Under the pieces are notes generated by a model that was not told the origin of the DNA, made no database searches, and saw only the letters and a list, made by a program, of their open reading frames with translations. Below, piece after piece: positions 1 through 49,109 of a stretch of 49,109 nucleotides of DNA. Made by a program: the position numbers and the translations under genes. Numbering within the stretch: position 1 is the first letter of the stretch; the number at the start of each line of letters is the position of its first letter. Location of the stretch: IMG/VR virus record IMGVR_UViG_3300037780_000133; one strand, written 5' to 3'. The DNA comes from a virus.

Positions 1-26
1 AGAGCTGCGGAAGAACTAGGGAAGAG

Positions 27-45
27 CCGAACGGCGTTCGGTTTT
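27..45 (+). terminator. Hairpin CCGAACGGCGTTCGG plus TTTT after the last gene of the plus-strand operon (palindrome copy 1)
   Basis: A 6-7 bp stem followed by T4, starting 8 nt after the TAG stop at 17-19. The stem is short. Confidence 0.4.
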
Positions 46-84
46 AAATGAGAAGAATCAGGGGACTAGCTGAAATGCCTGACA

Positions 85-125
85 CCTTAGCAGGGGAGCG
101 CCTTCAGCCACTCGGCCACCTCTCC
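85..125 (-). other. 5' half of a tRNA-Ser(GCU)-like sequence, tRNA positions 1 to about 41; attP core candidate
   Basis: The minus strand reads GGAGAGG-TG-GCCGAGTGGCTGAAGGC-G-CTCCC-CTGCTAA-GG. This gives an acceptor 5' strand, U8, a D-arm with GG, and an anticodon stem and loop with GCU. The 3' stem strand, variable arm and T-arm are absent. Confidence 0.75.
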
Positions 126-181
126 GCAGAGCGGAAACCCCTAATAAACATGGGAATCATAGGCAAGAGGGTTTTGTCGGC

Positions 182-201
182 AATTGTCGCGAATTGTCGC
201 C
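182..201. repeat. Tandem 10-bp direct repeat ATTGTCGCGA / ATTGTCGCCA
   Basis: Read directly from the sequence. It lies about 60 bp from the tRNA fragment. Confidence 0.5.
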
Positions 202-227
202 AAATGACCGGAACAAACGTGGTATAT

Positions 228-260
228 GGGGAAGATCTGGGGAAGACTCGGGGAAAACAT
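228..260. repeat. Three phased 11-bp direct repeats: GGGGAAGATCT, GGGGAAGACTC, GGGGAAAACAT
   Basis: Read directly from the sequence. The period is one helical turn, and the region is non-coding next to the attP candidate. Confidence 0.55.
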
Positions 261-368
261 CCACGATTTGTTCCGTCGCCAGCTCCGGTTCCGAAGCGTC
301 TCGGAGTGAACGAACGGGCTGGAGAATTAACGCCGCGCAATTATAAGACCGGCAACCGGGAGATCTGC

Positions 369-719
369 ATGACCGAACCCTCGACTGACCCAAGCCCGCT
401 TTTCCTTCATGGCCTGATCAAGGCCGCGATGACATGCCTGACCCATCATCGCATCGAGCTGCGATCGCGCGCCGGCTACGACGCCACACTGTTTGAAGTT
501 CATTTCGCCTTGAGCGACCTTCAGGATTATCAGAAAGAAGGGGGCCAGGTCCCACCGTTCAACCTGATCGGCAAACATGGCGGCGCCCAATCGGCCGTGG
601 TCGACAATATCAACGGCACCCGGATCCAGGTTCACACAGAGGTGAAGGCAGGTCAGGCGTGGATCATGTATGACGGCGAAATCATCGAGACCGTTCAGCA
701 TCCGGCAGACTCAAACTGA
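369..719 (+). CDS. Hypothetical protein
   Basis: In-frame ATG at 369 preceded by GGGAG 8 nt upstream. The longer 48..719 reading would run through the tRNA fragment and the repeats. Confidence 0.4.
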   Translation: MTEPSTDPSPLFLHGLIKAAMTCLTHHRIELRSRAGYDATLFEVHFALSDLQDYQKEGGQVPPFNLIGKHGGAQSAVVDNINGTRIQVHTEVKAGQAWIMYDGEIIETVQHPADSN

Positions 720-768
720 TCGGCGATTCACCTCTTGCAAACTCATTTATTGTAACTACATTAAATGC

Positions 769-1044
769 ATGAGCGACACGCCAGAATACGAATGGGACGA
801 AGAAAAAAACCGCTCGAACCAGAAGAAGCATGGCGTCGCGTTCGAAGAGGCCTTCAAGTTTGATTGGGATACCTGCACCGAATTTGAAGACAACCGTTTC
901 GATTATGGCGAATTGAGATGGGTGGTTATCGGTCGAATTGGAGGTCAAATTTACACAATGTCGTACACGCTTCGCGGCGAAACCATCAGGGTGATCTCAC
1001 TGCGACGCGCAACGGCTCAAGAACGGAGAATTTATCATGGATAA
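769..1044 (+). CDS. brnT: BrnT-family (DUF497) ribonuclease toxin
   Basis: The N-terminus YEWDEEKNRSNQKKHGVAFEEA is typical of BrnT, and the protein is about 91 aa. It overlaps the downstream partner gene by 8 nt. Confidence 0.8.
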   Translation: MSDTPEYEWDEEKNRSNQKKHGVAFEEAFKFDWDTCTEFEDNRFDYGELRWVVIGRIGGQIYTMSYTLRGETIRVISLRRATAQERRIYHG

Positions 1045-1429
1045 GAGAAAGGCGAAAAAACCGGCTAGAAAACCGAAAAGCGGTGAATTCCTGCGCGTTC
1101 ATAATACCGGTCGATTGGTAGACGTTCAGAAAACGACGATTCAGGGAACGGCAAAATTGCCTCGCTCCGGTCCGGCTGGATCCTCAGTAGCATCTGCCCA
1201 CGATCCCGATAATCTTCCGATCACCGAAAAAGACATTGCCGACGGAAAGTTGGTCATGGTCCGCAAACGTGGCCGGCCAGTCGGTTCCAGGAAAACTCAA
1301 AAAACCGTTCGCCTGGACGACGACGTGATTGAGGCGTTGCAGGCAGATGGGACTGGCTGGCAGACCCGGATGAACGCGATCTTGCGAGAGGCGCTAAAAC
1401 TCGACAACAGCGACGCGAAGGCGAGCTGA
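1037..1429 (+). CDS. brnA: BrnA-family antitoxin
   Basis: The C-terminal motif VRLDDDVIEALQADGTGWQTRMNAILREAL matches the BrnA signature. The gene sits immediately downstream of BrnT and overlaps it. Confidence 0.8.
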   Translation: MDKRKAKKPARKPKSGEFLRVHNTGRLVDVQKTTIQGTAKLPRSGPAGSSVASAHDPDNLPITEKDIADGKLVMVRKRGRPVGSRKTQKTVRLDDDVIEALQADGTGWQTRMNAILREALKLDNSDAKAS

Positions 1430-1651
1430 TCAAGCGTGCTGGTCGAAATCGAGCATCAGTTGCTCAAACTCATCGTGCACCACCGCCGCCATGGCGATCA
1501 GCGCCTCGAGATCACGGTCTCCTGATTGAATATTCGCCTTCGCGTCGACCGCTTCGGCCATTGTTTTCACCGAATGTATCATCGCTCGAGTCCGGATTAA
1601 CCGAACGGACATTAAGGGTGTGACGTCCCTATCAATACTTGCTTTCGACAA
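1430..1651 (-). CDS. Hypothetical small protein; start uncertain (TTG at 1651, or internal ATGs)
   Basis: The ORF is convergent with brnA and lies downstream of an AT-rich divergent promoter region (1652-1826). Confidence 0.3.
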   Translation of the reverse strand: MSKASIDRDVTPLMSVRLIRTRAMIHSVKTMAEAVDAKANIQSGDRDLEALIAMAAVVHDEFEQLMLDFDQHA

Positions 1652-1826
1652 TGCTATTACCCACCATACTATACGTTCTGTATTATTAATGCGGACCGTC
1701 GAGAGTACGCATTTGTATTTTCGGCTTAGTTCAGTTGCAGAAGATTGTTGCTATATTTTTGAAACAAACTGAGCACGCGTATTGCACGAGTCAACATAGA
1801 CAATTTGTCTTTTTTAAGAGAACGGA

Positions 1827-2285
1827 ATGATTTCTGAAACGCTGTGTTGCAGGATGGCGATTATGGCTGAGTCTGTAAACTTTCCACCAGTGAGCGAGAT
1901 CTCTATATTCTCTACCATGGTCGAGACGCCCCAAATTTTTGATCAACAGCTGGGCACAGCAATTCGATCGGCGAGACGCGCGAAAGGTTGGAGCCAGGAG
2001 CGCCTGGCGGCGAGAGTGTCGATTTTGCGCGCGACGCTCGGATACTATGAACGAGGCGCTCGACCCATTCCTGCACGCACGCTCAATCGAATTGCAATCG
2101 CGTTGGACATCAAGCCAGGACATTTCTTTCGTGAAGCTGAAGCGACTGGCAGTGATGCAAACGGTGATGCAGCTGCCCGCAAACAACGCATTGAAGAGAT
2201 CAATCGAAAAATGGGACCGGACACAGCCCTAGTCACCCTCGATATGATCCTCCACATTCTCGATCTCTCCAGCCGATCCAAGTAG
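1827..2285 (+). CDS. XRE-family helix-turn-helix transcriptional regulator; start may be 1854, 1863 or 1917
   Basis: HTH segment QQLGTAIRSARRAKGWSQERLAARVSILRATLGYYERGARPIPARTLNRIAIAL. Confidence 0.7.
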   Translation: MISETLCCRMAIMAESVNFPPVSEISIFSTMVETPQIFDQQLGTAIRSARRAKGWSQERLAARVSILRATLGYYERGARPIPARTLNRIAIALDIKPGHFFREAEATGSDANGDAAARKQRIEEINRKMGPDTALVTLDMILHILDLSSRSK

Positions 2286-2591
2286 TTCAGCCGCATATAG
2301 GTCGAGTTCGGCCTGTCTTATCGCCGCGGCGATCCGTTCACGCAACTCTTCACTTGCCCCGATATCGGCCGTCGCCAGTTCTTCTATATGGACTAGCAGT
2401 TCCTGGATCTGCACAAGCGGATGCATCAGTCTATTCTCTCCGGAAAAACCAAGCGGCGTAGGCCTGCCACGTAAAATATACCGAAAGTCATGAGCGCCCA
2501 GAAATTTATCCGCATCGATATTTAATTTTTCTCTACTGAATTGACGTCCACGAAACTGAAAGAAGATTGAAAAAGGCGGGAATTCCACCAC
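2229..2591 (-). CDS. Hypothetical protein with an acidic helical C-terminus
   Basis: The ORF has a GTG start. Its 3' end overlaps the convergent XRE gene by 57 nt. A TGnTAAAAT extended -10-like element lies just upstream. Confidence 0.35.
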   Translation of the reverse strand: MVEFPPFSIFFQFRGRQFSREKLNIDADKFLGAHDFRYILRGRPTPLGFSGENRLMHPLVQIQELLVHIEELATADIGASEELRERIAAAIRQAELDLYAAELLGSAGEIENVEDHIEGD

Positions 2592-2630
2592 AGGTTCATT
2601 TTAGCACACGCTTCGCCTGGAAAGAACCCA

Positions 2631-2658
2631 AAGAAAAAACCCCGCCACAGGGGCGGGG
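2631..2658 (-). terminator. Rho-independent terminator ending the late/lysis operon
   Basis: The minus strand reads CCCCGCC-cctgt-GGCGGGG followed by TTTTTTCTTT, 30 nt after the stop at 2688. Confidence 0.75.
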
Positions 2659-2687
2659 CAAAATCGAACCGAATTCTGAGTGCGCGA

Positions 2688-3044
2688 CTATGGCATGAAC
2701 CTCTGATGATCCGCGCGCCAGGCGAACCACGCGAAATGGCTGAGGATCACGGCGCCAAAGGTGAAGGCAAGAAACAGCCCAGTGTTACCCATGGCGAGCA
2801 TTTCCAGCAGTGTCTCAGCGTCGAGTTCGCCCAACGCCAATGCTGAAGCGATATAGATCATGAGGATCATATAGCCCATCCAGGCCATGTTGATCCCCGT
2901 ACTCATCAATCGCTCCAGGACAGGGCTGAAAGGGTGCTTCCAGGGCCATCGCGGCGTTAGCGACGGGACCTGTGTAAGGAAGTACATGATAATGACGGCG
3001 AGAACGGCCTGCAGCAGGCACAGGAACGCGATTACGTAGGTCAT
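2688..3044 (-). CDS. Membrane protein with about 3 TM segments; lysis-cassette component (holin or antiholin candidate)
   Basis: The start has an ATGA overlap with the upstream gene. Three long hydrophobic segments are visible. Confidence 0.55.
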   Translation of the reverse strand: MTYVIAFLCLLQAVLAVIIMYFLTQVPSLTPRWPWKHPFSPVLERLMSTGINMAWMGYMILMIYIASALALGELDAETLLEMLAMGNTGLFLAFTFGAVILSHFAWFAWRADHQRFMP

Positions 3045-3469
3045 GAGCCACCTCCGCGCTTGGTCAACATCGCGACGAGCCAGGCCCCAAGCGCTTTCAT
3101 GGTTTTTGGACTGACGAGAACGCCGATGACCCCAAAGCCAACCAAGCCACCGATATAGATGCCGGCTATTCGATCGAGCGGCGACGAACTCGCGATCGAT
3201 GGCCCGACAAATAAGCCAAAGGCCGCGCCCAGCGCAAAGGCTGCCATGACCCAAAAGACACGGCGAAATATTCGCTCGGGCGGTCGTTCTTTCTGATCCA
3301 GGATCAAAAACAAGATCGCCGACGCCGAGCCTGCGCACGCTGCCGCGATCGCCATAGCCGACAAGCCAACGACCGAGTTCGCTGCCGGCACCACTGTCGC
3401 ACTGGTGCCGGCGATCGCCGACAGCACGATCAACGTTCCGTGCAACATAAATTTGGTCGATAGAAACAT
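3041..3469 (-). CDS. Multi-pass membrane protein with about 4 TM segments; holin candidate
   Basis: Gly/Ala-rich hydrophobic segments, and a position inside the lysis cassette. Confidence 0.5.
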   Translation of the reverse strand: MFLSTKFMLHGTLIVLSAIAGTSATVVPAANSVVGLSAMAIAAACAGSASAILFLILDQKERPPERIFRRVFWVMAAFALGAAFGLFVGPSIASSSPLDRIAGIYIGGLVGFGVIGVLVSPKTMKALGAWLVAMLTKRGGGS

Positions 3470-3493
3470 TCACCAGCCCCGTGTGATTAAGGT

Positions 3494-3697
3494 TTATTCT
3501 TCCAGGTCCCAACAACCCATCTGTTCGCCCTGAAGCTCAACAGCAAACACGTACTCAACGTGCTCGTCGGACCAAAATTCGATCTCTTCTTCGGTATAGA
3601 CCGGCTTGATTGGACAGATCCTATCGCTTCCGAGCATTCCGACGCAGCCGGTCGCGAATGGAACTAGTAGGAGTGGCATTAGCTTCCTGAAGCGCAT
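3494..3697 (-). CDS. Small lipoprotein; o-spanin candidate
   Basis: Internal ATG at 3697 with GAGGA 8 nt upstream. The signal peptide MRFRKLMPLLLVPFATG|C has a lipobox Cys. The gene overlaps the upstream TM protein gene out of frame. Confidence 0.45.
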   Translation of the reverse strand: MRFRKLMPLLLVPFATGCVGMLGSDRICPIKPVYTEEEIEFWSDEHVEYVFAVELQGEQMGCWDLEE

Positions 3698-3836
3698 CGG
3701 ATTTTCCTCTTTCGTCTTTGGCTCTCGCCTCATGACGGGACGCCCGCTCAGTCGCCTTGCCAGATCTGCGCGCAAAGAACAGCGCGCCGGCCAGCAAGAC
3801 GACCAGAACTCCGCCCCAGATCAGGGCATTGTCCAT
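3621..3836 (-). CDS. Small N-terminal-TM protein with a charged C-terminus; i-spanin candidate
   Basis: N-terminal TM segment IWGGVLVVLLAGALFFA followed by an Arg/Lys/Glu-rich tail. Its 3' end overlaps the lipoprotein gene (3621-3697). Confidence 0.4.
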   Translation of the reverse strand: MDNALIWGGVLVVLLAGALFFARRSGKATERASRHEARAKDERGKSDALQEANATPTSSIRDRLRRNARKR

Positions 3837-4037
3837 TTATTCGGCTGGGGTGTTCAGACCTTCGAGAAGGTTCGTGACGAACACTTCTGCGATCTCAACG
3901 GCCGTATCGTCGAGTTCGTTTTCGCTCTCGGCGATCAGATCGCGGAGCTTTTCGCCGGCATCAAAGCCGGTCTTTGCAGCATAGTCTTTGCCCATAGGTG
4001 TGAGGGCAGCAACGACCATTGGAATGATGGTTTCCAT
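3837..4037 (-). CDS. Hypothetical acidic small protein
   Basis: AAGGAAAC ribosome-binding site upstream. The stop abuts the next start codon. Confidence 0.45.
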   Translation of the reverse strand: METIIPMVVAALTPMGKDYAAKTGFDAGEKLRDLIAESENELDDTAVEIAEVFVTNLLEGLNTPAE

Positions 4038-4095
4038 AGTAAGTTTCCTTGTTTTGAGAAAACCAGCGTTTGGGACAGGCAGCCGGCGCGCCTGT

Positions 4096-4407
4096 TTAGT
4101 CTGACGGGTATGCCGGCAGATCTATCGTTTGCCCCCGCAGGTCATGGTGACAGTCCTGCAGGTAGCGAATGCGGCCGCCCTCCACGAAGAGATGGCAGCG
4201 GGATTGGGGGTGGTCCTTATTGACCAGGAGCGAGGGGCTGAATGTCGGTGCCGCCTCATCGCCATTGTACGACCATTTGGGCCGCGATGGATCCGTCGCC
4301 CGGATGATGTACGGGTGCGTCAGACCGCATCCAGGGCACAAAAAAAGGAGGTAAGTCTCCTCCTCATTTTCCAATTTGTAGAGATACTTCCCGACAGGCT
4401 CACCCAT
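4096..4407 (-). CDS. Cys/His-rich conserved phage protein, zinc-ribbon-like
   Basis: Contains CPGCG ... C ... CHH motifs. Its start overlaps the endolysin stop by one base. Confidence 0.5.
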   Translation of the reverse strand: MGEPVGKYLYKLENEEETYLLFLCPGCGLTHPYIIRATDPSRPKWSYNGDEAAPTFSPSLLVNKDHPQSRCHLFVEGGRIRYLQDCHHDLRGQTIDLPAYPSD

Positions 4408-4871
4408 CAGCGGCGCGTCCGCTCATACCTTCGCGCCCGGAAGTCCAGATGCACGAATGTGTGGTAAAAAATGATGCCGTTAAAGCCAAACCTGCGCGCA
4501 ACATTCGCGAGTGGCGCCTGAAACCCTTCGGGACAGGCCACATCAAACGCTGCGCCGGCGAGATGGCGCGATCGTTTCGCGCCGCCAATCTTGTGATTAT
4601 GCGCCGGCGACCGGTAAGCGCTGTTGATTGTCAGCGGTTGGCCAAGGTGGGATCGAACTTCCTGAAGCGCATCGATCGCCGGCGCGTACAGCATCAATAC
4701 GCCATCGGATTCGCTCGCTAGCTCTTCAGGTTTAAAGTTCGGCCAACGCCACAACTGATCCCACGACGCGTGGGTGTGATGCTCAGGCCCGATCGTGTCA
4801 CCTTCGCCAAGGATATCCCAGGATTGGCCATGCGCGCCGCGCTCGACGCGATCAATGCGATAGCTGGTCAT
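4407..4871 (-). CDS. Peptidase M15A-type (D-Ala-D-Ala carboxypeptidase-like) endolysin
   Basis: Motifs SAYRSPAHN, SRHLAGAAFDV and HLD match the zinc ligands of the M15 family. Confidence 0.8.
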   Translation of the reverse strand: MTSYRIDRVERGAHGQSWDILGEGDTIGPEHHTHASWDQLWRWPNFKPEELASESDGVLMLYAPAIDALQEVRSHLGQPLTINSAYRSPAHNHKIGGAKRSRHLAGAAFDVACPEGFQAPLANVARRFGFNGIIFYHTFVHLDFRARRYERTRR

Positions 4872-5173
4872 TTCTTCGCCTTTGATTTGGCCTTCGGCTT
4901 CGCCTTTGGTTTTGGACGGAACTGGAAGGTCTTAAAGCGAGACTGCAGGTCAATCCGAACGGCGTTCGCTTCCCCTGCAGAATTGCTGAAATTGTAGGTC
5001 TCGATCATCAAACAACACTCAAACAAAAGCCGCTTTTCAGCGGCCAGGAGTGTGTCTTTTGACTTCAGTTTTCGATACGTTCCCATCACGGCCCGGGCCG
5101 GGGAGTTTAGAAGCTCTGCATGCCGGGCTTCCTTGAGAAGAGGCATCAGCTTGTCTAGCGCCATCGGTTTCAT
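4868..5173 (-). CDS. Hypothetical protein with a Lys/Pro-rich C-terminal tail
   Basis: ATG at 5173 with GAGG 9 nt upstream. It has an ATGA overlap with the endolysin start. It contains palindrome copy 2. Confidence 0.45.
   Translation of the reverse strand: MKPMALDKLMPLLKEARHAELLNSPARAVMGTYRKLKSKDTLLAAEKRLLFECCLMIETYNFSNSAGEANAVRIDLQSRFKTFQFRPKPKAKPKAKSKAKK
4955..4969. promoter_or_regulatory. Palindrome copy 2, CCGAACGGCGTTCGc, nested inside a CTGCAGG/CCTGCAG inverted repeat (4943-4980)
   Basis: Read directly from the sequence. 14 of 15 bases match the consensus. Confidence 0.5.
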
Positions 5174-5183
5174 GGGCTTCGCC

Positions 5184-5420
5184 TCACCACTCTTCTTCGC
5201 ACATGAAAGGCGCATCTTTGCCGGGCGGGACGGCCACATATTGCGTGCACTTTTCCTGCTCATCATCGCTGTCTGCGAGATGGGCGATCACCAAGGCGCC
5301 GGCGACCGCAAACGCGGCGGCCACAAATTGAGTTTCGCGGTCAATTTCCACGCCTTGAACTTTGATTGTTTGACAGCCAGGCAGCATCAATGCCAGCCCG
5401 GCGAGGGCAGCTCTAATCAT
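5184..5420 (-). CDS. Lipoprotein downstream of the tail genes
   Basis: Signal peptide with lipobox LALMLPG|C. GGAGAAATAGG ribosome-binding site upstream. Confidence 0.55.
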   Translation of the reverse strand: MIRAALAGLALMLPGCQTIKVQGVEIDRETQFVAAAFAVAGALVIAHLADSDDEQEKCTQYVAVPPGKDAPFMCEEEW

Positions 5421-5436
5421 CCTATTTCTCCAGTGA

Positions 5437-8400
5437 TTATGTGATGTTGTTAGCGTTTTCCCGATGCACGGTCAGTCTCATTCCAGACCAAATATTGGGA
5501 TTGAGGATTGCGACGAAATCTGCCGGCGGCTTCGGACTCGTGCGAGTTGTTGCGAAAAAGATCTGATAAGTGCGATTGACGGGGTTAGCCGGCGTACCGC
5601 CAGGATCATCATCTACCACGCGGAACGTGCCGCCGAATGAACGACTTGTCCCTGTTTCGGCATCGGCCCGCAGCACAGCAACATGACTGCCCTGCGAGAT
5701 GATCTTCGTTCCTTCCACGCGCCGAATGAGCGCAGAAACTGTCAGCTCCGGTGCTTCGGACGACGTATTTGGCGCGCCCTCACCGAAAAACGCTGTGAAC
5801 ATGATCTCCACCGGAGAGCCGTCACAACTCACAGTCGCGAAGGCCTTTTCGCGGTAGATATTGTCGACACCGCAGACCTGATCAGATGCATTCACGTTGA
5901 ACTCTGAATTGGTGTATCCAATTCCGCTCGTGGCGACGATGAAGTTTGCGTAAGCACGATCGGACGCGGCGTCTTCACTCGCGAGATCCCCTTGTCCGAT
6001 AAAGCCGGCTGCGATGTTCACGGCCGTTCGATCGGCATCAAGAGATCCGGTATAAAGCGCACCGCCCGTGTATCGCAGCAATCCGGACGAATTTGCGGTC
6101 GCGACCGGTATCGGTCGGGCCAGATCTCCAGATGCGTCGAGCCCAGCGCCGACTCGCCCATCAACCAGCTCGAGAGGCGTACCAATGATGTTGCCCCAAT
6201 CGACGCTCCCCGTGGTGCCGGCCGCACCATCTGGCACAGCAACGTCGCGGACTTCGTAGGCCGTTCCGATCTCGCCGCGGCGGCCGCGATAGAACATCTG
6301 AACGTCCATGTCGACGCCAGGAGGCACCCCACGAATGGTGAATCGCCCTTTGATGGCGGGTATATTGGTCACCGGCGTGTAGTCAGGCTGTGACGCATCA
6401 GGCAATCGAACGTCGCTGACATCCTTCGCAACAACCCGCGCCTCAATCACCGCTTCCTGGATGGCGATATCGTCATCCGGATCCCACGTGACTTCAATCA
6501 CGGGATTGATCACGCCATTCGAGCCAGTTTCGGTTCCGCCGACCGCGGCGAAGTTATTCGCGAATGGCAGGACGTCAGCGACCGTGATATATGGCGTTTC
6601 CATCACCGGGCTTGTTCGACCCGTCACAGCCACTGTCTGGAACCGATAGACGATGCGCTGACCTACTTGACCTGGAGCATCGATCAATTGGCGAACCTCC
6701 GGCCCGAGCGATGGCAGCTGCTCGAAGACCGACAGCGCGTCGGGATCCGGATCGTCGTCTGGCGCAGCATAAGCCCGCCACACGCGAATTTCGCGCAAAG
6801 GCTGCGGATACCCCTCCGGCACAGTGAAGGTGACCGTAATCTTGAAGTTGCTCGCCTCGGCGCTGACAAAGACCGGCGTGGGCGGGCTCGACCCCAACGG
6901 TAAGACCGGCTCAATCGCATAAGGCGGAATGACGGATCCGGTCTCGTCAAATCGGGCAGGTGCATAGGACTTGAGGCTGAGACGGATCCATTCGTCGCCG
7001 GCATCTTCTGCGGTCTCGAGCAAACCCTCAAACAGGTCAGTGCCAATAGGGCCGATGATATAGTCTGCGCCGGCGACAGGGCCACCAGCTTCCGCGACCG
7101 GTGTGTCGAGCGTTGCCGTTGCACTCAACCCATCGGATCCAGGAATTACGAGCGGCGCAGGATCTGATAGCGTTCCATCGCTGTTGACCCATTTGAGAGC
7201 CAGTCCCGGATAGCTGGGCCCCTGATTGAGTTCCTGATCAAGTTCTACCTCAGTCACCTGACCCGAACTTGTGGTTATGCCCCTAAGAATGCCAGATCCC
7301 TGAACCTGTGTGATCACACGGCTCGCCACGGAAATGCGGCCCATGGGACGAAGCGTATTGTCGAGACTGTCTTTTGGAACCTCTAAATTCGTGGTTTCGC
7401 TCTGCAGCCGCGAGTTTCGGTAGAGCTGCAGGATGGCGCGATGCAGGTCGTCCCAGTCTGTTTTCCCGGGAATCGAAATGCGCTCGAACTTTGTCGCGGT
7501 AGCTTTAGTGAACCCGTCGACGTAGATCGTGACCTCGCGCGTGCGCCAACCATTATTGGCATCGTTGAAGGTGACGATGAAGGCGTGCACTTCTTCCGGA
7601 AATGACTTGGTGGAAGAAATGTTTCGCGCTGTTCCATCTCGGAATACGTGCGATGGGGCTGGGATGGGGCGGTCAACGCCCGCGGTCCAAATGTTGTTGT
7701 ACGAATAAATCCGGCCCTCGCCACCCGAGCTGGCGACCAGGTTGCCCAAATCACCAACTGTCACATTTTGTCTGACGACATAATCGAACTTCAAGCCGCG
7801 ATCGCGCGCATCCTTGGCGGCGGCCGCAAAGCTGGGCCAATCGAAACCATCGTCGGTTACCGCTTCGCGGGCATTGAAGCCGTTGCGCATGATCCACAGC
7901 GATTGCTCCCACGGATTAGAGCTGACTTTGGTGACACTCAAATCAGCGGCGGTGACGCCGCTTAAATCCGCCTGATCGAGAACAGAATCCGGAAACGCGG
8001 GGATCCAGCGACCGACAACCATGTTCAGCTCATCGATTGCGCCGCTCGTTTCGTCCGTACCTTTGAAACGATAAACCTCATAGGCGACATCGTCGCGGTT
8101 TATGACCGGCTCATCGCGCTTGGAGAGAATTGTTTGCCAGACAATATCATCGAATTCACGCGCATCGTTTGAATCTGGACTGATGCGCAGAACCTCGACT
8201 TCGTACGTGCCCTCACTCGGAAAGGAAAATCCGACCTGGCGGAAGAATGGCTGCGCCGGCTTCGCCTCAACAAAGCGGAACGACGCCGATGTGCCAAAGT
8301 TTGGATCTCCGCCAATGCCGCCACCACTCAGTGCCAGCAGGTTTTCGAACCCTCGAAACTCCGGGTAAATCGCGTTCGTTCGAGCTGACGCAAATCGCCA

Positions 8401-9354
8401 ATCTCCGAATGTCTCACTCGGCCCGGGATTAATGACTTCGCGATAGCGGACCTGCACGTTTACCGACTGACTGGTGGGATTGCCTTTCTTGTTCGTGCCG
8501 CCCAAGCCCTGCGGGAATGCGAAAATCAGATCGCAATCAATGACGTCCGAAGCGGTTCGACGAACCTCCGGATCTGACTCGAGCAGAGTGGCGCCGACGC
8601 TCTCTGAGAAGGTTTGCCGGCTCGCCATTGTCGGATGAGGATCCGTTGGAACCAGCCGGCTTTGATAAACGACGCCATCAATATTCGCGAGCGGCGTGTC
8701 TCCGACTTTGCGATCTGTCACCTCAACATCGATGGGTCCGAGTTCTACGACGATGTAATAGTAGGTGTCGTCACCGCGGATTTCCGGGTATGCCCGCGCC
8801 CCCAAGCGAGGCACGATACGGTGGCGCCCCAGCACGGTTTGCACCGGCTGTAGAGGGAAAAGTTGGTTGCGGATGCCCTCTATAAAGTAGACCGGATCAG
8901 GCTGCTCTCCGAACTCGAAGCTGGGCGGCGGCACAATTGAGTTGATCGCCAACTGCCCGACCGTCGTCACGACAGCAGTTGTCAGGTAAGAAATGGCCGC
9001 AAACGCTTTCGTTCCTTCTGCTGCAAAAATCGCGGCCACCTCGGGGCCCAGATAGAACGCAGCTACAATGACCGCGATCGTCAGGACGGTTCGCAGAAGC
9101 TTATTACCATCATCACCACCACGCGGCAGCACAACGATCTGAACATGATCGCGCCCTGGCGTCTCCGCCCATAGCTCAGCGTCGATTGCTTCGCCATTGA
9201 TACTGGCTTCTGCATGATCAAGCGCGATCTGCTCAAAGCCGGCCATATCTACCAGCTCAGAGATTGGCGTGCCGGCCTCTGCCTGGATCAATCGCGGCGG
9301 CCGGTCGGAAAATGGATCGTCTTTGACGACGACGATTAACTCATCGTGGGACAT
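5437..9354 (-). CDS. Host-specificity / central tail-tip protein (gpJ- or GTA g15-like)
   Basis: A 1305-aa protein that is the last large gene of the tail module, following an NlpC/P60 gene. Confidence 0.75.
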   Translation of the reverse strand: MSHDELIVVVKDDPFSDRPPRLIQAEAGTPISELVDMAGFEQIALDHAEASINGEAIDAELWAETPGRDHVQIVVLPRGGDDGNKLLRTVLTIAVIVAAFYLGPEVAAIFAAEGTKAFAAISYLTTAVVTTVGQLAINSIVPPPSFEFGEQPDPVYFIEGIRNQLFPLQPVQTVLGRHRIVPRLGARAYPEIRGDDTYYYIVVELGPIDVEVTDRKVGDTPLANIDGVVYQSRLVPTDPHPTMASRQTFSESVGATLLESDPEVRRTASDVIDCDLIFAFPQGLGGTNKKGNPTSQSVNVQVRYREVINPGPSETFGDWRFASARTNAIYPEFRGFENLLALSGGGIGGDPNFGTSASFRFVEAKPAQPFFRQVGFSFPSEGTYEVEVLRISPDSNDAREFDDIVWQTILSKRDEPVINRDDVAYEVYRFKGTDETSGAIDELNMVVGRWIPAFPDSVLDQADLSGVTAADLSVTKVSSNPWEQSLWIMRNGFNAREAVTDDGFDWPSFAAAAKDARDRGLKFDYVVRQNVTVGDLGNLVASSGGEGRIYSYNNIWTAGVDRPIPAPSHVFRDGTARNISSTKSFPEEVHAFIVTFNDANNGWRTREVTIYVDGFTKATATKFERISIPGKTDWDDLHRAILQLYRNSRLQSETTNLEVPKDSLDNTLRPMGRISVASRVITQVQGSGILRGITTSSGQVTEVELDQELNQGPSYPGLALKWVNSDGTLSDPAPLVIPGSDGLSATATLDTPVAEAGGPVAGADYIIGPIGTDLFEGLLETAEDAGDEWIRLSLKSYAPARFDETGSVIPPYAIEPVLPLGSSPPTPVFVSAEASNFKITVTFTVPEGYPQPLREIRVWRAYAAPDDDPDPDALSVFEQLPSLGPEVRQLIDAPGQVGQRIVYRFQTVAVTGRTSPVMETPYITVADVLPFANNFAAVGGTETGSNGVINPVIEVTWDPDDDIAIQEAVIEARVVAKDVSDVRLPDASQPDYTPVTNIPAIKGRFTIRGVPPGVDMDVQMFYRGRRGEIGTAYEVRDVAVPDGAAGTTGSVDWGNIIGTPLELVDGRVGAGLDASGDLARPIPVATANSSGLLRYTGGALYTGSLDADRTAVNIAAGFIGQGDLASEDAASDRAYANFIVATSGIGYTNSEFNVNASDQVCGVDNIYREKAFATVSCDGSPVEIMFTAFFGEGAPNTSSEAPELTVSALIRRVEGTKIISQGSHVAVLRADAETGTSRSFGGTFRVVDDDPGGTPANPVNRTYQIFFATTRTSPKPPADFVAILNPNIWSGMRLTVHRENANNIT

Positions 9355-9745
9355 AGAAACCTGCGAGATTGAAGTGATAGTCTGTTCCGGGACCGAACTC
9401 GGCGAGCGTCGTTGCGGTCGTGGTGTTCACGTGCACCATGAGGTTTGGCGCCATCCAGAGCCCGACATGAACCGGAACTTGGTCCACTCGGAACAGCACG
9501 GCAGCACCAAGCTGCGGCACTTCGATTTCTTTGAACTTCCTAAACCCCCGCGAGAAATTCCGGAGCATGGTCATGCCCGGCTGCTCGGCAGTGTGACTGC
9601 GATAGGTTGGTTCGAACGCTCGATGCCAGCCGGCGACGCTTTGACCATCCAGGAGAAGCTGAAAGCAGTCCCAGTCTTGTTTCTCGTAAGGCCGACCCAG
9701 AACGCCGTTGCACCACGCCCAAAGCGCGTCTTTGATTTCGGTCAA
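9341..9745 (-). CDS. NlpC/P60-family tail-associated peptidase
   Basis: Size about 134 aa. DCFQLL (Cys) and HVGLW (His) motifs. The position is equivalent to gpK or GTA g14. Confidence 0.6.
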   Translation of the reverse strand: MTEIKDALWAWCNGVLGRPYEKQDWDCFQLLLDGQSVAGWHRAFEPTYRSHTAEQPGMTMLRNFSRGFRKFKEIEVPQLGAAVLFRVDQVPVHVGLWMAPNLMVHVNTTTATTLAEFGPGTDYHFNLAGFYVPR

Positions 9746-10215
9746 CCGAATGCACCCGGAAAATCAGCGGCATTGATTGTGATGCCCATGAACCGCCCTT
9801 CGGTAGGCGGTGGACCAAAACTTCCGGTGAGAAATCGAGCATCAGTTTCGAACAGTTTTAACTCGAGGCGCGTCCACTGATTTCGAACTGTATCAGGATC
9901 GTGAGCATAAACCTGCTCCAGTACCAAAGTCGCCTTTCCTGTGAGCGCTTTGACCACGTCTTTCACGCGCTCATCTACGTTGTCGATAGCCAGCTGAAGG
10001 ATCCCGCGGCGATCGCCGGCACGCGGCGGTTTTACCCGCAGGAAACCAGGCGCAAACACATCACCGCGCGAAGTGAAATTATGCCGCCAGTTCGCAACAC
10101 GCAGCTTTCCGTCAAGCGTCACGCCGTCCACGAAACCGGTGAGCGCGGCAATGTCCGGATGTTCGAGCGTGGCGAGAAACACATCGATATGAGTAGCTCC
10201 GCGAGCGGTGGTCAT
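9742..10215 (-). CDS. Minor tail protein, DUF1833-like
   Basis: About 157 aa, with motifs LEHPDI ... LQLAIDNVDERV. The gene has an ATGA-type overlap at each end. Confidence 0.5.
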   Translation of the reverse strand: MTTARGATHIDVFLATLEHPDIAALTGFVDGVTLDGKLRVANWRHNFTSRGDVFAPGFLRVKPPRAGDRRGILQLAIDNVDERVKDVVKALTGKATLVLEQVYAHDPDTVRNQWTRLELKLFETDARFLTGSFGPPPTEGRFMGITINAADFPGAFG

Positions 10216-10973
10216 GGGCGCGCCTCCAGATAACGCTCAAACCCGACACGCCAGTTTTCGCCAGCTCCGGATCCTCCAACGGTGTAACTGGACGTGAAGC
10301 AGCCTGTGTGCGTGCCGCCCGGGACTGGAAACAGAATATCCCGAACGCCCAATGCCGCCGTATCCTCAAACCACGTCTCGAACGTTTCGAGTTCTACCGG
10401 ACTCAATGTGAGGCTGACCCGCTCTCTCCCGCCTTCCAGCCTCGATACCAATACGCCTCCCGGTGAATTTCGGTCATCCGGACGCGCAACCTGGCTGACT
10501 GCCGACCGCTCATAGTCAGACGTTCTCGGACAACCAGGGACGCTCGCTGGCCAGGTTGCAGGTTGCGCCTTATGCAACGCCGCTAACGACGAAAGCGTAC
10601 CGGCACTTGGCGCCGGTGGGTCGGAACGCAATTCAAGCCTCACGCGTCGTCCGGTGCCAGACGACGCACGAACAACTGGCGCTCCGCGAAATCGTGCGGA
10701 GACAACGCGAGCGACAGGGTGATCAAACAGCGTCAGATCAAATGCATCGCGGCCAAGATTGAGGTCATCTTGCCGCCAGTTCTCAAACGCGGCGTAAGCG
10801 GTTTCTGTCAAAATCAGTTCGCCGACGATGTTTTGGGCACGGCTCGCCGCCCAGAGATTTCTGAGGGGCGGGCCAACCGCTACTTCGGAGCGCCGAATGA
10901 CGTCTTCCGGAGCGCGCTGATAGGTGTCTTTTACGAATGCGTTGGGTACGCCCGCCGGCCACGCAATAGCCAT
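10212..10973 (-). CDS. Minor or distal tail protein
   Basis: It lies immediately downstream of the tape measure gene and overlaps the genes on both sides. Confidence 0.5.
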   Translation of the reverse strand: MAIAWPAGVPNAFVKDTYQRAPEDVIRRSEVAVGPPLRNLWAASRAQNIVGELILTETAYAAFENWRQDDLNLGRDAFDLTLFDHPVARVVSARFRGAPVVRASSGTGRRVRLELRSDPPAPSAGTLSSLAALHKAQPATWPASVPGCPRTSDYERSAVSQVARPDDRNSPGGVLVSRLEGGRERVSLTLSPVELETFETWFEDTAALGVRDILFPVPGGTHTGCFTSSYTVGGSGAGENWRVGFERYLEARP

Positions 10974-13651
10974 TACCCGACCGACTGGCGGACAAACCCG
11001 CGCCGCTCCAAGAGATCATCCAGGCCACCACTCGAGGCCACGCCGCGAACGCCATCCCTCATGAACACATCAATATCCAGCTGATTATCACCAGACTGGC
11101 TCGCCGAAACTTCGGCGTCGCGATCGCCGCCCTCCTGCCGAATGTTCAGATTGATGGCCAGAGGAATAGGGCCAGCCCGCATATGAGCATTCGGTTGATT
11201 GCGCAGATTACTCGCTGCGCGTACATAATCGATGATCTGGGCGCGATGGTTGTCATTGATGATTTCCTGCCCATCCTCAACAACGACCATTTTTTCGTTG
11301 CTCATCATGGGTTGTCGCATGCTACGCAGGGTGGGGAAGTTAGGAGCGCGACTGCCACTGTGAGATTGTGGCACGATTGGAGGTGTTCCCGAGGGATTGA
11401 GGCCCCCGTTTCCGGATCCGCCAAAACCACCCAACACGTTTCCAACGAGCCCCTGCAAAAAGCCCCCGAAACCTTGACCGTTTCCGATCTGCGCCTGCGC
11501 GATCGCTGCCTGCCTGATCATATCGACGACAAGCGCGCCAATCGCCCGCTTAAGATCGCCAACAGTTTTGATCCGGCCGGTCATCACACCGTCCAGGACG
11601 GTCTCCGCCCGCTCCAGAAGGGAGACTTGCCCCCGAGCCTCGCGCAATTGCCGCGTGTAGAGCTTCAGAAACTCGGTCGCTTCATCACGGGTTAGATTGC
11701 CAGCCGCGACGAGCGCATCCAACCGCTTCTGCTCAGCAGCAACCAAATCTTGTTCCGATGCCGCCGCTTGCCGAGCCGTCGCGAGTTTCTTTCGAATCTC
11801 AGCGGCCGCTTTGAATTCATCGGTCGCTTCGGCTTCAGCCTGTTTGGCGAGCCCCAAGGCGTCGGACAAGGCCTTGAGGGCATCGGTGTAGAGCTTTGTC
11901 GCTTCAGTCCCTTCGCCAAGCGCTCCGCTCGCCAGGTCATCGTTCAACTCGGCAATGGTCTTTTGAAGCGTTTCGACTTCAGTGTCGGCACCATCGACGA
12001 CTTTGGTCCATCGTTCCGTCGCCGCTGTGACGCCTGTGAGTTTGTCGCGATAAGATTGCAGCGCCTGATCGAACTGCTCTTGTGTTATGTGGCCCTTTTC
12101 CCGGAGTTTGGTCAGCTCGCTCTCTTTGAGCTGCAAGGCGAGCGTAGCATCGCCAAGCTCCTGCAAAAGAGTTGCAGCTTGACGCACCAAAGTTAGCCGC
12201 TCACGCCGATCCTTATCAGCCTGGGTTTGTTCGTCCTTAAGACGCTGTTCGGCCTCGAGCATTTCCCGTGTGGCTGCCGCTCCGGCTTCGCGTGCTTTTG
12301 CTTCTTCGATCAGCGACTCGATGATGTCGGCACGGCGCTGTCGTTCATCATTGTCTGTGCCCAGCAATGGTTCGCCTTGAAACAACACTGCCCCATCTTC
12401 AACGGCCGCGATTTCCTGCCTGGTTCGTTCGAGTTCAGTCCCCAGTTGCTCTGCCGACAGCCCCGCAAGTTCACGCCGGGTTTCCTGAATGAACGCGCTA
12501 GCAGCTCGCTGTGTTTCAGTCGCAGCGATTTCGTTGAATTCGCGAATGAGGCGCCGCATCTCACGGCGGCTTACGTGGTTAAACCTGTTCGGCAGATCAG
12601 ACTCCGAAATCTGATTTCCGCCTATCCCCGCACCTATGAACGCTGATTGGCTAAACCCACCCTCGATGAGTCGGGATTGGATGTTGGAAATACGCTCGAG
12701 ATTGAAACGTGACGAACGATCTTCGACCTCCCGCATCGCTTCGGCGACGTTAGCAACCTCGCGAGCAACCCTCGCGAACATCTTTGCCGCTTCGTTTCCC
12801 AATGGCGCCAGGTCGATAAACGCCTGCTTCAGCTGTAGGTCGATAACCTGGCTCGTGACATCCATTTCGACCTGCAGCGCCTGGCTTCGACGAATTAGCT
12901 CTTCATCTAAGACCAGACCCAGGTCTCGGCCCTTGGCGACCAATTCATCAATACTACCCCCTGTAGAGAGCAGCACTTTTGAAACCTGCACACCAGCCTC
13001 ACCAAATGCGGCATACGCAATTCGGTTTCGATCGGTTTGCGTTTCAGCGTCTGCGAGCGCTTGCGAGACAGCACGAAGGCGGTCTTCATTATTGTCGAGC
13101 GCCTCCAATTGTTTGAGCAGTTCTGGATTGGTGTCCTTCAGCCGAGTGAACAGTTCACCTTGCCCCTGTACGATTTGAGATTGTCGCTCTTCGAGCGCCC
13201 GCATCCCGGTTTCAAGGACAGAAAATGAGATGCCCTGAGCGTCGGACTCTGCCCGAAGCGCCTGGAATGTCTCCACGGTAATGCCCAACACATCTGCTTG
13301 TTTGCCGATCTCAGCGAATGTGTTGACCGCTTCAGTACCAACTCGAACTGCGGCACCTAAGCCAAGCACCAGTCCACCAATGGCCGCGCCCGCGGCGATC
13401 CCTGCAGGTCCCAATGACTTCAAGATCCCGCCGAGAGGTCCGGCACTATCAGCCAAATCTTCCATGCCATCTCGAGCTTTACTTGTCGTTTGGTCGAGCG
13501 CCTGGAGTGCACGATTGGCCTTTTTTGTTTGCCGGTCGAGGATCTTGGCCATGCGCTCGCCATCTTCACCGATATTTTGGAGCGCTTTTCGAATGACTTC
13601 GCGCTCTTTGACACTCAGCCGAAGGCTAACTTCCTGGTCTCGACGTGGCAC
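10973..13651 (-). CDS. Tape measure protein
   Basis: An 892-aa protein that is long, helical and Ala/Glu/Leu-rich with a Gly-rich segment. It sits in the canonical position after the G/GT chaperones. Confidence 0.85.
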   Translation of the reverse strand: MPRRDQEVSLRLSVKEREVIRKALQNIGEDGERMAKILDRQTKKANRALQALDQTTSKARDGMEDLADSAGPLGGILKSLGPAGIAAGAAIGGLVLGLGAAVRVGTEAVNTFAEIGKQADVLGITVETFQALRAESDAQGISFSVLETGMRALEERQSQIVQGQGELFTRLKDTNPELLKQLEALDNNEDRLRAVSQALADAETQTDRNRIAYAAFGEAGVQVSKVLLSTGGSIDELVAKGRDLGLVLDEELIRRSQALQVEMDVTSQVIDLQLKQAFIDLAPLGNEAAKMFARVAREVANVAEAMREVEDRSSRFNLERISNIQSRLIEGGFSQSAFIGAGIGGNQISESDLPNRFNHVSRREMRRLIREFNEIAATETQRAASAFIQETRRELAGLSAEQLGTELERTRQEIAAVEDGAVLFQGEPLLGTDNDERQRRADIIESLIEEAKAREAGAAATREMLEAEQRLKDEQTQADKDRRERLTLVRQAATLLQELGDATLALQLKESELTKLREKGHITQEQFDQALQSYRDKLTGVTAATERWTKVVDGADTEVETLQKTIAELNDDLASGALGEGTEATKLYTDALKALSDALGLAKQAEAEATDEFKAAAEIRKKLATARQAAASEQDLVAAEQKRLDALVAAGNLTRDEATEFLKLYTRQLREARGQVSLLERAETVLDGVMTGRIKTVGDLKRAIGALVVDMIRQAAIAQAQIGNGQGFGGFLQGLVGNVLGGFGGSGNGGLNPSGTPPIVPQSHSGSRAPNFPTLRSMRQPMMSNEKMVVVEDGQEIINDNHRAQIIDYVRAASNLRNQPNAHMRAGPIPLAINLNIRQEGGDRDAEVSASQSGDNQLDIDVFMRDGVRGVASSGGLDDLLERRGFVRQSVG

Positions 13652-14558
13652 TATGAACCCTCCTGCGATTTTTGGGCACGCATGCGCGCTTCGACCTCCA
13701 ACCGCGCAGCCTCGATAGCCTGCAGGCAGATGATCAAATATTGTTGGTTGATGTCTGGATGCTGCGAGAGTGCGAGGTTCAGAGCCTCATCGATGCGCAA
13801 CCCTTGTGTGATGAGCAGGGACTGAGAGATCCCAGCAACCGCCATCTGCGTCCAAAGCGCCGGCTGATTGGCCAGCGTCCAAGCCAAGGCACCTTCGCGA
13901 GTTGTTGGTGAGTTAGCGCGCATCGGGCACACAAACCCGTTATCGCGCGGAAATCCTTCTGCGCACGGATCGCCCACCTCGCGGCAGGCGCGACACTCAA
14001 TTAGGCCGTCGCCCCATTGCCACTCGGCGCGACGGCTTAAGGCTTTCCCTCAATGCGAGCCTCGCGCACGGATTTCAGCGCTAAGGCCATGAACGTGTCC
14101 GCGAAAGTCGATCCGGCGCTCGCCATGGTGGCGAACGGCTGCGCGCCGGGCCGACGTGATTGCAATACGAGGGCGATATTTCTGCGCGACCATTCCGGTT
14201 TTTCGCCGTCCACGCCCTCAACGCCGCGCATCTCACTACCGCACAGCCACGCCAATTCGACCGCGTAGACTTGAAATCCAACGCCCGAGAAAAGCGGCAC
14301 GTTGCCCTCAACGATTGCCTCTGCCCAATCGACATTGTCGTATCCATAGTCTTTTGCATCGACCGCGGATGTCGACATCTTCGCAATCGCGGCGCGTGCA
14401 CTCGTTTCGGCCATAGCCTCATCTAATCCCGTCGCCTGGCGCATTTTGAACGCGACGCACGGCGGCGCATCGTCGGGCGGCATCTCTCCAGTGTACGACT
14501 CGAGATTGTGCCAGGTCATCTCCTGGCTTTTGCCAATTTGCAGCATGTATTCCTCCAA
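13651..14558 (-). CDS. Tail assembly chaperone, gpGT-like -1 frameshift fusion product
   Basis: The -1 frame is open from the slip site (14043-14049) through 13651, and it ends overlapping the tape measure ATG. Confidence 0.6.
14037..14558 (-). CDS. Tail assembly chaperone, gpG-like
   Basis: It lies between the major tail and tape measure genes, has a GGAGG ribosome-binding site, and ends at a GGGAAAG slippery site. Confidence 0.65.
   Translation of the reverse strand: MEEYMLQIGKSQEMTWHNLESYTGEMPPDDAPPCVAFKMRQATGLDEAMAETSARAAIAKMSTSAVDAKDYGYDNVDWAEAIVEGNVPLFSGVGFQVYAVELAWLCGSEMRGVEGVDGEKPEWSRRNIALVLQSRRPGAQPFATMASAGSTFADTFMALALKSVREARIEGKP
14043..14049 (-). promoter_or_regulatory. Programmed -1 ribosomal frameshift heptamer G GGA AAG
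   Basis: The minus strand reads GAG GGA AAG CCT TAA. The heptamer is identical to the lambda G/GT slippery sequence, and the -1 frame is open downstream. Confidence 0.7.
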
Positions 14559-14562
14559 ATCG

Positions 14563-14599
14563 GAGCGGGGCAGCCCTTATGTTAAGGCCGTCCCCGCTC
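14563..14599 (-). terminator. Long GC-rich hairpin after the major tail gene, with no clear U-tract
   Basis: GAGCGGGG (14563-70) pairs with CCCCGCTC (14592-99). Confidence 0.4.
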
Positions 14600-14605
14600 G
14601 CGAAC

Positions 14606-15598
14606 TTAGGCTTCCTGGTTGATCAGAGTGAACGTCGCAGCGGGGTTTCCGCCATCCTGGAACGCTTCGAACGGAGCCGAGAACGTCTGGCGTTCTGAGC
14701 CACCAATAATTGGAGATCGTCGTTCGCCTTTGCAGAACGGCATGCTGACCTCCAGCGATGCATTGGCATCGATTGGGAAGTTAAGCGTCGCCGCAAAGCT
14801 CGGACCCTGCGCCCCTTTGAAGAGATCCAGAATATCGTTGACACCAACGCCGCTCACGACACGCATCGTCATATCCGTGCGGATCTGCGTATCGCCAGGT
14901 TCGAGGCCAAGTGCACGGTTGGTACCGTCCGCGAGATTGATCAGTTCGGCCTGATTAGAGAAATTGAACGTCCCATCAATCAGCTGAGCGACAACGGTGC
15001 CATCGATCGACATGGTTCCGACCTCACCTGGCACTTTTCGGTGCGTGTACGATCGGGGGCTCGCCGCGCCGGCAAATGTCGGTTCTGACGTCACGGTTTC
15101 GACGTCTGACGTCAGGAACCCGAGATCCATCGTTCGGAAACCGTCTTGCTTACCAACGTTGAAGCTGAGCGTGTTCAGGTAAGATGGGTGGATCAGCTTC
15201 CACTTGTCATCAGTCACAGGCAGCGAAAATGCCGACAGCACCTGAGTGTCCAGACCAGACACAAATGTTCGGGTCCATTTGCTTGGTGACACACCGGCGT
15301 CTTCAACTTCCGATGTCGCCGCTCCGCACAACATGGGCATGAAATAGCTGAGCATCGCGACGTCCATCGGCACGTTCATTGAGCCGGACGATTGCCGCAG
15401 ACCAGGCGACGGGTCGGTTTTATCCCGGCCGTTCGCCGCTCCATGGCAGATCACCTGATCATTGATGAAGCCATCTTGAGAGTCGAACCCCTCGCTGTAG
15501 TAGCAAAGCTGATGCGGGTTATCGGTCGGCAGAGTGGTGATATCGGTCGCGACCGCGCCTGTAATTGGCGACAGGCGACCTTTGCGAGAGGATGCCAT
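14606..15598 (-). CDS. Major tail protein (candidate)
   Basis: A 330-aa protein with an AAGGAG ribosome-binding site, directly upstream of the chaperone pair and followed by a stable hairpin. Confidence 0.55.
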   Translation of the reverse strand: MASSRKGRLSPITGAVATDITTLPTDNPHQLCYYSEGFDSQDGFINDQVICHGAANGRDKTDPSPGLRQSSGSMNVPMDVAMLSYFMPMLCGAATSEVEDAGVSPSKWTRTFVSGLDTQVLSAFSLPVTDDKWKLIHPSYLNTLSFNVGKQDGFRTMDLGFLTSDVETVTSEPTFAGAASPRSYTHRKVPGEVGTMSIDGTVVAQLIDGTFNFSNQAELINLADGTNRALGLEPGDTQIRTDMTMRVVSGVGVNDILDLFKGAQGPSFAATLNFPIDANASLEVSMPFCKGERRSPIIGGSERQTFSAPFEAFQDGGNPAATFTLINQEA

Positions 15599-15609
15599 CG
15601 GCGATCTCC

Positions 15610-15822
15610 TTAGTCTTGAATGTGAGGAATGCTGCCGCCAGCCAGGCCGATCATTCGCTGAGTTGCATCCTCAGCGTGATCGTCATCCTTAAGCTGCTTA
15701 GCTTTCTTGGAGCTGGCGGTAACGACGCGTCCGGCGACGATGCCGTTGGTAGGCACCTTAAGTCGCAGGAACACGAGCTCTTGGGGTCTAGCCTCCCCTT
15801 TAGGCTTCTTCTTCGCCGGCAT
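15610..15822 (-). CDS. Hypothetical basic small protein
   Basis: A short ORF tightly packed between structural genes. Confidence 0.4.
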   Translation of the reverse strand: MPAKKKPKGEARPQELVFLRLKVPTNGIVAGRVVTASSKKAKQLKDDDHAEDATQRMIGLAGGSIPHIQD

Positions 15823-15827
15823 GGCGA

Positions 15828-16235
15828 TTACGTGTTCTGGGCAGTCAGAGACAGCGTATTGATCGTGATGGTCTGGCCAGCAGCGACAATCGTATTGTCG
15901 ACTTCCATATCACCACCACCGCTCGTCGCCGTGATTGTGCCCTGCATCAAGACAGTCGTGCCGCCGTCTTCATAGATGCGGAAGTGCCCCAGCGTGCCGG
16001 CATTATCGGCAGCGGGATCTTCCCAAGTGCCCGACTTCGCCATCACGCCATTCACAGGAGCCGCGAACGGGGTGTCCGGAATCTCAACGACAGCGATGAC
16101 CGTCCCCGAGTCCGGATCGGTGATGTTTGCAGGCGCTGCGCCTTCAAACATTTTGAGTTGCGCCGTTGCGCTGATGCGGGCCGTAATCGCCGACAACAGA
16201 TCATTCCGCATCGCGACAGAGAATTTGAGGGCCAT
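15828..16235 (-). CDS. Hypothetical structural protein
   Basis: AGGAGG ribosome-binding site. It follows the terminator-like hairpin after the fibre gene. Confidence 0.45.
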   Translation of the reverse strand: MALKFSVAMRNDLLSAITARISATAQLKMFEGAAPANITDPDSGTVIAVVEIPDTPFAAPVNGVMAKSGTWEDPAADNAGTLGHFRIYEDGGTTVLMQGTITATSGGGDMEVDNTIVAAGQTITINTLSLTAQNT

Positions 16236-16260
16236 TCTGGCCTCCTTCGGTTGAATTTTG

Positions 16261-16283
16261 AGAAAATGACCCGGTGCGCCGGG
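16261..16283 (-). terminator. Terminator-like hairpin after the fibre gene
   Basis: The minus strand reads CCCGG-CGCA-CCGGG followed by TCATTTTCT. A second hairpin, GGCCTG-CGAT-CAGGCC, is adjacent. Confidence 0.45.
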
Positions 16284-16358
16284 CCTGCGATCAGGCCGCG
16301 TTGAAGCGGTCAGATTTTGTGAAGAGCCGTCGCGGTGCGCGCCGCCGCTAACCCCGAC

Positions 16359-18725
16359 TTACGGGAAGCCGGCCTGAGCGGATGCGAACCAGGCATCCAG
16401 CGCGGTGTCGAGGTTTGCGACCTCAGCCGCGGTTAGATATCCGCCCCAGTGAAGCACGCTAATCTCTGGTTGGGCCGTGTCGGTTTCCAAGATCAGCGGC
16501 GTAGATGTGTGCCCCATATCGGACGGTGTGAGCGCCGGGGATCCGGCGTCAGCTGCACCATTCAAATAAATGGTGCCGACCGATGGGCCGCTTCGGTCCG
16601 CGGACAACACGATGTGTTCATGCGCCGTGTTGCTGAGCGATGTCGAAGATTGATTGAATGTCCCGCCAATCGCGTAGAAAAATGTACCGTCGCTCGGAAT
16701 GTACAGGTCGAAGAACGCGCTGTCTGACGTTTCGTAGAAAATCGACTGATTGCCGGAATCGTCGTGTTTAACCTTGACCCCCCAATGCGCGCTGTCGTCG
16801 GTCCAGTTTGTACCCGCAGCTGCTGAAGATCCGGTGATCGCGGCTGAGCTGGTTGTGTTGGCGCGGTATCCAGTATTCGGAACGTGATCGACGCCGGCCG
16901 AACCTGTGAGATTGTAGGCATTCTGCACCACATTGAGCAGACCATCCGCCGCGCCTGGCAGCCCCATCAAGAAGAGAGCATCCAGTTTTGCCCAAATGCC
17001 ATCCGTTTTCAGTTGAGCGATCAACGAGTTCAGCGCGGCCTCCACGCCAGTGGTCGGCGCGGTGTTCATGCGAGCGATGAAAGCATCTGTTTCAGGTTCA
17101 TTGGAAGCGCCTGCGACAGCGGCGTCGCCTGAACCCAAAATTGAGTCGATGACGCCGCCTGAGCTGGCTTGAACAAGCAGCGCTGCGTCGCCGGATCCAA
17201 GAATGGCGTCGAGGATTCCTCCACTGGCGGCAGCAATCTGAACGTCCGCATCCGCAGCGGAGATGATCTGCTCTACGATCCCGCCACCATCTGCCACGAC
17301 CGCGCTAGAAGCATCACCAGAGCCAAGTATCGGGTCGACCTGTCCTGAACTCGACGCCTGCAGCGCGACGCTAGCCACAGACGCGCTCACAATTGGATCC
17401 ACCAACGCCCCAGCGTTTGCCGTAATCGAAAGAGTCCCGGCAATCGATGCCACGATAGGATCGATTTGACCGCCTATCGTCCCGTCCACCAGGAGCCCGG
17501 CATCTCCGGTTCCAAGGATGGGCTCAATTTGTGGCGCTGATTGCAGCGATACCAACAATTGCGCGCCACTCGTCGCGATAATCGGCTCCACAATCCCGTT
17601 GCCACTCAAGACCAATTGCGGCTGGCCAGCCTGTCCGGACGAAAGGATGGCCTCAACATCTCCACCTCCGCTTGCCTCGGCCAGAACAGCAACGCCTCCG
17701 GAGCCAACGATATCGTCCAACACGCCGCCGCTCTGAGCGGTGATCAGAAGAGCGGTATCCCCGCTTGCGAGAACCGGATCGAGCCAGGCATTCGCATTTG
17801 CGCCTGGATTGGTGAAAACTGCGCCCGATCCAACGATAGCATCGATTACACCACCCATCGCCCCCGCGATCTCAACGGCAGCGTCGCCGGCGCCGAGTAT
17901 GGGTTCGAGTGAAAAGAAACCGCTGCCACCTGGTTGGGGCACGCTCGCGTCACCACTCCCTAAAATGTCGCCGACTATCCCGGCGCCGGTTATGCCGACG
18001 ATTAGATCTCCGTCGCCAGCTCCCAAGATGTCAGCGACGCCTATCGCGGAAGACGCCGCCAATCGAACCGCGGCCGAGCTGCCGTTCAAAATTGGCTCAA
18101 TTCCAGTGGCGAGCTGCGCATCGATCAGTGATTTCAACTGCGAAGCCGCCACAATTGGGTCAAGCAGACCGACCAACATTGACCCGCGGTTGATCTCCAG
18201 CTCGCTCGACATGGTGATTGGTTCGATCGTCGTCGTGACGCGATCGGCGAGGATGTTTCCGAGCATATCGGGTGCTGTAACCGGAAATTCGAACGTAACT
18301 CGCGCCGCTTTGATGCCCGGCAGGGGGCCGGCGGCCAGATTTGCCTTTTCCGGAGCCAAGATGTTCATCGCGGAGAGCATTGGCAACGACCTGGCGCTTC
18401 TGAGAGCACTCGTGACAACCGCGAGTGCCTCGGCAAACGTTGCATCGCGGATATCATCATCGATTTCAGCGATTATCAGTTCGACAACGCCGCGTTGACC
18501 AAATTCGTCCTGATAAACGCCTGCAGGACCGATGATCGTATCGTACAAAACGGGGTCATCATCGATCAGGTTCAAATAGGCGAGACTTGAGCCGGTAATT
18601 TGGCCAAAGACATCACGCAGACTTGCATTTCGACGGACTTGGTCCGGCAATGCATCGGACCCCAGCGCCGCCGTCGTCAAAATTTGCTGTAACGCCCGGA
18701 AGGCGGACTCGATATCGGTTGCCAT
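16359..18725 (-). CDS. Fibre-like protein with about 18 tandem 21-aa repeats and a C-terminal jelly-roll/lectin-like domain
   Basis: The start at 18725 follows the upstream TAG by one base. The repeat unit is (D/E)P-I-L-G-S-G-D-A-x-L-x-V-x-A-x-x-G-G-x-I. Confidence 0.65.
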   Translation of the reverse strand: MATDIESAFRALQQILTTAALGSDALPDQVRRNASLRDVFGQITGSSLAYLNLIDDDPVLYDTIIGPAGVYQDEFGQRGVVELIIAEIDDDIRDATFAEALAVVTSALRSARSLPMLSAMNILAPEKANLAAGPLPGIKAARVTFEFPVTAPDMLGNILADRVTTTIEPITMSSELEINRGSMLVGLLDPIVAASQLKSLIDAQLATGIEPILNGSSAAVRLAASSAIGVADILGAGDGDLIVGITGAGIVGDILGSGDASVPQPGGSGFFSLEPILGAGDAAVEIAGAMGGVIDAIVGSGAVFTNPGANANAWLDPVLASGDTALLITAQSGGVLDDIVGSGGVAVLAEASGGGDVEAILSSGQAGQPQLVLSGNGIVEPIIATSGAQLLVSLQSAPQIEPILGTGDAGLLVDGTIGGQIDPIVASIAGTLSITANAGALVDPIVSASVASVALQASSSGQVDPILGSGDASSAVVADGGGIVEQIISAADADVQIAAASGGILDAILGSGDAALLVQASSGGVIDSILGSGDAAVAGASNEPETDAFIARMNTAPTTGVEAALNSLIAQLKTDGIWAKLDALFLMGLPGAADGLLNVVQNAYNLTGSAGVDHVPNTGYRANTTSSAAITGSSAAAGTNWTDDSAHWGVKVKHDDSGNQSIFYETSDSAFFDLYIPSDGTFFYAIGGTFNQSSTSLSNTAHEHIVLSADRSGPSVGTIYLNGAADAGSPALTPSDMGHTSTPLILETDTAQPEISVLHWGGYLTAAEVANLDTALDAWFASAQAGFP
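17103..18221. repeat. Coding tandem repeat with about 63-bp period and about 18 units
   Basis: The translated 21-residue periodicity is visible from about aa 176 to 548 of the fibre ORF. Confidence 0.7.
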
Positions 18726-18726
18726 G

Positions 18727-19419
18727 CTACAGGATCCCAACCTCACGAAGCTCTCGTTTGAGGGCGCGCGGGTATTCTTCGATTAGAAATTTTTCGATGC
18801 GCCGGAAGTCTCGCCGAATATCCAGGAGCTTCGGCAATCTCGCCTGCGGAACCAAGTAAAACAGCATCGCGGTTTGCGTGCCTTTGGTGAATTTTCCAGT
18901 CTTCGTTTTCTTTCTTGGCCCGAGGCGGCCGCCCTTGGAAACGCCGACCAATTCGGCTGCGAGAATGGCTGGTCTGTTGCCGTTGGCAGGGATCACGAAC
19001 AACCGATCACCAAACTTTCGGCGCGCATAGTCGACTTTGTCGTCCGGTCCCTTCGGATTTGGAAAATCTTCGGCAAACCCACCAGGAATGGGAATGGCGA
19101 GCATACCATCGCCGGTTGGTTTGATCGTCGGACCTTCATCAAACGCGCTGACGATGACTTCAGCCTTCGAATAGATCCGCAACGCCGGCTCGTATGCGAG
19201 ACCCTTGCGAGGATAGATGTCCGTCTGCCAGGTCTTTTCGAGCGCGCCGAGACCGGCCTCGCGCAGATCCGCCCTCAAGGTACGCTTCGCAAAATCAGAC
19301 GTGGCCTCGAGCGCGCCGCGATTGGCGCGCACGACAGCCTCGCCGACCCCTGCGCGCCATTTCGAGAGTTGACCGTTGAGCGCCAGAGTGAAGTCCGACG
19401 CATCCAATCGCATCTTCAT
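18727..19419 (-). CDS. Neck or tail-completion protein (candidate)
   Basis: Its position is between the head-tail adaptor and the tail genes. Confidence 0.4.
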   Translation of the reverse strand: MKMRLDASDFTLALNGQLSKWRAGVGEAVVRANRGALEATSDFAKRTLRADLREAGLGALEKTWQTDIYPRKGLAYEPALRIYSKAEVIVSAFDEGPTIKPTGDGMLAIPIPGGFAEDFPNPKGPDDKVDYARRKFGDRLFVIPANGNRPAILAAELVGVSKGGRLGPRKKTKTGKFTKGTQTAMLFYLVPQARLPKLLDIRRDFRRIEKFLIEEYPRALKRELREVGIL

Positions 19420-19424
19420 TGCGA

Positions 19425-19760
19425 TCAGGCCTCAGCGCAGTTGACGGTCCAGACCAGCCGCTTGTCATCGATGGACATCGGCTCATCAACAACACGAAGC
19501 GTACGAGTGACGGATCCGTCCGACATTATCTCGACCACATCTTGACGTTCTGGCTTTGCCCAGTCCGTCTTGCGCACCTCGAGTACCGAGGTCCCCAAGA
19601 TTGGTTGAGATTGCAGCCCGATCCCGAGTGTTTGATCGGGCTGCAGCGGGAACACCCGGACCTGGAATGCATCGGCGCCGGACTTTGGCGTGACGCGCGC
19701 ATCGTCGGCGATCACGGAATCGTAAATCGCATCCAGGTGTTCTTGAGCGAATGTGCTCAT
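19425..19760 (-). CDS. Head-tail adaptor/joining protein (candidate)
   Basis: A 111-aa protein positioned after the capsid genes. Confidence 0.45.
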   Translation of the reverse strand: MSTFAQEHLDAIYDSVIADDARVTPKSGADAFQVRVFPLQPDQTLGIGLQSQPILGTSVLEVRKTDWAKPERQDVVEIMSDGSVTRTLRVVDEPMSIDDKRLVWTVNCAEA

Positions 19761-19768
19761 CGCTTAGC

Positions 19769-20164
19769 TTACTTCGCCTTCAGCTTTGCCAGCTCGTCGT
19801 TGGCTTTCTTGAGATCCGCGCCGGCTTTTGCGGCGAGCTTTTCATTCTCTTCGGCCTTGGTCTCAGCCTCATCAGCGCGCTCTTTTTCAGCGGCCAGCTG
19901 CGTCCGAAGATCAGCGATCGTTGCCTCAGACTGCTTGTCGCTGCCGGCGTCGGTTTTAACCAGAGCAGCGCGCGGTCCAACGAGGCCTAAATCGAAATAT
20001 TTTTTGGCCAGCTCGACGGTGAAACCACCAGTTTTGCAATCGACCCCGGTAGCAACGTGGCGAAGGCCACCTTCTTCTTCGGCATCGGCGATGGTGATGC
20101 CGGCGAGGGTCACAAAATGCGACAGATTCGATTTGTTCGGCGTCTTGGGCTTGGCTGTAGACAT
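19769..20164 (-). CDS. Hypothetical protein with a C-terminal coiled coil
   Basis: ATG at 20164 preceded by GGAGGA. The Lys/Glu/Ala-rich tail reads LAAEKERADEAETKAEENEKLAAKAG. Confidence 0.45.
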   Translation of the reverse strand: MSTAKPKTPNKSNLSHFVTLAGITIADAEEEGGLRHVATGVDCKTGGFTVELAKKYFDLGLVGPRAALVKTDAGSDKQSEATIADLRTQLAAEKERADEAETKAEENEKLAAKAGADLKKANDELAKLKAK

Positions 20165-20208
20165 GTTTTCCTCCTGCAGGAGCTGATTAGGATTTTGGAT
20201 TGGAAGCA

Positions 20209-20233
20209 GGGGCGGCGATAAGTGCGCCGCCCC
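20209..20233 (-). terminator. A 9-bp GC hairpin directly after the capsid gene, with no U-tract
   Basis: GGGGCGGCG-ataagtg-CGCCGCCCC. Confidence 0.4.
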
Positions 20234-20255
20234 CAACTAGTTGATCGGCGAGCGC

Positions 20256-21287
20256 CTACATGATGATGCGGGCGGTCGCTCCGATTTTCTTGAGAACAGA
20301 GATCGGGTTGGATTGAGTCTTCAGCTCAATGCCTTCGCCGTGATCCAGCTCTTTCGGCGACACATAGATGTGCGTGCCCATGGTGTTCACCTGACGAATG
20401 TCATGAGCTGGCGCAAAGAAGGTCTCCCAACCAGACCGCATGCCAGCCGGGAAAGCATGACCGGTGTTGGCCGCGATCAGCGGCGAAGCGGTACCATCGT
20501 CCAGTACAACGCTGCCATGGTACTCAACGAAGGTCAGGTTTTGGAACGTGAACCGTCGTCCACGTGTTCCAGCCTTGCCGCCGCTCTTATCCTCGCGGAT
20601 CATGTTCGCCATCGAAGTCGCAGCTTCCTGGTTGAGCCAGTACTGCTCCACCTTCGGGTGCGCGACCAGACGATTGAACGCAGAAGAGCTACACGGGATC
20701 TGGATCTCGGTGAAACTCTCACCAAGCAGATTCGTCGTGACATGATTATAGATGGCGCTGCAGATCCCAATGAGGTCTGCGTTGGGATTGTCCAGGTCCA
20801 GGTCAAAGACCTGTTCGGACAGATCAAACGCGTCGTAGAGATTCAGGAGCGTGTTGCCAGCCCCATCAGTGATCAGACCTTTGAGCGCGCCGACACGCAT
20901 ATATTCGAGTGTCTGGTCATGCGGTTGCCGTGTCTCTTCCAGGCGGCGATTGAGTTCATCCTCAACCGTCACCGTTTGAAGTTGACCGTTTTGCACGCGC
21001 TCGAGATTTTGAATATCGCCGGGCGTGATCAGGTCCATGCTCGGGAAGTGCGGGACTTCGATCAGCACTGCTTTGTCGCTGACGCGCTCATGCAGTGTCG
21101 ACGGGCCGCCGCGCGGCACCGCTGGCAGGACTTTGACGACGCTGCCTTGTACATCGATGCGCACGTAGGTTTCGGCAATGCCGCGACCTGGAGAGACATT
21201 CATGTCGCCGAGCATGCCGTAGACATTTGGAATGTTGTTTACGGCCATGGTGAGGCCAACAGCGGTGTAAAGGAAATTGAAAGCCAC
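20256..21287 (-). CDS. Major capsid protein, lambda gpE family
   Basis: The length and overall sequence character match Phage_cap_E. A GTG start at 21287 has AAGGAGG 5 nt upstream. Confidence 0.8.
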   Translation of the reverse strand: MAFNFLYTAVGLTMAVNNIPNVYGMLGDMNVSPGRGIAETYVRIDVQGSVVKVLPAVPRGGPSTLHERVSDKAVLIEVPHFPSMDLITPGDIQNLERVQNGQLQTVTVEDELNRRLEETRQPHDQTLEYMRVGALKGLITDGAGNTLLNLYDAFDLSEQVFDLDLDNPNADLIGICSAIYNHVTTNLLGESFTEIQIPCSSSAFNRLVAHPKVEQYWLNQEAATSMANMIREDKSGGKAGTRGRRFTFQNLTFVEYHGSVVLDDGTASPLIAANTGHAFPAGMRSGWETFFAPAHDIRQVNTMGTHIYVSPKELDHGEGIELKTQSNPISVLKKIGATARIIM

Positions 21288-21369
21288 GATTGGCCTCCTT
21301 TTTTCTAGAGTGAAAAGGGAAGGGTTTGACGGGCAGGACGAAGTCGCCCTGCCAATCAAGAAAGAGCGC

Positions 21370-21759
21370 TTAGCGCGCGATCAGATGGGCCGCTTTGAGT
21401 TGGCCCAGGAAAGCCTGCTGCTGCGCAGCGTTCGGTGCACCGATGAAGATCAGCTCAGACTTATCCACCACGGCCAGTCGCTCCACGACCGGAACTTTGA
21501 CGCTGCCAGAAGCCGGGACATCGACATTTGCGGTAAGCACAGCCGTTGCGGTGTCAGAACCGTCTGCGCCGCCGACGGCCGCTTCGACATAAGTGTCGAC
21601 ATCTGCGCCGCCCGTGTACGTGGCGAGCACTTGGCCGACTTCGAGCGTACGCGCAGTGCCGTTTCCAACGATTTCGGCTTCTTCGAAGCTGAGCTCGCGA
21701 GATACGAAGTGCTTCAGGACGAGTGTTTCCGCCCGGGGTTGATTGAATTTCTCGACCAT
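21370..21759 (-). CDS. Head decoration protein, gpD-like
   Basis: About 129 aa and Gly/Ala/Val-rich, immediately upstream of the gpE-type capsid gene as in lambda. Confidence 0.6.
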   Translation of the reverse strand: MVEKFNQPRAETLVLKHFVSRELSFEEAEIVGNGTARTLEVGQVLATYTGGADVDTYVEAAVGGADGSDTATAVLTANVDVPASGSVKVPVVERLAVVDKSELIFIGAPNAAQQQAFLGQLKAAHLIAR

Positions 21760-21784
21760 AAAAGGCCTCCCTGAGATTAGGGGT

Positions 21785-21826
21785 TAAAAGAAAGGCCTGC
21801 CCGGCGAACCCGGCAGGCCTGTTTTT
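21785..21826. terminator. Bidirectional intrinsic terminator between the protease/scaffold and decoration genes
   Basis: GGCCTGCCCGG-cgaa-CCCGGCAGGCC pairs at 10 of 11 positions, with T-runs flanking it on both strands. Confidence 0.6.
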
Positions 21827-21842
21827 CCGGAGTCGGAACGGG

Positions 21843-23507
21843 TTAGCGACCGCGTTGTTCGCGCAGCTTCAGCGATGATTGAACGAGGCGGTCATCCGGA
21901 GAGGCGGAATTGCCGCCGCCTCCCGCATTGCCTGAGATGTTTGGATCCTCAACTTTGCGCCGGCCGCCTTTCGGTGCAGTCGCAAGCAGATCTTTCGCAT
22001 TCGCGACGGTCATGCCCTTCTGGAAGGCGAGCTTTCTCGCGAGCGCCTCGCAGCCCCTCGCTTCAGGCAGATCCAGGATTGCCTGTGCGCGAGCCATCTC
22101 ATCGTCGGGCTCATCTTCAGCGTCAGGATCCGGATCATCTTCAGCGTCGGGATCCGGCTCATCTTCAGCGTCAGGGTCCGGCTCATCCTCAGCATCAGGA
22201 TCCGGGCCGTCTTCAGCGTCAGGATCAGGATCATTACCCTCGCCATTTGTTGAGTTATCCGGATCGTCATTCGCATCCGGATCTGGATCTTCGTTGGCGT
22301 TTTCATCGTCCAACTGCTCAGCCAACTTTACTTTGGCGCGCGAAATTCGAGTTTCGGTCGCACCGGAGCCCAAAAGAATGCCGCGAGCCGCACTTCCTTT
22401 TGGCAGCAATTCAATAGCGGCAGCGATCCGGTCGGTGGCCTTGCCGTCGCCAGACAGGGCGGCAAGGGCTTTTCGTGTTGACGACATAGCGTTCTCCTTG
22501 TTGCGCTCGCGGGATTGCGAGTCGATGGTCGGCGTTGACCCCGCCGCCGGGGTATTTTTGGAAATGAGGGCGCGAAGTTGATCAAAGGCGGCCTCTTCAG
22601 TCTCGATTGCATCGATGAGGCCGTGATCGAGGCCTGAATGATCTGCGAGATCATTGCGCGCGTCGAATAAACGGGCCTCAGTCTCATAGAGAGCCCCCTC
22701 ATCGAGAGACGGGCGACCGACGTTCACATCGCGCACAAAGTCCCGATACACCTGGTCAATCATAGCCTGCAGATTCGCTATCGCCTCCTCATCGAGCCCA
22801 TGGAAACTGGCAAATTCGGTTTTGCGACGTCCGCCTTGAATAGGCGTGACACGGATGCCCCACTTTTCCATGGCGCCACTGACATCGTGGTGAAGCATCA
22901 CCGCACCAATCGACCCCACTGCGGCGGTCCGACTGGCAGTGATCCGATCCGCCTGTGATCCGATCCAATAGGCGGCGCTTGCTATCAGCTCGCCGTGAAC
23001 GTGGATTGGCTTTCCGCCGTTTCCGGCGCGAGTTTCGCGCATTAACTCTGACAGCTGGTACAGACCATCGTGAACAACGCCGCCCGGGCTGTCGATATGG
23101 ACGAAAATGCCTTCAACACGAGGATCTTCCATCGCGTTCGAGATTGCCCGCTGAAGACTGTCATAGCCATGGTACCAGTGACCCCACCAAGCTTCACCTT
23201 CCGCGAACAATGGCGTGTCGATTTTCAACGTGGCGACGCCGTCTTTTAACGCCATACCCCATTCAAGCTCGTCATCGGGCTCGCCAAGCCACATCGGAAC
23301 ATAAGCATGGCCTCCGGGCGGCGGGGGAGGTGGTTCAGAAAAGAATGCGTTCTGATCTGGGCGCACACCTCCAGAGGCGCTGCCATTACCCTCAGGCAGC
23401 GCCTGCATGAACAAATTTGCCAGCTGCTCCGCACCTTGCGGCGTCATCAAAAGCGGGCGGCCAATCAAAGATCCTAAACGCGCATGCAGCGCGGAGTGAG
23501 ACGGCAT
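21843..23507 (-). CDS. S49 (SppA/ClpP-like) head maturation protease with a C-terminal scaffold-like region, gpC/Nu3-like
   Basis: Contains the IDSPGGVV and SAAYWIGSQADRI motifs. It is downstream of portal with a 1-nt overlap and has an acidic repeat-rich C-terminal half. Confidence 0.8.
   Translation of the reverse strand: MPSHSALHARLGSLIGRPLLMTPQGAEQLANLFMQALPEGNGSASGGVRPDQNAFFSEPPPPPPGGHAYVPMWLGEPDDELEWGMALKDGVATLKIDTPLFAEGEAWWGHWYHGYDSLQRAISNAMEDPRVEGIFVHIDSPGGVVHDGLYQLSELMRETRAGNGGKPIHVHGELIASAAYWIGSQADRITASRTAAVGSIGAVMLHHDVSGAMEKWGIRVTPIQGGRRKTEFASFHGLDEEAIANLQAMIDQVYRDFVRDVNVGRPSLDEGALYETEARLFDARNDLADHSGLDHGLIDAIETEEAAFDQLRALISKNTPAAGSTPTIDSQSRERNKENAMSSTRKALAALSGDGKATDRIAAAIELLPKGSAARGILLGSGATETRISRAKVKLAEQLDDENANEDPDPDANDDPDNSTNGEGNDPDPDAEDGPDPDAEDEPDPDAEDEPDPDAEDDPDPDAEDEPDDEMARAQAILDLPEARGCEALARKLAFQKGMTVANAKDLLATAPKGGRRKVEDPNISGNAGGGGNSASPDDRLVQSSLKLREQRGR
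22109..22228. repeat. Five tandem 24-bp coding repeats encoding PDPDAEDE units
   Basis: The units start at 22109, 22133, 22157, 22181 and 22205, as read directly. Confidence 0.8.
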
Positions 23508-25120
23508 CAGGCAGCTCCTTCCCGGACGGGCTCAGGTTGTGATTCAATGAGGGCCGCGACTTCAGCCATCGGCTTAGGCGGGGTGACGTTGAGTTTCTCG
23601 AAGAACTTGGCTTCACGGGCGCGCTGCATCGTGACTTTTTGCCAATCGCGACCCTGCTTCGCCGTGACGTCTTGCAAGCTGGAGGCACCGATTTCCATCT
23701 CGATGCCGGCACCCATCGGTTCCTTGGTTGGGTCGACCCATCCGCGAGCAGAACCAAGCCAAATACCATCAAGCCAGGCGCGCGGTTTCGCAAACAGGTC
23801 TGGAAGCGCCGGCGGGACCTTCAGCTCGCCAGAATCCTCAGCGTCATCAATCACGCAAAGCAGAACAGGCCGCGCGACTTTCGAAACAAACAAATCGATG
23901 AAACTCTCGACCGATCGCCAAACCTCGACGAGCGCGGCGCGCGCGCTCGAGTAATTCGTTTTCGACCAGTCCATGGTCAGCTGCTCATATGAGAGACCCA
24001 ACGCACTCGCGATATGACGCGAGAACACACCCGCAAAAGCCTCGAAGTCGCCGCCCTCGGAGTTGGATGTGAGCATTTCGACTTTCTCAGTCGGAAACAG
24101 TTTTTGGATCCGTGTGCCGTCTGCGAGCCGCGGGCCCTTGGCGCCGTAATAGGCATCTGACGCGTTCTGAAAGCGCACGATATCGTCCACGCTCAAAGCA
24201 TCTTCAATCCCGGTCGTGGAGCGATCCGTGTAGATCACCATAGCCATCACAGCTCGCACGACAGCTGACTGAATTTCAGCGTCGCTGTATCGAGATAAAT
24301 CTTTGAATTTCTTCAGCGTGGCCATCAGGGTTCCCCAACCACGGCGCTGATCGGCTCGCTCTTTACGGCGGAGGTGCAACACCACCGGGCGGCCGTAGTG
24401 GTTTTGTTTGGGCACTGCCGTCCATGTCATCGCGTCGCCGGTGCCACCGGACGTCCAGTCTTGAGGGTGGGCGTTCCGGATGTGGTAGCGAACAACATGT
24501 CGACCATTCGACTCAATACCTGAGCGGAGCGTTGGCGTATCGGGCGCGTTATTTGGATTGCTGACGCGATCCGGGTCGATCACGTGCAAACTTGTGCGAA
24601 ACGGAAATCCATACGCCGGCACTTCGTCCCAACGCAGAACGACAAAAGCTTCGTTGTCGCGGAAATAGTGCCTGGCGATCAGGTTGCACAGGCCACCCCA
24701 ATTTTCGTCTTGCTCCCAATCGCACCGCCAAAGCGCATCCTCACACCAGTCGTTGAAAACCCGCTCAATCTCATCAGCGAGGTCGGCAGTTTGATCGGGG
24801 TCCAAGCCCAAGGCTGCACCGTCCGGCAGCGCCGAGAAACGAAGCCCGCGCATGCCAAACGCCATATCGATGCGGCGATCATTGGCAGCCTGCGCCAGGG
24901 GCTCATTCGCTGTCAAATCGCGAGCACGCGAGACCGCGAGATCGCGCCCAAATGTTCGATTCTCCTGATCCGGTGGCGTCAGCGGCGGCGTCCAGCCAAT
25001 CAGACTTGGGCCACCACGCGTCGCCGCCTCAGAGATGGACGCAGATCGTGTCGGTACCGGTAAGCTGTTTGCATTGCGACGGTGAACGCGTTTGAGCGCG
25101 TTTTGACGAGACGGGTTCAT
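23507..25120 (-). CDS. Portal protein, lambda gpB family
   Basis: A 537-aa protein positioned between gpW/TerL and the S49 protease, with a GGAG ribosome-binding site. Confidence 0.8.
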   Translation of the reverse strand: MNPSRQNALKRVHRRNANSLPVPTRSASISEAATRGGPSLIGWTPPLTPPDQENRTFGRDLAVSRARDLTANEPLAQAANDRRIDMAFGMRGLRFSALPDGAALGLDPDQTADLADEIERVFNDWCEDALWRCDWEQDENWGGLCNLIARHYFRDNEAFVVLRWDEVPAYGFPFRTSLHVIDPDRVSNPNNAPDTPTLRSGIESNGRHVVRYHIRNAHPQDWTSGGTGDAMTWTAVPKQNHYGRPVVLHLRRKERADQRRGWGTLMATLKKFKDLSRYSDAEIQSAVVRAVMAMVIYTDRSTTGIEDALSVDDIVRFQNASDAYYGAKGPRLADGTRIQKLFPTEKVEMLTSNSEGGDFEAFAGVFSRHIASALGLSYEQLTMDWSKTNYSSARAALVEVWRSVESFIDLFVSKVARPVLLCVIDDAEDSGELKVPPALPDLFAKPRAWLDGIWLGSARGWVDPTKEPMGAGIEMEIGASSLQDVTAKQGRDWQKVTMQRAREAKFFEKLNVTPPKPMAEVAALIESQPEPVREGAA

Positions 25121-25130
25121 GGGGGCTCCA

Positions 25131-25176
25131 AGACAAGAAAAAGCCGTCCCGGCTCACGAAATCGGAAGCCGGGACG
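25131..25176 (-). terminator. Strong intrinsic terminator immediately upstream of the portal start
   Basis: The minus strand reads CGTCCCGGCT-12 nt-AGCCGGGACG followed by GCTTTTTCTTGTCTT. The portal ribosome-binding site and ATG follow. Confidence 0.7.
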
Positions 25177-26011
25177 CAGGGACGCTCGGGAGGAACTCGA
25201 GCGATCCGAAATTCGACGGACAGGCCGGAAGTTCAGGCGACCCGCCTGTCCGCGATCGCTCATCGCGTCGCCAAACTGGCGATGGCGCGCGAGGCAGATC
25301 GATTGAAAAAGGTACGCCCAAGCCGGAACGTAATGACCGACCCGGATAGGTCAGCGAGAAACCGGGCTTGGGCGCGGCGATGACGGTCACACGCAAGTCA
25401 AAGACTGGGGGAGACGAGGGAAAATTACTTAGAAAACCCCGTCCGGGACGCCATCACCTCCGCTTTCAGGCTATTATGGCCCTATGGCAGATTTGAAAAA
25501 GTTGGGGCTCACCCTGCGCTGCCAGCGTCTGCTTGGCGGGCGAGCCCCGTTCTTAACGGGGGCAACAGCACGGCGTGACCGACCCGCCTCAGCGCAAGAG
25601 ACAGTTGCCGGATCGGCCTCACGTTCGTTTTGGTTTCCCGGTCACCCGGTCTCCTCAACTTGATCTGGCGCCGTCCCAACCGGGCTATCTCGCGGATCAA
25701 GTGCAGAGCGCCTTGCGAGCTAACTCTGACCCCCTCTCGGGTATTTTGAATGGGGCTGGCCCGCCTGCATGTACGAACCAGCCCCGGCCAGTGCGAGTAG
25801 AGTAAGCGCTGGCAAACTGAAATTATCGAGCGAGTTGGTCGATCAACTCCAACTGGGCCACCTTCCCAGCTCCACCGATCGGCAGTCGGTTTCTACGCCT
25901 GCATGTCTCCGATTTTCCACGCTGTCGCTCAAGCGCATGATGGCAATTCCCGTTACTTCACGCAACATAACCAACGGTCCCCCGCGGGCACTTTACATGC
26001 GATCTCCAAAA
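25177..26011 (-). ncRNA. ORF-free, hairpin-dense segment; candidate large structured RNA or other non-coding element. The strand is inferred from the flanking terminators.
   Basis: No convincing ORF in any of the six frames. There are at least 10 perfect 6-10 bp stems, and the segment is bracketed by two minus-strand terminator-like hairpins. Confidence 0.3.
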
Positions 26012-26026
26012 CCGAACGCCGTTCGG
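26008..26026 (-). terminator. Hairpin CCGAACGGCGTTCGG plus TTTT directly after the gpW stop (palindrome copy 3)
   Basis: The same 19-mer as at 27-45, but on the minus strand. It begins 1 nt after the TAA at 26028-26030. Confidence 0.4.
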
Positions 26027-26027
26027 A

Positions 26028-26261
26028 TTACAATCCTACCCGGATCCCGCCGTCCCGCGGAGCGTTGGCGCAGCCGCAATCCCGCGCCTCTTGTTCCAGG
26101 TCGCGGAGCTGCCGGCGAATTTCGTCGGGCGATGCGATATGGAAGCGGGCTTTGCTGCCGGCATATCCCGTCTCTTCAAGCACTTTTCCAGTCGACATAG
26201 CGGTCAATCGCGCTTTCAGAGCAGCGATGTCAGCCTCTATTTCGGTGCAAGATCTGGCCAT
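26028..26261 (-). CDS. Head-tail joining protein, gpW-like
   Basis: A 77-aa protein immediately downstream of the GpA terminase with a 1-nt overlap, as in lambda. Confidence 0.65.
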   Translation of the reverse strand: MARSCTEIEADIAALKARLTAMSTGKVLEETGYAGSKARFHIASPDEIRRQLRDLEQEARDCGCANAPRDGGIRVGL

Positions 26262-28438
26262 CAGCTAGTCCCTCCGTGTCCATGTTTGCGACCGAGTTCC
26301 TCGAGCCGGCGTTTGTCTTCATCGCTCAACCCTTCGGGCTTCGCGTCATCTTCTGCATCGGCCGGCGCTGCAGATCCACTCCACAGTTTCTCCAACCCAC
26401 CAGCACCGGCAAGCGTAGGGTCTTCCTCCGGTAAAACTGAGGCATATACGTCAGCCCAGCGTTCAAAATCCCAAGTGTCGATTTGAAGCGAGCACGCGGC
26501 GGCCAAATTGTAGACACCAAGATCCAGCGCCTCGTTCGGCTGTCCGCTAATCTTTACCCATTCGCCATATGGCTTTTTCGGGTCGCTGAAACTGAGTTTC
26601 TCCGCAGTGAGCTGTTTCGCTTCTTCCTCAGTTAGGTCACCTGGAAACAGGATAGCTCGCGACGGCAGGGACTTGCCTTTTTCGGCTCGCAAACCATCGC
26701 CCATTCCGCCGTAAAACCTGCCTTTCAAGGTGTGGCCGCCGACTTGTAGCGGTACGATTTTTGACACGGTCCGCTTGTTGATTTTGACCTTCTTCGGCGT
26801 CGACTGCGTGACCGCGGGCGCTTCGTGAGAATTTCGCCCTTTGGCCCCGAAAATCGCAAACACGCCTTCGGCCATGCGACCACGGCAGTACGCGTAGACT
26901 TCCTGCGTCCAGTTACCCGAGTCGACGAAACAGCGAGATGGCGCAGCCGCCTTGAACGCGGGCCCCGACCAGGTTTGTTTGCGCTGCGCGTCAAGATCTT
27001 TCCAAACCTGCAGTTTGGTTGGGTCGCCGGGCAGGATGCCTTTGGCCACCCTGAACCCGACTCCCCCGCGGCCCCAGGCGTAAACCGCCCATTCTAGACG
27101 GTTCACCTGGACGTCGACGGCCATGGTCAGCACCGCGCAGAATGGCGGCACTGTACCTTCTTCCCATACACGACCAGAGGCCTCGAGCAACGCTGCTACC
27201 TCGGGACGGTCAACAATTCCGTCGAAAGGCAAGCCAAGCGTTTGCTGAAAGAACACCTTGGCTTCAAAACGCCCCTCAACGACCTCTCGCCATTCGCGCC
27301 AGATCACGTTCCAGGCAATTTGCGGGTTCATGGCCTGCCAGATCTGGAAACTCGCCGGCCGGCCCTCGCAGTTTCTTGGGCTCACCCATCGGCGCCCCTC
27401 ACGACGGAACGCCCATCGATCGATCTCGTCGGCTGGAATGATCTCGGGTGGCTGCGGATTGTCTTCCCGATCGCTCGGGAAATACGGAACCCATCGGCCC
27501 TGTTGGATCATGTCATGGCGCTGGTAACTCTCAGCGAGCGCGCCGCAGCCCTGGTTCTCCTGTTCGGGCCCGGATGCCTTGCAGTAGAACCCAACAGTTT
27601 GGTCCGGATCCTCAGGGGTCGGACCGACCATATTTTCAAACTTTAGCGCGCTGAAATCGCCGCAATGTGGACATGGCACCACATATTGAGCCTGATCGCC
27701 TGCTTCAAATTCAGCGGTAACGCGGCACCCGCCGGCCTCTCCCTTCAGCGCCTTCTTTCCAGGCGTGGACGGAATGACCAGTTTGAATTCAGGTCCAAAA
27801 AACGTGCCGCGCTTACGGGCCTGGTCAATCGGGTGGCCGCGATTGTCGACGTCGTCATCGTACTCAGTCGCCTCTTCGGCCACAATGAAGCCAATCGAGA
27901 CCATTTGCAGCGGCTTCGAGGTGCCGGCGGAGTCGATAATCGCAAAACCACCAGGGAACCGCTTGAAGGATCCAGTCGACTTTTCGGAAGTTCGCCCGGT
28001 CTGGCTCGCGATCTTCCGCGTGATTTGCGGCGAGGCCTGCACAGTCGCGTCAAATTTGACCTTGTTGTATTTTTTCGCCTCGTCAGTCGACGGAAGCAAA
28101 TACAACATTGAACACGGCGACTGATCGACACGCGATAGGCCTGCATTCAGAGCGCATTCTGACTTTCCGGTTTGAGCGGATCCTCGGATTGTTACCGTTT
28201 GCACAGGATCTTCCGGGCCCATGCGATCCATCGGCACCTTCAGATAGGGCAAAAGGTCATTCGACCATTGCCCGGGCTTCGGGGATCCAGATTCAGCGCT
28301 AACGAAGCGATACTTCGCCGCCCATTCGTGAACCAGGAGCGGCTCTTCTACCGGCGCTTCCTCCGCGATCGCGCCGCCAACGACTGCGAATGCTGACGCG
28401 AGGCCAGTGAAGGTTTTCCGCAGCTCCTCCGGCGTCAT
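26261..28438 (-). CDS. Terminase large subunit, GpA family
   Basis: A 725-aa protein with Walker A-like GSAQTGKSE, and the size and layout typical of lambda gpA. Confidence 0.9.
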   Translation of the reverse strand: MTPEELRKTFTGLASAFAVVGGAIAEEAPVEEPLLVHEWAAKYRFVSAESGSPKPGQWSNDLLPYLKVPMDRMGPEDPVQTVTIRGSAQTGKSECALNAGLSRVDQSPCSMLYLLPSTDEAKKYNKVKFDATVQASPQITRKIASQTGRTSEKSTGSFKRFPGGFAIIDSAGTSKPLQMVSIGFIVAEEATEYDDDVDNRGHPIDQARKRGTFFGPEFKLVIPSTPGKKALKGEAGGCRVTAEFEAGDQAQYVVPCPHCGDFSALKFENMVGPTPEDPDQTVGFYCKASGPEQENQGCGALAESYQRHDMIQQGRWVPYFPSDREDNPQPPEIIPADEIDRWAFRREGRRWVSPRNCEGRPASFQIWQAMNPQIAWNVIWREWREVVEGRFEAKVFFQQTLGLPFDGIVDRPEVAALLEASGRVWEEGTVPPFCAVLTMAVDVQVNRLEWAVYAWGRGGVGFRVAKGILPGDPTKLQVWKDLDAQRKQTWSGPAFKAAAPSRCFVDSGNWTQEVYAYCRGRMAEGVFAIFGAKGRNSHEAPAVTQSTPKKVKINKRTVSKIVPLQVGGHTLKGRFYGGMGDGLRAEKGKSLPSRAILFPGDLTEEEAKQLTAEKLSFSDPKKPYGEWVKISGQPNEALDLGVYNLAAACSLQIDTWDFERWADVYASVLPEEDPTLAGAGGLEKLWSGSAAPADAEDDAKPEGLSDEDKRRLEELGRKHGHGGTS

Positions 28439-29187
28439 CCAGCCTGGGCCTCAGGAGCAAGATCGTCTCCTGACATCAGCTGATGTGCGAATTCTTCCAG
28501 CTGCTTGAAGCGATCGAGGGCTTCAGGGTTGGAATCCGTTATCTCGCGGCTGGCGGCGGCGGCAAAACCATTCCAACCGCCGCGAAACACATCGTCCAAG
28601 ATCGCTTTGACCTCTGCCGAGCGTTCTTCAGACGCGAACATGGCGGCAATGCGCTCAGCCGCGGGTCCGATGGCGCGCAAATGCTGCCCTTGTCCCTCCG
28701 CAATGGCGTATGCGATCGCAGCATGGGCGCTGGTGGCCGGGATCAGCAAGCCCTGAGCCTCATACTCGTTGCGTTCGAGCCGCATCGCCTCGTAGTGGGC
28801 TTTGCGGCGGGTTGGATCCAACGGGACAACCGTTCGATCCGCTTCCGGCTCGGGCTGGGCGGCCGCTGCATCGTCAGGCGTGTCAGGCTTCGCCTTCGGT
28901 TTTGGCGCCGCTGCTCGAACGGAATCCGGTACCGCGGGCTTCGCAGTCAGTCGCGAAGGCCGCTTATTGCTGGTCTCACCAGCGTGAATCGCGCCGCGAT
29001 AGTCATCACGGTACTTTTTGATCAGCGCTTCTGCATCAATGAACAGCGTGCGGCCGATTTTCTGGAATAGCTCAGGATATTTTTTGCGCTGGCGCGTAAT
29101 GGTTGAGAGGTGAACTTCGATGCCTTGGTCGGCGAAATACTTTTCGGTGTCCTTCCCGGAGCGCCAGCCGTCGGGAGCGCCTGACAT
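28435..29187 (-). CDS. Terminase small subunit (candidate)
   Basis: It has an ATGA overlap with TerL, an N-terminal HTH-like segment and a low-complexity linker. Confidence 0.55.
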   Translation of the reverse strand: MSGAPDGWRSGKDTEKYFADQGIEVHLSTITRQRKKYPELFQKIGRTLFIDAEALIKKYRDDYRGAIHAGETSNKRPSRLTAKPAVPDSVRAAAPKPKAKPDTPDDAAAAQPEPEADRTVVPLDPTRRKAHYEAMRLERNEYEAQGLLIPATSAHAAIAYAIAEGQGQHLRAIGPAAERIAAMFASEERSAEVKAILDDVFRGGWNGFAAAASREITDSNPEALDRFKQLEEFAHQLMSGDDLAPEAQAG

Positions 29188-29272
29188 GACGAAGATCTCC
29201 GATGGCTAAAGTTTGCATGGGTGGTACTAGGTTCCAAATACTTGCAGGTGTTTCGGCGATCTGGCTCTGGTG

Positions 29273-29292
29273 AAAAAAAACGCGCTTCGCGC
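29273..29292 (-). terminator. Weak hairpin plus T8 between the early operon and terS
   Basis: The minus strand reads CGCG-AAG-CGCG followed by TTTTTTTT. Confidence 0.4.
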
Positions 29293-29423
29293 CCCCGTAA
29301 CGTATTTGAACGCTGGAAGGACCCGAAACCGCAATAAACACGGGAAATCTGGCCGTCTGACATAGATTTTGGAATGTAGTTTTCCTGATGCCATACCGGC
29401 TCCCGGTCAACCATTATTTGCGA

Positions 29424-30278
29424 TCACCCTTTGCGTGCAAACATCGGTGCAATCGCGTCCAGCCCTGCAACCATCGAAGATCTGGATGCATCCTGAGCCA
29501 CTGAAATTTTTCCTCCGACATAGGCTTTGCATGCCGCCTTCAACCCCGAATCGCCACGAATCACCGCCGCGCAGACTTTCGAGAAACCAGCCTTGCCGGT
29601 CAGGCGCTCGCCCTCCGATTCGGTGACGGCGAGGAACGTTGGCCAAATGCCTTCGGTTTCACGCAGTCGATCAACCCGGGCAGCCATCCCCCCATCGCCG
29701 CCACGCCGGATAGACTTGGAAACCTTAGGCTCGAACGTCTTCACCGGGTCCTGTTTGCGCTTGTGCTTGTGCTTGGAATAAACCGCACGGTTCGCGACCT
29801 TCGAATGCGAGGCAACGATAGCCGCACCGGGATCTCGCCAATTGCTACCAACCATCGGCACCCCATCGAGCAGGCCATTGAGCCGCAATCCAATGTCGAG
29901 GTGAACCAACGTCAGTTCTTCGCAAGCGCCGACAGTCACGATGAAAGGGTGAACCGCTCGGCGCTGAGATCGCGCCTCAGCCAGGATCTCGTTGATGGTG
30001 ACATCCTTGCGGTGTTGATCCTTCAGCCGATCGGCAATTGCCCCTTCGATATCTCGGGCTTTGTCGTTCCACCCTCGTTTCTCGGCATCGTCACGCTGAT
30101 TGTACAGCTCGCCCAAGCTCACGAATGTTGCCTGAGGATTTGGCTCTGCTTCCGGCTCCGGCGCACGCGGTTGCTTGGGCGGCGCCGGTTGATTTCCCTG
30201 CGCATCAGCTTCCGGCTCGATGGTGATGTCATGGTCAGGGTAGAGATCCGCCGCTTTGATTTTCTTACGTTTCGACAT
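29424..30278 (-). CDS. Hypothetical protein, the last gene of the early operon; late-gene regulator candidate by position only
   Basis: ATG at 30278 with GGAGGG 7 nt upstream. Basic Lys-rich patches are present. Confidence 0.45.
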   Translation of the reverse strand: MSKRKKIKAADLYPDHDITIEPEADAQGNQPAPPKQPRAPEPEAEPNPQATFVSLGELYNQRDDAEKRGWNDKARDIEGAIADRLKDQHRKDVTINEILAEARSQRRAVHPFIVTVGACEELTLVHLDIGLRLNGLLDGVPMVGSNWRDPGAAIVASHSKVANRAVYSKHKHKRKQDPVKTFEPKVSKSIRRGGDGGMAARVDRLRETEGIWPTFLAVTESEGERLTGKAGFSKVCAAVIRGDSGLKAACKAYVGGKISVAQDASRSSMVAGLDAIAPMFARKG

Positions 30279-31449
30279 GACCACCCTCCGATGTCTGGGC
30301 CTCGTCTTCGGCGACATCGTCCCGTCGAACAGTGATCTGATATCCGTCAAATCCAAGGTCCTGAAGATTATCGACCAGCTTTGAGCCAATGATTTCGTGC
30401 AGCCTACCAACGTGCTCACCATCGGTGGCTGCGATCACCAGGCATTGTTCGATTTGCCAAACCCTGCACCCGAGCAAGGCCTCGCCGATATGAGCCCGCC
30501 ATTTGCCACTCCCGCCTAGACGGGCGGCGAGGTACTGAGCGCTGATCGATCTGAAGAATGGCAGGTCCGCCTGAGCACGATCCCCCTGAACCGCCATGCC
30601 GGAGTTTCCGCCTGGCAGTGACGGTTGCGATTTTGTCCACAGACTGGCGTCGCGTGCGCGTTTTTGAATCCCTTGGGGTGAATCATCCTTATAATGGTCC
30701 GTGGACAAAATGTCCGAGTAAGCGGACAAAATGTCCGAGTTAGCGTCCAGAAAACCTTTTTGCGGTCCTTCTTTTTCCACAGCCGAAGGGGCGAGCATTT
30801 CAACCCTGTCTTCAAACTGCAGCGCCGTGAGTTCACTCGCATGATCAAGGATCCGAGACGGCCAACCATCGAAGGCCGCAACAAGCCCGCTCTGACAGGC
30901 CTCTATCTCACGCGCCGCCTGGAACTCCTGTTCAGCCAAAAGTGCCCCCTGAAGCGCTGCGATGACGGCCGCACAATTCTCAGCAGTGGCTGGGGCGCCG
31001 ATCAGGTTTCGGCGCTCGAGCGCGCGTGCGGCGCCGGCCCCAATGCGCCGACGCGTGATCATGAGCCCACGAGCAAGCCACTGCAGGCGCTCCCAGTGGA
31101 CACGAAACAAACGCGCGTCATACGGCCCGCCGCGGCGAGCGTCGAGGTCGAGCACCAAATGCTGCAAGTCATCGCCAGACCAGGCCTCTAGAGCCCGTCG
31201 AAAGGATCTGCCGTCTTGACGTGCGACGATGCGAAGGCCGGCGAGAGAGCACGCAGAATACCCCGTCTGCGCATCGGTGAACATTGCCAGCGCCCCAAGC
31301 CAGCCCGCCCGCCCGGATGGCTCCAAGACGGCGTTTTGGGCGTTCAGCAACAACCGAACGCCGTTCGTTTTTTCGGATATACGTTTCCCGCTCACGGAAA
31401 CCCCCATGTTAAAAAAATTGGCCGAAGAATTGTGGACGCGGCGCCCCAT
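30265..31449 (-). CDS. Hypothetical protein containing internal iteron-like repeats; replication-initiator candidate. Start uncertain (31449, 31407 or 31284).
   Basis: A long ORF with no strong ribosome-binding site at any candidate start. Palindrome copy 4 lies in its 5' region. Confidence 0.4.
   Translation of the reverse strand: MGRRVHNSSANFFNMGVSVSGKRISEKTNGVRLLLNAQNAVLEPSGRAGWLGALAMFTDAQTGYSACSLAGLRIVARQDGRSFRRALEAWSGDDLQHLVLDLDARRGGPYDARLFRVHWERLQWLARGLMITRRRIGAGAARALERRNLIGAPATAENCAAVIAALQGALLAEQEFQAAREIEACQSGLVAAFDGWPSRILDHASELTALQFEDRVEMLAPSAVEKEGPQKGFLDANSDILSAYSDILSTDHYKDDSPQGIQKRARDASLWTKSQPSLPGGNSGMAVQGDRAQADLPFFRSISAQYLAARLGGSGKWRAHIGEALLGCRVWQIEQCLVIAATDGEHVGRLHEIIGSKLVDNLQDLGFDGYQITVRRDDVAEDEAQTSEGGHVET
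30703..30740. repeat. Two tandem 17-bp repeats, GGACAAAATGTCCGAGT, with 21-bp period; each contains the palindrome GGACA-AAA-TGTCC
   Basis: Read directly: 30703-30719 and 30724-30740. Confidence 0.7.
31354..31367. promoter_or_regulatory. Palindrome copy 4, CCGAACGCCGTTCG, followed by T6, with degenerate GGCGTT(C) half-sites at 31331-31346
   Basis: Read directly from the sequence. Confidence 0.5.
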
Positions 31450-31480
31450 ATTGCCCGCGTCGAGGATGCGGGGCTTGAAC

Positions 31481-31687
31481 CTATGGAGGCTTCAAAACCT
31501 TGTTGGGAGCAGCCTGGCGATGGATCGCGCCATACAGGCCGGATATCGCGCCGAAGAACGAGCTGATTGTGAACACGATCATGAGGGTCACAATCACCCA
31601 AACCAGACAGATTTGCTTGATGATCCAGCCGATGGTCTTGGCATGGCGAATGACGGATTGCCCAAGCTCAGAATCGATGATGCGCAT
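31481..31687 (-). CDS. Small membrane protein
   Basis: The ATG comes 1 nt after the upstream TAA. It has a central hydrophobic stretch of 25 or more residues. Confidence 0.45.
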   Translation of the reverse strand: MRIIDSELGQSVIRHAKTIGWIIKQICLVWVIVTLMIVFTISSFFGAISGLYGAIHRQAAPNKVLKPP

Positions 31688-31688
31688 C

Positions 31689-32375
31689 TTAACGATCACC
31701 CCCATCGATGTTTCCGCGGTGCACGGTATAGGTCAGCGCCACGACGTCCGGATTGTCTGACCAGGCCTCACCTTGTTTGGATCCGTGCAGCGTATCCCAC
31801 AGCTTCGCGAAGGCGTGCTTCGGTGAGTTCGCCAGCATCGCCGTTTCGGCATGCGGCCTACGATCCTCATCGAGGCGCCATGCGCCAGCATGGGCCCATT
31901 TGGTTGCACCGTCCCAGCCGAACGAACCCGAGATCATTCCCTCAGCCTCGGCCGCGTCGTCTGTCAGATCCTGCAGAGCTTCAAATGTGACATCCGTCAC
32001 GGAAAGCCATAGGCGAGACACCCATCGCGGCATGTGAATGCTCGGACGCCAATTCCCCTCGGCGCCGCTCTCCAGGTCATCTACCCATTGTGCCCAAAGA
32101 TACTTGTCACCGTGCGGGTGATCGTAATTCATCGATCCATCGTCGCAGAGATAAGTCGGGTCATCCATCAATGCCCATCGGTGCTTGTCCGCCCGATAGA
32201 GAATTCCCGGAGCGCCATAAAGGTTCACATCGCCGAATGCTTCGCGAACATAGAGTCGATCGCCTGGAACACACTTTGCGAGCGGGGATGAGGCGAGACG
32301 ACGCGTCTGCGTTTTTGCGTCAGACAGCATCGCCAATACCATCGGACCGGAGAAAATTACGGGACGGTCGGTCAT
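31689..32375 (-). CDS. Conserved phage protein
   Basis: The N-terminal motif PVIFSGPMVLAMLSDAKTQTRR is common in phage early regions. It has an ATGA overlap upstream. Confidence 0.5.
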   Translation of the reverse strand: MTDRPVIFSGPMVLAMLSDAKTQTRRLASSPLAKCVPGDRLYVREAFGDVNLYGAPGILYRADKHRWALMDDPTYLCDDGSMNYDHPHGDKYLWAQWVDDLESGAEGNWRPSIHMPRWVSRLWLSVTDVTFEALQDLTDDAAEAEGMISGSFGWDGATKWAHAGAWRLDEDRRPHAETAMLANSPKHAFAKLWDTLHGSKQGEAWSDNPDVVALTYTVHRGNIDGGDR

Positions 32376-32689
32376 GCTGAAGCCCCGCTCTCGGGCAACC
32401 AGGGATCCAGCAACTCTAGCAACTGACCTGTGTGCTCAGCCGCCAATCGAATTGCTTCGTGCACACCCTTCCAATGGACGCCAAATGGCAGTGTGCCGAC
32501 GAGGTAAGCTTTCTCGCTTGGGTCGTAATGCATCGCTTCGGGCCACAGCTCTGTGACGCGCGTCAAATCCAGCGAGGCCTGACAGGTACCAATGCCGAAA
32601 CACTCAACGAGATCGGAGCGGTTGATGCGCCCATGATCTTTCAGAACGGACAGCACGTACAAGCATCGAAACAGCTGTTGGTGGGTCAT
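32372..32689 (-). CDS. Winged-helix-like DNA-binding protein (candidate)
   Basis: The start at 32689 has an ATGA overlap. HTH-like segment RINRSDLVECFGIGTCQASLDL. Confidence 0.4.
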   Translation of the reverse strand: MTHQQLFRCLYVLSVLKDHGRINRSDLVECFGIGTCQASLDLTRVTELWPEAMHYDPSEKAYLVGTLPFGVHWKGVHEAIRLAAEHTGQLLELLDPWLPESGASA

Positions 32690-33303
32690 CGCGTGCGCCC
32701 TGTATTTTGCATAAACACGGCACTGTCCGCGGAGGCCTCCGCGTCTGGGCTCATATTCCATGCGAAAGCCGAGAACAGAGCGACATCCACCGGATCACCT
32801 TTAGCGCAATGGGCACGCATTTGCCGCCAGCACGACCAAGACCAGTTCTCTTCGTCCCAACCTGTTTTGCCCTTTAGTGCTTTGGAACGAACGAACTTGT
32901 CTTTCATTTTAAAGGCAAATGCATCGATCATTGCGAATGCGGCTCGCTGTTCCGCGCCGACGTTGCAGAGGCACGACGCTTCACGACAACCGCACGGTTT
33001 GGAAAACCGCTCAGTCGTGAAATGAGGATCCGTCCCCAGTGTCGGATCATCCAGGTGTTCCGCATCTTCAGGTCGCCCAAAGTCGTGAATTATGGATACG
33101 GCCACACGGACGATTTGTTCATCGTCCCCATCTTTGAAGCCACCGTTTTCAACCCACTGCTTCAGCGCCTGCTCATAGTCCCAACATACGCTGTCGACGA
33201 ATATCCCCTGACAACCGTTCACCAGCGCATATCCGTGAGCCGGATTGGTCACATGCGAGATTTTTTCGCGATCAAAATAGGGGCGGTTCGGATCTTCAGT
33301 CAT
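32686..33303 (-). CDS. Hypothetical protein; possible nucleotide pyrophosphohydrolase-like, with weak recognition
   Basis: ATG at 33303 overlaps the DUF4031 gene stop. C-terminal KGKTGW ... KGDPVDVA motif. Confidence 0.4.
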   Translation of the reverse strand: MTEDPNRPYFDREKISHVTNPAHGYALVNGCQGIFVDSVCWDYEQALKQWVENGGFKDGDDEQIVRVAVSIIHDFGRPEDAEHLDDPTLGTDPHFTTERFSKPCGCREASCLCNVGAEQRAAFAMIDAFAFKMKDKFVRSKALKGKTGWDEENWSWSCWRQMRAHCAKGDPVDVALFSAFAWNMSPDAEASADSAVFMQNTGRTR

Positions 33304-33577
33304 CGGCAATGGCCTTTCGCTTTTCGCGGGTTTTTCGAGCGAGATCCCGCATGGTGATTTCGACGGCACCCGCCGCGACCGCGACCGCTCGCTTAGACAT
33401 CGAAATGTCGAAATGTTCGTGAGGTGTGCCGGCCTTTTGAAGCCACTTGCGCTGAACGCCGATGCGATCAGCCATGGCGAGCAATTCCTCGGTGGTGTCA
33501 GCGATCATGTGGCACATTTTCATGCGCCCGAGCTTCCCCATTGGGGTGGTGTGCATATCGTCGACGTAAACTGTCAC
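33296..33577 (-). CDS. DUF4031-family protein
   Basis: MTVYVDDM ... MCHMIADT ... HFDIS pattern, about 93 aa. Confidence 0.6.
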   Translation of the reverse strand: MTVYVDDMHTTPMGKLGRMKMCHMIADTTEELLAMADRIGVQRKWLQKAGTPHEHFDISMSKRAVAVAAGAVEITMRDLARKTREKRKAIADD

Positions 33578-34746
33578 GACGACACCTCAGGCCAATTGAA
33601 ATGCTCCTGCCCATCCAGGATATGTCCCGCTTTGCGTTTACCGACTTTGCTCATGAAGTTGGCACCACCATCTTCATATTGTTGCGCCATCATCCAGTCC
33701 GCGTACCCGGCGTCCCACCATCCGTCCGAATGCAAGATCATCGTTTCGTATGACGAATTGGCCACATCCGTTTCCACCGGAACATTCGACCATTCGTATT
33801 GCGACCACGGCAGGAAATTTCCCCATTGCTTGAAGAAAAACGGCAGGCCTGACTGCGCACATTGATCTCGAATGGATCTCGCCCAATCCGCATGCATTGG
33901 GCGAGCACCTGGCCCGGACTCGCCACCCACGATCACCCAATCGACAGCAGCTGAATGATCTTGCTCAAACTTGTTGAGGCCTGGGCCCTCATGCCAGGCG
34001 CTGCCGTTGAGTGCGCTCTGGAAGAAATGGCCATTGCATATGCTTGTCAGATCAACGGGTCCCAGGAGGGGCTCACAGCTCAAAATCCGCTTTTCAGCTG
34101 GCGTCGCCAAAAGATCGGGAATTCTCTGCTCAGCGCGGCGTTGATCCTCAACCGAAACCCCCAACCACACATTGGGTAGCGGCCACTTCCTATCCAACTC
34201 ATGCCCTTTTTCCGCGGGCGTCCGGTTGGGAAAAAGCTTGCGCTGGACCTTAAATCCAGCCGAGTAAATTTCATGACACAATGTTCCGGGCCGGGAGGAG
34301 TCACCCAACAACCATCCATCGCTTTTTTCGCTCAGCAGGGAACGCATTCGCTCTGATCGTTTGGTAAGCACGATGAAAATGTGCTGCGGACAAAGTGCCA
34401 TAATGGCGAATACTCGCGCGACCCAATCTTCGAGAACGTCTTCGTGGAACAAATCGCCCATAGAGTTCACAAAAATGGCTCGAGGCTTCGACCAGCGCAG
34501 CGGTTTGGTCAGCACTTGTTCGGATGCGATGTTCAATCGCCCCGTCCAAACCGGCCCGGCCTTGGAGGGGACCGTTGTGCCCATGTACTGTTGCAGCTTC
34601 ATTTTCTCGAGCCGCGCAGCCATGCTCATCGCGTAGCAGTTCGTGCAGCCAGGACTGATCACGCTGCAACCAACTATTGGGTTCCAGGTCTCACCTTTGA
34701 AACCCGGGATATGCGTCCATTCGATGCCTGTGCCGTGCTTGGTCAT
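33574..34746 (-). CDS. Phage Gp37/Gp68 family protein (DUF5131)
   Basis: N-terminal signature TGIEWT ... WNPIVGCSVISPGCTNCYA. Confidence 0.75.
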   Translation of the reverse strand: MTKHGTGIEWTHIPGFKGETWNPIVGCSVISPGCTNCYAMSMAARLEKMKLQQYMGTTVPSKAGPVWTGRLNIASEQVLTKPLRWSKPRAIFVNSMGDLFHEDVLEDWVARVFAIMALCPQHIFIVLTKRSERMRSLLSEKSDGWLLGDSSRPGTLCHEIYSAGFKVQRKLFPNRTPAEKGHELDRKWPLPNVWLGVSVEDQRRAEQRIPDLLATPAEKRILSCEPLLGPVDLTSICNGHFFQSALNGSAWHEGPGLNKFEQDHSAAVDWVIVGGESGPGARPMHADWARSIRDQCAQSGLPFFFKQWGNFLPWSQYEWSNVPVETDVANSSYETMILHSDGWWDAGYADWMMAQQYEDGGANFMSKVGKRKAGHILDGQEHFNWPEVSS

Positions 34747-35150
34747 GAGAGATCACCGGATTGCGCCGGCAACGCCCTGATGATCGCTGCACGATAAAGC
34801 TCACAAACAGCCGCTTCCTCTTCGAGCGTGATCGCACCCGCTGCTCGCGCCGCGGCCAACGCGTCAAAACAACTAACGATCACATTATGCATCGCTGCGG
34901 CGACGATTTGTTCGTCAAAAACAAATCCGGGTATCGGTACGCATTGGCCGTGTATCAGGCCAATTCCAGCGACTTTGGTGACGCACTCTGCAGACTTAGA
35001 TCGAACGACCATCTGAATCTGCTGATCCTCGGTCAGACCCGCCGGCATATCGTCTACGTTTGGTTCCCAATCACGCACTAGCGCCCATGCAGCGCGATAG
35101 GCTTCGTTGATGGCTTTCGTCAGCCGCTTAGTTTTGCTCTCACTACTCAA
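34743..35150 (-). CDS. Hypothetical protein
   Basis: The ORF overlaps its neighbours by 4 nt at both ends. Confidence 0.45.
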   Translation of the reverse strand: MSSESKTKRLTKAINEAYRAAWALVRDWEPNVDDMPAGLTEDQQIQMVVRSKSAECVTKVAGIGLIHGQCVPIPGFVFDEQIVAAAMHNVIVSCFDALAAARAAGAITLEEEAAVCELYRAAIIRALPAQSGDLS

Positions 35151-35482
35151 AACAGCCTCCGCATGCCTTTTTTGGGTTTGGACTTTTCATCGAGAATTGA
35201 AGACAGCCGCTTCAGCGCCGCCTCAAATCCGAGATCCTCAGTTTCGCGAACCAGGTTGATGATATCGAACCCTTCGCCGCATGATTTGCAGCGTCCACCA
35301 CGGTGGTTTTCAGTTTCCCGAACGGCGAACTCCGCACCACAGCTCGGGCAGTCCCAACCGCGACGCGACGATCCTGCCAAACCGAGGTCGCTCGCAACCT
35401 CACCAAACTTGAGCGCGGATTTGAGCTTGTCCCTGGTGTGGGGAACGGCTGAAGGCCTGCCGGCGGAAAACAGATCAGACAT
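35147..35482 (-). CDS. Stand-alone primase-type (CHC2-like) zinc-finger protein
   Basis: CPSCG-x13-CKSCGEGFDIINLV resembles the DnaG N-terminal zinc finger. No catalytic domain follows. Confidence 0.5.
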   Translation of the reverse strand: MSDLFSAGRPSAVPHTRDKLKSALKFGEVASDLGLAGSSRRGWDCPSCGAEFAVRETENHRGGRCKSCGEGFDIINLVRETEDLGFEAALKRLSSILDEKSKPKKGMRRLF

Positions 35483-35484
35483 CG

Positions 35485-35877
35485 CTATTTCCGGGCACGA
35501 GCGACTTTGGACGGCAACGTGACTTCCAGTTTGTCGCCATCAACGATCTTCCACGAAGCCGCCGTTGAATTCCACGGCTTCCCATCTGCCGGGCACAAGC
35601 CAGTCGCTGACAATCGAACCGCACTGCCACGACTCGACTCTTTGGCTTCAAAAGGTCCCGTCCGATCCCGAATGAGTCGAACTCGATCCACCGCTTCACC
35701 AGCGGGGATCGCGATCCGATAACACTCCGATCCGGTCATTTCGCACTCTGATTGAACATCGTCGAAAAATCGAAAAGCGAGCACCCAGGTTCCTCCCCGG
35801 TACTGCCGCATGGAAACACGCACTCCGAGTTTTGGCGCATTCCCCGCTACAGGCTCGATATCGCTCCATGCTGACAT
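35485..35877 (-). CDS. Hypothetical protein
   Basis: An ORF in operon context. Confidence 0.4.
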   Translation of the reverse strand: MSAWSDIEPVAGNAPKLGVRVSMRQYRGGTWVLAFRFFDDVQSECEMTGSECYRIAIPAGEAVDRVRLIRDRTGPFEAKESSRGSAVRLSATGLCPADGKPWNSTAASWKIVDGDKLEVTLPSKVARARK

Positions 35878-35905
35878 TCATTCCTCCTATGGATTGAAAC
35901 CCGCC

Positions 35906-36544
35906 TCATACGAGCAGGCCTTTTTGTTCGTTTTGTCTGATTTTGAGGCCCTTGCTGGCGTTCCAGACCCAACCCCATCCATTGATGCGCGGGTTTGTTT
36001 TGTTCGAGGGCGCGGGGGCAGGACTGTCGAAGCACCATACCCAACGACCTGGATCCCAGTTCCCTACCGGACGAATGAGCCTACCTGAGAACCTTGACCA
36101 ATCGCCAAGATAAGTGTGGCCGAGTGAATCCTGTCGGTAAGGCCGAACACAATCCTGCATCAGACCTCCGGTGCGAAACGCTGCAACGAGCGTTGCGGAT
36201 CCAACGAACTTTCCAGCGTCGTTGTCTTCCCAATTGCGAAAGGCCTCGCGCCACTCTTCGAATGGCAACCCATGCAACATCGAAATCGCAGCCTTCGCTG
36301 ATTCAGAGAACGTCTTGAGCGGCTCCTTACTGGCGCCGACATGTAAACCAAGCTTGTGCCCGATCATTTCCGGAGGCGGACCATATGACGTGGTGAACCC
36401 CCACGTTTTTCCAGCGGCAAGCAATTGCATGACAGGGGACCGGCGCGTGATGCACCATTTGCCATCCTCAGGTGAAGAGTGACGATGCCATCGCGGATCC
36501 CGCGGTTGCCCAGTGCCCATGTACTGAAATTGCTGTTGCTTCAT
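35906..36544 (-). CDS. Hypothetical protein
   Basis: An ORF with an ATGA overlap with the methyltransferase gene. Confidence 0.45.
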   Translation of the reverse strand: MKQQQFQYMGTGQPRDPRWHRHSSPEDGKWCITRRSPVMQLLAAGKTWGFTTSYGPPPEMIGHKLGLHVGASKEPLKTFSESAKAAISMLHGLPFEEWREAFRNWEDNDAGKFVGSATLVAAFRTGGLMQDCVRPYRQDSLGHTYLGDWSRFSGRLIRPVGNWDPGRWVWCFDSPAPAPSNKTNPRINGWGWVWNASKGLKIRQNEQKGLLV

Positions 36545-37233
36545 CCGACCCTCCGCAATTTGCAGGGGCCGGGGGGATTACAGGTCAGCCGGCGATGCAC
36601 GAAAGGCCCGCTCGGCTCGCGCTCCCAACGATACCAGGCGTGCAGACGGGTCTGATTATTCGTGGGGCCTTCATACTCATCGCGATGCATTCGAAGGCGT
36701 TCACGAAACGGGAAATAGCCCGTGAAGTTCGGGCCATCCATCAGCTGGTCGCGATACTCACAGCGATTACCGCCCTGCTGAAAACCAAGCTCGAGCAGCA
36801 TGTAAACGCGAGGCGCCAGTTCAAGCGCATGGGCCACAAATCGAGCCGCTTTGCTGCCTAAGTCTTTCTCTCCGCCATAGGGCGGATTGGTTACCACTGC
36901 GAATTCGCGACTGCCGATCGTTTCAGATAGCACTGATGGGCTGTAATCGAAGAAGTTCACGTTCCAGGTCGGCGCCTGCAGGCCTTTCCCTGGCTTGCCC
37001 TTCCAACGAAGCTCGTACTGGTTGAGGTCGCTGGAGATGACCACGTGCCCTGCCGACTGCAGAGAAGCAGTGATCGCGCCGGGTCCACATGCAGGTTCCA
37101 AAATGAGCCGGCTTCCGGAACGAAGCCACGGATCTGCAGCGATTAAGGCGTGAACGGCTTCACGCGGCGTCTCATAGAGTTGGGCGTCATCATCGCCGTA
37201 ATTGTTTGCCCCGAGGTGGATGATCTTGGTCAT
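36541..37233 (-). CDS. N6-adenine (gamma-class order) DNA methyltransferase; orphan
   Basis: Motif I, ILEPACGPG, precedes motif IV, VVTNPPYGG. No endonuclease gene is nearby. Confidence 0.75.
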   Translation of the reverse strand: MTKIIHLGANNYGDDDAQLYETPREAVHALIAADPWLRSGSRLILEPACGPGAITASLQSAGHVVISSDLNQYELRWKGKPGKGLQAPTWNVNFFDYSPSVLSETIGSREFAVVTNPPYGGEKDLGSKAARFVAHALELAPRVYMLLELGFQQGGNRCEYRDQLMDGPNFTGYFPFRERLRMHRDEYEGPTNNQTRLHAWYRWEREPSGPFVHRRLTCNPPGPCKLRRVG

Positions 37234-37484
37234 GCCTTACCTCGCGACATGGCTTCGGCGCTCTGGCGTATGGCATCGAATGCTGACGCGGGCATTTCGT
37301 TGATGGCCTCGTCGACGGAAGGCGCCGTTGCGCCTCTCATCGAGAACTCAATCTGCTTGAAAGGCCGCTCGCGATACTGACGAGCGCGGATCTTGCCCTG
37401 ATCCCGACGCCGGCAACCATTTTCACGGGCGCATTCGTAAGGCCACGCGCAATCGCTGCAAAATGTCCCAGATCCCGACATCAC
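37230..37484 (-). CDS. Hypothetical Cys-rich small protein
   Basis: An ORF with 4-nt overlaps on both sides. Confidence 0.4.
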   Translation of the reverse strand: MMSGSGTFCSDCAWPYECARENGCRRRDQGKIRARQYRERPFKQIEFSMRGATAPSVDEAINEMPASAFDAIRQSAEAMSRGKA

Positions 37485-37918
37485 TGCGCCTCCAGATCGG
37501 CGGCTAGAGCGCTGAGAACCTGTTGGGAGTCATGGATGGCCTTTTGGATCTCGCGCTTTTCGGACTTGGAGATTTTCCCATCCTTCAGCGCATCCATGAT
37601 TTCTGCCGCCAGATCAGCGCTCTCGCGAACAGTGTTGGCCGCATGATCGAACCAGCTCAGTCGCGGACCCTCGAAATGTTCAATGGCCCCCTCATAGTGA
37701 TCCAGGATCGGCGTACCGCCGCCGGCATCGAAGCAGGCCTGATCCAACTTGATCGCGTCATCCAGGCGCAACATTTCAGAGCGGTTTGGATTGGCCGCGT
37801 GCGGGATCGTGTATCGATCTCGACCGATAGCAAGCGAAGCGTTTGAGAGACCGCCCAACGGCTTGGCTGCTCGCTCTATCGCCGCTTTCAATGAGTTGGG
37901 AGCTTTACGCGTCGTCAT
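37481..37918 (-). CDS. CII-like regulatory protein (candidate)
   Basis: ATG at 37918. The C-terminal DGKISKSEKREIQKAI helix pattern resembles the phage CII/CP76 family, but recognition is weak. Confidence 0.35.
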   Translation of the reverse strand: MTTRKAPNSLKAAIERAAKPLGGLSNASLAIGRDRYTIPHAANPNRSEMLRLDDAIKLDQACFDAGGGTPILDHYEGAIEHFEGPRLSWFDHAANTVRESADLAAEIMDALKDGKISKSEKREIQKAIHDSQQVLSALAADLEAQ

Positions 37919-38228
37919 TGGCCACCCCACTTCGTCGAAAAAACGATGCAGTGAGGGGTGGCTTGCAATACGCGATGAAACCCCAAGCACAGACCAGCAT
38001 GACTGGTGGGCCGCCCAGAGCCACAATCATCGTTACGGTCCAAACCAATGCTGCAATCAGCAACCACGCACCAAGCACCCAATGCAGATACTTCGTCTTC
38101 GTGACGGGTGGACGGATAATCATAATGATGGCGGTGATGAGCAAGCAGAACAGTCCAACCTGCCACCAGTAAAACCCGCTATCAGCGTACACACGCCAAT
38201 AGGCGGTGAGAAAATTGAATAGATTCAT
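37905..38228 (-). CDS. Membrane protein with 3-4 TM segments, co-transcribed with the HTH regulator
   Basis: ATGA overlap with the upstream regulator. Long hydrophobic segments are present. Confidence 0.5.
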   Translation of the reverse strand: MNLFNFLTAYWRVYADSGFYWWQVGLFCLLITAIIMIIRPPVTKTKYLHWVLGAWLLIAALVWTVTMIVALGGPPVMLVCAWGFIAYCKPPLTASFFRRSGVANDDA

Positions 38229-38506
38229 GCAGCTACCCCACTTTGATTTGGCAATTGGGGTAGAGAAAGCTGTGTGCCCGGGGCATTTTTCTCGGCATGC
38301 TCTCGCGCATCTTCTTCTACCCACTTCTTCAACAGATCATCGAAGCTCAGTCCGGTAACGCGCCGCATCCGAATCAGTACTGGCACGGATGGCAGTGCAT
38401 TCTCGCGTCTGAGGGCGACAAAAAAGCCACGAGAAATACCAAGCATTTCAGAAGCTTGCGTATCGTTCACGCCTTTGGCTGATTTCCAATCATCGAGAAT
38501 CGTCAT
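38225..38506 (-). CDS. HTH regulator of the immunity switch; Cro-like by its direction towards the lytic genes
   Basis: HTH segment DTQASEMLGISRGFFVALRRENALPS. It is divergent from a second HTH gene and has no SD upstream. Confidence 0.7.
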   Translation of the reverse strand: MTILDDWKSAKGVNDTQASEMLGISRGFFVALRRENALPSVPVLIRMRRVTGLSFDDLLKKWVEEDAREHAEKNAPGTQLSLPQLPNQSGVAA

Positions 38507-38522
38507 GTCGTTTGTAATATCA

Positions 38523-38564
38523 CACCAACATTTTCCGACAAGAAAATTGTTGGTGTCACCAACA
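38523..38564. promoter_or_regulatory. Operator cluster of the divergent switch region: CACCAACA (38523-30) and the 8-1-8 palindrome TGTTGGTG-T-CACCAACA (38548-64)
   Basis: Read directly. The sites lie in the 91-bp gap between the two divergent HTH genes and overlap candidate -35/-10 spacers. Confidence 0.6.
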
Positions 38565-38597
38565 GCGCGTGATTTCGCGCTGTGGCAATGTGCTCAC

Positions 38598-38948
38598 ATG
38601 AATAAGTTCGAACCACCGGAGTTGCACCTGGCGGCCTGGCGCAAAAATGCGGGCCTCACCCAAGAGCAACTTGCTCACAAGATTGGATACTCGCGTGGCC
38701 ACATCGCTAACTCTGAAGTTCAAACGACCAACGTGACTCTTCAGTTTCTGACCGCATACGCAGAAGGGGTGTCAGCTCCGAGCGTGCCTGCGCTATTCTC
38801 AAAGCCGGACGCCTTCAATCCAACATTGGCCAAACTGCAACAATACTTCTTGCAGATCGAGCAACCCGAACAACGCGATGCTGTCGTAAACGTAGCCAAG
38901 GGACTTAGTGAGCAATATGCCGGAGCCGCAATCGAAACTGAACAGTGA
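38598..38948 (+). CDS. XRE-family HTH regulator; CI-like candidate
   Basis: HTH segment AGLTQEQLAHKIGYSRGHIANSE. The ATG has no SD and sits about 8 nt after a -10-like GGCAAT. Confidence 0.75.
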   Translation: MNKFEPPELHLAAWRKNAGLTQEQLAHKIGYSRGHIANSEVQTTNVTLQFLTAYAEGVSAPSVPALFSKPDAFNPTLAKLQQYFLQIEQPEQRDAVVNVAKGLSEQYAGAAIETEQ

Positions 38949-39231
38949 GGCGGAACAAAGCGAAGAAACTGACGTGTCCAGTCTCGGAGTGTTGGGCGTT
39001 GTCCTGATGATTATCGGGACTTGCATATTGGGCTGGCATTTCTTCACTTCACCGGAAGTGATCGCGTACAAAAATGTCGATCCGGCGTTTACTGATGGAT
39101 TGGAAAGCTATGGGTTTGAGCGTGAAATGTTACGCGCGAGCTGGGCTTTATTTCTTGCACCAATCATAATCATCACAGGTGCAATATTTACTGCTGCGGG
39201 ATGCGTCGTGGCCGCAATTGGTAAGCGGTAA
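38917..39231 (+). CDS. Two-TM membrane protein in a locally AT-richer segment
   Basis: Two hydrophobic helices. The composition is visibly more AT-rich than the surrounding genome. An alternative GTG start lies at 38908. Confidence 0.5.
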   Translation: MPEPQSKLNSEAEQSEETDVSSLGVLGVVLMIIGTCILGWHFFTSPEVIAYKNVDPAFTDGLESYGFEREMLRASWALFLAPIIIITGAIFTAAGCVVAAIGKR

Positions 39232-39298
39232 GACAACACCGAATCTCCTACGATTTGTAGTCTGTGAAGTAACAATTTTGCCGGATAGGCAAAATAAA

Positions 39299-39339
39299 TT
39301 GTTGCTGTAATCAACATTTTTTTCTTGAAATTGTTGGTG
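39299..39339. promoter_or_regulatory. Second operator/promoter region: TTGTTGCTG (39299-307) and GAAATTGTTGGTG (39327-39)
   Basis: The string GAAA(A)TTGTTGGTG also occurs at 38542-38555. The site lies between -35-like and -10-like hexamers upstream of the ParB-like gene. Confidence 0.5.
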
Positions 39340-39399
39340 AGAGATGACAATAGGTCTCCTCACAGGAGAAACTGCATGTCTCACTCATCGCCAGATAAA

Positions 39400-39413
39400 C
39401 CGAACGCCGTTCG
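39400..39413. promoter_or_regulatory. Palindrome copy 5, CCGAACGCCGTTCG, in the leader of the ParB-like operon
   Basis: Read directly from the sequence. Confidence 0.5.
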
Positions 39414-39531
39414 CTTTGCGCAGGCTGAGCTGCCGAATTTTCCAATTCGCCGTGGTGACCGATCGGGATCCGCACGTCTGCCCGCAAGGGCCGCTTAAGC
39501 AGAGGCGGGGCCGGGCATTCCGTCGATAAGA

Positions 39532-41574
39532 ATGAACGGCCCCGAACTGACCAATATGGCAACCATTACTTTTGATAAGGATCTTCTGACGGCCATCCAT
39601 GAACATGGCCCAGATATCAAACCTGGCGCGCTCGCCGAAGCAGCTGGATTATCAAAGGCGAATATCGCTCGCAGCCTTGCGAACCACCGCAAGTCTGAAC
39701 TCGTTAAAGCCGAGACGCTCACGCTCACGCCAGAGGGCGCTCGGCTTGCAGGTGTGTCGCTGCCGCCCCCAGGACCGGCCGAACGCGAAACAGGGAATAC
39801 CCCGAGCTCTGTTTCCGCAAATGGCAGCGACACATCTGCGCCCCCAACATTGGCGCCTTGGGATCAGATCCGGCCAAGCGGACTGAACTATCGCAAGACG
39901 TTCAACCAGGACTCAATCGACGAACTCGCGGCCAGCCTGCTGAAGGAAGGCCAATTGCAAGAGATCGTCGTTCGCCGCGTCGTGCCCACATCCGACGATC
40001 AATTTCGGTGGGAGGTTGTCGCCGGCGAGCGAAGATGGCGGGCGTTCCGAGACCTCATCGATGCCGGCAAGCTGCCGAAGAACCATCCGATCCGGATCCA
40101 CCGTAAAGATCTCGACGATATCGAAGTGCTCGAAATTGCGGTTATGGAGAACCGTCAGCGCGAAGACGTGCACCCGATGGAAGAGGCGAGGGCGATCGCG
40201 GCCCTGCAGGACGCAAGGGTAAAAGCTGGAAACGTTTCAGACGCTCGCGCAGTCTGCCGCGAAATCGGCGAAAAACTTGGACTGACTGAGCGCTGGGCAC
40301 AGATCCGCGTCAACATGGTGCGCCGGCTTTCGCCAAAGGTTCAGCAGGCCATGATGGACGGCGTTTTCACAAGCGTGAAGTGGGCGGACGAACTCGGGCG
40401 ATGGCCGCATGAAATGCAGGAAAAGGCCGTCGAACAAATGAACGCTCGATGGGATCGGATCACCACCGAAACCGAGTTGAAAAATTGGCTGGCCGGGGAC
40501 GCCGTTCCGGTCGGCGAGCAACCCTTCGAAGTCGACGCCTATGTCGAGGCGGGTGGGACACTCAGCGAGCCCGACGACGAAGGGAATGTTCAGCTGGTCA
40601 ATTCCGGACTTGCCCGCACGCTCGCGGTTAAGGCCGCGGAGGCCGAAGCTGAGAAAATCACCGCGGACAAGAAATATCAGCGAGAGCACTCCCAGGAGTC
40701 CTATTACTCCGACTGGGCATATCCCGCGGCGAAAGACCTGAAGCCGAAACCACCGGAAAGCCTGCACCAGGTTCTATGCGTGATCGATCGCCATTCTCTG
40801 AAGGTCAAGCACTACCACCCCGTTGTGAAACGCGAGTCGTACGACGCCTGGCTGAAAAAGCAGAAAACACAAGTCACACCTGCTGATGGCGGCGAGCCAG
40901 TCAAAGCGCTGACACGCGGGCTTTGGAAAGCCGGCGCGATCGCGCGCACGAAAGCGCTACGCGAGGCGATCACCGACGACGTCAATATCGCCAAGGCGCT
41001 GATGATCTTGGCACTGGCTCCAAGATCGAGCTGGAACGCGACGATGGTTTGCGTTCGCCGCGATGAGCCCACGGGTGATGCTGGCGAAATCGGAATTGGA
41101 AGCGTTCATAACTCGCTCATTCTGACCAGCCGACTGGACGGTTTCAACAAAGATGGTGAGATCTCTGATCGCCGCAAAGCGCTTCTGTCTCTGATCGAAG
41201 ATCCTGAGCTGGTCGACCAGATCTTCACCGCCATGGTTGCCGACCTGACAGTCGATTGCCGCTGGACGGCCGGGCCCGGCGCGATGGGCGAAGCCATCGC
41301 CATGTGTGACGCAGGTTACGTTCACAATCCGGATGGCGAAATCGTAGATGCTGACTGGGCGAAGAAATATACGAAAGCTCAGCAGGCGCGCCTGATCGAC
41401 GCCTATGGTCTGTTTCTCGACACAGACGAAATCTCTCGCCTGAAAAAGAAAGATGCCGACGGACAGGTCGCCGAAGCGATTACGTCGGATCACCAGCCAA
41501 TCGAAGCGCGATTTGTCGACGAAAACAAAGCTCGCAAGCTCGAACAAAAACTACTCAACGGAGGAAAAGTATGA
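39532..41574 (+). CDS. ParB/Srx-domain protein with an N-terminal HTH and a roughly 400-aa uncharacterised C-terminal region; start may be 39556
   Basis: GERRWRA motif and upstream LQEIVV segment of the ParB N-terminal domain. The protein is 680 aa. Confidence 0.75.
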   Translation: MNGPELTNMATITFDKDLLTAIHEHGPDIKPGALAEAAGLSKANIARSLANHRKSELVKAETLTLTPEGARLAGVSLPPPGPAERETGNTPSSVSANGSDTSAPPTLAPWDQIRPSGLNYRKTFNQDSIDELAASLLKEGQLQEIVVRRVVPTSDDQFRWEVVAGERRWRAFRDLIDAGKLPKNHPIRIHRKDLDDIEVLEIAVMENRQREDVHPMEEARAIAALQDARVKAGNVSDARAVCREIGEKLGLTERWAQIRVNMVRRLSPKVQQAMMDGVFTSVKWADELGRWPHEMQEKAVEQMNARWDRITTETELKNWLAGDAVPVGEQPFEVDAYVEAGGTLSEPDDEGNVQLVNSGLARTLAVKAAEAEAEKITADKKYQREHSQESYYSDWAYPAAKDLKPKPPESLHQVLCVIDRHSLKVKHYHPVVKRESYDAWLKKQKTQVTPADGGEPVKALTRGLWKAGAIARTKALREAITDDVNIAKALMILALAPRSSWNATMVCVRRDEPTGDAGEIGIGSVHNSLILTSRLDGFNKDGEISDRRKALLSLIEDPELVDQIFTAMVADLTVDCRWTAGPGAMGEAIAMCDAGYVHNPDGEIVDADWAKKYTKAQQARLIDAYGLFLDTDEISRLKKKDADGQVAEAITSDHQPIEARFVDENKARKLEQKLLNGGKV

Positions 41575-41960
41575 GCGACAATTCCGCAGAATTGCTGATT
41601 GAGCATACGACGAAAATTGTGTGCGCCTATGCGTCCAACAACCAAATCCACAGGAATGACCTTCAGGGGCTGATTGCAGAAACGCACAATAGCTTGTGCG
41701 CACTGGGTGACACGGTCGACCCGCAACCAGAACCGGCGGTCCCAATCAAAAAATCGGTGACCGACCATCATATTATCTGCCTGGAAGACGGCGCGAAACT
41801 GAAGATGCTGAAGCGCTATTTGCGCACGCACTACAACATGTCGCCGGATGAGTATCGCGCCCGCTGGGGCCTGCCGGCAGACTATCCAATGGTCGCTCCC
41901 GAATACGCCCAACGACGCTCAGATTTCGCAAAGAAGATCGGCCTTGGAAAGAAATCATAA
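41571..41960 (+). CDS. mucR: Ros/MucR-family zinc-finger transcriptional regulator
   Basis: The signature ICLEDGAKLKMLKRYLRTHYNMSPDEYRARWGLPADYPMVAPEYAQRRSDFAKKIGLG is characteristic. Confidence 0.85.
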   Translation: MSDNSAELLIEHTTKIVCAYASNNQIHRNDLQGLIAETHNSLCALGDTVDPQPEPAVPIKKSVTDHHIICLEDGAKLKMLKRYLRTHYNMSPDEYRARWGLPADYPMVAPEYAQRRSDFAKKIGLGKKS

Positions 41961-42066
41961 TGCTCGAGGATCCAGCCTTCTGGCGCGCCGCTTTAAGCTC
42001 AGTCCTTTGGGTGGTGCTCGCGGCCACGTCCATCTTCTGCTTCGCCACCCACGGAAGCGCCAAACG

Positions 42067-42450
42067 ATGAAACTGACTGTGTTTCTTCGTGCGCTTCTGT
42101 CGCGCATCAAAGAGACCTGGGCCGGTCCGAGCACGTGCACTTGCTATGAATGCGGGCGCACCCACAGCTCCAGAACCTGGCGCTGCTCTGCGTGCGAGAC
42201 CTGCCTCCATCCGATTGATTGGGGTTGGGAATACGATGCGACGCCGCATTGGCGCGCGAAAGCCGGCACCCGGGCGACGCTGACATTTGACCTCTGGCTG
42301 CATCAGTTGAACGAGGCCTATGCCAAGCGCCGACCAAATGGCTCGAGACGCCCCATCACTGACGAGACCGGAACTGATGTCTGGAGAGGTCAGTACGAGA
42401 GCGGCCTAACCGCCGACGAAGCCATTGTCGCAAGGTGGATCGACGAATGA
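42067..42450 (+). CDS. Zinc-ribbon protein
   Basis: CTCYEC ... CSACETC motifs. The C-terminal domain is paralogous to that of 42899..43114. Confidence 0.5.
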   Translation: MKLTVFLRALLSRIKETWAGPSTCTCYECGRTHSSRTWRCSACETCLHPIDWGWEYDATPHWRAKAGTRATLTFDLWLHQLNEAYAKRRPNGSRRPITDETGTDVWRGQYESGLTADEAIVARWIDE

Positions 42451-42902
42451 GCACGACTAAACCCACTCGCAAACTCACGCGTCCTGCTTGCCCAAAGTGC
42501 AAGAAATCAACCGGACTCGCGGGCAGGGCGGTATTCGCGACTGAATACCGTCAAGGCGCTTGGCGGGTGCCGAAGGAACCGATTGAAACGCTACAGATCG
42601 ACTGTCCATGCGGATGGTCGGGCAAGAAATCTGACCTGATCCCGATCAAGTATCGCTGCGAGAAAGCCGAGCTGCTCGAGGAAAATTGGGTAGCCGAATG
42701 TCAGTATCCTGGTCGGCGCTCGTTTTGGGTCGGCAGTTTCATAGTCCCCCGCGAAGGTGGAAAGAAAGCGACCGCCGCACGCGCCGAAGCCGCCGCGATC
42801 GAGTTCATGGAAAACATCACGCCGGAATGGCTATCTCCGCCGGCGATCGTGCAAACGGTGCCCGGCGCCATGCTGCTGATTATCGATGAGGATCCAGAAT
42901 GA
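42447..42902 (+). CDS. Hypothetical Cys-containing protein
   Basis: ATGA-coupled start. CPKCKK ... CPCGW motifs. Confidence 0.5.
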   Translation: MSTTKPTRKLTRPACPKCKKSTGLAGRAVFATEYRQGAWRVPKEPIETLQIDCPCGWSGKKSDLIPIKYRCEKAELLEENWVAECQYPGRRSFWVGSFIVPREGGKKATAARAEAAAIEFMENITPEWLSPPAIVQTVPGAMLLIIDEDPE

Positions 42903-43114
42903 CAGACCGAGACCTGTTCGGGCACCCGACCAATTCGCCGTCACTCTCCTTTGAGGAATGGCTCCGCGAACTTGATGCCGAATACGAGAAGCGCGGGGGC
43001 GATCAGACCGGAAAATCCCTCGTCGCGCAAAGCGGAAGGGAATGTTGGCGCGACTACTACGACGACGGATATTCGCCCGCCGACGCTCTCTCTGAAGACT
43101 GGAGCTATCAATGA
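42899..43114 (+). CDS. Hypothetical small protein
   Basis: ATGA-coupled start. It shares the WL-x-L-x-YxKR ... WR-x-Y motif with 42067..42450. Confidence 0.5.
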   Translation: MTDRDLFGHPTNSPSLSFEEWLRELDAEYEKRGGDQTGKSLVAQSGRECWRDYYDDGYSPADALSEDWSYQ

Positions 43115-43461
43115 GTGACTTCGACGAACTCAATCGCAAAGCGCTCGAACTTTCAGAGCAGCTAGTGCAGCTTTTGTATGAGGAAAAACCGGATCTGGAT
43201 CCGGGCACATGTCTCGGCTGGGCATTGTCGATTGCCTATTCTGGGCATGTCTCTTTTCACAAAGGCATTCCTTCGACCGCGTTCGCAGTGGGGATTTGTG
43301 ATTTCCTCGGAAACATGTTGGCGACTGCGAAGAATATCGGCGGCGACGAGTTCGAGACCCGCGTCGGCGACACGATCATTTCATTCATTCAAGAGCGACC
43401 CTGGCAGCCAGAAATGGACTTCAGAAATGTGATTCCAAGACCGCGGAAGGAAGCGTCATGA
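43111..43461 (+). CDS. Hypothetical protein
   Basis: ATGA-coupled ORF. Confidence 0.45.
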   Translation: MSDFDELNRKALELSEQLVQLLYEEKPDLDPGTCLGWALSIAYSGHVSFHKGIPSTAFAVGICDFLGNMLATAKNIGGDEFETRVGDTIISFIQERPWQPEMDFRNVIPRPRKEAS

Positions 43462-43766
43462 ACGTCAAGAAACTGCCTACCACTATGATCGAAGTGGATC
43501 TCGAGACCGGTGAAGAAACCGTCCACGCCATCACGATGGATCTACTGCCGCCACCTGCTGATTGCTGCCAGGTTTGCGGAGCGCGCCATGACGAGCGCGC
43601 GCCGCACAACCAACAGTCACTCTATTACCAAACCGCATTTCACGCAGATCACGGCCGAGCGCCAACCTGGGAGGATGCGATGGAGCACTGCAGCGAAGAG
43701 GTCAAAAAAATAACCATCAGCGTGCTCGAGGAAAACGGCGTGGATTGGCGGAAGGAAGCATCATGA
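43458..43766 (+). CDS. Hypothetical protein
   Basis: ATGA-coupled ORF. Confidence 0.45.
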   Translation: MNVKKLPTTMIEVDLETGEETVHAITMDLLPPPADCCQVCGARHDERAPHNQQSLYYQTAFHADHGRAPTWEDAMEHCSEEVKKITISVLEENGVDWRKEAS

Positions 43767-43939
43767 CAAATCGCGACACGAAATGCAGCTACTGCGGATC
43801 CCTGAATGGAGGGCACACTTTGGCATGCTCAGCGTTGGCAAAAGACATGCGGGAAGGTGATGCATACCTTCGCAAAATCGGCTGGTCGCGGAAACAGATC
43901 CCGGTTGAACGATCCACGAAATCCAGGAGCGCCGAATGA
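43763..43939 (+). CDS. Hypothetical small Cys-containing protein
   Basis: ATGA-coupled ORF. Confidence 0.4.
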   Translation: MTNRDTKCSYCGSLNGGHTLACSALAKDMREGDAYLRKIGWSRKQIPVERSTKSRSAE

Positions 43940-44136
43940 GAGAAGGGCAACAACTTTCGTCGGGCCCAGCAAACGGGTGCGCAGTGCCTGGTCGTGATGG
44001 CTGGAAGCAGCTGGTTGTTCGTATGGACGAAGAGACGTTCGACGAGATCCGCCGACGCGCCATCCGGGAGAACACGAGCGTCGCCCAACAAATCCGTTTG
44101 CTGATTGAGTGGGGATTGGAGGCGGAGAATGTCTGA
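43936..44136 (+). CDS. Ribbon-helix-helix (CopG/Arc-like) protein
   Basis: KQLVVRMDEETFDEIRRRAIRENTSVAQQIRLLIEWGL fits a beta strand followed by two helices. Confidence 0.55.
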   Translation: MREGQQLSSGPANGCAVPGRDGWKQLVVRMDEETFDEIRRRAIRENTSVAQQIRLLIEWGLEAENV

Positions 44137-44317
44137 ATCCAAGGCCTCTATCACCCCCGGAAGCGCTCACCGCAACCCGACCCAAGAGCGGGAATACCGG
44201 ATGCGCTGCATTGAAGCCGCAGCACGCAGCTTCGGTAACACCGATCGGCTCATAACCACTGATGATTTGATGCTGCGCGCGAAGAGAATGTCAGATTGGG
44301 TGATCAAAAATGAATAA
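44129..44317 (+). CDS. Hypothetical small protein
   Basis: Overlapping coupled ORF. Confidence 0.4.
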   Translation: MSESKASITPGSAHRNPTQEREYRMRCIEAAARSFGNTDRLITTDDLMLRAKRMSDWVIKNE

Positions 44318-44606
44318 GACTAAACCGATGCGGCTCCGAATTGCGGAGCACCTTCACCCGGGTCTCTTCTCTGAAGACAAGATGACGGCGCACCGTGCCG
44401 CCTCGCCCTGGACGGTTGAAGCGGCCAGACGATCAGCGCTCAAGATCGCTGAAGGCCTCGAAAATCTGTTCAACCAAGATCTGGCGAAGGAAGTTTTCAA
44501 CGCCGGCTACAGCTACGGTCTCGAGTCGGAGGCATCGCCTGAAGAATATGACTGCGCATGGGATCTCTATCAAAAGAGCGGGCGGTCAGAGCGGGGTGCG
44601 TTATGA
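44310..44606 (+). CDS. Hypothetical protein
   Basis: Overlapping coupled ORF. Confidence 0.4.
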   Translation: MNKTKPMRLRIAEHLHPGLFSEDKMTAHRAASPWTVEAARRSALKIAEGLENLFNQDLAKEVFNAGYSYGLESEASPEEYDCAWDLYQKSGRSERGAL

Positions 44607-44860
44607 CTTTTGAAGACTTGGCATTGGGCTGGCTGATCATCTCAGGAACCATGATCGTTGTCGGTCTGATTTGCGCCGGTGTGTTTGACAAGGATCTAGG
44701 CTCCGAAGAGGTGGCGGTAGGCAGCATTTTCGTCATCGTTTGGCCTATCGTGCTCTGGCTTGCGATCGGGTTTGTCGCGGCCATAGCGATTGGGCGCGTG
44801 TTTATTGGCGTCGGCAAACTCATTCGCGCAGCCCTTCGGAACTGGAGGCCAAACACATGA
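44603..44860 (+). CDS. Small membrane protein with 2-3 TM segments
   Basis: ATGA-coupled start. The sequence is hydrophobic throughout. Confidence 0.5.
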   Translation: MTFEDLALGWLIISGTMIVVGLICAGVFDKDLGSEEVAVGSIFVIVWPIVLWLAIGFVAAIAIGRVFIGVGKLIRAALRNWRPNT

Positions 44861-45126
44861 TCACGCCGGTGGAACACTGCGACTTAACCCGCAAAAACTT
44901 CGTCATTGCGCTTAACATGGCAGTGACTGAAGCGCGCCTTCAGCAGGGACTGACCCTCGCTGACATTGCCGCAAGGATCGACTGGACAGCGCAAAAGCTC
45001 GATGAGGCGCTAACCTACCCGTCCAATCTCAACATGGAACAAATCTCCCTGATCTGCATCGCCCTGCAGCAGGAAGTGAAATTCACGATGGATGACGCGG
45101 CAGAGCAGGAGGTTGCGGCGGAATGA
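44857..45126 (+). CDS. HTH-like small protein
   Basis: The segment QQGLTLADIAARIDWTAQKLDEAL resembles an XRE-type HTH. Confidence 0.45.
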   Translation: MITPVEHCDLTRKNFVIALNMAVTEARLQQGLTLADIAARIDWTAQKLDEALTYPSNLNMEQISLICIALQQEVKFTMDDAAEQEVAAE

Positions 45127-45512
45127 CTGAATTTCCTTGGGAGCCCGCGGTTCGAACCGCCTACAACCGACACCGCAACATGTGGGCCATGCCGGCGTGG
45201 GACGACCTGCCCCTCGAAATGCGCCTCGCTTACATCGCGACCACTCACACATTTTTGGAAGAGATGGGCCGCCCGCAGTCGATCAAGACGGGGCGTTTAA
45301 GCCTCCAGGAGATATTCCTGCGCCGTCCGCCTGTATCCCTCAAAGGCAAAGGCAAAATATCCGAATTCAACACAACTGACGAAACTGGATTTGATTGGGA
45401 ATATCGTCGCGAAGATCAAGTCTGGGAGCACGTTCGAACAGATCGCCTGATCGAGCTGCTACCTATCGTCGATCTCAAATACTATCTCCAAAAAATTGCA
45501 GGCGAAGAATGA
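45123..45512 (+). CDS. Hypothetical protein
   Basis: ATGA-coupled ORF. Confidence 0.45.
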   Translation: MTEFPWEPAVRTAYNRHRNMWAMPAWDDLPLEMRLAYIATTHTFLEEMGRPQSIKTGRLSLQEIFLRRPPVSLKGKGKISEFNTTDETGFDWEYRREDQVWEHVRTDRLIELLPIVDLKYYLQKIAGEE

Positions 45513-45979
45513 CCGACCTCATTGAAAAACTGCAATCAGCCGAAGGCCCCAGCCGCGAATTGGACGCGGAAATTTTCGAGTATCTCGGTTATCATGTGAA
45601 GCGCCTGAGCACGTTCCCGATCACCGGTGCATTTCTGGCCTATCCGCCTGCAGGACCTGAAGTCTGCCGCCCAGCCGATCTTTCGGTTACCTCGACAGTC
45701 GGTGCCGCGCTCTCACTCGTAGCCAGCGAGTTGCCTGGCTGGGGATGGCGCATTGGATCCTGCCATCTTTCAGACGATGCGCTTTTGTTTCCCGACTTCA
45801 ATTGCCCCGAGCATGGCGCACGACTGAAAGCCGAGCTTGGCGCCTTCGATGCCGGCGATTGGCGAGATACGGGGATTGATATTGATCTCCGCCCGCCCGG
45901 CCGAATCGCGATCGCGATCATGATCGCGCTTATCGAAGTCAAACAGCGCCTCAAATCATTGGGGGATGCTGCCCAATGA
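45509..45979 (+). CDS. Hypothetical protein
   Basis: ATGA-coupled ORF with an N-terminal LQSAEGPSRELDAEIFEYLG motif. Confidence 0.45.
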   Translation: MTDLIEKLQSAEGPSRELDAEIFEYLGYHVKRLSTFPITGAFLAYPPAGPEVCRPADLSVTSTVGAALSLVASELPGWGWRIGSCHLSDDALLFPDFNCPEHGARLKAELGAFDAGDWRDTGIDIDLRPPGRIAIAIMIALIEVKQRLKSLGDAAQ

Positions 45980-46203
45980 ACCGAGCGATGCAGAAATCCG
46001 CCCGCCAACAAGCCAAAGGCAAAACCGGCCACCAACGAAAATTGATGGCGCGGGAGGCGGTTATCGATGCGTTAGAAGGGGATGCCGATGGAATGCTCGC
46101 TGAATGGGTGATGAAAACATACGAACAGCATCTGCTCATTCGCGGTATCGGATTGATGACGCTATCTGAATGGTTGGCACAGGAATCGGGGGCCGATGAA
46201 TGA
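45976..46203 (+). CDS. Hypothetical small protein
   Basis: ATGA-coupled ORF. Confidence 0.4.
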   Translation: MNRAMQKSARQQAKGKTGHQRKLMAREAVIDALEGDADGMLAEWVMKTYEQHLLIRGIGLMTLSEWLAQESGADE

Positions 46204-46388
46204 CCGAACTCCTGGACGATATCGATTCAGCAGACGCAGAGACTTGCGAAATGTGCGCCGGGCAGGGTGTTTGCCCAGAATGCGACGGCGGTGAACTAGG
46301 CGAGCCGCACTGTGATCTCTGCGATGGTTGGGGAGAATGTCCGGCGTGCGACGGCCAAGGCGAGATCATGGGAGATGGCTTCAGATGA
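46200..46388 (+). CDS. Mini-protein made of DnaJ-type CxxCxGxG zinc-finger repeats
   Basis: CEMCAGQG, CPECDGG, CDLCDGWG and CPACDGQG occur within 62 aa. Confidence 0.55.
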   Translation: MTELLDDIDSADAETCEMCAGQGVCPECDGGELGEPHCDLCDGWGECPACDGQGEIMGDGFR

Positions 46389-46708
46389 CCCGCGGCGCAT
46401 CCATCCACGACACCGAACTTCTGGCGCTTCCGGAGTTCCAGGGATTCGGTCTGCGTTACATTCGTGACATCCTAGACCGGACTCCCCGGTCATGTTTAAG
46501 AAAAGGCCGATCTCGATACCTGCAGCCACACCACATAAACAAGCTGCTCGAGGTCCTGGAGGAAGAACCATGCCGCTTGAACTCAAACCGCCGGGTGACC
46601 GCGCGAAGTACGCAAACTATTACATCCGAGGGACGCACGAAGCCACGGGAAGACGTGTGGAAACAAGCACTGGAACGTGCAACAGAGCACTCGCGTACCG
46701 GAAACTAA
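46385..46708 (+). CDS. Hypothetical protein upstream of int; excisionase candidate by position. The 3' part overlaps int by about 139 nt.
   Basis: ATGA-coupled start at 46385. The ORF continues into int out of frame, so its true extent is uncertain. Confidence 0.3.
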   Translation: MTRGASIHDTELLALPEFQGFGLRYIRDILDRTPRSCLRKGRSRYLQPHHINKLLEVLEEEPCRLNSNRRVTARSTQTITSEGRTKPREDVWKQALERATEHSRTGN

Positions 46709-47667
46709 TTGAGCTGATCGAAAAGCTCGATCATGAGGCCATGTATGGCCCGCAAACCACCTTCGCTGAAGCCGCGATTAAGTACATGAAAGCCATTCCG
46801 CGGGGCGGTCGATATCTGAAACCGATCCTTCTGCATTTGGGCCCGGACGCGCTGTGCGAAGAGGTCACCCCACAAGTCATCGAGGCCATGGCCTGGGCAC
46901 TTTATCCGAATGCCAAACCTCAAACTCAACATCGCCAGGTGGTGACGCCGACGAACGCCGTGCTCAACTATGAGCGCCGCGGCGGTCCGCGCAAAAAGCT
47001 TGTCGACAATCAGCGGATCCGGTGGCTGACCCCTGAAGAAGCTGAACGCCTGATTGAATGCGCCCAGATGGTTGATCGCGACAGCGACAAGCGCGCGATC
47101 GGCTATGGCTGCGAGCGCCTGGTTCTGACCTTGCTCGGGACTGGTTGCCGCACCCGCGAGCTGATCAAAGCCCAGGTCGACAATATCAACTCACCGACGC
47201 GCCAGCTCTATATTGGGCCGTCGAAAAATGGCGATGCTCGATGGATCCCGGTTGAGGCCTCGCGCGCCTTTCCAGCGCTCACCAGCAATTGCCCGGACGC
47301 CGGCGGATTGTTTCGCACACCGCGGGGCATTGAATACAAGATCCGCGAACATGGCGGCGGGCAGTTTGCCGGCATCTTCAACAAGGCGCGCGAACTGGCC
47401 GGCTTTGACAGTGAAGGCGAAAATGCCGTCACCCCGCACGTTCTGCGCCACACCTGGGCGACCTGGTATTATGCCGCCACCGGTCACAATCTGACCTGGC
47501 TGATGGAACATGGCGGCTGGCGCAAACCCGACATGGCGCTGCGCTACACCAAGCTCGCGCCGGCCGACCTCGCGCAGCGCGTTCGCGATCACGGTTGGAG
47601 CTTTGTCAATCCAGCGCTCCAGAACCAGACCCCAGCCCAGCAACCCAAGCTCAAGATTATGAAATGA
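46570..47667 (+). CDS. int: Tyrosine integrase
   Basis: GGAGGA ribosome-binding site. The N-terminus MPLELKPP ... YYIRG is typical of alphaproteobacterial phage integrases. Catalytic motifs are TGCRTRE, HVLRHTWATW and LRYTKL. Confidence 0.9.
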   Translation: MPLELKPPGDRAKYANYYIRGTHEATGRRVETSTGTCNRALAYRKLIELIEKLDHEAMYGPQTTFAEAAIKYMKAIPRGGRYLKPILLHLGPDALCEEVTPQVIEAMAWALYPNAKPQTQHRQVVTPTNAVLNYERRGGPRKKLVDNQRIRWLTPEEAERLIECAQMVDRDSDKRAIGYGCERLVLTLLGTGCRTRELIKAQVDNINSPTRQLYIGPSKNGDARWIPVEASRAFPALTSNCPDAGGLFRTPRGIEYKIREHGGGQFAGIFNKARELAGFDSEGENAVTPHVLRHTWATWYYAATGHNLTWLMEHGGWRKPDMALRYTKLAPADLAQRVRDHGWSFVNPALQNQTPAQQPKLKIMK

Positions 47668-48092
47668 CCGCACTTTCTCCCGCTATTTTGTTCATCCAGG
47701 TTGAGCGCACCTATTCTGACGGCAATCGCCAAACCGAGTTATTGTGTACGCGTTTTGACGTTCTTGATGCGGTCATCATTGTCGAGGGCCTAGATTATTT
47801 CAGCCGCGAGTTCGCGGACGAAGATGAGCCGTCCCATGAAACCAAGATTTTGAACATATCATCGGTTCCGGATCCGTACCCAGAGGACGCAAATTACTTC
47901 AACGCGCTTGAAGACAGAGTGCCCTCGCTGGAGTCGGAATTGTTTATTAGAGGAACCGATATTGTCGTGAATCAATATCGGTCCACGCCGGGTTACGAGT
48001 CGCTCGCGGACGATATCGAGACCATGTTTCGCAACCAGTATCCGGATTATATGGCCCGCCGAGATGCAGAGAAGGCGGGAGCATCCATATGA
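47664..48092 (+). CDS. Hypothetical acidic protein
   Basis: ATGA overlap with the int stop. Confidence 0.45.
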   Translation: MTALSPAILFIQVERTYSDGNRQTELLCTRFDVLDAVIIVEGLDYFSREFADEDEPSHETKILNISSVPDPYPEDANYFNALEDRVPSLESELFIRGTDIVVNQYRSTPGYESLADDIETMFRNQYPDYMARRDAEKAGASI

Positions 48093-48141
48093 CCCATCAA
48101 TCACTGTCCGAATACGCAAAACCTAAAATGAGGATCCTGAA

Positions 48142-48378
48142 ATGACCGAACTCGCGACCGACCGCGCCTCACAGCGGCAGCTTAAAACCCATGCAGCGGT
48201 GATCGAGTTCCTGCGCGGCCAGCTTAGAGCGCTGGAGTCCGGGCAACTGCTTGGCCTGGAATACGCGTTAAAGGACCAGGTTGAGGCAAGCCCAACTGGC
48301 AATTTGTTGGGGCCCGTCGCCTTTCGAGACCTTTCAATAACCGCCGTGCGTCTGATGCCGGAAGAAATCGAGGATTAG
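48142..48378 (+). CDS. Hypothetical protein
   Basis: ORF with AGGA upstream. Confidence 0.4.
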   Translation: MTELATDRASQRQLKTHAAVIEFLRGQLRALESGQLLGLEYALKDQVEASPTGNLLGPVAFRDLSITAVRLMPEEIED

Positions 48379-48380
48379 AA

Positions 48381-49001
48381 ATGACCGACGAGCTTCAGGA
48401 ACTGCCTTCAGACGCGGAAGAGTTTTGCGCAGAATTGCCCGTGCGGGCCCACCGAGCTTTGAGAGATAATAATGTCCAAACGTGGGAAGAGGCGGCCGCG
48501 ATCAGTGAGAAAGTTTGGCTGAACACACCAAATTTCGGGCGCAAGGCGCTCAATGATTTGAAAGCGGCGCTGGCCAAGCGTGGGCTGTATACTCCGGAGG
48601 ATCTGAGTAAAGACATCGCCTACGCCGCAGGCCTGCGGGATAATCGCAAACTCTATCACTCGACCTTGATCAATTTTGCGTTCGCCTTCGCGGGTTTGCG
48701 CGAGAGCGAGATCATGATGTCAGGCACGCTGCACGGCGAAGAAACCCGCTTTTATCCACCGAGGCTTTATATCAGCCGCAAGGCGGCCGAGCTGCTGCGC
48801 ACACATCCGGAGCTTCGAGCGCTCGATATCCAGGACGCAGATGCGATCGCTTTTGACCCGAACAAGCGAACGGATCCGGAACGTCGAGCCGAGATTGTGG
48901 AGCAACTCTCCGCCTCAGGGGCAGGGGCCCGAGTAGCTGTAATCATTGAGAAATTTGCCGCCCAGGCCGGGACGTCGAATGAAGAGCTGCGGAAGAACTA
49001 G
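48381..49001 (+). CDS. Protein with an N-terminal RNA polymerase alpha-subunit C-terminal-domain-like (HhH) module
   Basis: ELPVRAHRALRDNNVQTWEEAAAISEKVWLNTPNFGRKALNDLKAALAKRGL aligns by eye with the E. coli alpha-CTD sequence [51 protein letters not shown]. Confidence 0.6.
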   Translation: MTDELQELPSDAEEFCAELPVRAHRALRDNNVQTWEEAAAISEKVWLNTPNFGRKALNDLKAALAKRGLYTPEDLSKDIAYAAGLRDNRKLYHSTLINFAFAFAGLRESEIMMSGTLHGEETRFYPPRLYISRKAAELLRTHPELRALDIQDADAIAFDPNKRTDPERRAEIVEQLSASGAGARVAVIIEKFAAQAGTSNEELRKN

Positions 49002-49109
49002 GGAAGAGCCGAACGGCGTTCGGTTTTAAATGAGAAGAATCAGGGGACTAGCTGAAATGCCTGACACCTTAGCAGGGGAGCGCCTTCAGCCACTCGGCCA
49101 CCTCTCCGC
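48983..49109. repeat. Terminal direct repeat, identical to 1..127
   Basis: Identical 127-bp string at both ends of the window. Confidence 0.95.

Follow-up and report, generated by a model that had tools for sequence, protein, structure and literature searches.

The question raised by this locus is what reads, or otherwise maintains, a short palindrome that recurs in near-identical form at five places in one viral genome. The window (the whole stretch of DNA analysed, 49,109 nucleotides of IMG/VR virus record IMGVR_UViG_3300037780_000133) carries a 127-bp repeat at its ends (bases 1-127 are identical to 48983-49109), which makes it a circular assembly of 48,982 bp, and it is the circular genome of a temperate phage. 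Five distinct copies of the palindrome are present, exactly where a preliminary description of this DNA had placed them, and the 14-mer CCGAACGSCGTTCG is the same in all five, compared to 0 matches in 100 dinucleotide-preserving shuffles. An apparent sixth copy (49009-49023) was rejected as an independent one, being site 1 again by way of the 127-bp assembly overlap. Only two copies (sites 1 and 3, as had also been described) are perfect 7-1-7 15-mers, both of which read CCGAACGGCGTTCGGTTTT on the locally transcribed strand. When the window was searched for more degenerate copies with the 13-mer (at most two mismatches), one extra match was obtained, which is within chance expectation. The sites and the features around them are the following:

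27..41, again 49009..49023: site 1 (site C), CCGAACGGCGTTCGG, a perfect 15-mer
4955..4969: site 2, CCGAACGGCGTTCGC, inside the ORF at 4868-5266 (minus strand), where it encodes ANAVR
26012..26026: site 3, a perfect 15-mer, its first base 1 nt past the gpW stop
31354..31368: site 4 (site A), which reads ACGAACGGCGTTCGG on the minus strand
39324..39354, plus strand: conserved promoter-like block CTTGAAA-N17-CAATAG, from the alignment of six relatives
39376..39498, plus strand: 40-aa small ORF with site 5 inside it
39400..39414: site 5 (site B), CCGAACGCCGTTCGC; the ATG of a ParB-like gene is 132 nt further downstream
49067..49109 (= 85-127), minus strand: partial tRNA-Ser-like sequence, a conserved block in the relatives' alignment, which adjoins site 1

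The surroundings of the copies are largely as first described, with the refinements that site 2 lies inside an ORF and site 5 inside the 40-aa ORF. Site 1 is found 8 nt past the stop of an alpha-CTD-like gene and ~45 nt from the att core, which is probably the partial tRNA-Ser-like sequence (taken as tRNA-Ser-like by its likeness to E. coli tRNA-Ser(GCU)); ARAGORN found no complete tRNA at the att core. A larger inverted repeat (CTGCAGG...CCTGCAG) has site 2 in its loop. The endolysin ATG, 84-98 nt downstream of site 2, is overlapped by the stop of the ORF that contains the site. Site 3 is located at the edge of a ~900-nt ORF-free stretch preceding the portal gene. Site 4 makes up codons 10-14 of the gene at 30265-31395, numbered from a conserved GTG start, and is followed by a third half-site, CTGAACGCC, at 31339-31347. 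Site 5 begins 24 nt past the ATG of the small ORF and ~46 nt downstream of the promoter-like block, which is upstream of both the small ORF and the ParB operon; judged by its sequence this block is promoter-like, and it was not flagged by a strict sigma-70 scan. The small ORF varies in length (16 aa in prophage L127, 118 aa in L125, L126, L128 and L129) and is conserved at its N-terminus only, where site 5 overlaps it. Sites A and B both have promoter-like sequence upstream of them and fall just within the start of the first gene of what looks like a transcription unit.

Comparison of 71 sites gives a conserved unit S-CGAACG-S-CGTTCG-S, with the 13-mer CGAACG-S-CGTTCG as its core. Positions ±7 are G or C in the compared sites, being complementary in 44 of the 71 and unpaired in 27, and the arms are invariant, with zero compensatory changes in phages of 55-71% GC. 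The flanks are symmetric, one side being A-rich and the other T-rich. The motif is non-random and under selection at the DNA level.

Relatives had been suggested as the place to look for positional conservation, and there the positions are indeed kept. In six related prophages, of which the ParB-like proteins are 45-94% identical, the sites have stayed in place while their flanks diverged. The position of site C is kept in L124, L125, L126 and L128, that of site A in the same four plus L129 and L414, and that of site B in L124-L129, and in prophage L414 a site occurs 3 nt past its gpW stop, i.e. at the position of site 3. Distant phages have a site at or just beyond the terL 3' end, which is a feature of a subset, with the motif at this place in only 3 of 80 TerL-selected loci. 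Two viral contigs of 69% GC contain 12 and 14 perfect 13-mers, versus ~0.004 expected from composition; these copies use all three reading frames as well as intergenic positions, and most are inside genes. In the GC-rich relatives there is about one site per 3-4 kb, many of them deep within genes. The enrichment at gene boundaries is modest (16/26 versus 41% expected, p = 0.03, genes having been called crudely).

The likely binder, going by sequence comparison, is the ParB-like protein, whose gene starts 132 nt downstream of site 5:

39532..41574, plus strand: orphan ParB-like protein of 680 aa, proposed to read the palindrome
40024..40044, plus strand: GERRWRA motif (residues 165-171), which is the GxxR box for nucleotide binding in ParB CTPases
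40279..40329, plus strand: residues 250-266 (GLTERWAQIRVNMVRRL), the predicted HTH recognition helix, whose type goes with the palindrome type

The protein consists of a MarR-like winged helix (residues 16-73), a ParB N-domain (106-232, with GERRxRA and ENxQRED boxes), a canonical HTH DNA-binding domain (238-303) and a C-terminal region of ~380 aa for which zero structural matches were obtained. It matches Pfam ParB_N (E 6.6e-14) and, by sequence, Spo0J, ParB and Noc; its AlphaFold model (mean pLDDT 83.8) matches Noc, KorB, Spo0J and ParB in Foldseek at a target TM-score of 0.6-0.65. The GERRWRA motif is followed by an ENRQRED box (residues 206-212), and G165, R167, R168 and A171 are invariant across homologues, E166 and R170 in alignment A3 only. 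The gene is located in the cI-int lysogeny module, none of the relatives has a ParA-type partner within ±10 kb of it, and the ParA-binding motif LG[KR]GL is absent from the N-terminus of the protein. Among motif-bearing ParBs the N-terminal domain differs and the HTH is conserved; the ParB of L118 is devoid of the winged helix, yet there are 3 sites at its locus.

The association between motif and protein was approached from both sides, in loci of at most 22 kb. Among loci chosen by the motif, 10 of the 36 with multiple sites have a ParB-like gene, versus 1 of the 84 with a single site. Among 80 ParB-like loci fetched by profile, i.e. without use of the motif, 17 contain it, and all 17 belong to a 23-member helix subfamily, compared to 0 among the other 56; the corresponding Fisher p values (~1e-12, and 1.6e-7 among loci with GC >=0.60) are to be read with the related phages not being independent samples. 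When the presence of sites was predicted from the helix type alone, perfect sites were found in 4 out of 4 further homologue loci, in the prophage part only (the homologues predicted in this way include Caulobacterales, Maricaulis maris and Phenylobacterium), and zero sites in three loci with a different helix. In L345, L346 and L348, which are in the positive helix subfamily, a repeated site is absent within ~15-19 kb. A site is found between -1000 and +300 nt of the start of the ParB N-domain in 19 of 26 loci, versus ~19% expected (estimated from site density).

Variants of the helix are accompanied by symmetric variants of the half-site (CGAATG, CGAACC), a co-variation from few lineages (two contigs for CGAATG, one for CGAACC). 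An R-T-V helix occurs with CGAATGSCATTCG in L340 (4 dispersed copies) and L342 (one copy, plus a hybrid beside parB), an R-H-I helix with CGAACCnGGTTCG in L358, and a palindrome of its own, GTGCAGACGTCTGCAC, is found in another ParB subfamily. Scanning in reverse, from the CGAATG variant, yielded zero counter-examples. No single helix residue explains the specificity, as the arginine at position 3 is also found in a site-free subfamily. Across the sequences compared, the motif tracks one ParB helix subfamily, keeps its positions and is phage-specific. With its invariant arms, its use of all frames, its conserved positions and this link to one helix subfamily, the proposal that it is the site of a dimeric DNA-binding protein is supported by comparison. 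The candidates named with that proposal (the HTH, RHH and MucR proteins of the phage) are not found together with the motif in loci beyond this phage family.

It seems that the palindromes serve to load the phage's orphan ParB-like protein at cognate sites dispersed in the manner of parS or O_B, through which the element would be controlled; a probability of about 70% is given to this reading. From the above we infer physical binding, its nucleotide dependence, sliding and an effect on gene expression. A ParB dimer would read S-CGAACG-S-CGTTCG-S via the HTH behind the N-domain, with one half-site per monomer, upon which the N-domains would close into a clamp in a nucleotide-dependent manner, by analogy with ParB, Noc, KorB and BisD (some ParB folds bind ATP or GTP, according to a 2025 survey; PMC12704722). 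The closed clamp would then slide onto adjacent DNA, so that, with five loading sites over 49 kb (12-14 in GC-rich relatives), much of the phage or prophage DNA may be occupied. The site just upstream of the ParB operon probably serves autoregulation. By analogy with KorB (silencing) or BisD (activation), the most likely consequence would be element-wide control of transcription, and a role in establishing the prophage or keeping it quiet is favoured because the ParB-like gene sits in the cI-int module. A second circuit, distinct from the operators of the immunity switch, had been suspected before, and the site-ParB link argues for it; its regulatory role would follow from the comparison with known ParB-type systems.

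A lesser but real possibility is that the ParB-like protein binds the array for the physical organisation of DNA (compaction, positioning or partition, shielding from nucleases or defence, or guiding of modification or packaging) rather than for control of transcription. The dense, gene-internal sites of GC-rich relatives would suit genome-wide coating over promoter-specific control, the site that recurs after gpW or at the terL 3' end has packaging genes beside it, and the C-terminal domain of 380 aa without a structural match leaves room for another activity. It is also supported by a published suggestion, cited in PMC6536676, that phage ParB-like proteins direct DNA modification in packaging. 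Partition in the plasmid style is unlikely, however, because there is no ParA-type partner within ±10 kb and the phages integrate (integrase and att core). Moreover, the gene is part of the cI-int module instead of being beside the terminase as in the ParB-Tls loci that have been described, and the geometry of sites A and B suits regulation. It is unlikely that the palindrome is the operator of a different dimeric protein, for which the candidates are other phage regulators (the cI-like HTH protein, MucR/Ros, the CP76-like and the alpha-CTD-like protein), the winged helix at the N-terminus of the ParB-like protein, or a conserved host transcription factor. Several other DNA-binding proteins are encoded in the window, the link with ParB is correlative and could mirror shared ancestry of the whole gene module, and the CGAAC half-site resembles the half-sites of Gram-positive LexA, which counts in favour of a different protein. 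Against this, none of the other window proteins is common to more than 5 of the 21 motif-positive loci (MucR 0, cI-like and alpha-CTD-like at most 1 each), and the N-terminal domain is variable or, in L118, absent where the HTH is conserved. The LexA (Cheo) box has a spacer of 4 nt versus 3 in the palindrome. For a host factor, a site co-varying with the ParB helix is not expected, and there are zero sites in ~26 kb of host flanks and none near host genes among the matches listed.

That the copies are intrinsic terminators, or RNA hairpins for processing or attenuation, which punctuate long operons, is very improbable. Sites 1 and 3 do come directly past stop codons, with TTTT next on the transcribed strand, the hairpin in the context of site 1 has a folding energy of -11.3 kcal/mol (z = -2.2), and sites 4 and 5 are minimal terminator-like matches, but for site 4 both strands give such a score, and for site 5 just the one that runs against ParB transcription. 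The hairpin of the palindrome itself is minimal (5-6 pairs with a 3-nt loop), whereas convincing terminators in the window have 7-8 GC-rich pairs, and the best fold at sites 3 and 4 omits it. Most copies in relatives are gene-internal, in every frame, and the invariant stem, without compensatory substitutions at 55-71% GC and with ±7 unpaired in 27 of 71 sites, is in line with the earlier view that terminator function alone does not explain the identity of the copies; Rfam gave zero matches. Least probable, and largely refuted, is a passively carried host REP-like or miniature mobile repeat, or a peptide motif. REP elements are typically short GC-rich palindromes, and xN(A/G)VR, readable in one frame at three window sites, fits a peptide motif. 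This last is excluded, however, by the use of all three frames and of intergenic positions. A scan of a genome collection gave at least 120 matches, spread over many phyla, with at most two per genome and none beside phage genes among the matches listed, and within the loci, sites occur in the prophage part only. Insertion signatures are absent, the 13 bp being embedded in frame in homologous genes. The host-wide repeat that had been named as the finding that would speak against a regulator site is thus absent among the 120 genomic matches listed and in the ~26 kb of host flanks, and the mobile-element and RNA-processing alternatives of the preliminary description are without support.

For loading sites of an orphan ParB-like protein several known systems offer a comparison. 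KorB has as its site O_B (TTTAGCSGCTAAA), a 6-1-6 palindrome of 13 bp whose central base is G or C. On the IncP-1 plasmid RK2, KorB silences genes at long range as a sliding clamp (PMC11790492). The likeness includes a ParB-family protein with a GxxR nucleotide switch, a 13-bp 6-1-6 palindrome and about a dozen copies dispersed on an element of 50-60 kb, at promoters, distant from them or gene-internal, and the predicted model superimposes on the KorB-KorA structure 8qa9 (target TM-score 0.64). However, the site sequence is unrelated, RK2 is a plasmid and not an integrating temperate phage, and the phage protein has twice the length of KorB and also carries a winged helix at its N-terminus and the 380-aa C-terminal region. 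KorB is not detectably closer to it than Noc or Spo0J, and neither an IncC/ParA partner nor a recognisable KorA or TrbA partner was found. BisD of ICEclc is an orphan ParB-like CTP clamp that spreads over ~50 kb and controls the promoters of its element (PMC12409273). It likewise belongs to an integrated mobile element with gene-internal palindromic loading sites (bisS), and has an extra domain missing from canonical ParB (PMC12409273), but it is an activator that works with a partner, BisC, on an ICE instead of a phage, and has two bisS sites 2 kb apart (GAGCTATCCCCnGGGGATAGCTC) compared to 5-14 dispersed ones. No BisC or BisD-specific domain was identified in the phage.

The IR sites of N15 are near regulatory regions and affect expression. 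This lambdoid temperate phage has SopB and four dispersed IR centromere sites, IR1-4 (PMC7205306), and resembles the present one in combining a ParB-family protein with copies of a short palindrome scattered through the genome. Its prophage is a linear plasmid with a SopA (ParA) partner and its sites (GTGCGACCnnGGTCGCAC, unrelated in sequence) serve partition, whereas the phage described here integrates and is without ParA. Noc has ~70 sites in 4 Mb. It is a ParB-family CTPase of Bacillus without ParA and with many dispersed copies of a short palindrome (NBS; 10.1101/2022.02.28.481274), features shared with the phage protein, of which the model has its best Foldseek match in Noc (7nfu, E 5e-9). 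Noc is chromosomal, though, tethers DNA to the membrane by an N-terminal amphipathic helix and blocks cell division; there is no indication of such a helix or function in the ParB-like protein. Canonical ParABS (including P1 ParB-parS) has in common the N-domain motifs, the HTH fold, a palindrome beside parB and a dimer reading two half-sites, but the phage has neither ParA nor LG[KR]GL, and its sites differ from parS (TGTTNCACGTGAAACA) in sequence and in being dispersed instead of clustered. Dispersed sites of ParB-family proteins on mobile elements thus have precedents in KorB/O_B, BisD/bisS and N15 IR1-4, and the array of palindromes would most likely be the equivalent, in a phage, of the arrays of ParB-type sites by which some plasmids and other mobile elements are controlled.

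The palindrome (GCGAACGGCGTTCGC) is present in the window in five copies, the pattern CCGAACGSCGTTCG being matched at 27, 4955, 26012, 31354 and 39400 and not once in 100 dinucleotide-preserving shuffles; degenerate further copies in the window do not rise above chance. The pattern search, the shuffles and the gene positions bear out the coordinates, copy counts and positional descriptions of the preliminary description, in which the palindrome was taken to be probably the site of a dimeric regulator, perhaps forming a second circuit beside the immunity operators. Since bases 1-127 are identical to 48983-49109 at the other window end, the window is a circular assembly of 48,982 bp and the copy at 49009 is site 1 once more, an artefact; any feature within the first 127 bases appears twice in the window. 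A perfect 15-mer is found at sites 1 and 3 only, in both cases with TTTT after it on the transcribed strand. The copies, and the genes assigned by Pfam and PHROG searches, are as follows:

27-41, palindrome, site 1 (also called site C)
4407-4871, M15 endolysin
4955-4969, palindrome, site 2
26012-26026, palindrome, site 3
26261-28438, minus strand, GpA-type large terminase, followed by a gpW-like ORF and the portal gene
31354-31368, palindrome, site 4 (also called site A)
38274-38948, cI-like HTH protein
39400-39414, palindrome, site 5 (also called site B)
39532-41574, plus strand, ParB-like protein of 680 aa
41571-41960, Ros/MucR, directly after the ParB-like gene
48381-49001, terminal gene with an RNA-polymerase alpha-CTD-like domain (PF03118, E 1e-7)

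Judging from these assignments, to which an integrase is to be added, the window is a lambda-like temperate phage. A megablast of 24 kb found no DNA-level relative among cultured phages and a TerL protein search returned distant matches only (at most 34% identity), which leaves no annotated relative for comparison. Its close relatives reside as prophages in alphaproteobacterial genomes assembled from metagenomes; the TerL homologues carry the name Henriciella (Hyphomonadaceae), the ParB homologues those of Maricaulis, Caulobacterales and Phenylobacterium. The alpha-CTD-like gene, which is the last of the integrase-side operon, is kept in the fetched loci L124 (18029-18643), L125 (17324-17980) and L128 (17844-18506); it is unusual for a phage to encode an alpha-CTD mimic, which might interfere with transcription in the host.

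Positional conservation in related phages, which had been proposed as a check, is evident in six relatives fetched via the ParB-like protein (45-94% identity), where sites A, B and C are kept at the same places and the flanks diverge. Site A occupies codons 10-14 of a 351-401-aa gene, right after a conserved RBS and GTG start, and site B lies 24 nt inside a small ORF upstream of the ParB gene, below a conserved promoter-like block. Both are thus found just downstream of promoter-like or RBS blocks, the promoters being candidates called from sequence only, on which a consensus scan was uninformative. The small ORF measures 40 aa in the window (39376-39498), 16 aa in L127 (near 3720) and 118 aa in four relatives (L125, 9586-9942). 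Conservation of this ORF is limited to its ~13 N-terminal codons (M-x6-K-P-N-A-V-R), those overlapping site B, so that it is the DNA site and not the protein that appears to be kept. Site C falls where the alpha-CTD-like gene ends, and a conserved att core resembling part of a tRNA-Ser lies ~45 nt away from it; the position of site 3 is kept in a second prophage (L414), 3 nt past the gpW stop. Enrichment of the sites at gene boundaries is marginal only, and a site at the 3' end of terL was rejected as a mark of the whole TerL family, being found in 3 of 80 unbiased TerL loci.

The tRNA-like segment next to site C (GCGGAGAGGTGGCCGAGTGGCTGAAGGCGCTCCCCTGCTAAGG, minus strand, at 49067-49109, i.e. 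85-127) resembles what we take to be the 5' half of tRNA-Ser(GCU) up to the anticodon loop, going by the E. coli tRNA-Ser. L125, L126 and L128 have the segment conserved directly behind site C, which makes it the probable att core; ARAGORN found no complete tRNA in the window or the fetched prophage ends. A stretch of ~900 nt (25121-26011) that separates the portal start from site 3, which follows gpW, has no convincing ORF. The equivalent gap is 575 nt in L414, and in L415 it is filled with a Dam-type methyltransferase and two or three small ORFs, so that it looks like a hot spot of gene gain and loss, or may be an unrecognised non-coding element. A gathering-threshold scan of the whole window, palindrome and gap included, gave no Rfam family. 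Two of the six relatives are prophages that lie ~48 kb apart on one 3.7-Mb alphaproteobacterial contig (ERZ25074389 ctg15134, ~3.53-3.60 Mb; L124, L125, L414), one adjoining lptCAB-rpoN and the other a luxI/luxR pair; their ParB proteins are 45% identical and their palindromes of the same type. If the two share their ParB specificity, cross-regulation could occur.

A consensus was derived from 71 distinct sites in loci picked without the motif, and reads (A-rich)-S-CGAACG-S-CGTTCG-S-(T-rich). The 6-bp arms are invariant in these 71 sites, in phages of 55-71% GC, and enclose a single central base that is G or C in 68 of 70 sites (i.e. a 6-1-6 architecture). The bases at positions ±7 are G or C, complementary in 44/71 sites and non-complementary in 27/71. 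The absence of compensatory change in the invariant arms, and the selectivity for base type at ±7 regardless of pairing, speak for recognition by a protein and not for a hairpin. With the ParB gene set on the plus strand, the central base is C in 46 and G in 22 of the 70 sites, a strand bias that is unexpected for a symmetric site. Near site 4 there is a third half-site (CTGAACGCC), 6 nt downstream of it (31339-31347, minus strand), which can form an alternative, more stable hairpin with the right palindrome arm (-19 kcal/mol); it is present beside site 4 in L126 and absent in L125, L128 and L129, and could be a three-half-site arrangement or a coincidence. A larger inverted repeat (CTGCAGG...CCTGCAG, 4942-4981), inside an ORF at 4868-5266, has site 2 in its loop; the fold has a z of -3.25 and 0 of 200 shuffles fold as well.

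An intrinsic terminator has the right position and T-tract at sites 1 and 3 only, and neither a stable stem with a U-tract in the direction of transcription nor conservation of structure over sequence was found. As RNA, the palindrome yields a minimal stem of 5-6 pairs with a 3-nt loop, which the best folds at sites 3 and 4 leave unused, and a terminator scan placed it among its bottom-tier matches (on both strands at site 4, on the antisense strand only at site 5); convincing terminators elsewhere in the window have 7-8 GC-rich pairs. The earlier doubt that terminator function could explain the identity of the copies is supported by this minimal stem and by arms that are invariant next to ±7 positions left unpaired in 27/71 sites. 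Central G plus T-tract was likewise rejected as an indicator of terminator orientation, the flanks being symmetric (A-rich upstream, T-rich downstream); the A-tract of sites A and B codes for a lysine. A conserved peptide, xN(A/G)VR, was considered as well. A scan of viral contigs with the perfect 15-mer returned 120 loci, 36 of them with at least two perfect 13-mers, and two 69%-GC contigs carry 12 and 14 perfect 13-mers, versus ~0.004 predicted by composition. Some copies in these two contigs are intergenic, and the others use each of the three reading frames (RTPFG, PNGVR, ERRS); in distant phages the copy near the 3' end of terL uses two frames or follows shortly after the stop codon. Conservation of a peptide is thereby ruled out.

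A scan of a genome collection gave at least 120 singleton matches in many phyla (median GC 65%), and among the matches listed none adjoins terminase, portal or ParB homologues; the host flanks of six prophage loci hold no copies. A host-wide, REP- or MITE-like repeat, which the preliminary description had named as the finding that would speak against its reading, was accordingly not seen among these matches or in the host flanks. The LexA (Cheo/DinR) box, CGAAC-N4-GTTCG, has a 4-nt spacer, and the palindrome differs from it in having one of 3 nt (G-S-C) in all copies.

The palindromes are real, position-conserved sites under selection at the DNA level, specific to phage DNA and tied to one helix subfamily of ParB-like proteins, and comparison across lineages indicates that the ParB-like protein is most likely what reads them. 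Among the loci chosen by motif, 10 of the 36 with several sites have a ParB-like gene of the window's family, versus 1 of the 84 with a single site. The loci are at most 22 kb long, and two multi-site loci lacking ParB locally (L021 and L055) share a contig with a ParB locus (L335), so that some such loci encode the protein elsewhere. In addition, 80 ParB-like loci were fetched from viral contigs by a ParB profile, with the motif unused; 17 of these have at least one perfect 13-mer and 13 have two or more. All 17 belong to a single helix subfamily, [ST]-x-R-[FWYH]-V-Q-x-R-L-x-L-[VA]-x-x-L (the recognition helix of the window, residues 250-266, being GLTERWAQIRVNMVRRL), and the motif is present in 17/23 loci of this subfamily versus 0/56 of the others (p ~1e-12, for related phages that are not independent samples). 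With loci of GC >=0.60 only, the comparison group stands at 0/21 (p ~1.6e-7). In three members of the positive subfamily no repeated site was found.

The association also held as a prediction, as all four homologues of the right helix type that were picked by protein identity (23-31%) have perfect sites, which occur nowhere in the locus outside the prophage. No site was found in three loci whose helix differs. A site lies at -1000 to +300 nt of the ParB N-domain start in 19 of 26 loci, versus ~19% expected from site density, and in the window site 5 is 132 nt upstream of the ParB-like ATG. Across lineages, the motif is accompanied by none of the window's other proteins; within the ParB-like protein, the N-terminal winged helix is variable or absent in motif-bearing phages and the ParB HTH is conserved. 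Arg254 alone was rejected as a mark of motif-bearing ParBs, since the RFVQ[DE]RIKLN subfamily has the arginine and no sites. A single-sequence ParB search of viral contigs gave 3 distant loci only, and a broad ParB alignment proved too heterogeneous to design a pattern from, so that a narrower one was used.

The palindrome has symmetric single-base natural variants, CGAATGSCATTCG and CGAACCnGGTTCG. Locus L340 (helix K-R-T-V-E-M-R) has four dispersed copies of CGAATGSCATTCG (1863, 4926, 9127, 13868); L342 (helix T-R-T-V-Q-K-R) has one CGAATGSCATTCG and a hybrid, CGAACGCCATTCG, 126 nt from the ParB match (2120, 9875); and L358 (helix Q-R-H-I-Q-Q-R) has two copies of CGAACCnGGTTCG (4872, 8970). 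Variant or hybrid palindromes are also found in L415, at 6804 and 16305. A reverse scan with the CGAATG variant found adjoining ParB genes of the R-T-V type only, on the same two contigs as before, with no new ParB-linked lineage and one new multi-site contig that is too short for a ParB gene. A separate ParB-like subfamily has a palindrome of its own, GTGCAGACGTCTGCAC; among loci L344-L411, with helix S-[YF]-[IV]-Y-x-R-L-K-L-C-A, the palindrome (G)TGCAGACGTCTGCA(C) is present in 9 of 22 loci, usually once per locus. Helix and site co-vary in three lineages, no one residue accounting for the variation. The variant and hybrid sites suggest that site specificity diversifies within the family.

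The protein itself has a Pfam ParB_N domain (E 6.6e-14) with the GxxR and ENxQRxD boxes, an HTH right after it, and a palindrome beside its own gene. The boxes read GERRWRA (residues 165-171) and ENRQRED (206-212), both align to Spo0J and ParB, and G165, R167, R168 and A171 are invariant across homologues, in which Pfam HTH_ParB is also present. A confident AlphaFold model (mean pLDDT 83.8) predicts a MarR-like winged helix (16-73), a disordered linker, the ParB N-domain and HTH (106-303, with the HTH helices at 238-303) and a 380-aa C-terminal region. N-domain and HTH superimpose on the Noc, KorB-KorA, Spo0J and ParB-parS structures (target TM-scores 0.6-0.65); a structural match for the C-terminal region was not found. 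With these motifs present, CTP binding is putative, and nucleotide specificity varies within the ParB fold (PMC12704722).

A ParABS partition system does not agree with these data. In ten relatives, none of the genes called within ±10 kb belongs to a ParA-type Pfam family, the gene downstream of the ParB-like gene in the window is Ros/MucR and not a ParA-type ATPase, and the LG[KR]GL motif for ParA interaction is absent from the N-terminus. The canonical parS consensus, moreover, is TGTTNCACGTGAAACA (PMC12409273), and the palindrome is CGAACGSCGTTCG.

In its architecture the site resembles that of KorB (O_B; RK2, IncP-1), which is likewise 13 bp long and built as a 6-1-6 palindrome around a central S, with ~12 dispersed copies (PMC11790492). 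Dispersed 13-bp sites of this type number 5 in the 49-kb genome studied here and 12 and 14 in two relatives; their sequence is unrelated to O_B, and Pfam annotation gave no evident KorA- or TrbA-type partner. The other closest known systems are BisD/bisS of ICEclc, where bisS lies inside genes and BisD spreads over ~50 kb (PMC12409273), phage N15 with its four IR sites (PMC7205306), and Noc/NBS. Compared with KorB, BisD, N15 and Noc, the present case is an integrating phage with no ParA and no recognisable partner, and it differs in extra protein domains, an unrelated site sequence and natural specificity variants.

If it works as ParB, Noc, KorB and BisD do, the ParB-like protein would read the two half-sites of the palindrome as a dimer, nucleotide binding would close the clamp at the site, and the closed clamp would slide onto flanking DNA. 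In this way the dispersed array could load the protein across the genome of the phage, with autoregulation through the site next to the ParB operon. As the ParB gene is part of the cI-int module and sites A and B are at the starts of apparent transcription units, element-wide transcriptional control in support of establishing or maintaining the prophage seems the most likely role; a structural, protective or packaging-related role of the protein and its sites is a live rival. We would give about three chances in ten to a wider reading: that a widespread and so far undescribed group of alphaproteobacterial integrating temperate phages carries an orphan ParB-type clamp with a genome-wide array of 5-14 or more loading sites, placed in genes and in every frame; that the clamp coats the whole prophage as a second, CI-independent control of lysogeny (by silencing, by insulation from the host chromosome, or by protection from defence); and that the CGAACG, CGAATG and CGAACC sites diversify so that co-resident prophages avoid cross-talk.

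Nucleotide-switch clamps of the ParB family control genes at long range on a plasmid in the case of KorB (PMC11790492) and on an ICE in that of BisD (PMC12409273). According to a 2025 survey, ~1% of ParB homologues are prophage-encoded, and the orphan ones were left uncharacterised (PMC12704722). The literal palindrome sequence appears in the searchable literature as primer coincidences only. The present data pair a phage ParB-like subfamily with a precise 13-bp site that is dispersed, position-conserved, imposed on coding sequence and found in natural specificity variants. Pairs of site and protein could serve as orthogonal tools for DNA labelling or silencing, and the question of what a ParB clamp does for an integrating phage is now directly testable, with defined DNA probes, predicted residues for a specificity switch and predicted ChIP peaks to start from. 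Silencing or insulation of the prophage by such a clamp, if true, would constitute a new layer of lysogeny control.

Follow-up and report, generated by a model that had tools for sequence, protein, structure and literature searches.

Large pseudoknotted RNAs are rare in bacteria and phages, and past examples have often been associated with unusual biochemistry (Weinberg et al. 2017, PMC5737381). Among those of phages, GOLLD and ROOL are large, multi-helix RNAs with pseudoknots and with no known function or protein partner, and in GOLLD a conserved portion is combined with a variable one (PMC12286853, PMC5737381). A different group of structured RNAs, represented by put of phage HK022, EAR of Bacillus and conAn2 of conjugative plasmids, acts only in cis (PMC8191782, PMC9378689). 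Of these, conAn2 is an intergenic antiterminator of 260-600 bp, with EAR and put being smaller (PMC8191782).

The RNA described here, which lies between a gpW-like gene and the portal gene of a lambda-type phage, has points in common with each of these systems. Like GOLLD and ROOL, it is phage-borne, several hundred nucleotides long, and predicted to adopt a multi-helix pseudoknotted fold. Unlike them, it has no covariance-model match to these families and no tRNA genes nearby (GOLLD and ROOL are often tRNA-adjacent in phages), and it holds a fixed place in a head-gene operon, joined to the portal leader; it is known from only about ten loci, all in a single clade of alphaproteobacterial phages. 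The RNAs put, EAR and conAn2 are likewise structured, are transcribed within or at the start of a long mobile-element or phage operon, and lie upstream of intrinsic terminators (PMC8191782, PMC9378689); the placement of the present RNA is that of an antiterminator, between two terminator-like hairpins (T1 and T2) and ahead of the essential portal and head genes. However, no sequence or structure similarity to these elements was detectable by Rfam match, in a library that may not include put and conAn2 models. In addition, put and EAR are much smaller, and relatives of the present phage that lack the large RNA still have a terminator. The pseudoknotted fold, the invariant junctions, and the position before a terminator and a Shine-Dalgarno sequence with which a CCUCC loop can pair are reminiscent of riboswitch and anti-Shine-Dalgarno leaders; however, ~220-300 nt separate core and terminator in this phage, no aptamer class is matched, and neither a ligand nor a metabolic gene context can be recognised. 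Lambdoid morons are likewise inserted between two genes that adjoin each other in related phages and have a terminator at their end, but here there is no protein-coding gene, and no promoter was detected in a scan for the E. coli-type consensus. The phi29 pRNA is a phage RNA tied to the portal and to packaging, and the terminase-portal neighbourhood of the present RNA is a positional analogy only. Lambda-type packaging, which uses TerS and TerL, needs no RNA. In our view, large structured RNAs or leaders of phages are a known kind, and this RNA is a new class among them.

A comparison with the Rfam families suggested in an earlier note on this DNA (GOLLD, ROOL and introns) gave no match. At the gathering score, cmscan with Rfam 15 returned 0 matches in the whole window, and at E<=10 only chance-level matches were found in positions 24900-26300, with GOLLD and ROOL not among them. 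In two of the relatives introduced below, L119 and L123, no credible family was found at the gathering score or at E<=10, and GOLLD and ROOL were again absent. A 29-nt fragment of a cobalamin riboswitch (E=7.1) in L123 only was rejected, as it is absent from the window and L119, and as the matched bases are unconserved. Rfam models of phi29 pRNA, known ribozymes and aptamers gave no match, nor did those of group I and group II introns, the gpW-like and portal genes being uninterrupted. No account of the RNA of this clade was found in the literature.

The window, by which we mean the whole 49,109-nt stretch of viral DNA that was analysed (IMG/VR record IMGVR_UViG_3300037780_000133), carries its late genes on the minus strand in the order 250-aa ORF (28435-29187), terminase large subunit (TerL), gpW-like gene, gap, portal, S49 protease, decoration protein and capsid genes. 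The gap and its neighbours are the following:

26261-28438, minus strand: terminase large subunit (ORF list)
26028-26261, minus strand: gpW-like ORF of 77 aa, the upstream neighbour of the gap (ORF list)
25121-26027, within the minus-strand late genes: gap of 907 nt between the gpW-like ORF and the portal gene
23507-25120, minus strand: portal gene, its N-terminus aligned full length with homologues

The gpW-like ORF has only a weak head-tail adaptor match in PHROGs, and relatives have equivalent genes of 77-85 aa at this position, one of them with a Pfam gpW match. Alignment of the portal with homologues that have no insert spans 100% of its length, and gpW and portal are both intact. The earlier note had described the gap as 907 nt without an ORF, and both this and the flanking genes proved to be as described: gap ORFs have no match in Pfam or PHROGs, and no conserved ORF was found when relatives were compared, stops being present in every sense frame. 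The note's remark that base composition follows that of the genome also holds, with the GC content of the gap (0.57-0.62) similar to that of its flanks. Relative to 20 shuffles per strand, folding of the gap region gave z-scores of -5.6 for the minus strand and -4.65 for the plus strand. No internal repeats were found in the gap, no tRNA or tmRNA in the 49-kb genome (ARAGORN), no sigma-70-like promoter in positions 24900-26400 with a scan for the E. coli-type consensus only, and no conserved upstream motif suggestive of a promoter. Other promoter candidates, among them a Caulobacter-type consensus, CARAAT as a -10 element and the loop of hairpin P0 in the role of a -35 element, were discarded, their spacing and conservation being inconsistent across relatives.

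That the portal gene follows gpW directly in lambda-type modules, as the note had stated, agrees with the spacing between the portal and the preceding ORF in 114 lambda-family loci with portal identity below 45%: the median spacing is -4 nt, 88 of the 114 have 20 nt or less, and none exceeds 179 nt. Direct abutment of gpW and portal is seen in L100 (Martelella) and in L199, the latter with 45% portal identity and no insert, whereas all relatives with a portal identity of at least 47% have an insert before the portal. In L121 and L124 the gpW-portal slot holds a D12 adenine methyltransferase, and other small ORFs are found there in L124, L126, L127 and L128. The gpW-portal junction in this clade is a cargo hot spot, bounded by two terminators.

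L081, a prophage in a Henriciella MAG that was recovered by a genome scan, has 94% identity across the region; the portal-proximal part of the gap is ~98% identical to that of this phage, and the first ~220 nt are scrambled. Identity with L081 is mosaic and reaches a similar near-identity in the terminase region; a high value is therefore no evidence of constraint. A protein search gave portals with graded identities of 86, 81, 73, 70, 69, 64, 60, 47 and 45%, and portal homologues at 47-97% identity led to ten related loci, with a homologous core of ~330 nt in seven. By nhmmer and blastn, the core is common to the window, L118, L119, L120, L123 and L124, at identities down to ~70%. The RNA is thus present with portals that are 60-100% identical, tentatively present at 47% (L128), and absent at 45% and in the 114 distant loci; wherever present, it is oriented in the sense direction. 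Positions 25000-26150 had no match in phage and plasmid collections by blastn in distant mode, and the closest portal in a scan of IMG/VR had 38% identity, so that the clade was not found there. A scan of viral contigs for the motif TTGAG..GGTGAC..GTGARGCCGA gave 0 matches. The 70 matches to this motif in metagenome contigs were set aside, as the flanks of nearly all look like unrelated coding sequence, the only real one being the known L118 contig. The RNA is restricted to one clade of lambda-type temperate phages, the host of which is probably Henriciella (Hyphomonadaceae).

Alignment A2, made up of 7 sequences and spanning positions 25428-25749 of the window on the minus strand, was assigned a structure by helix search and inspection. 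The predicted core has 12 helices, including a pseudoknot, and two domains (P1-P5 and P6-P7) that are joined by the pseudoknot. Its parts are as follows:

25735-25745, minus strand: single-stranded 5' motif AAUACCCGAGA, nearly invariant in all type-1 RNAs and also found in L128 and L126
25558-25734, minus strand: domain I, closed by P1 (25731-34 / 25558-61), from A2, pair counts and model R1
25704-25728, minus strand: P2, with a CGCAA loop; 4 pairs changed on both sides
25658-25702, minus strand: P3, with a variable tip; 6 pairs changed on both sides
25638-25649, minus strand: P4, with an invariant GUGA loop (GNRA tetraloop); 2 pairs changed on both sides
25579-25611, minus strand: P5/P5a arm; 3 pairs changed on both sides in P5 and 3 in P5a
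25515-25596, minus strand: pseudoknot of the P5a loop CUUGCGCUG (core 25591-25596) with CAGCGCAG (core 25515-25520) in the P6 internal loop
25458-25548, minus strand: domain II, with P6, P6a, a U-rich linker, P7 and P7a
25538-48 / 25504-14, minus strand: P6, with 8-9 of 11 pairs covarying
25487-91 / 25459-63, minus strand: P7, and 25479-82 / 25468-71, P7a, which flank an internal loop AUA / GAAAG

Over the 72 pairs of A2, 92.1% of cells are paired, compared with 34-48% when the partners are slid by 1-3 columns, and 36 of the 72 pairs are changed on both sides, compared with 2-10 in the slid controls. None of 500 shuffles reached the observed pairing values. In alignments fitted by covariance models, the counts of which are biased towards the model, 98% and 92% of cells are paired, with double changes at 17 of 27 and 16 of 24 pairs. 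P1, the long-range helix that closes domain I, has 1 pair changed on both sides. The pseudoknot forms 7-9 contiguous pairs in six of the seven sequences, being absent in L124, and covarying versions of it are found in L120 (UUGUGCUG/CAGCACAG) and L123 (CGCAAUG/CAUUGCG). Wobble counts in the helices are 38 for G-U and 6 for A-C. Since G-U pairs are far in excess of A-C, the RNA is read in the gene-sense direction, and the helices hold on the sense strand only. The core also carries many invariant junction nucleotides; for instance, J3/4, the junction of P3 and P4, is UUGAGGA in all cores except that of L124, where it is UUGAGCU. An A/U-rich single-stranded sequence at the 5' edge, CA(R)AAUACCC, is kept even in relatives without the core.

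As judged from these comparisons, which draw on 6-8 independent sequences, all of one clade, the gap encodes a large folded RNA kept by compensatory changes, with fold and strand both well supported. The earlier note's suggestion of a large structured RNA, as opposed to a gene, is therefore upheld: relatives keep the fold by compensatory changes, and the G-U excess points to the gene-sense strand. Of the outcomes that the note had named as refuting it, neither a decayed gene nor stems devoid of covariation was seen. A frame of 8 codons that runs from the GUG of the P4 loop to an invariant UGA, with GAGGA 6 nt upstream and a conserved length, was rejected as coding; 3 variable columns fall in codon position 1 and 5 each in positions 2 and 3 (hand count, A2), and the frame is regarded as a by-product of RNA constraints.

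All 13 stems that the note had picked out by inspection are complementary at their coordinates, one of them with a 1-nt bulge, and ten correspond to helices conserved in relatives. These are the terminator (25145-54/25167-76), 25201-06/25254-59, 25219-25/25244-50, 25261-66/25279-84 (predicted with its outer register shifted), 25317-26/25362-72, 25334-38/25349-53, P6 (25504-10/25542-48), P4 (25638-41/25646-49), P3 (25658-65/25695-702) and P0 (25752-59/25778-85). Compensatory changes are found in six of the ten (alignments A2 and A4), and are strong in P3, P4, P6 and 25317-26/25362-72, and present at one to three pairs in the terminator and in 25219-25/25244-50. Covariation of P0 was judged by eye only, and 25201-06/25254-59, 25261-66/25279-84 and 25334-38/25349-53 are weakly supported. 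Three of the stems did not survive the comparison: 25545-49/25557-61 and 25561-66/25604-09 clash with the covariation-supported helices P1, P6 and P5, and 25832-37/25844-49 lies in a spacer that is unconserved even in the 94%-identical L081.

Outside the core, the following parts can be distinguished:

25786-26007, minus strand: variable spacer, unlike even that of L081 (~90-nt indel)
25752-25785, minus strand: hairpin P0, GGGGCUGG.../...CCAGCCCC, with a conserved CAUGCAG loop, which precedes the 5' motif
25204-25457, minus strand: 3' accessory hairpins, with L081, L118 and L119 the only relatives that conserve them; 25315-26/25362-75 and 25218-25/25244-51 are examples

The size of ~0.9 kb given in the note was an overestimate. 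The conserved RNA of this phage is predicted to be about 0.65 kb (~25130-25785), from P0 to the terminator before the portal RBS, with a core of ~330 nt, and the first ~220 nt after gpW are the variable spacer, for which nhmmer found no homology in the other relatives. By eye, P0 has compensatory versions in L119 (GGACCGGC/GCCGGUCC) and L122 (GGGCCGAUC/GAUCGGCCC), and other relatives have an unrelated hairpin at this position. In the 3' accessory domain, which occupies ~250 nt downstream of P7, 21 of 86 RNAalifold pairs stay paired via double changes.

Two covariance models, R1 (5' motif to J4/5) and R2 (P6-P7), were used to delimit the distribution of the RNA, with E-values that come from a short calibration and are rough. 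With R1, each of the seven known loci scored 110-168 bits, and no credible match came from 117 other portal loci. A weak R1 match (20 bits, E ~1e-4 to 1e-3) lies at the equivalent position in L128, where the fold z-score is -1, and L128 is tentatively regarded as a distant member. R1 matches in L100/L072 (E ~0.05-0.9) fall inside the terminase gene and were dismissed as chance. R2 matched six of the seven type-1 loci, the exception being L124, as well as L121 (24 bits, E ~1e-5) and L122 (20 bits, E ~3e-4). The full core is found in the window, L081, L118, L119, L120 and L123, and L124 has P1-P6 without P7. L121 and L122 have a reduced form in which the 5' motif, P6 and P7 are kept and, by eye, a short hairpin takes the place of P2-P5. 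In L128, a distance of 8 nt separates the stop codon of the upstream ORF from the beginning of the RNA, and in L124 the RNA lies upstream of the methyltransferase gene rather than of the portal, with the methyltransferase and a 66-aa ORF intervening.

At its two ends, the gap has the following elements:

26008-26026, minus strand: T1, palindromic hairpin CCGAACGGCGUUCGG with UUUU on its 3' side, immediately downstream of the gpW stop codon
25183-25203, minus strand: hairpin CGCUCG-AGUUCCUCC-CGAGCG with a CCUCC loop (anti-Shine-Dalgarno-like), from folding
25130-25175, minus strand: T2, intrinsic terminator (GUCCCGGCU...AGCCGGGAC then GGCUUUUUCUUGUCUU), from sequence and folding
25118-25129, minus strand: portal Shine-Dalgarno GGAG (25126-25129) and start codon (25118-25120), from sequence and the ORF list

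Both of the bracketing hairpins that the note had described exist, but the one after gpW, T1, is a weak terminator with only four U residues. The 15-mer of T1 occurs at 6 places in the window, compared with 0.34 expected by chance, and it is likewise found behind the upstream gene of L122, L126 and L127. T2 is kept with compensatory changes in L118 and L119, and analogous terminators are found in L120, L121, L122, L126 and L127. The RNA lies between the two terminator-like hairpins and passes at its 3' end directly into the portal leader. When the last ~100 nt before the portal were folded in 11 clade members, a module that consists of a hairpin with a CCUCC-type loop, a strong GC-rich terminator hairpin with a U-tract, a Shine-Dalgarno sequence and an AUG was found in 8 of the 11, with or without the large RNA. 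The loop of the leader hairpin is UUCCUCC or a close variant, that is, an anti-Shine-Dalgarno sequence. In L123 and L125, the leader has instead a C/U-rich internal loop inside a long stem, and in L126 and L127, which have no large RNA, the CCUCC hairpin and the terminator are still present. The module is absent from L124, the only locus where the RNA does not lead into it, and where the junction is GAGCU rather than GAGGA.

The reading towards which we lean, tentatively and at slightly less than an even chance, is that the RNA serves as a leader and acts in cis on read-through at T2 or on portal translation. The RNA would have no promoter of its own and would be made as part of the late transcript; co-transcription with the late operon is suggested by the lack of a promoter-like site, by the 8 nt to the upstream ORF in L128, and by the constant sense orientation. 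It would then act in cis on passage into the portal and head genes. One option is that it assists the polymerase past T2 in the manner of put, EAR and conAn2, the precedent being large intergenic antiterminators in the operons of mobile elements. Another is that the invariant single-stranded GAGGA between P3 and P4 may be a Shine-Dalgarno mimic, which would compete with the portal RBS for the CCUCC loop and so set up a relay of GAGGA, CCUCC and Shine-Dalgarno. The complementarity of GAGGA and CCUCC is, however, expected of any Shine-Dalgarno-like pair. A leader role is favoured by the position of the CCUCC hairpin, terminator and Shine-Dalgarno directly before the portal across the clade (8 of 11), and by the joint loss in L124, a single locus, of the leader module and of GAGGA. 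The large RNA is nonetheless dispensable, as L126 and L127 have no RNA and L199 no insert, and its halves can stand alone (P6-P7 in L121 and L122, P1-P6 in L124), which would be odd for a single integrated sensor. In addition, the RNA of L124 precedes a methyltransferase gene rather than the portal.

These same observations lend weight to a free-standing, trans-acting RNA carried as cargo, the main rival and in our estimation a real though less likely possibility. Such an RNA would be made from its own promoter or by 5' processing, would end at T2, and would act on the host or its defences, or form an RNA-only particle like GOLLD and ROOL; large phage RNAs without known function are, after all, already described (PMC12286853, PMC5737381). 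The elaborate fold with its pseudoknot and invariant junctions, the bracketing by terminator-like hairpins, the patchy and modular distribution among close relatives, with L126 and L127 doing without, and the D12 methyltransferases and small genes that occupy the slot elsewhere are all compatible with cargo, and the gpW-portal junction, as a cargo hot spot, fits an accessory trans-acting element. The earlier note's term 'non-coding moron' is apt insofar as the RNA separates two genes that are neighbours elsewhere and has a terminator at its end, but the promoter that a moron would have was not found with the E. coli-type consensus, nor was any promoter-like site in 24900-26400. Against a free-standing RNA are also the mere 8 nt by which the RNA of L128 is removed from the upstream ORF, the sense orientation within the late operon at every locus, and the absence of nearby tRNA genes and of GOLLD or ROOL model matches. 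Since its 3' end runs into a clade-wide portal leader, a cis role is at least as likely as a free-standing RNA. An RNA-processing element, either a self-cleaving ribozyme or an RNase-directed module, might separate a terminase-gpW message from a portal-head one and adjust how stable the two are relative to each other. Its location between genes of a long late operon that are needed in very different amounts would suit this, as would the invariant unpaired nucleotides, the pseudoknot, and the retention of CA(R)AAUACCC at the 5' edge in relatives without the core. We nevertheless hold it to be improbable, given that no known ribozyme model is matched, that known self-cleaving classes are far smaller, that the halves occur separately, and that simple stabilisers have no need of a conserved junction sequence.

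The remaining explanations dispense with a functional RNA altogether. Both strands of the gap fold better than shuffles, and the T1 palindrome occurs six times in the genome, as might be the case for a DNA-level element (an origin, a packaging or recombination site, or an array of protein-binding sites) or for chance hairpins in a GC-rich spacer. The excess of G-U (38) over A-C (6) is contrary to a DNA element, including the packaging or replication element that the note had offered as an alternative, as the helices hold on the sense strand only; there are also no internal repeats, and compensatory changes in 36 of the 72 pairs exclude chance hairpins. Moreover, lambda-type phages have cos upstream of the terminase genes and not at the gpW-portal gap, which counts against a packaging site. 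Explanations of this type are very improbable. A decayed or frameshifted protein gene, for instance a dead methyltransferase or homing endonuclease, is brought to mind by the protein genes that relatives have at the gpW-portal junction, and was also considered in the note. It can hardly be credited: tblastn with the cargo proteins of relatives found no remnants in the gap, Pfam and PHROGs gave no match, stops are present in all sense frames, indels of 1, 2 and 14 nt within the conserved blocks break the frame, and the substitutions are compensatory for pairing rather than codon-periodic.

The RNA stands at a fixed place in the packaging and head operon, beside a terminator that the polymerase must pass to reach essential genes. 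It is possible, though somewhat unlikely, that it represents a new self-sufficient class of RNA that gates the head-tail operon, be it as a factor-independent antiterminator of several times the size of put or EAR, as a signal sensor that controls portal read-through or translation by a long-range relay of Shine-Dalgarno mimic and anti-Shine-Dalgarno loop, or as a GOLLD- or ROOL-like RNA-only assembly in the packaging module. The cargo slot between two terminators is a handy place to seek further accessory elements, and the natural half-deletions among relatives, together with a complete 49 kb genome, make for a readily testable system. The RNA could show how a lambda-type phage balances synthesis of terminase, portal and head proteins via RNA structure, and could add a new RNA-based device for antitermination or sensing.

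Within the clade, the junction between gpW and portal is a cargo hot spot. In two phages it is occupied by D12 adenine methyltransferases, in others by several small ORFs of unknown function. In the case of L126, the end of the partial ORF may resemble a staphylococcal-nuclease-like protein. The cargo was located as follows in related loci found through portal homologues:

L121: 3501-4331
L124: 3112-3513, 3948-4763 and 4790-4990
L126: 1-141
L127: 899-1306
L128: 181-435

The portal gene itself is preceded throughout the clade by a hairpin and terminator, positioned directly 5' of the portal ribosome-binding site:

Window 25183-25203: hairpin whose loop is an anti-Shine-Dalgarno sequence (UUCCUCC), with an intrinsic terminator directly after it; equivalents in L118-L122, L126 and L127

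This arrangement is also found in phages that lack the large RNA, and is a candidate for an independent element controlling portal translation or transcription. A second recurrent feature is a perfect 15-nt palindrome, CCGAACGSCGTTCGG, which occurs six times in the window (the last copy being a duplicate of the first) versus 0.34 occurrences expected by chance:

Window 27-41, 4955-4969, 26012-26026, 31354-31368, 39400-39414 and 49009-49023: copies of CCGAACGSCGTTCGG

The sites lie at gene boundaries, mostly with a T-run to one side, and the palindrome is also present 3' of the gene preceding the gpW-portal slot in L122, L126 and L127. CCGAACGSCGTTCGG could be a shared terminator, or the binding site for a phage regulator.

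Two of the relatives reside in the chromosome of a single Henriciella MAG:

OZ245793.1 3598631-3608232: L081, prophage with the full RNA
OZ245793.1 3549137-3560636: L122, prophage with the reduced form

These are related yet distinct prophages of the clade, and their separation by ~49 kb on one chromosome suggests tandem lysogeny. A further insert precedes portal in another relative:

L125 1167-1563: insert before portal

This insert shares a GCCGAUAAG motif with L123. Three further elements appear to be common to both, though differently arranged: a CCCGAAAGGG motif, a hairpin resembling P3 and a module resembling P7. Neither covariance model (R1, from the 5' motif to J4/5, or R2, covering P6-P7) matched it. 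The L125 insert possibly represents a third form of the structured RNA.

The RNA core contains a short reading frame, whose length of eight codons is identical in all seven cores:

Window 25613-25651, minus strand: GUG ACC GGG AAA CCA AAA CGA ACG UGA

The start codon lies inside the P4 tetraloop, with GAGGA 6 nucleotides upstream. Substitutions among the seven cores show no codon periodicity, and thus the frame is probably not translated; ribosomes may nonetheless bind at the GAGGA/GUG.

The first 127 nucleotides of the window (1-127) are identical to the last (48983-49109), which marks the window as a closed circular assembly, representing a complete genome of ~48,982 bp; contigs of relatives span 46.7-48.3 kb. 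Two of its other proteins are of note:

Window 21843-23507, minus strand: S49 protease ORF
Window 48381-49001, plus strand: 206-aa ORF

The S49 protease/scaffold protein carries a long acidic repeat in its C-terminal third, consisting of ~8 PDPDAEDE-like units. The 206-aa ORF has a Pfam match to the RNA polymerase alpha C-terminal domain (E=1e-7), a domain uncommon in phage proteins, and could bear on transcription control.

Follow-up and report, generated by a model that had tools for sequence, protein, structure and literature searches.

An alpha-CTD-like domain joined to an orphan C-terminal domain in a putative accessory protein of a temperate Henriciella phage

The open reading frame at 48381-49001 on the plus strand of a viral DNA is best read as the gene for an accessory protein of a temperate Henriciella phage. 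The protein consists of two separable modules, an N-terminal domain that resembles the C-terminal domain of the RNA polymerase alpha subunit (alpha-CTD), and an orphan C-terminal domain (C-dom). With a probability that we put at about 40%, the free alpha-CTD head would bind the minor groove of AT-rich, UP-like DNA, or would engage a factor through the same surface, and would in this way either bring C-dom to its target or compete with the alpha-CTD of the polymerase. Unless a chromosome or contig is named, coordinates refer to the window, i.e. the whole stretch of 49,109 nucleotides that was analyzed (IMG/VR record IMGVR_UViG_3300037780_000133).

The gene (coordinates including the stop codon) encodes 206 amino acids and follows, at a distance of about 8 nt, a Shine-Dalgarno-like GAGGA motif. 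The alpha-CTD-like domain was assigned to residues 12-72 (48414-48596, plus strand) by Pfam, by sequence matches to the PDB and by structural matches, and includes the peptide under study (residues 18-70). It is followed by an acidic linker (residues 73-87, 48597-48641, plus strand) with a pI of 4.4 and a pLDDT of 33-46 in the AF2 model, the length of which differs among homologues. The orphan C-dom comprises residues 88-192 (48642-48956, plus strand) and is characterized by the conserved motifs TLINxALAF, RFxPPRLYISRxAAE and DxQDxDAIAFDP. The calculated pI is 8.2 for the N-terminal domain, compared to 6.8 for the alpha-CTD of the Henriciella host, and about 7, i.e. near neutral, for C-dom.

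The original prediction had placed an alpha-CTD-like helix-hairpin-helix domain in the phage protein and had left the remaining roughly 135 residues unassigned. Both statements were upheld, the first by profile, PDB sequence and structure matches. The RNA_pol_A_CTD profile of Pfam (PF03118) matched residues 18-65 over profile positions 19-66 of 67, with an E-value of 1e-7 and a score of 32 bits against a gathering cut-off of 23.8. In NCBIfam, nine models were matched at E<=0.1, eight of them RpoA models. These eight equivalog models were matched solely via their C-terminal ~55 positions, and the full-length RpoA models TIGR02027 and NF003513 scored 24-35 bits, which is below their cut-offs of 228-302. 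In a phmmer query against the PDB, the Caulobacter alpha-CTD came out on top (9zum, E 2.5e-6), followed by 7ye1 (E 3e-5) and then by dozens of RpoA chains.

Structure prediction led to the same assignment. An AF2 model of the protein, built from seven family members, recovered the alpha-CTD fold, with a pLDDT of 75-86 for residues 10-70. Foldseek superimposed the modeled N-terminal domain on 9zum with an rmsd of 0.8-0.9 Å over 54 residues (probability 1.00, 41% identity). A structural search of 48,161 PDB representatives, which was independent of Foldseek, returned alpha-CTDs at ranks 1-6 (Z 6.4-8.8), and placed the Rad51 N-terminal domain, NusA AR and SAM domains below them. The resemblance to the alpha-CTD is far beyond chance, and the phage protein thus begins with a true domain of this type.

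The phage protein shares with the alpha-CTD of RpoA (PF03118; PDB 9zum, 7ye1, 1lb2, 1z3e) the profile, the compact helix-hairpin-helix fold, the contact positions and the flexible linker. Unlike RpoA, however, it does not contain the alpha N-terminal assembly domain, carries its alpha-CTD domain at the N-terminus, and is fused to an unrelated orphan domain. Without an assembly domain the protein cannot be a polymerase subunit, and it belongs to the alpha-CTD domain family, not to RpoA; the host genome (L003) encodes its own rpoA. Alpha-CTD-like domains outside RpoA are also found in the stand-alone family NF005841 (PRK07758, ~95 aa) and in a cluster of free alpha-CTD-like proteins (P0008, 113 aa), both of which are without C-dom. 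The phage protein scored 19.1 bits against the NF005841 cut-off of 115, and is therefore not a member of that family. It is 40% identical to the P0008 cluster over the domain.

In the Caulobacter alpha-CTD, residues R266, N269, N295 and K299 make the main contacts with AT-rich DNA, in its narrowed minor groove, R298 is also named, and the activator DriD occupies N295, R298 and K299 (PMC13004042). The phmmer register, in which 244 is added to a residue number of the phage protein to obtain the Caulobacter number and 243 to obtain the E. coli number, equates the set R266, N269, N295, R298 and K299 with R22, R25, N51, R54 and K55. Four of these five residues (R22, N51, R54 and K55) are kept, the exception being R25 at the N269 position. 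In E. coli numbering, E18, R22, N51, G53, R54 and K55 correspond to E261, R265, N294, G296, K297 and K298, respectively. Within the E. coli "265 determinant" (R265, N268, N294, G296, K298, S299), N268 is replaced by R25 and S299 by A56.

The comparison of homologues gave a similar picture. R22 and the PNFG(R/K)K motif are present in all four fused homologues, including the one with the most diverged N-terminal domain (G001 copy 2), and E18 is conserved in all homologues, whereas the N268/N269 position varies and can be R, Q, N or E. Because the contact residues are kept, the surface for DNA and activators appears largely intact, and we infer that the domain may bind DNA.

The same residues also bear on a rather unlikely alternative, namely that the head serves as a protein decoy or adaptor and does not bind DNA. 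It would then capture a protein that docks on the alpha-CTD, such as an activator of the host or of the phage, or a WYL-type regulator like DriD, and either titrate it or deliver it to C-dom. The positions contacted by DriD in Caulobacter (PMC13004042) are kept in the phage protein, E18 does not vary, and the position that reads bases, N268/N269, does; all of this would fit a protein ligand. However, the CAP-type "287 determinant" is not conserved, with K44 and V45 in place of V287 and E288, and the residues that are kept also serve DNA binding. Since the two functions draw on the same residues, their conservation cannot separate a decoy from a DNA-binding domain.

C-dom did not match anything in Pfam, PHROGs, NCBIfam or PADLOC, and nothing below E 0.05 was found in a profile search of the PDB. 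AF2 prediction for C-dom alone, based on the C-dom alignment, yielded a weak model (pLDDT 57.7). A wide VIA-align search for structural neighbours of C-dom with a query model of pLDDT ~58 found none above noise (best Z 3.8), weak rows to winged-helix regulators were at noise level (Z 3.5-3.6), and the ESM Atlas contributed only sub-threshold leads. An AbrB/MazE-like (SpoVT-AbrB) fold was considered and rejected: the idea came from the predicted strand-strand-helix-strand order around PPRLYISRKAAELL, the sole resemblance in a low-confidence model, and hhalign assigned it a probability of 0.1-0.3% against 10 PF04014 domains from related genomes. As far as these models allow a judgment, C-dom has no recognisable fold, which is not the same as having a new fold.

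A search with the C-dom profile among 1.84 billion cluster representatives identified five real clusters; three weaker, multi-stretch matches in proteins of 493-669 aa look spurious. In some clusters, C-dom was preceded by just a short leader (P0009, 131 aa; P0010, 114 aa; P0006, 155 aa), and in another one (P0007) it was directly fused behind a different N-terminal module, which resembles the product of orf86, a gene of the related loci described below.

Full-length homologues, with 64-72% identity, are few and were found in two Henriciella MAG chromosomes, OZ245793 (two copies) and OZ243114. Of 262 genomes from the host family, 2 contain C-dom; at the level of the genus the count is 2 of 72. 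Relatives were found neither by tblastn in 50,697 phage records, nor by scans of IMG/VR in which the protein and then the C-dom alignment served as query, nor in PHROGs. Including the window, five elements could be compared. In G001 (OZ245793), the fusion gene of copy 1 starts at the int stop codon and is followed by the att core, and in copy 2 an orf142-like gene lies between int and the fusion gene, which again precedes the att core. In G087 the order is int, orf119, orf111, an orf86-like gene, the fusion gene and the att core. The metagenome contig SPJL01038363 (48,297 bp; L012) contains int, orf94, a gene for a 162-aa protein, orf86, a gene for C-dom alone and the att core. The 162-aa protein has a degenerate alpha-CTD at its N-terminus (PF03118 E 0.0046, below the cut-off) and a different C-terminal part. 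The stretch 9229-10321 of this contig (SPJL01038363.1) can be regarded as a split version of the module, with the alpha-CTD-like gene, orf86 and C-dom separate.

An additional variant was seen in a sequencing run of a 2024 sample ("organism A"; X12). This run contains an element of about 93% similarity in which the stretch corresponding to 48115-48729 is replaced by about 316 unlike bases, the stretch 48729-49092 (the C-dom half) is kept, and 561 extra bases follow the int stop codon. The replaced stretch corresponds to orf78 and the alpha-CTD half of the gene.

What stays constant across the family is C-dom, to which the alpha-CTD was added as a head in the Henriciella group. C-dom is found alone, in a split arrangement or with another head, and the alpha-CTD can therefore be described as an accreted head on a mobile C-dom. 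The occurrence of C-dom in relatives without a covalently attached alpha-CTD also speaks against the DNA-binding reading to some extent, since the head may be dispensable. The two halves of the fusion protein have different histories, and in G001 copy 2 the N-terminal domain differs from its homologues with a dN of 0.42-0.54, compared to 0.09-0.17 for C-dom.

For both domains, dN/dS was 0.11-0.32, with synonymous divergence being saturated, and the reading frame is intact in every copy of the fusion gene. Purifying selection thus acts on both halves, which argues for a working protein. It also argues against the very improbable possibility that the gene is a decaying, functionless relic of a captured rpoA fragment, which would be in line with the tiny size and patchy distribution of the family (2 of 262 host-family genomes). 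Moreover, the alpha-CTD of the phage is only 39-41% identical to that of the host, a value that rules out its recent acquisition from the rpoA of the host.

Bases 1-127 of the window are an exact repeat of 48983-49109. The contig is therefore circular, and we read the 127-bp terminal repeat as an assembly overlap, so that the true length would be 48,982 bp. A pond metagenome run carries the element as a contig of 48,996 bp at a depth of 53. The gene was expected to be the last one before a terminator and attP, and this expectation was borne out. Downstream of the stop codon lies a candidate intrinsic terminator (49005-49031, plus strand), which consists of a hairpin with a 10-bp stem (-11.9 kcal/mol, with a z-score of only -1.2 for the RNA fold) followed by the U-run UUUUAAAU. 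Then comes the 5' half of a tRNA-Ser gene, the 41-nt attP core (49067-49107, minus strand), which is the same as 85-125 via the circular overlap. The exact 41-nt tRNA-Ser motif adjoins the C-dom gene in all related elements (L004, L005, L007, L012), and in the five elements the att core is convergent with the C-dom gene and begins 12-80 nt after its stop codon. Many unrelated tRNA-Ser contigs match the window in this stretch only. In G001 copy 1 and G087, the stop codon and the tRNA fragment are 12 nt apart, without a separate terminator.

On its other side, the module is delimited by a tyrosine integrase gene (46570-47667, plus strand; Pfam Phage_integrase E 2e-15, phrog_1). The listed open reading frame begins at 46492, and the methionine of MPLELK is the likely start. 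Integrase homologues with 77-98% identity are encoded upstream of every C-dom gene. A candidate excisionase-like small open reading frame (46385-46708, plus strand) was noted on the basis of its sequence pattern and of its conservation in L012 only. It had no Pfam or PHROG match, and both in the window and in L012 (7611-7934) it overlaps the start of int by ~140 nt in another frame. The G001 chromosome (L004, L005) carries two modules of int, C-dom and tRNA-Ser half, at about 3,532,321 and 3,579,338, i.e. 47,017 bp apart and in the same orientation, which look like a tandem of two related prophages at a single tRNA-Ser site. The identity of their integrases to that of the window is 82% and 98%.

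The fixed place of the gene beside int and att could point to a role in recombination, and in this respect it weighs against the DNA-binding reading given above. As an accessory or architectural factor, the protein would bind the AT-rich arm DNA of attP, attL or attR, or Int itself, and modulate integration or excision. In all five elements, the series of genes that follows the related integrase ends with the C-dom gene, which lies 12-80 nt from the att core and in one case (G001 copy 1) starts at the int stop codon. Among the 72 genus genomes the integrase lineage and C-dom co-occur exactly: each is represented by three genes, which lie in the same two genomes and at the same three places. 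However, all of these instances stem from a single integrase lineage, so that common ancestry accounts for the synteny. The directionality factors known so far are small proteins of the winged-helix or HTH type. The phage protein had no match to Xis, HTH_17 or Cox-type families in Pfam, PHROG or NCBIfam, its C-dom is not basic, and a separate Xis-like open reading frame is present upstream of int. We therefore regard a recombination factor as unlikely.

Between integrase and fusion gene, the window contains two further genes on the plus strand. The ATG of orf142 (47664-48092) overlaps the int stop codon (ATGA). This gene belongs to the variable cargo, has no family match, and has a homologue only in G001 copy 2. 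After a gap of 50 nt it is followed by orf78 (48142-48378), which ends 2 nt before the alpha-CTD gene, and for which no family match in Pfam, PHROG or PADLOC and no homologue in the related loci was found. The interval between int and C-dom (47664-48378 in the window, 9027-9983 in L007, 8890-9974 in L012) contains different orphan genes in each element and thus appears as a hypervariable cargo slot. None of these orphan genes had a match in Pfam, PHROG or PADLOC.

It had also been suggested, from the position of the gene, that it could be expressed from the prophage. Our analysis did not support this suggestion. The region 38.6-49.0 kb is a dense array of small plus-strand genes that ends with the xis-like open reading frame, int, orf142, orf78 and the alpha-CTD gene, with the close spacing between these genes noted above. 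A consensus scan found no plus-strand promoter in 45000-49109, which is weak evidence as the scan is tuned to the sigma-70 consensus, and the terminator-like sites on the plus strand of the array are weak and lie inside genes. Since the gene closes a long rightward array, in which it follows int in tight translational packing, its co-expression with xis and int from an early rightward operon is likelier than expression from the resting prophage. The layout resembles that of the lambda pL operon, in which int is the distal gene of the array, a likeness that favours joint expression with int following infection or induction. In the lysogen, the host tRNA-Ser promoter would be predicted to read antisense into the alpha-CTD gene, because the att core keeps only the 5' half of the tRNA, which faces the gene.

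These observations also apply to the quite unlikely possibility that the gene is a "moron" of lysogenic conversion, which would provide defence or superinfection exclusion when expressed from the prophage, or counter-defence during infection. The hypervariable orphan cargo between int and att (orf142, orf78, orf94, orf86, orf119, orf111) would be a natural setting for such a gene, and the different histories of the two domains, as illustrated by the divergence of G001 copy 2 and by the X12 variant, would be in agreement with it. However, neither the protein nor its cassette neighbours matched PADLOC-DB 2.0 at E<=1. The sigma-70 consensus scan did not detect a promoter of its own, the coupling to the upstream genes is tight, and the predicted antisense reading from the host tRNA-Ser promoter would work against expression in the lysogen.

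We therefore return to the reading in which the alpha-CTD head binds AT-rich DNA or a factor on the same surface. This reading builds on the identity of the domain, the kept contacts, the pI of the N-terminal domain, purifying selection, modularity and the packing in an operon; the lack of conservation at the N268/N269 position and the alanine in place of S299 argue against it, as do the near-neutral pI of C-dom and its want of a recognisable fold. The protein would be produced along with Xis and Int, from the distal part of the long early operon that runs rightward. The flexible acidic linker would join the head to C-dom, and the head would occupy the minor groove of AT-rich, UP-like DNA, or associate with a factor for which the same surface of the head is the docking site. 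As a result, C-dom would be brought to such sites, or the alpha-CTD of the host polymerase would be outcompeted. Competition for UP elements or activators, and the tethering of another activity to promoter DNA, both of which the original prediction had put forward, appear plausible in the light of the sequence comparisons.

A more specific, and improbable, version of this idea is that the protein mimics an alpha dimer free of polymerase. C-dom would oligomerize and display at least two alpha-CTD heads on flexible linkers, and these would occupy UP elements or alpha-CTD-dependent activators as the early operon fires. Host transcription that depends on UP elements or activators would thereby be shut down or redirected, and the separate C-dom and alpha-CTD-like proteins of the relatives would be a split form of the same device.

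The alpha-CTD is the hub of the polymerase for UP-element DNA and many activators, and both its modification and the blocking of its use by phages are known. The protein gp67 of Staphylococcus phage G1 binds region 4 of sigma and is not known to have an alpha-CTD fold. This early protein, which blocks the use of the alpha-CTD and UP elements (PMC3694059) and is thus directed against UP-element-dependent transcription, may be a possible analogy, and of outcome only. To our knowledge, a phage that deploys a free alpha-CTD of its own has not been described.

The presence of the domain in phages has already been annotated, and by automatic annotation free copies of it are widespread in phage proteins. 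In the BFVD, the model of the N-terminal domain matched (probability 1.00, rmsd about 1 Å over the domain) at least a dozen phage proteins, 111-288 aa in length and labelled "RNA polymerase, alpha subunit, C-terminal" in UniProt, among them A0A2P1JY10 of Rhodococcus phage Finch and several uncultured Caudovirales entries. Like the protein described here, they are small and combine one alpha-CTD-like domain with other sequence. In contrast, no sequence relationship to them was detected outside the alpha-CTD by tblastn against the 50,697 phage records or in PHROGs, and the C-dom partner and the fixed position between int and att are specific for the Henriciella group. A functional study of phage proteins with an alpha-CTD domain was not found in the searchable literature, where absence is not proof. 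The product of the open reading frame at 48381-49001 is a new architectural variant in a widespread, unstudied class.

The C-dom family offers a compact test case for this class, as it combines a protein of two clear-cut modules, variants in which these are naturally split or unfused, and a close structural reference in the form of the Caulobacter alpha-CTD on AT-rich DNA. If it is true that the protein competes with the polymerase for UP elements or activators, this would be a novel way for a phage to control transcription in its host.
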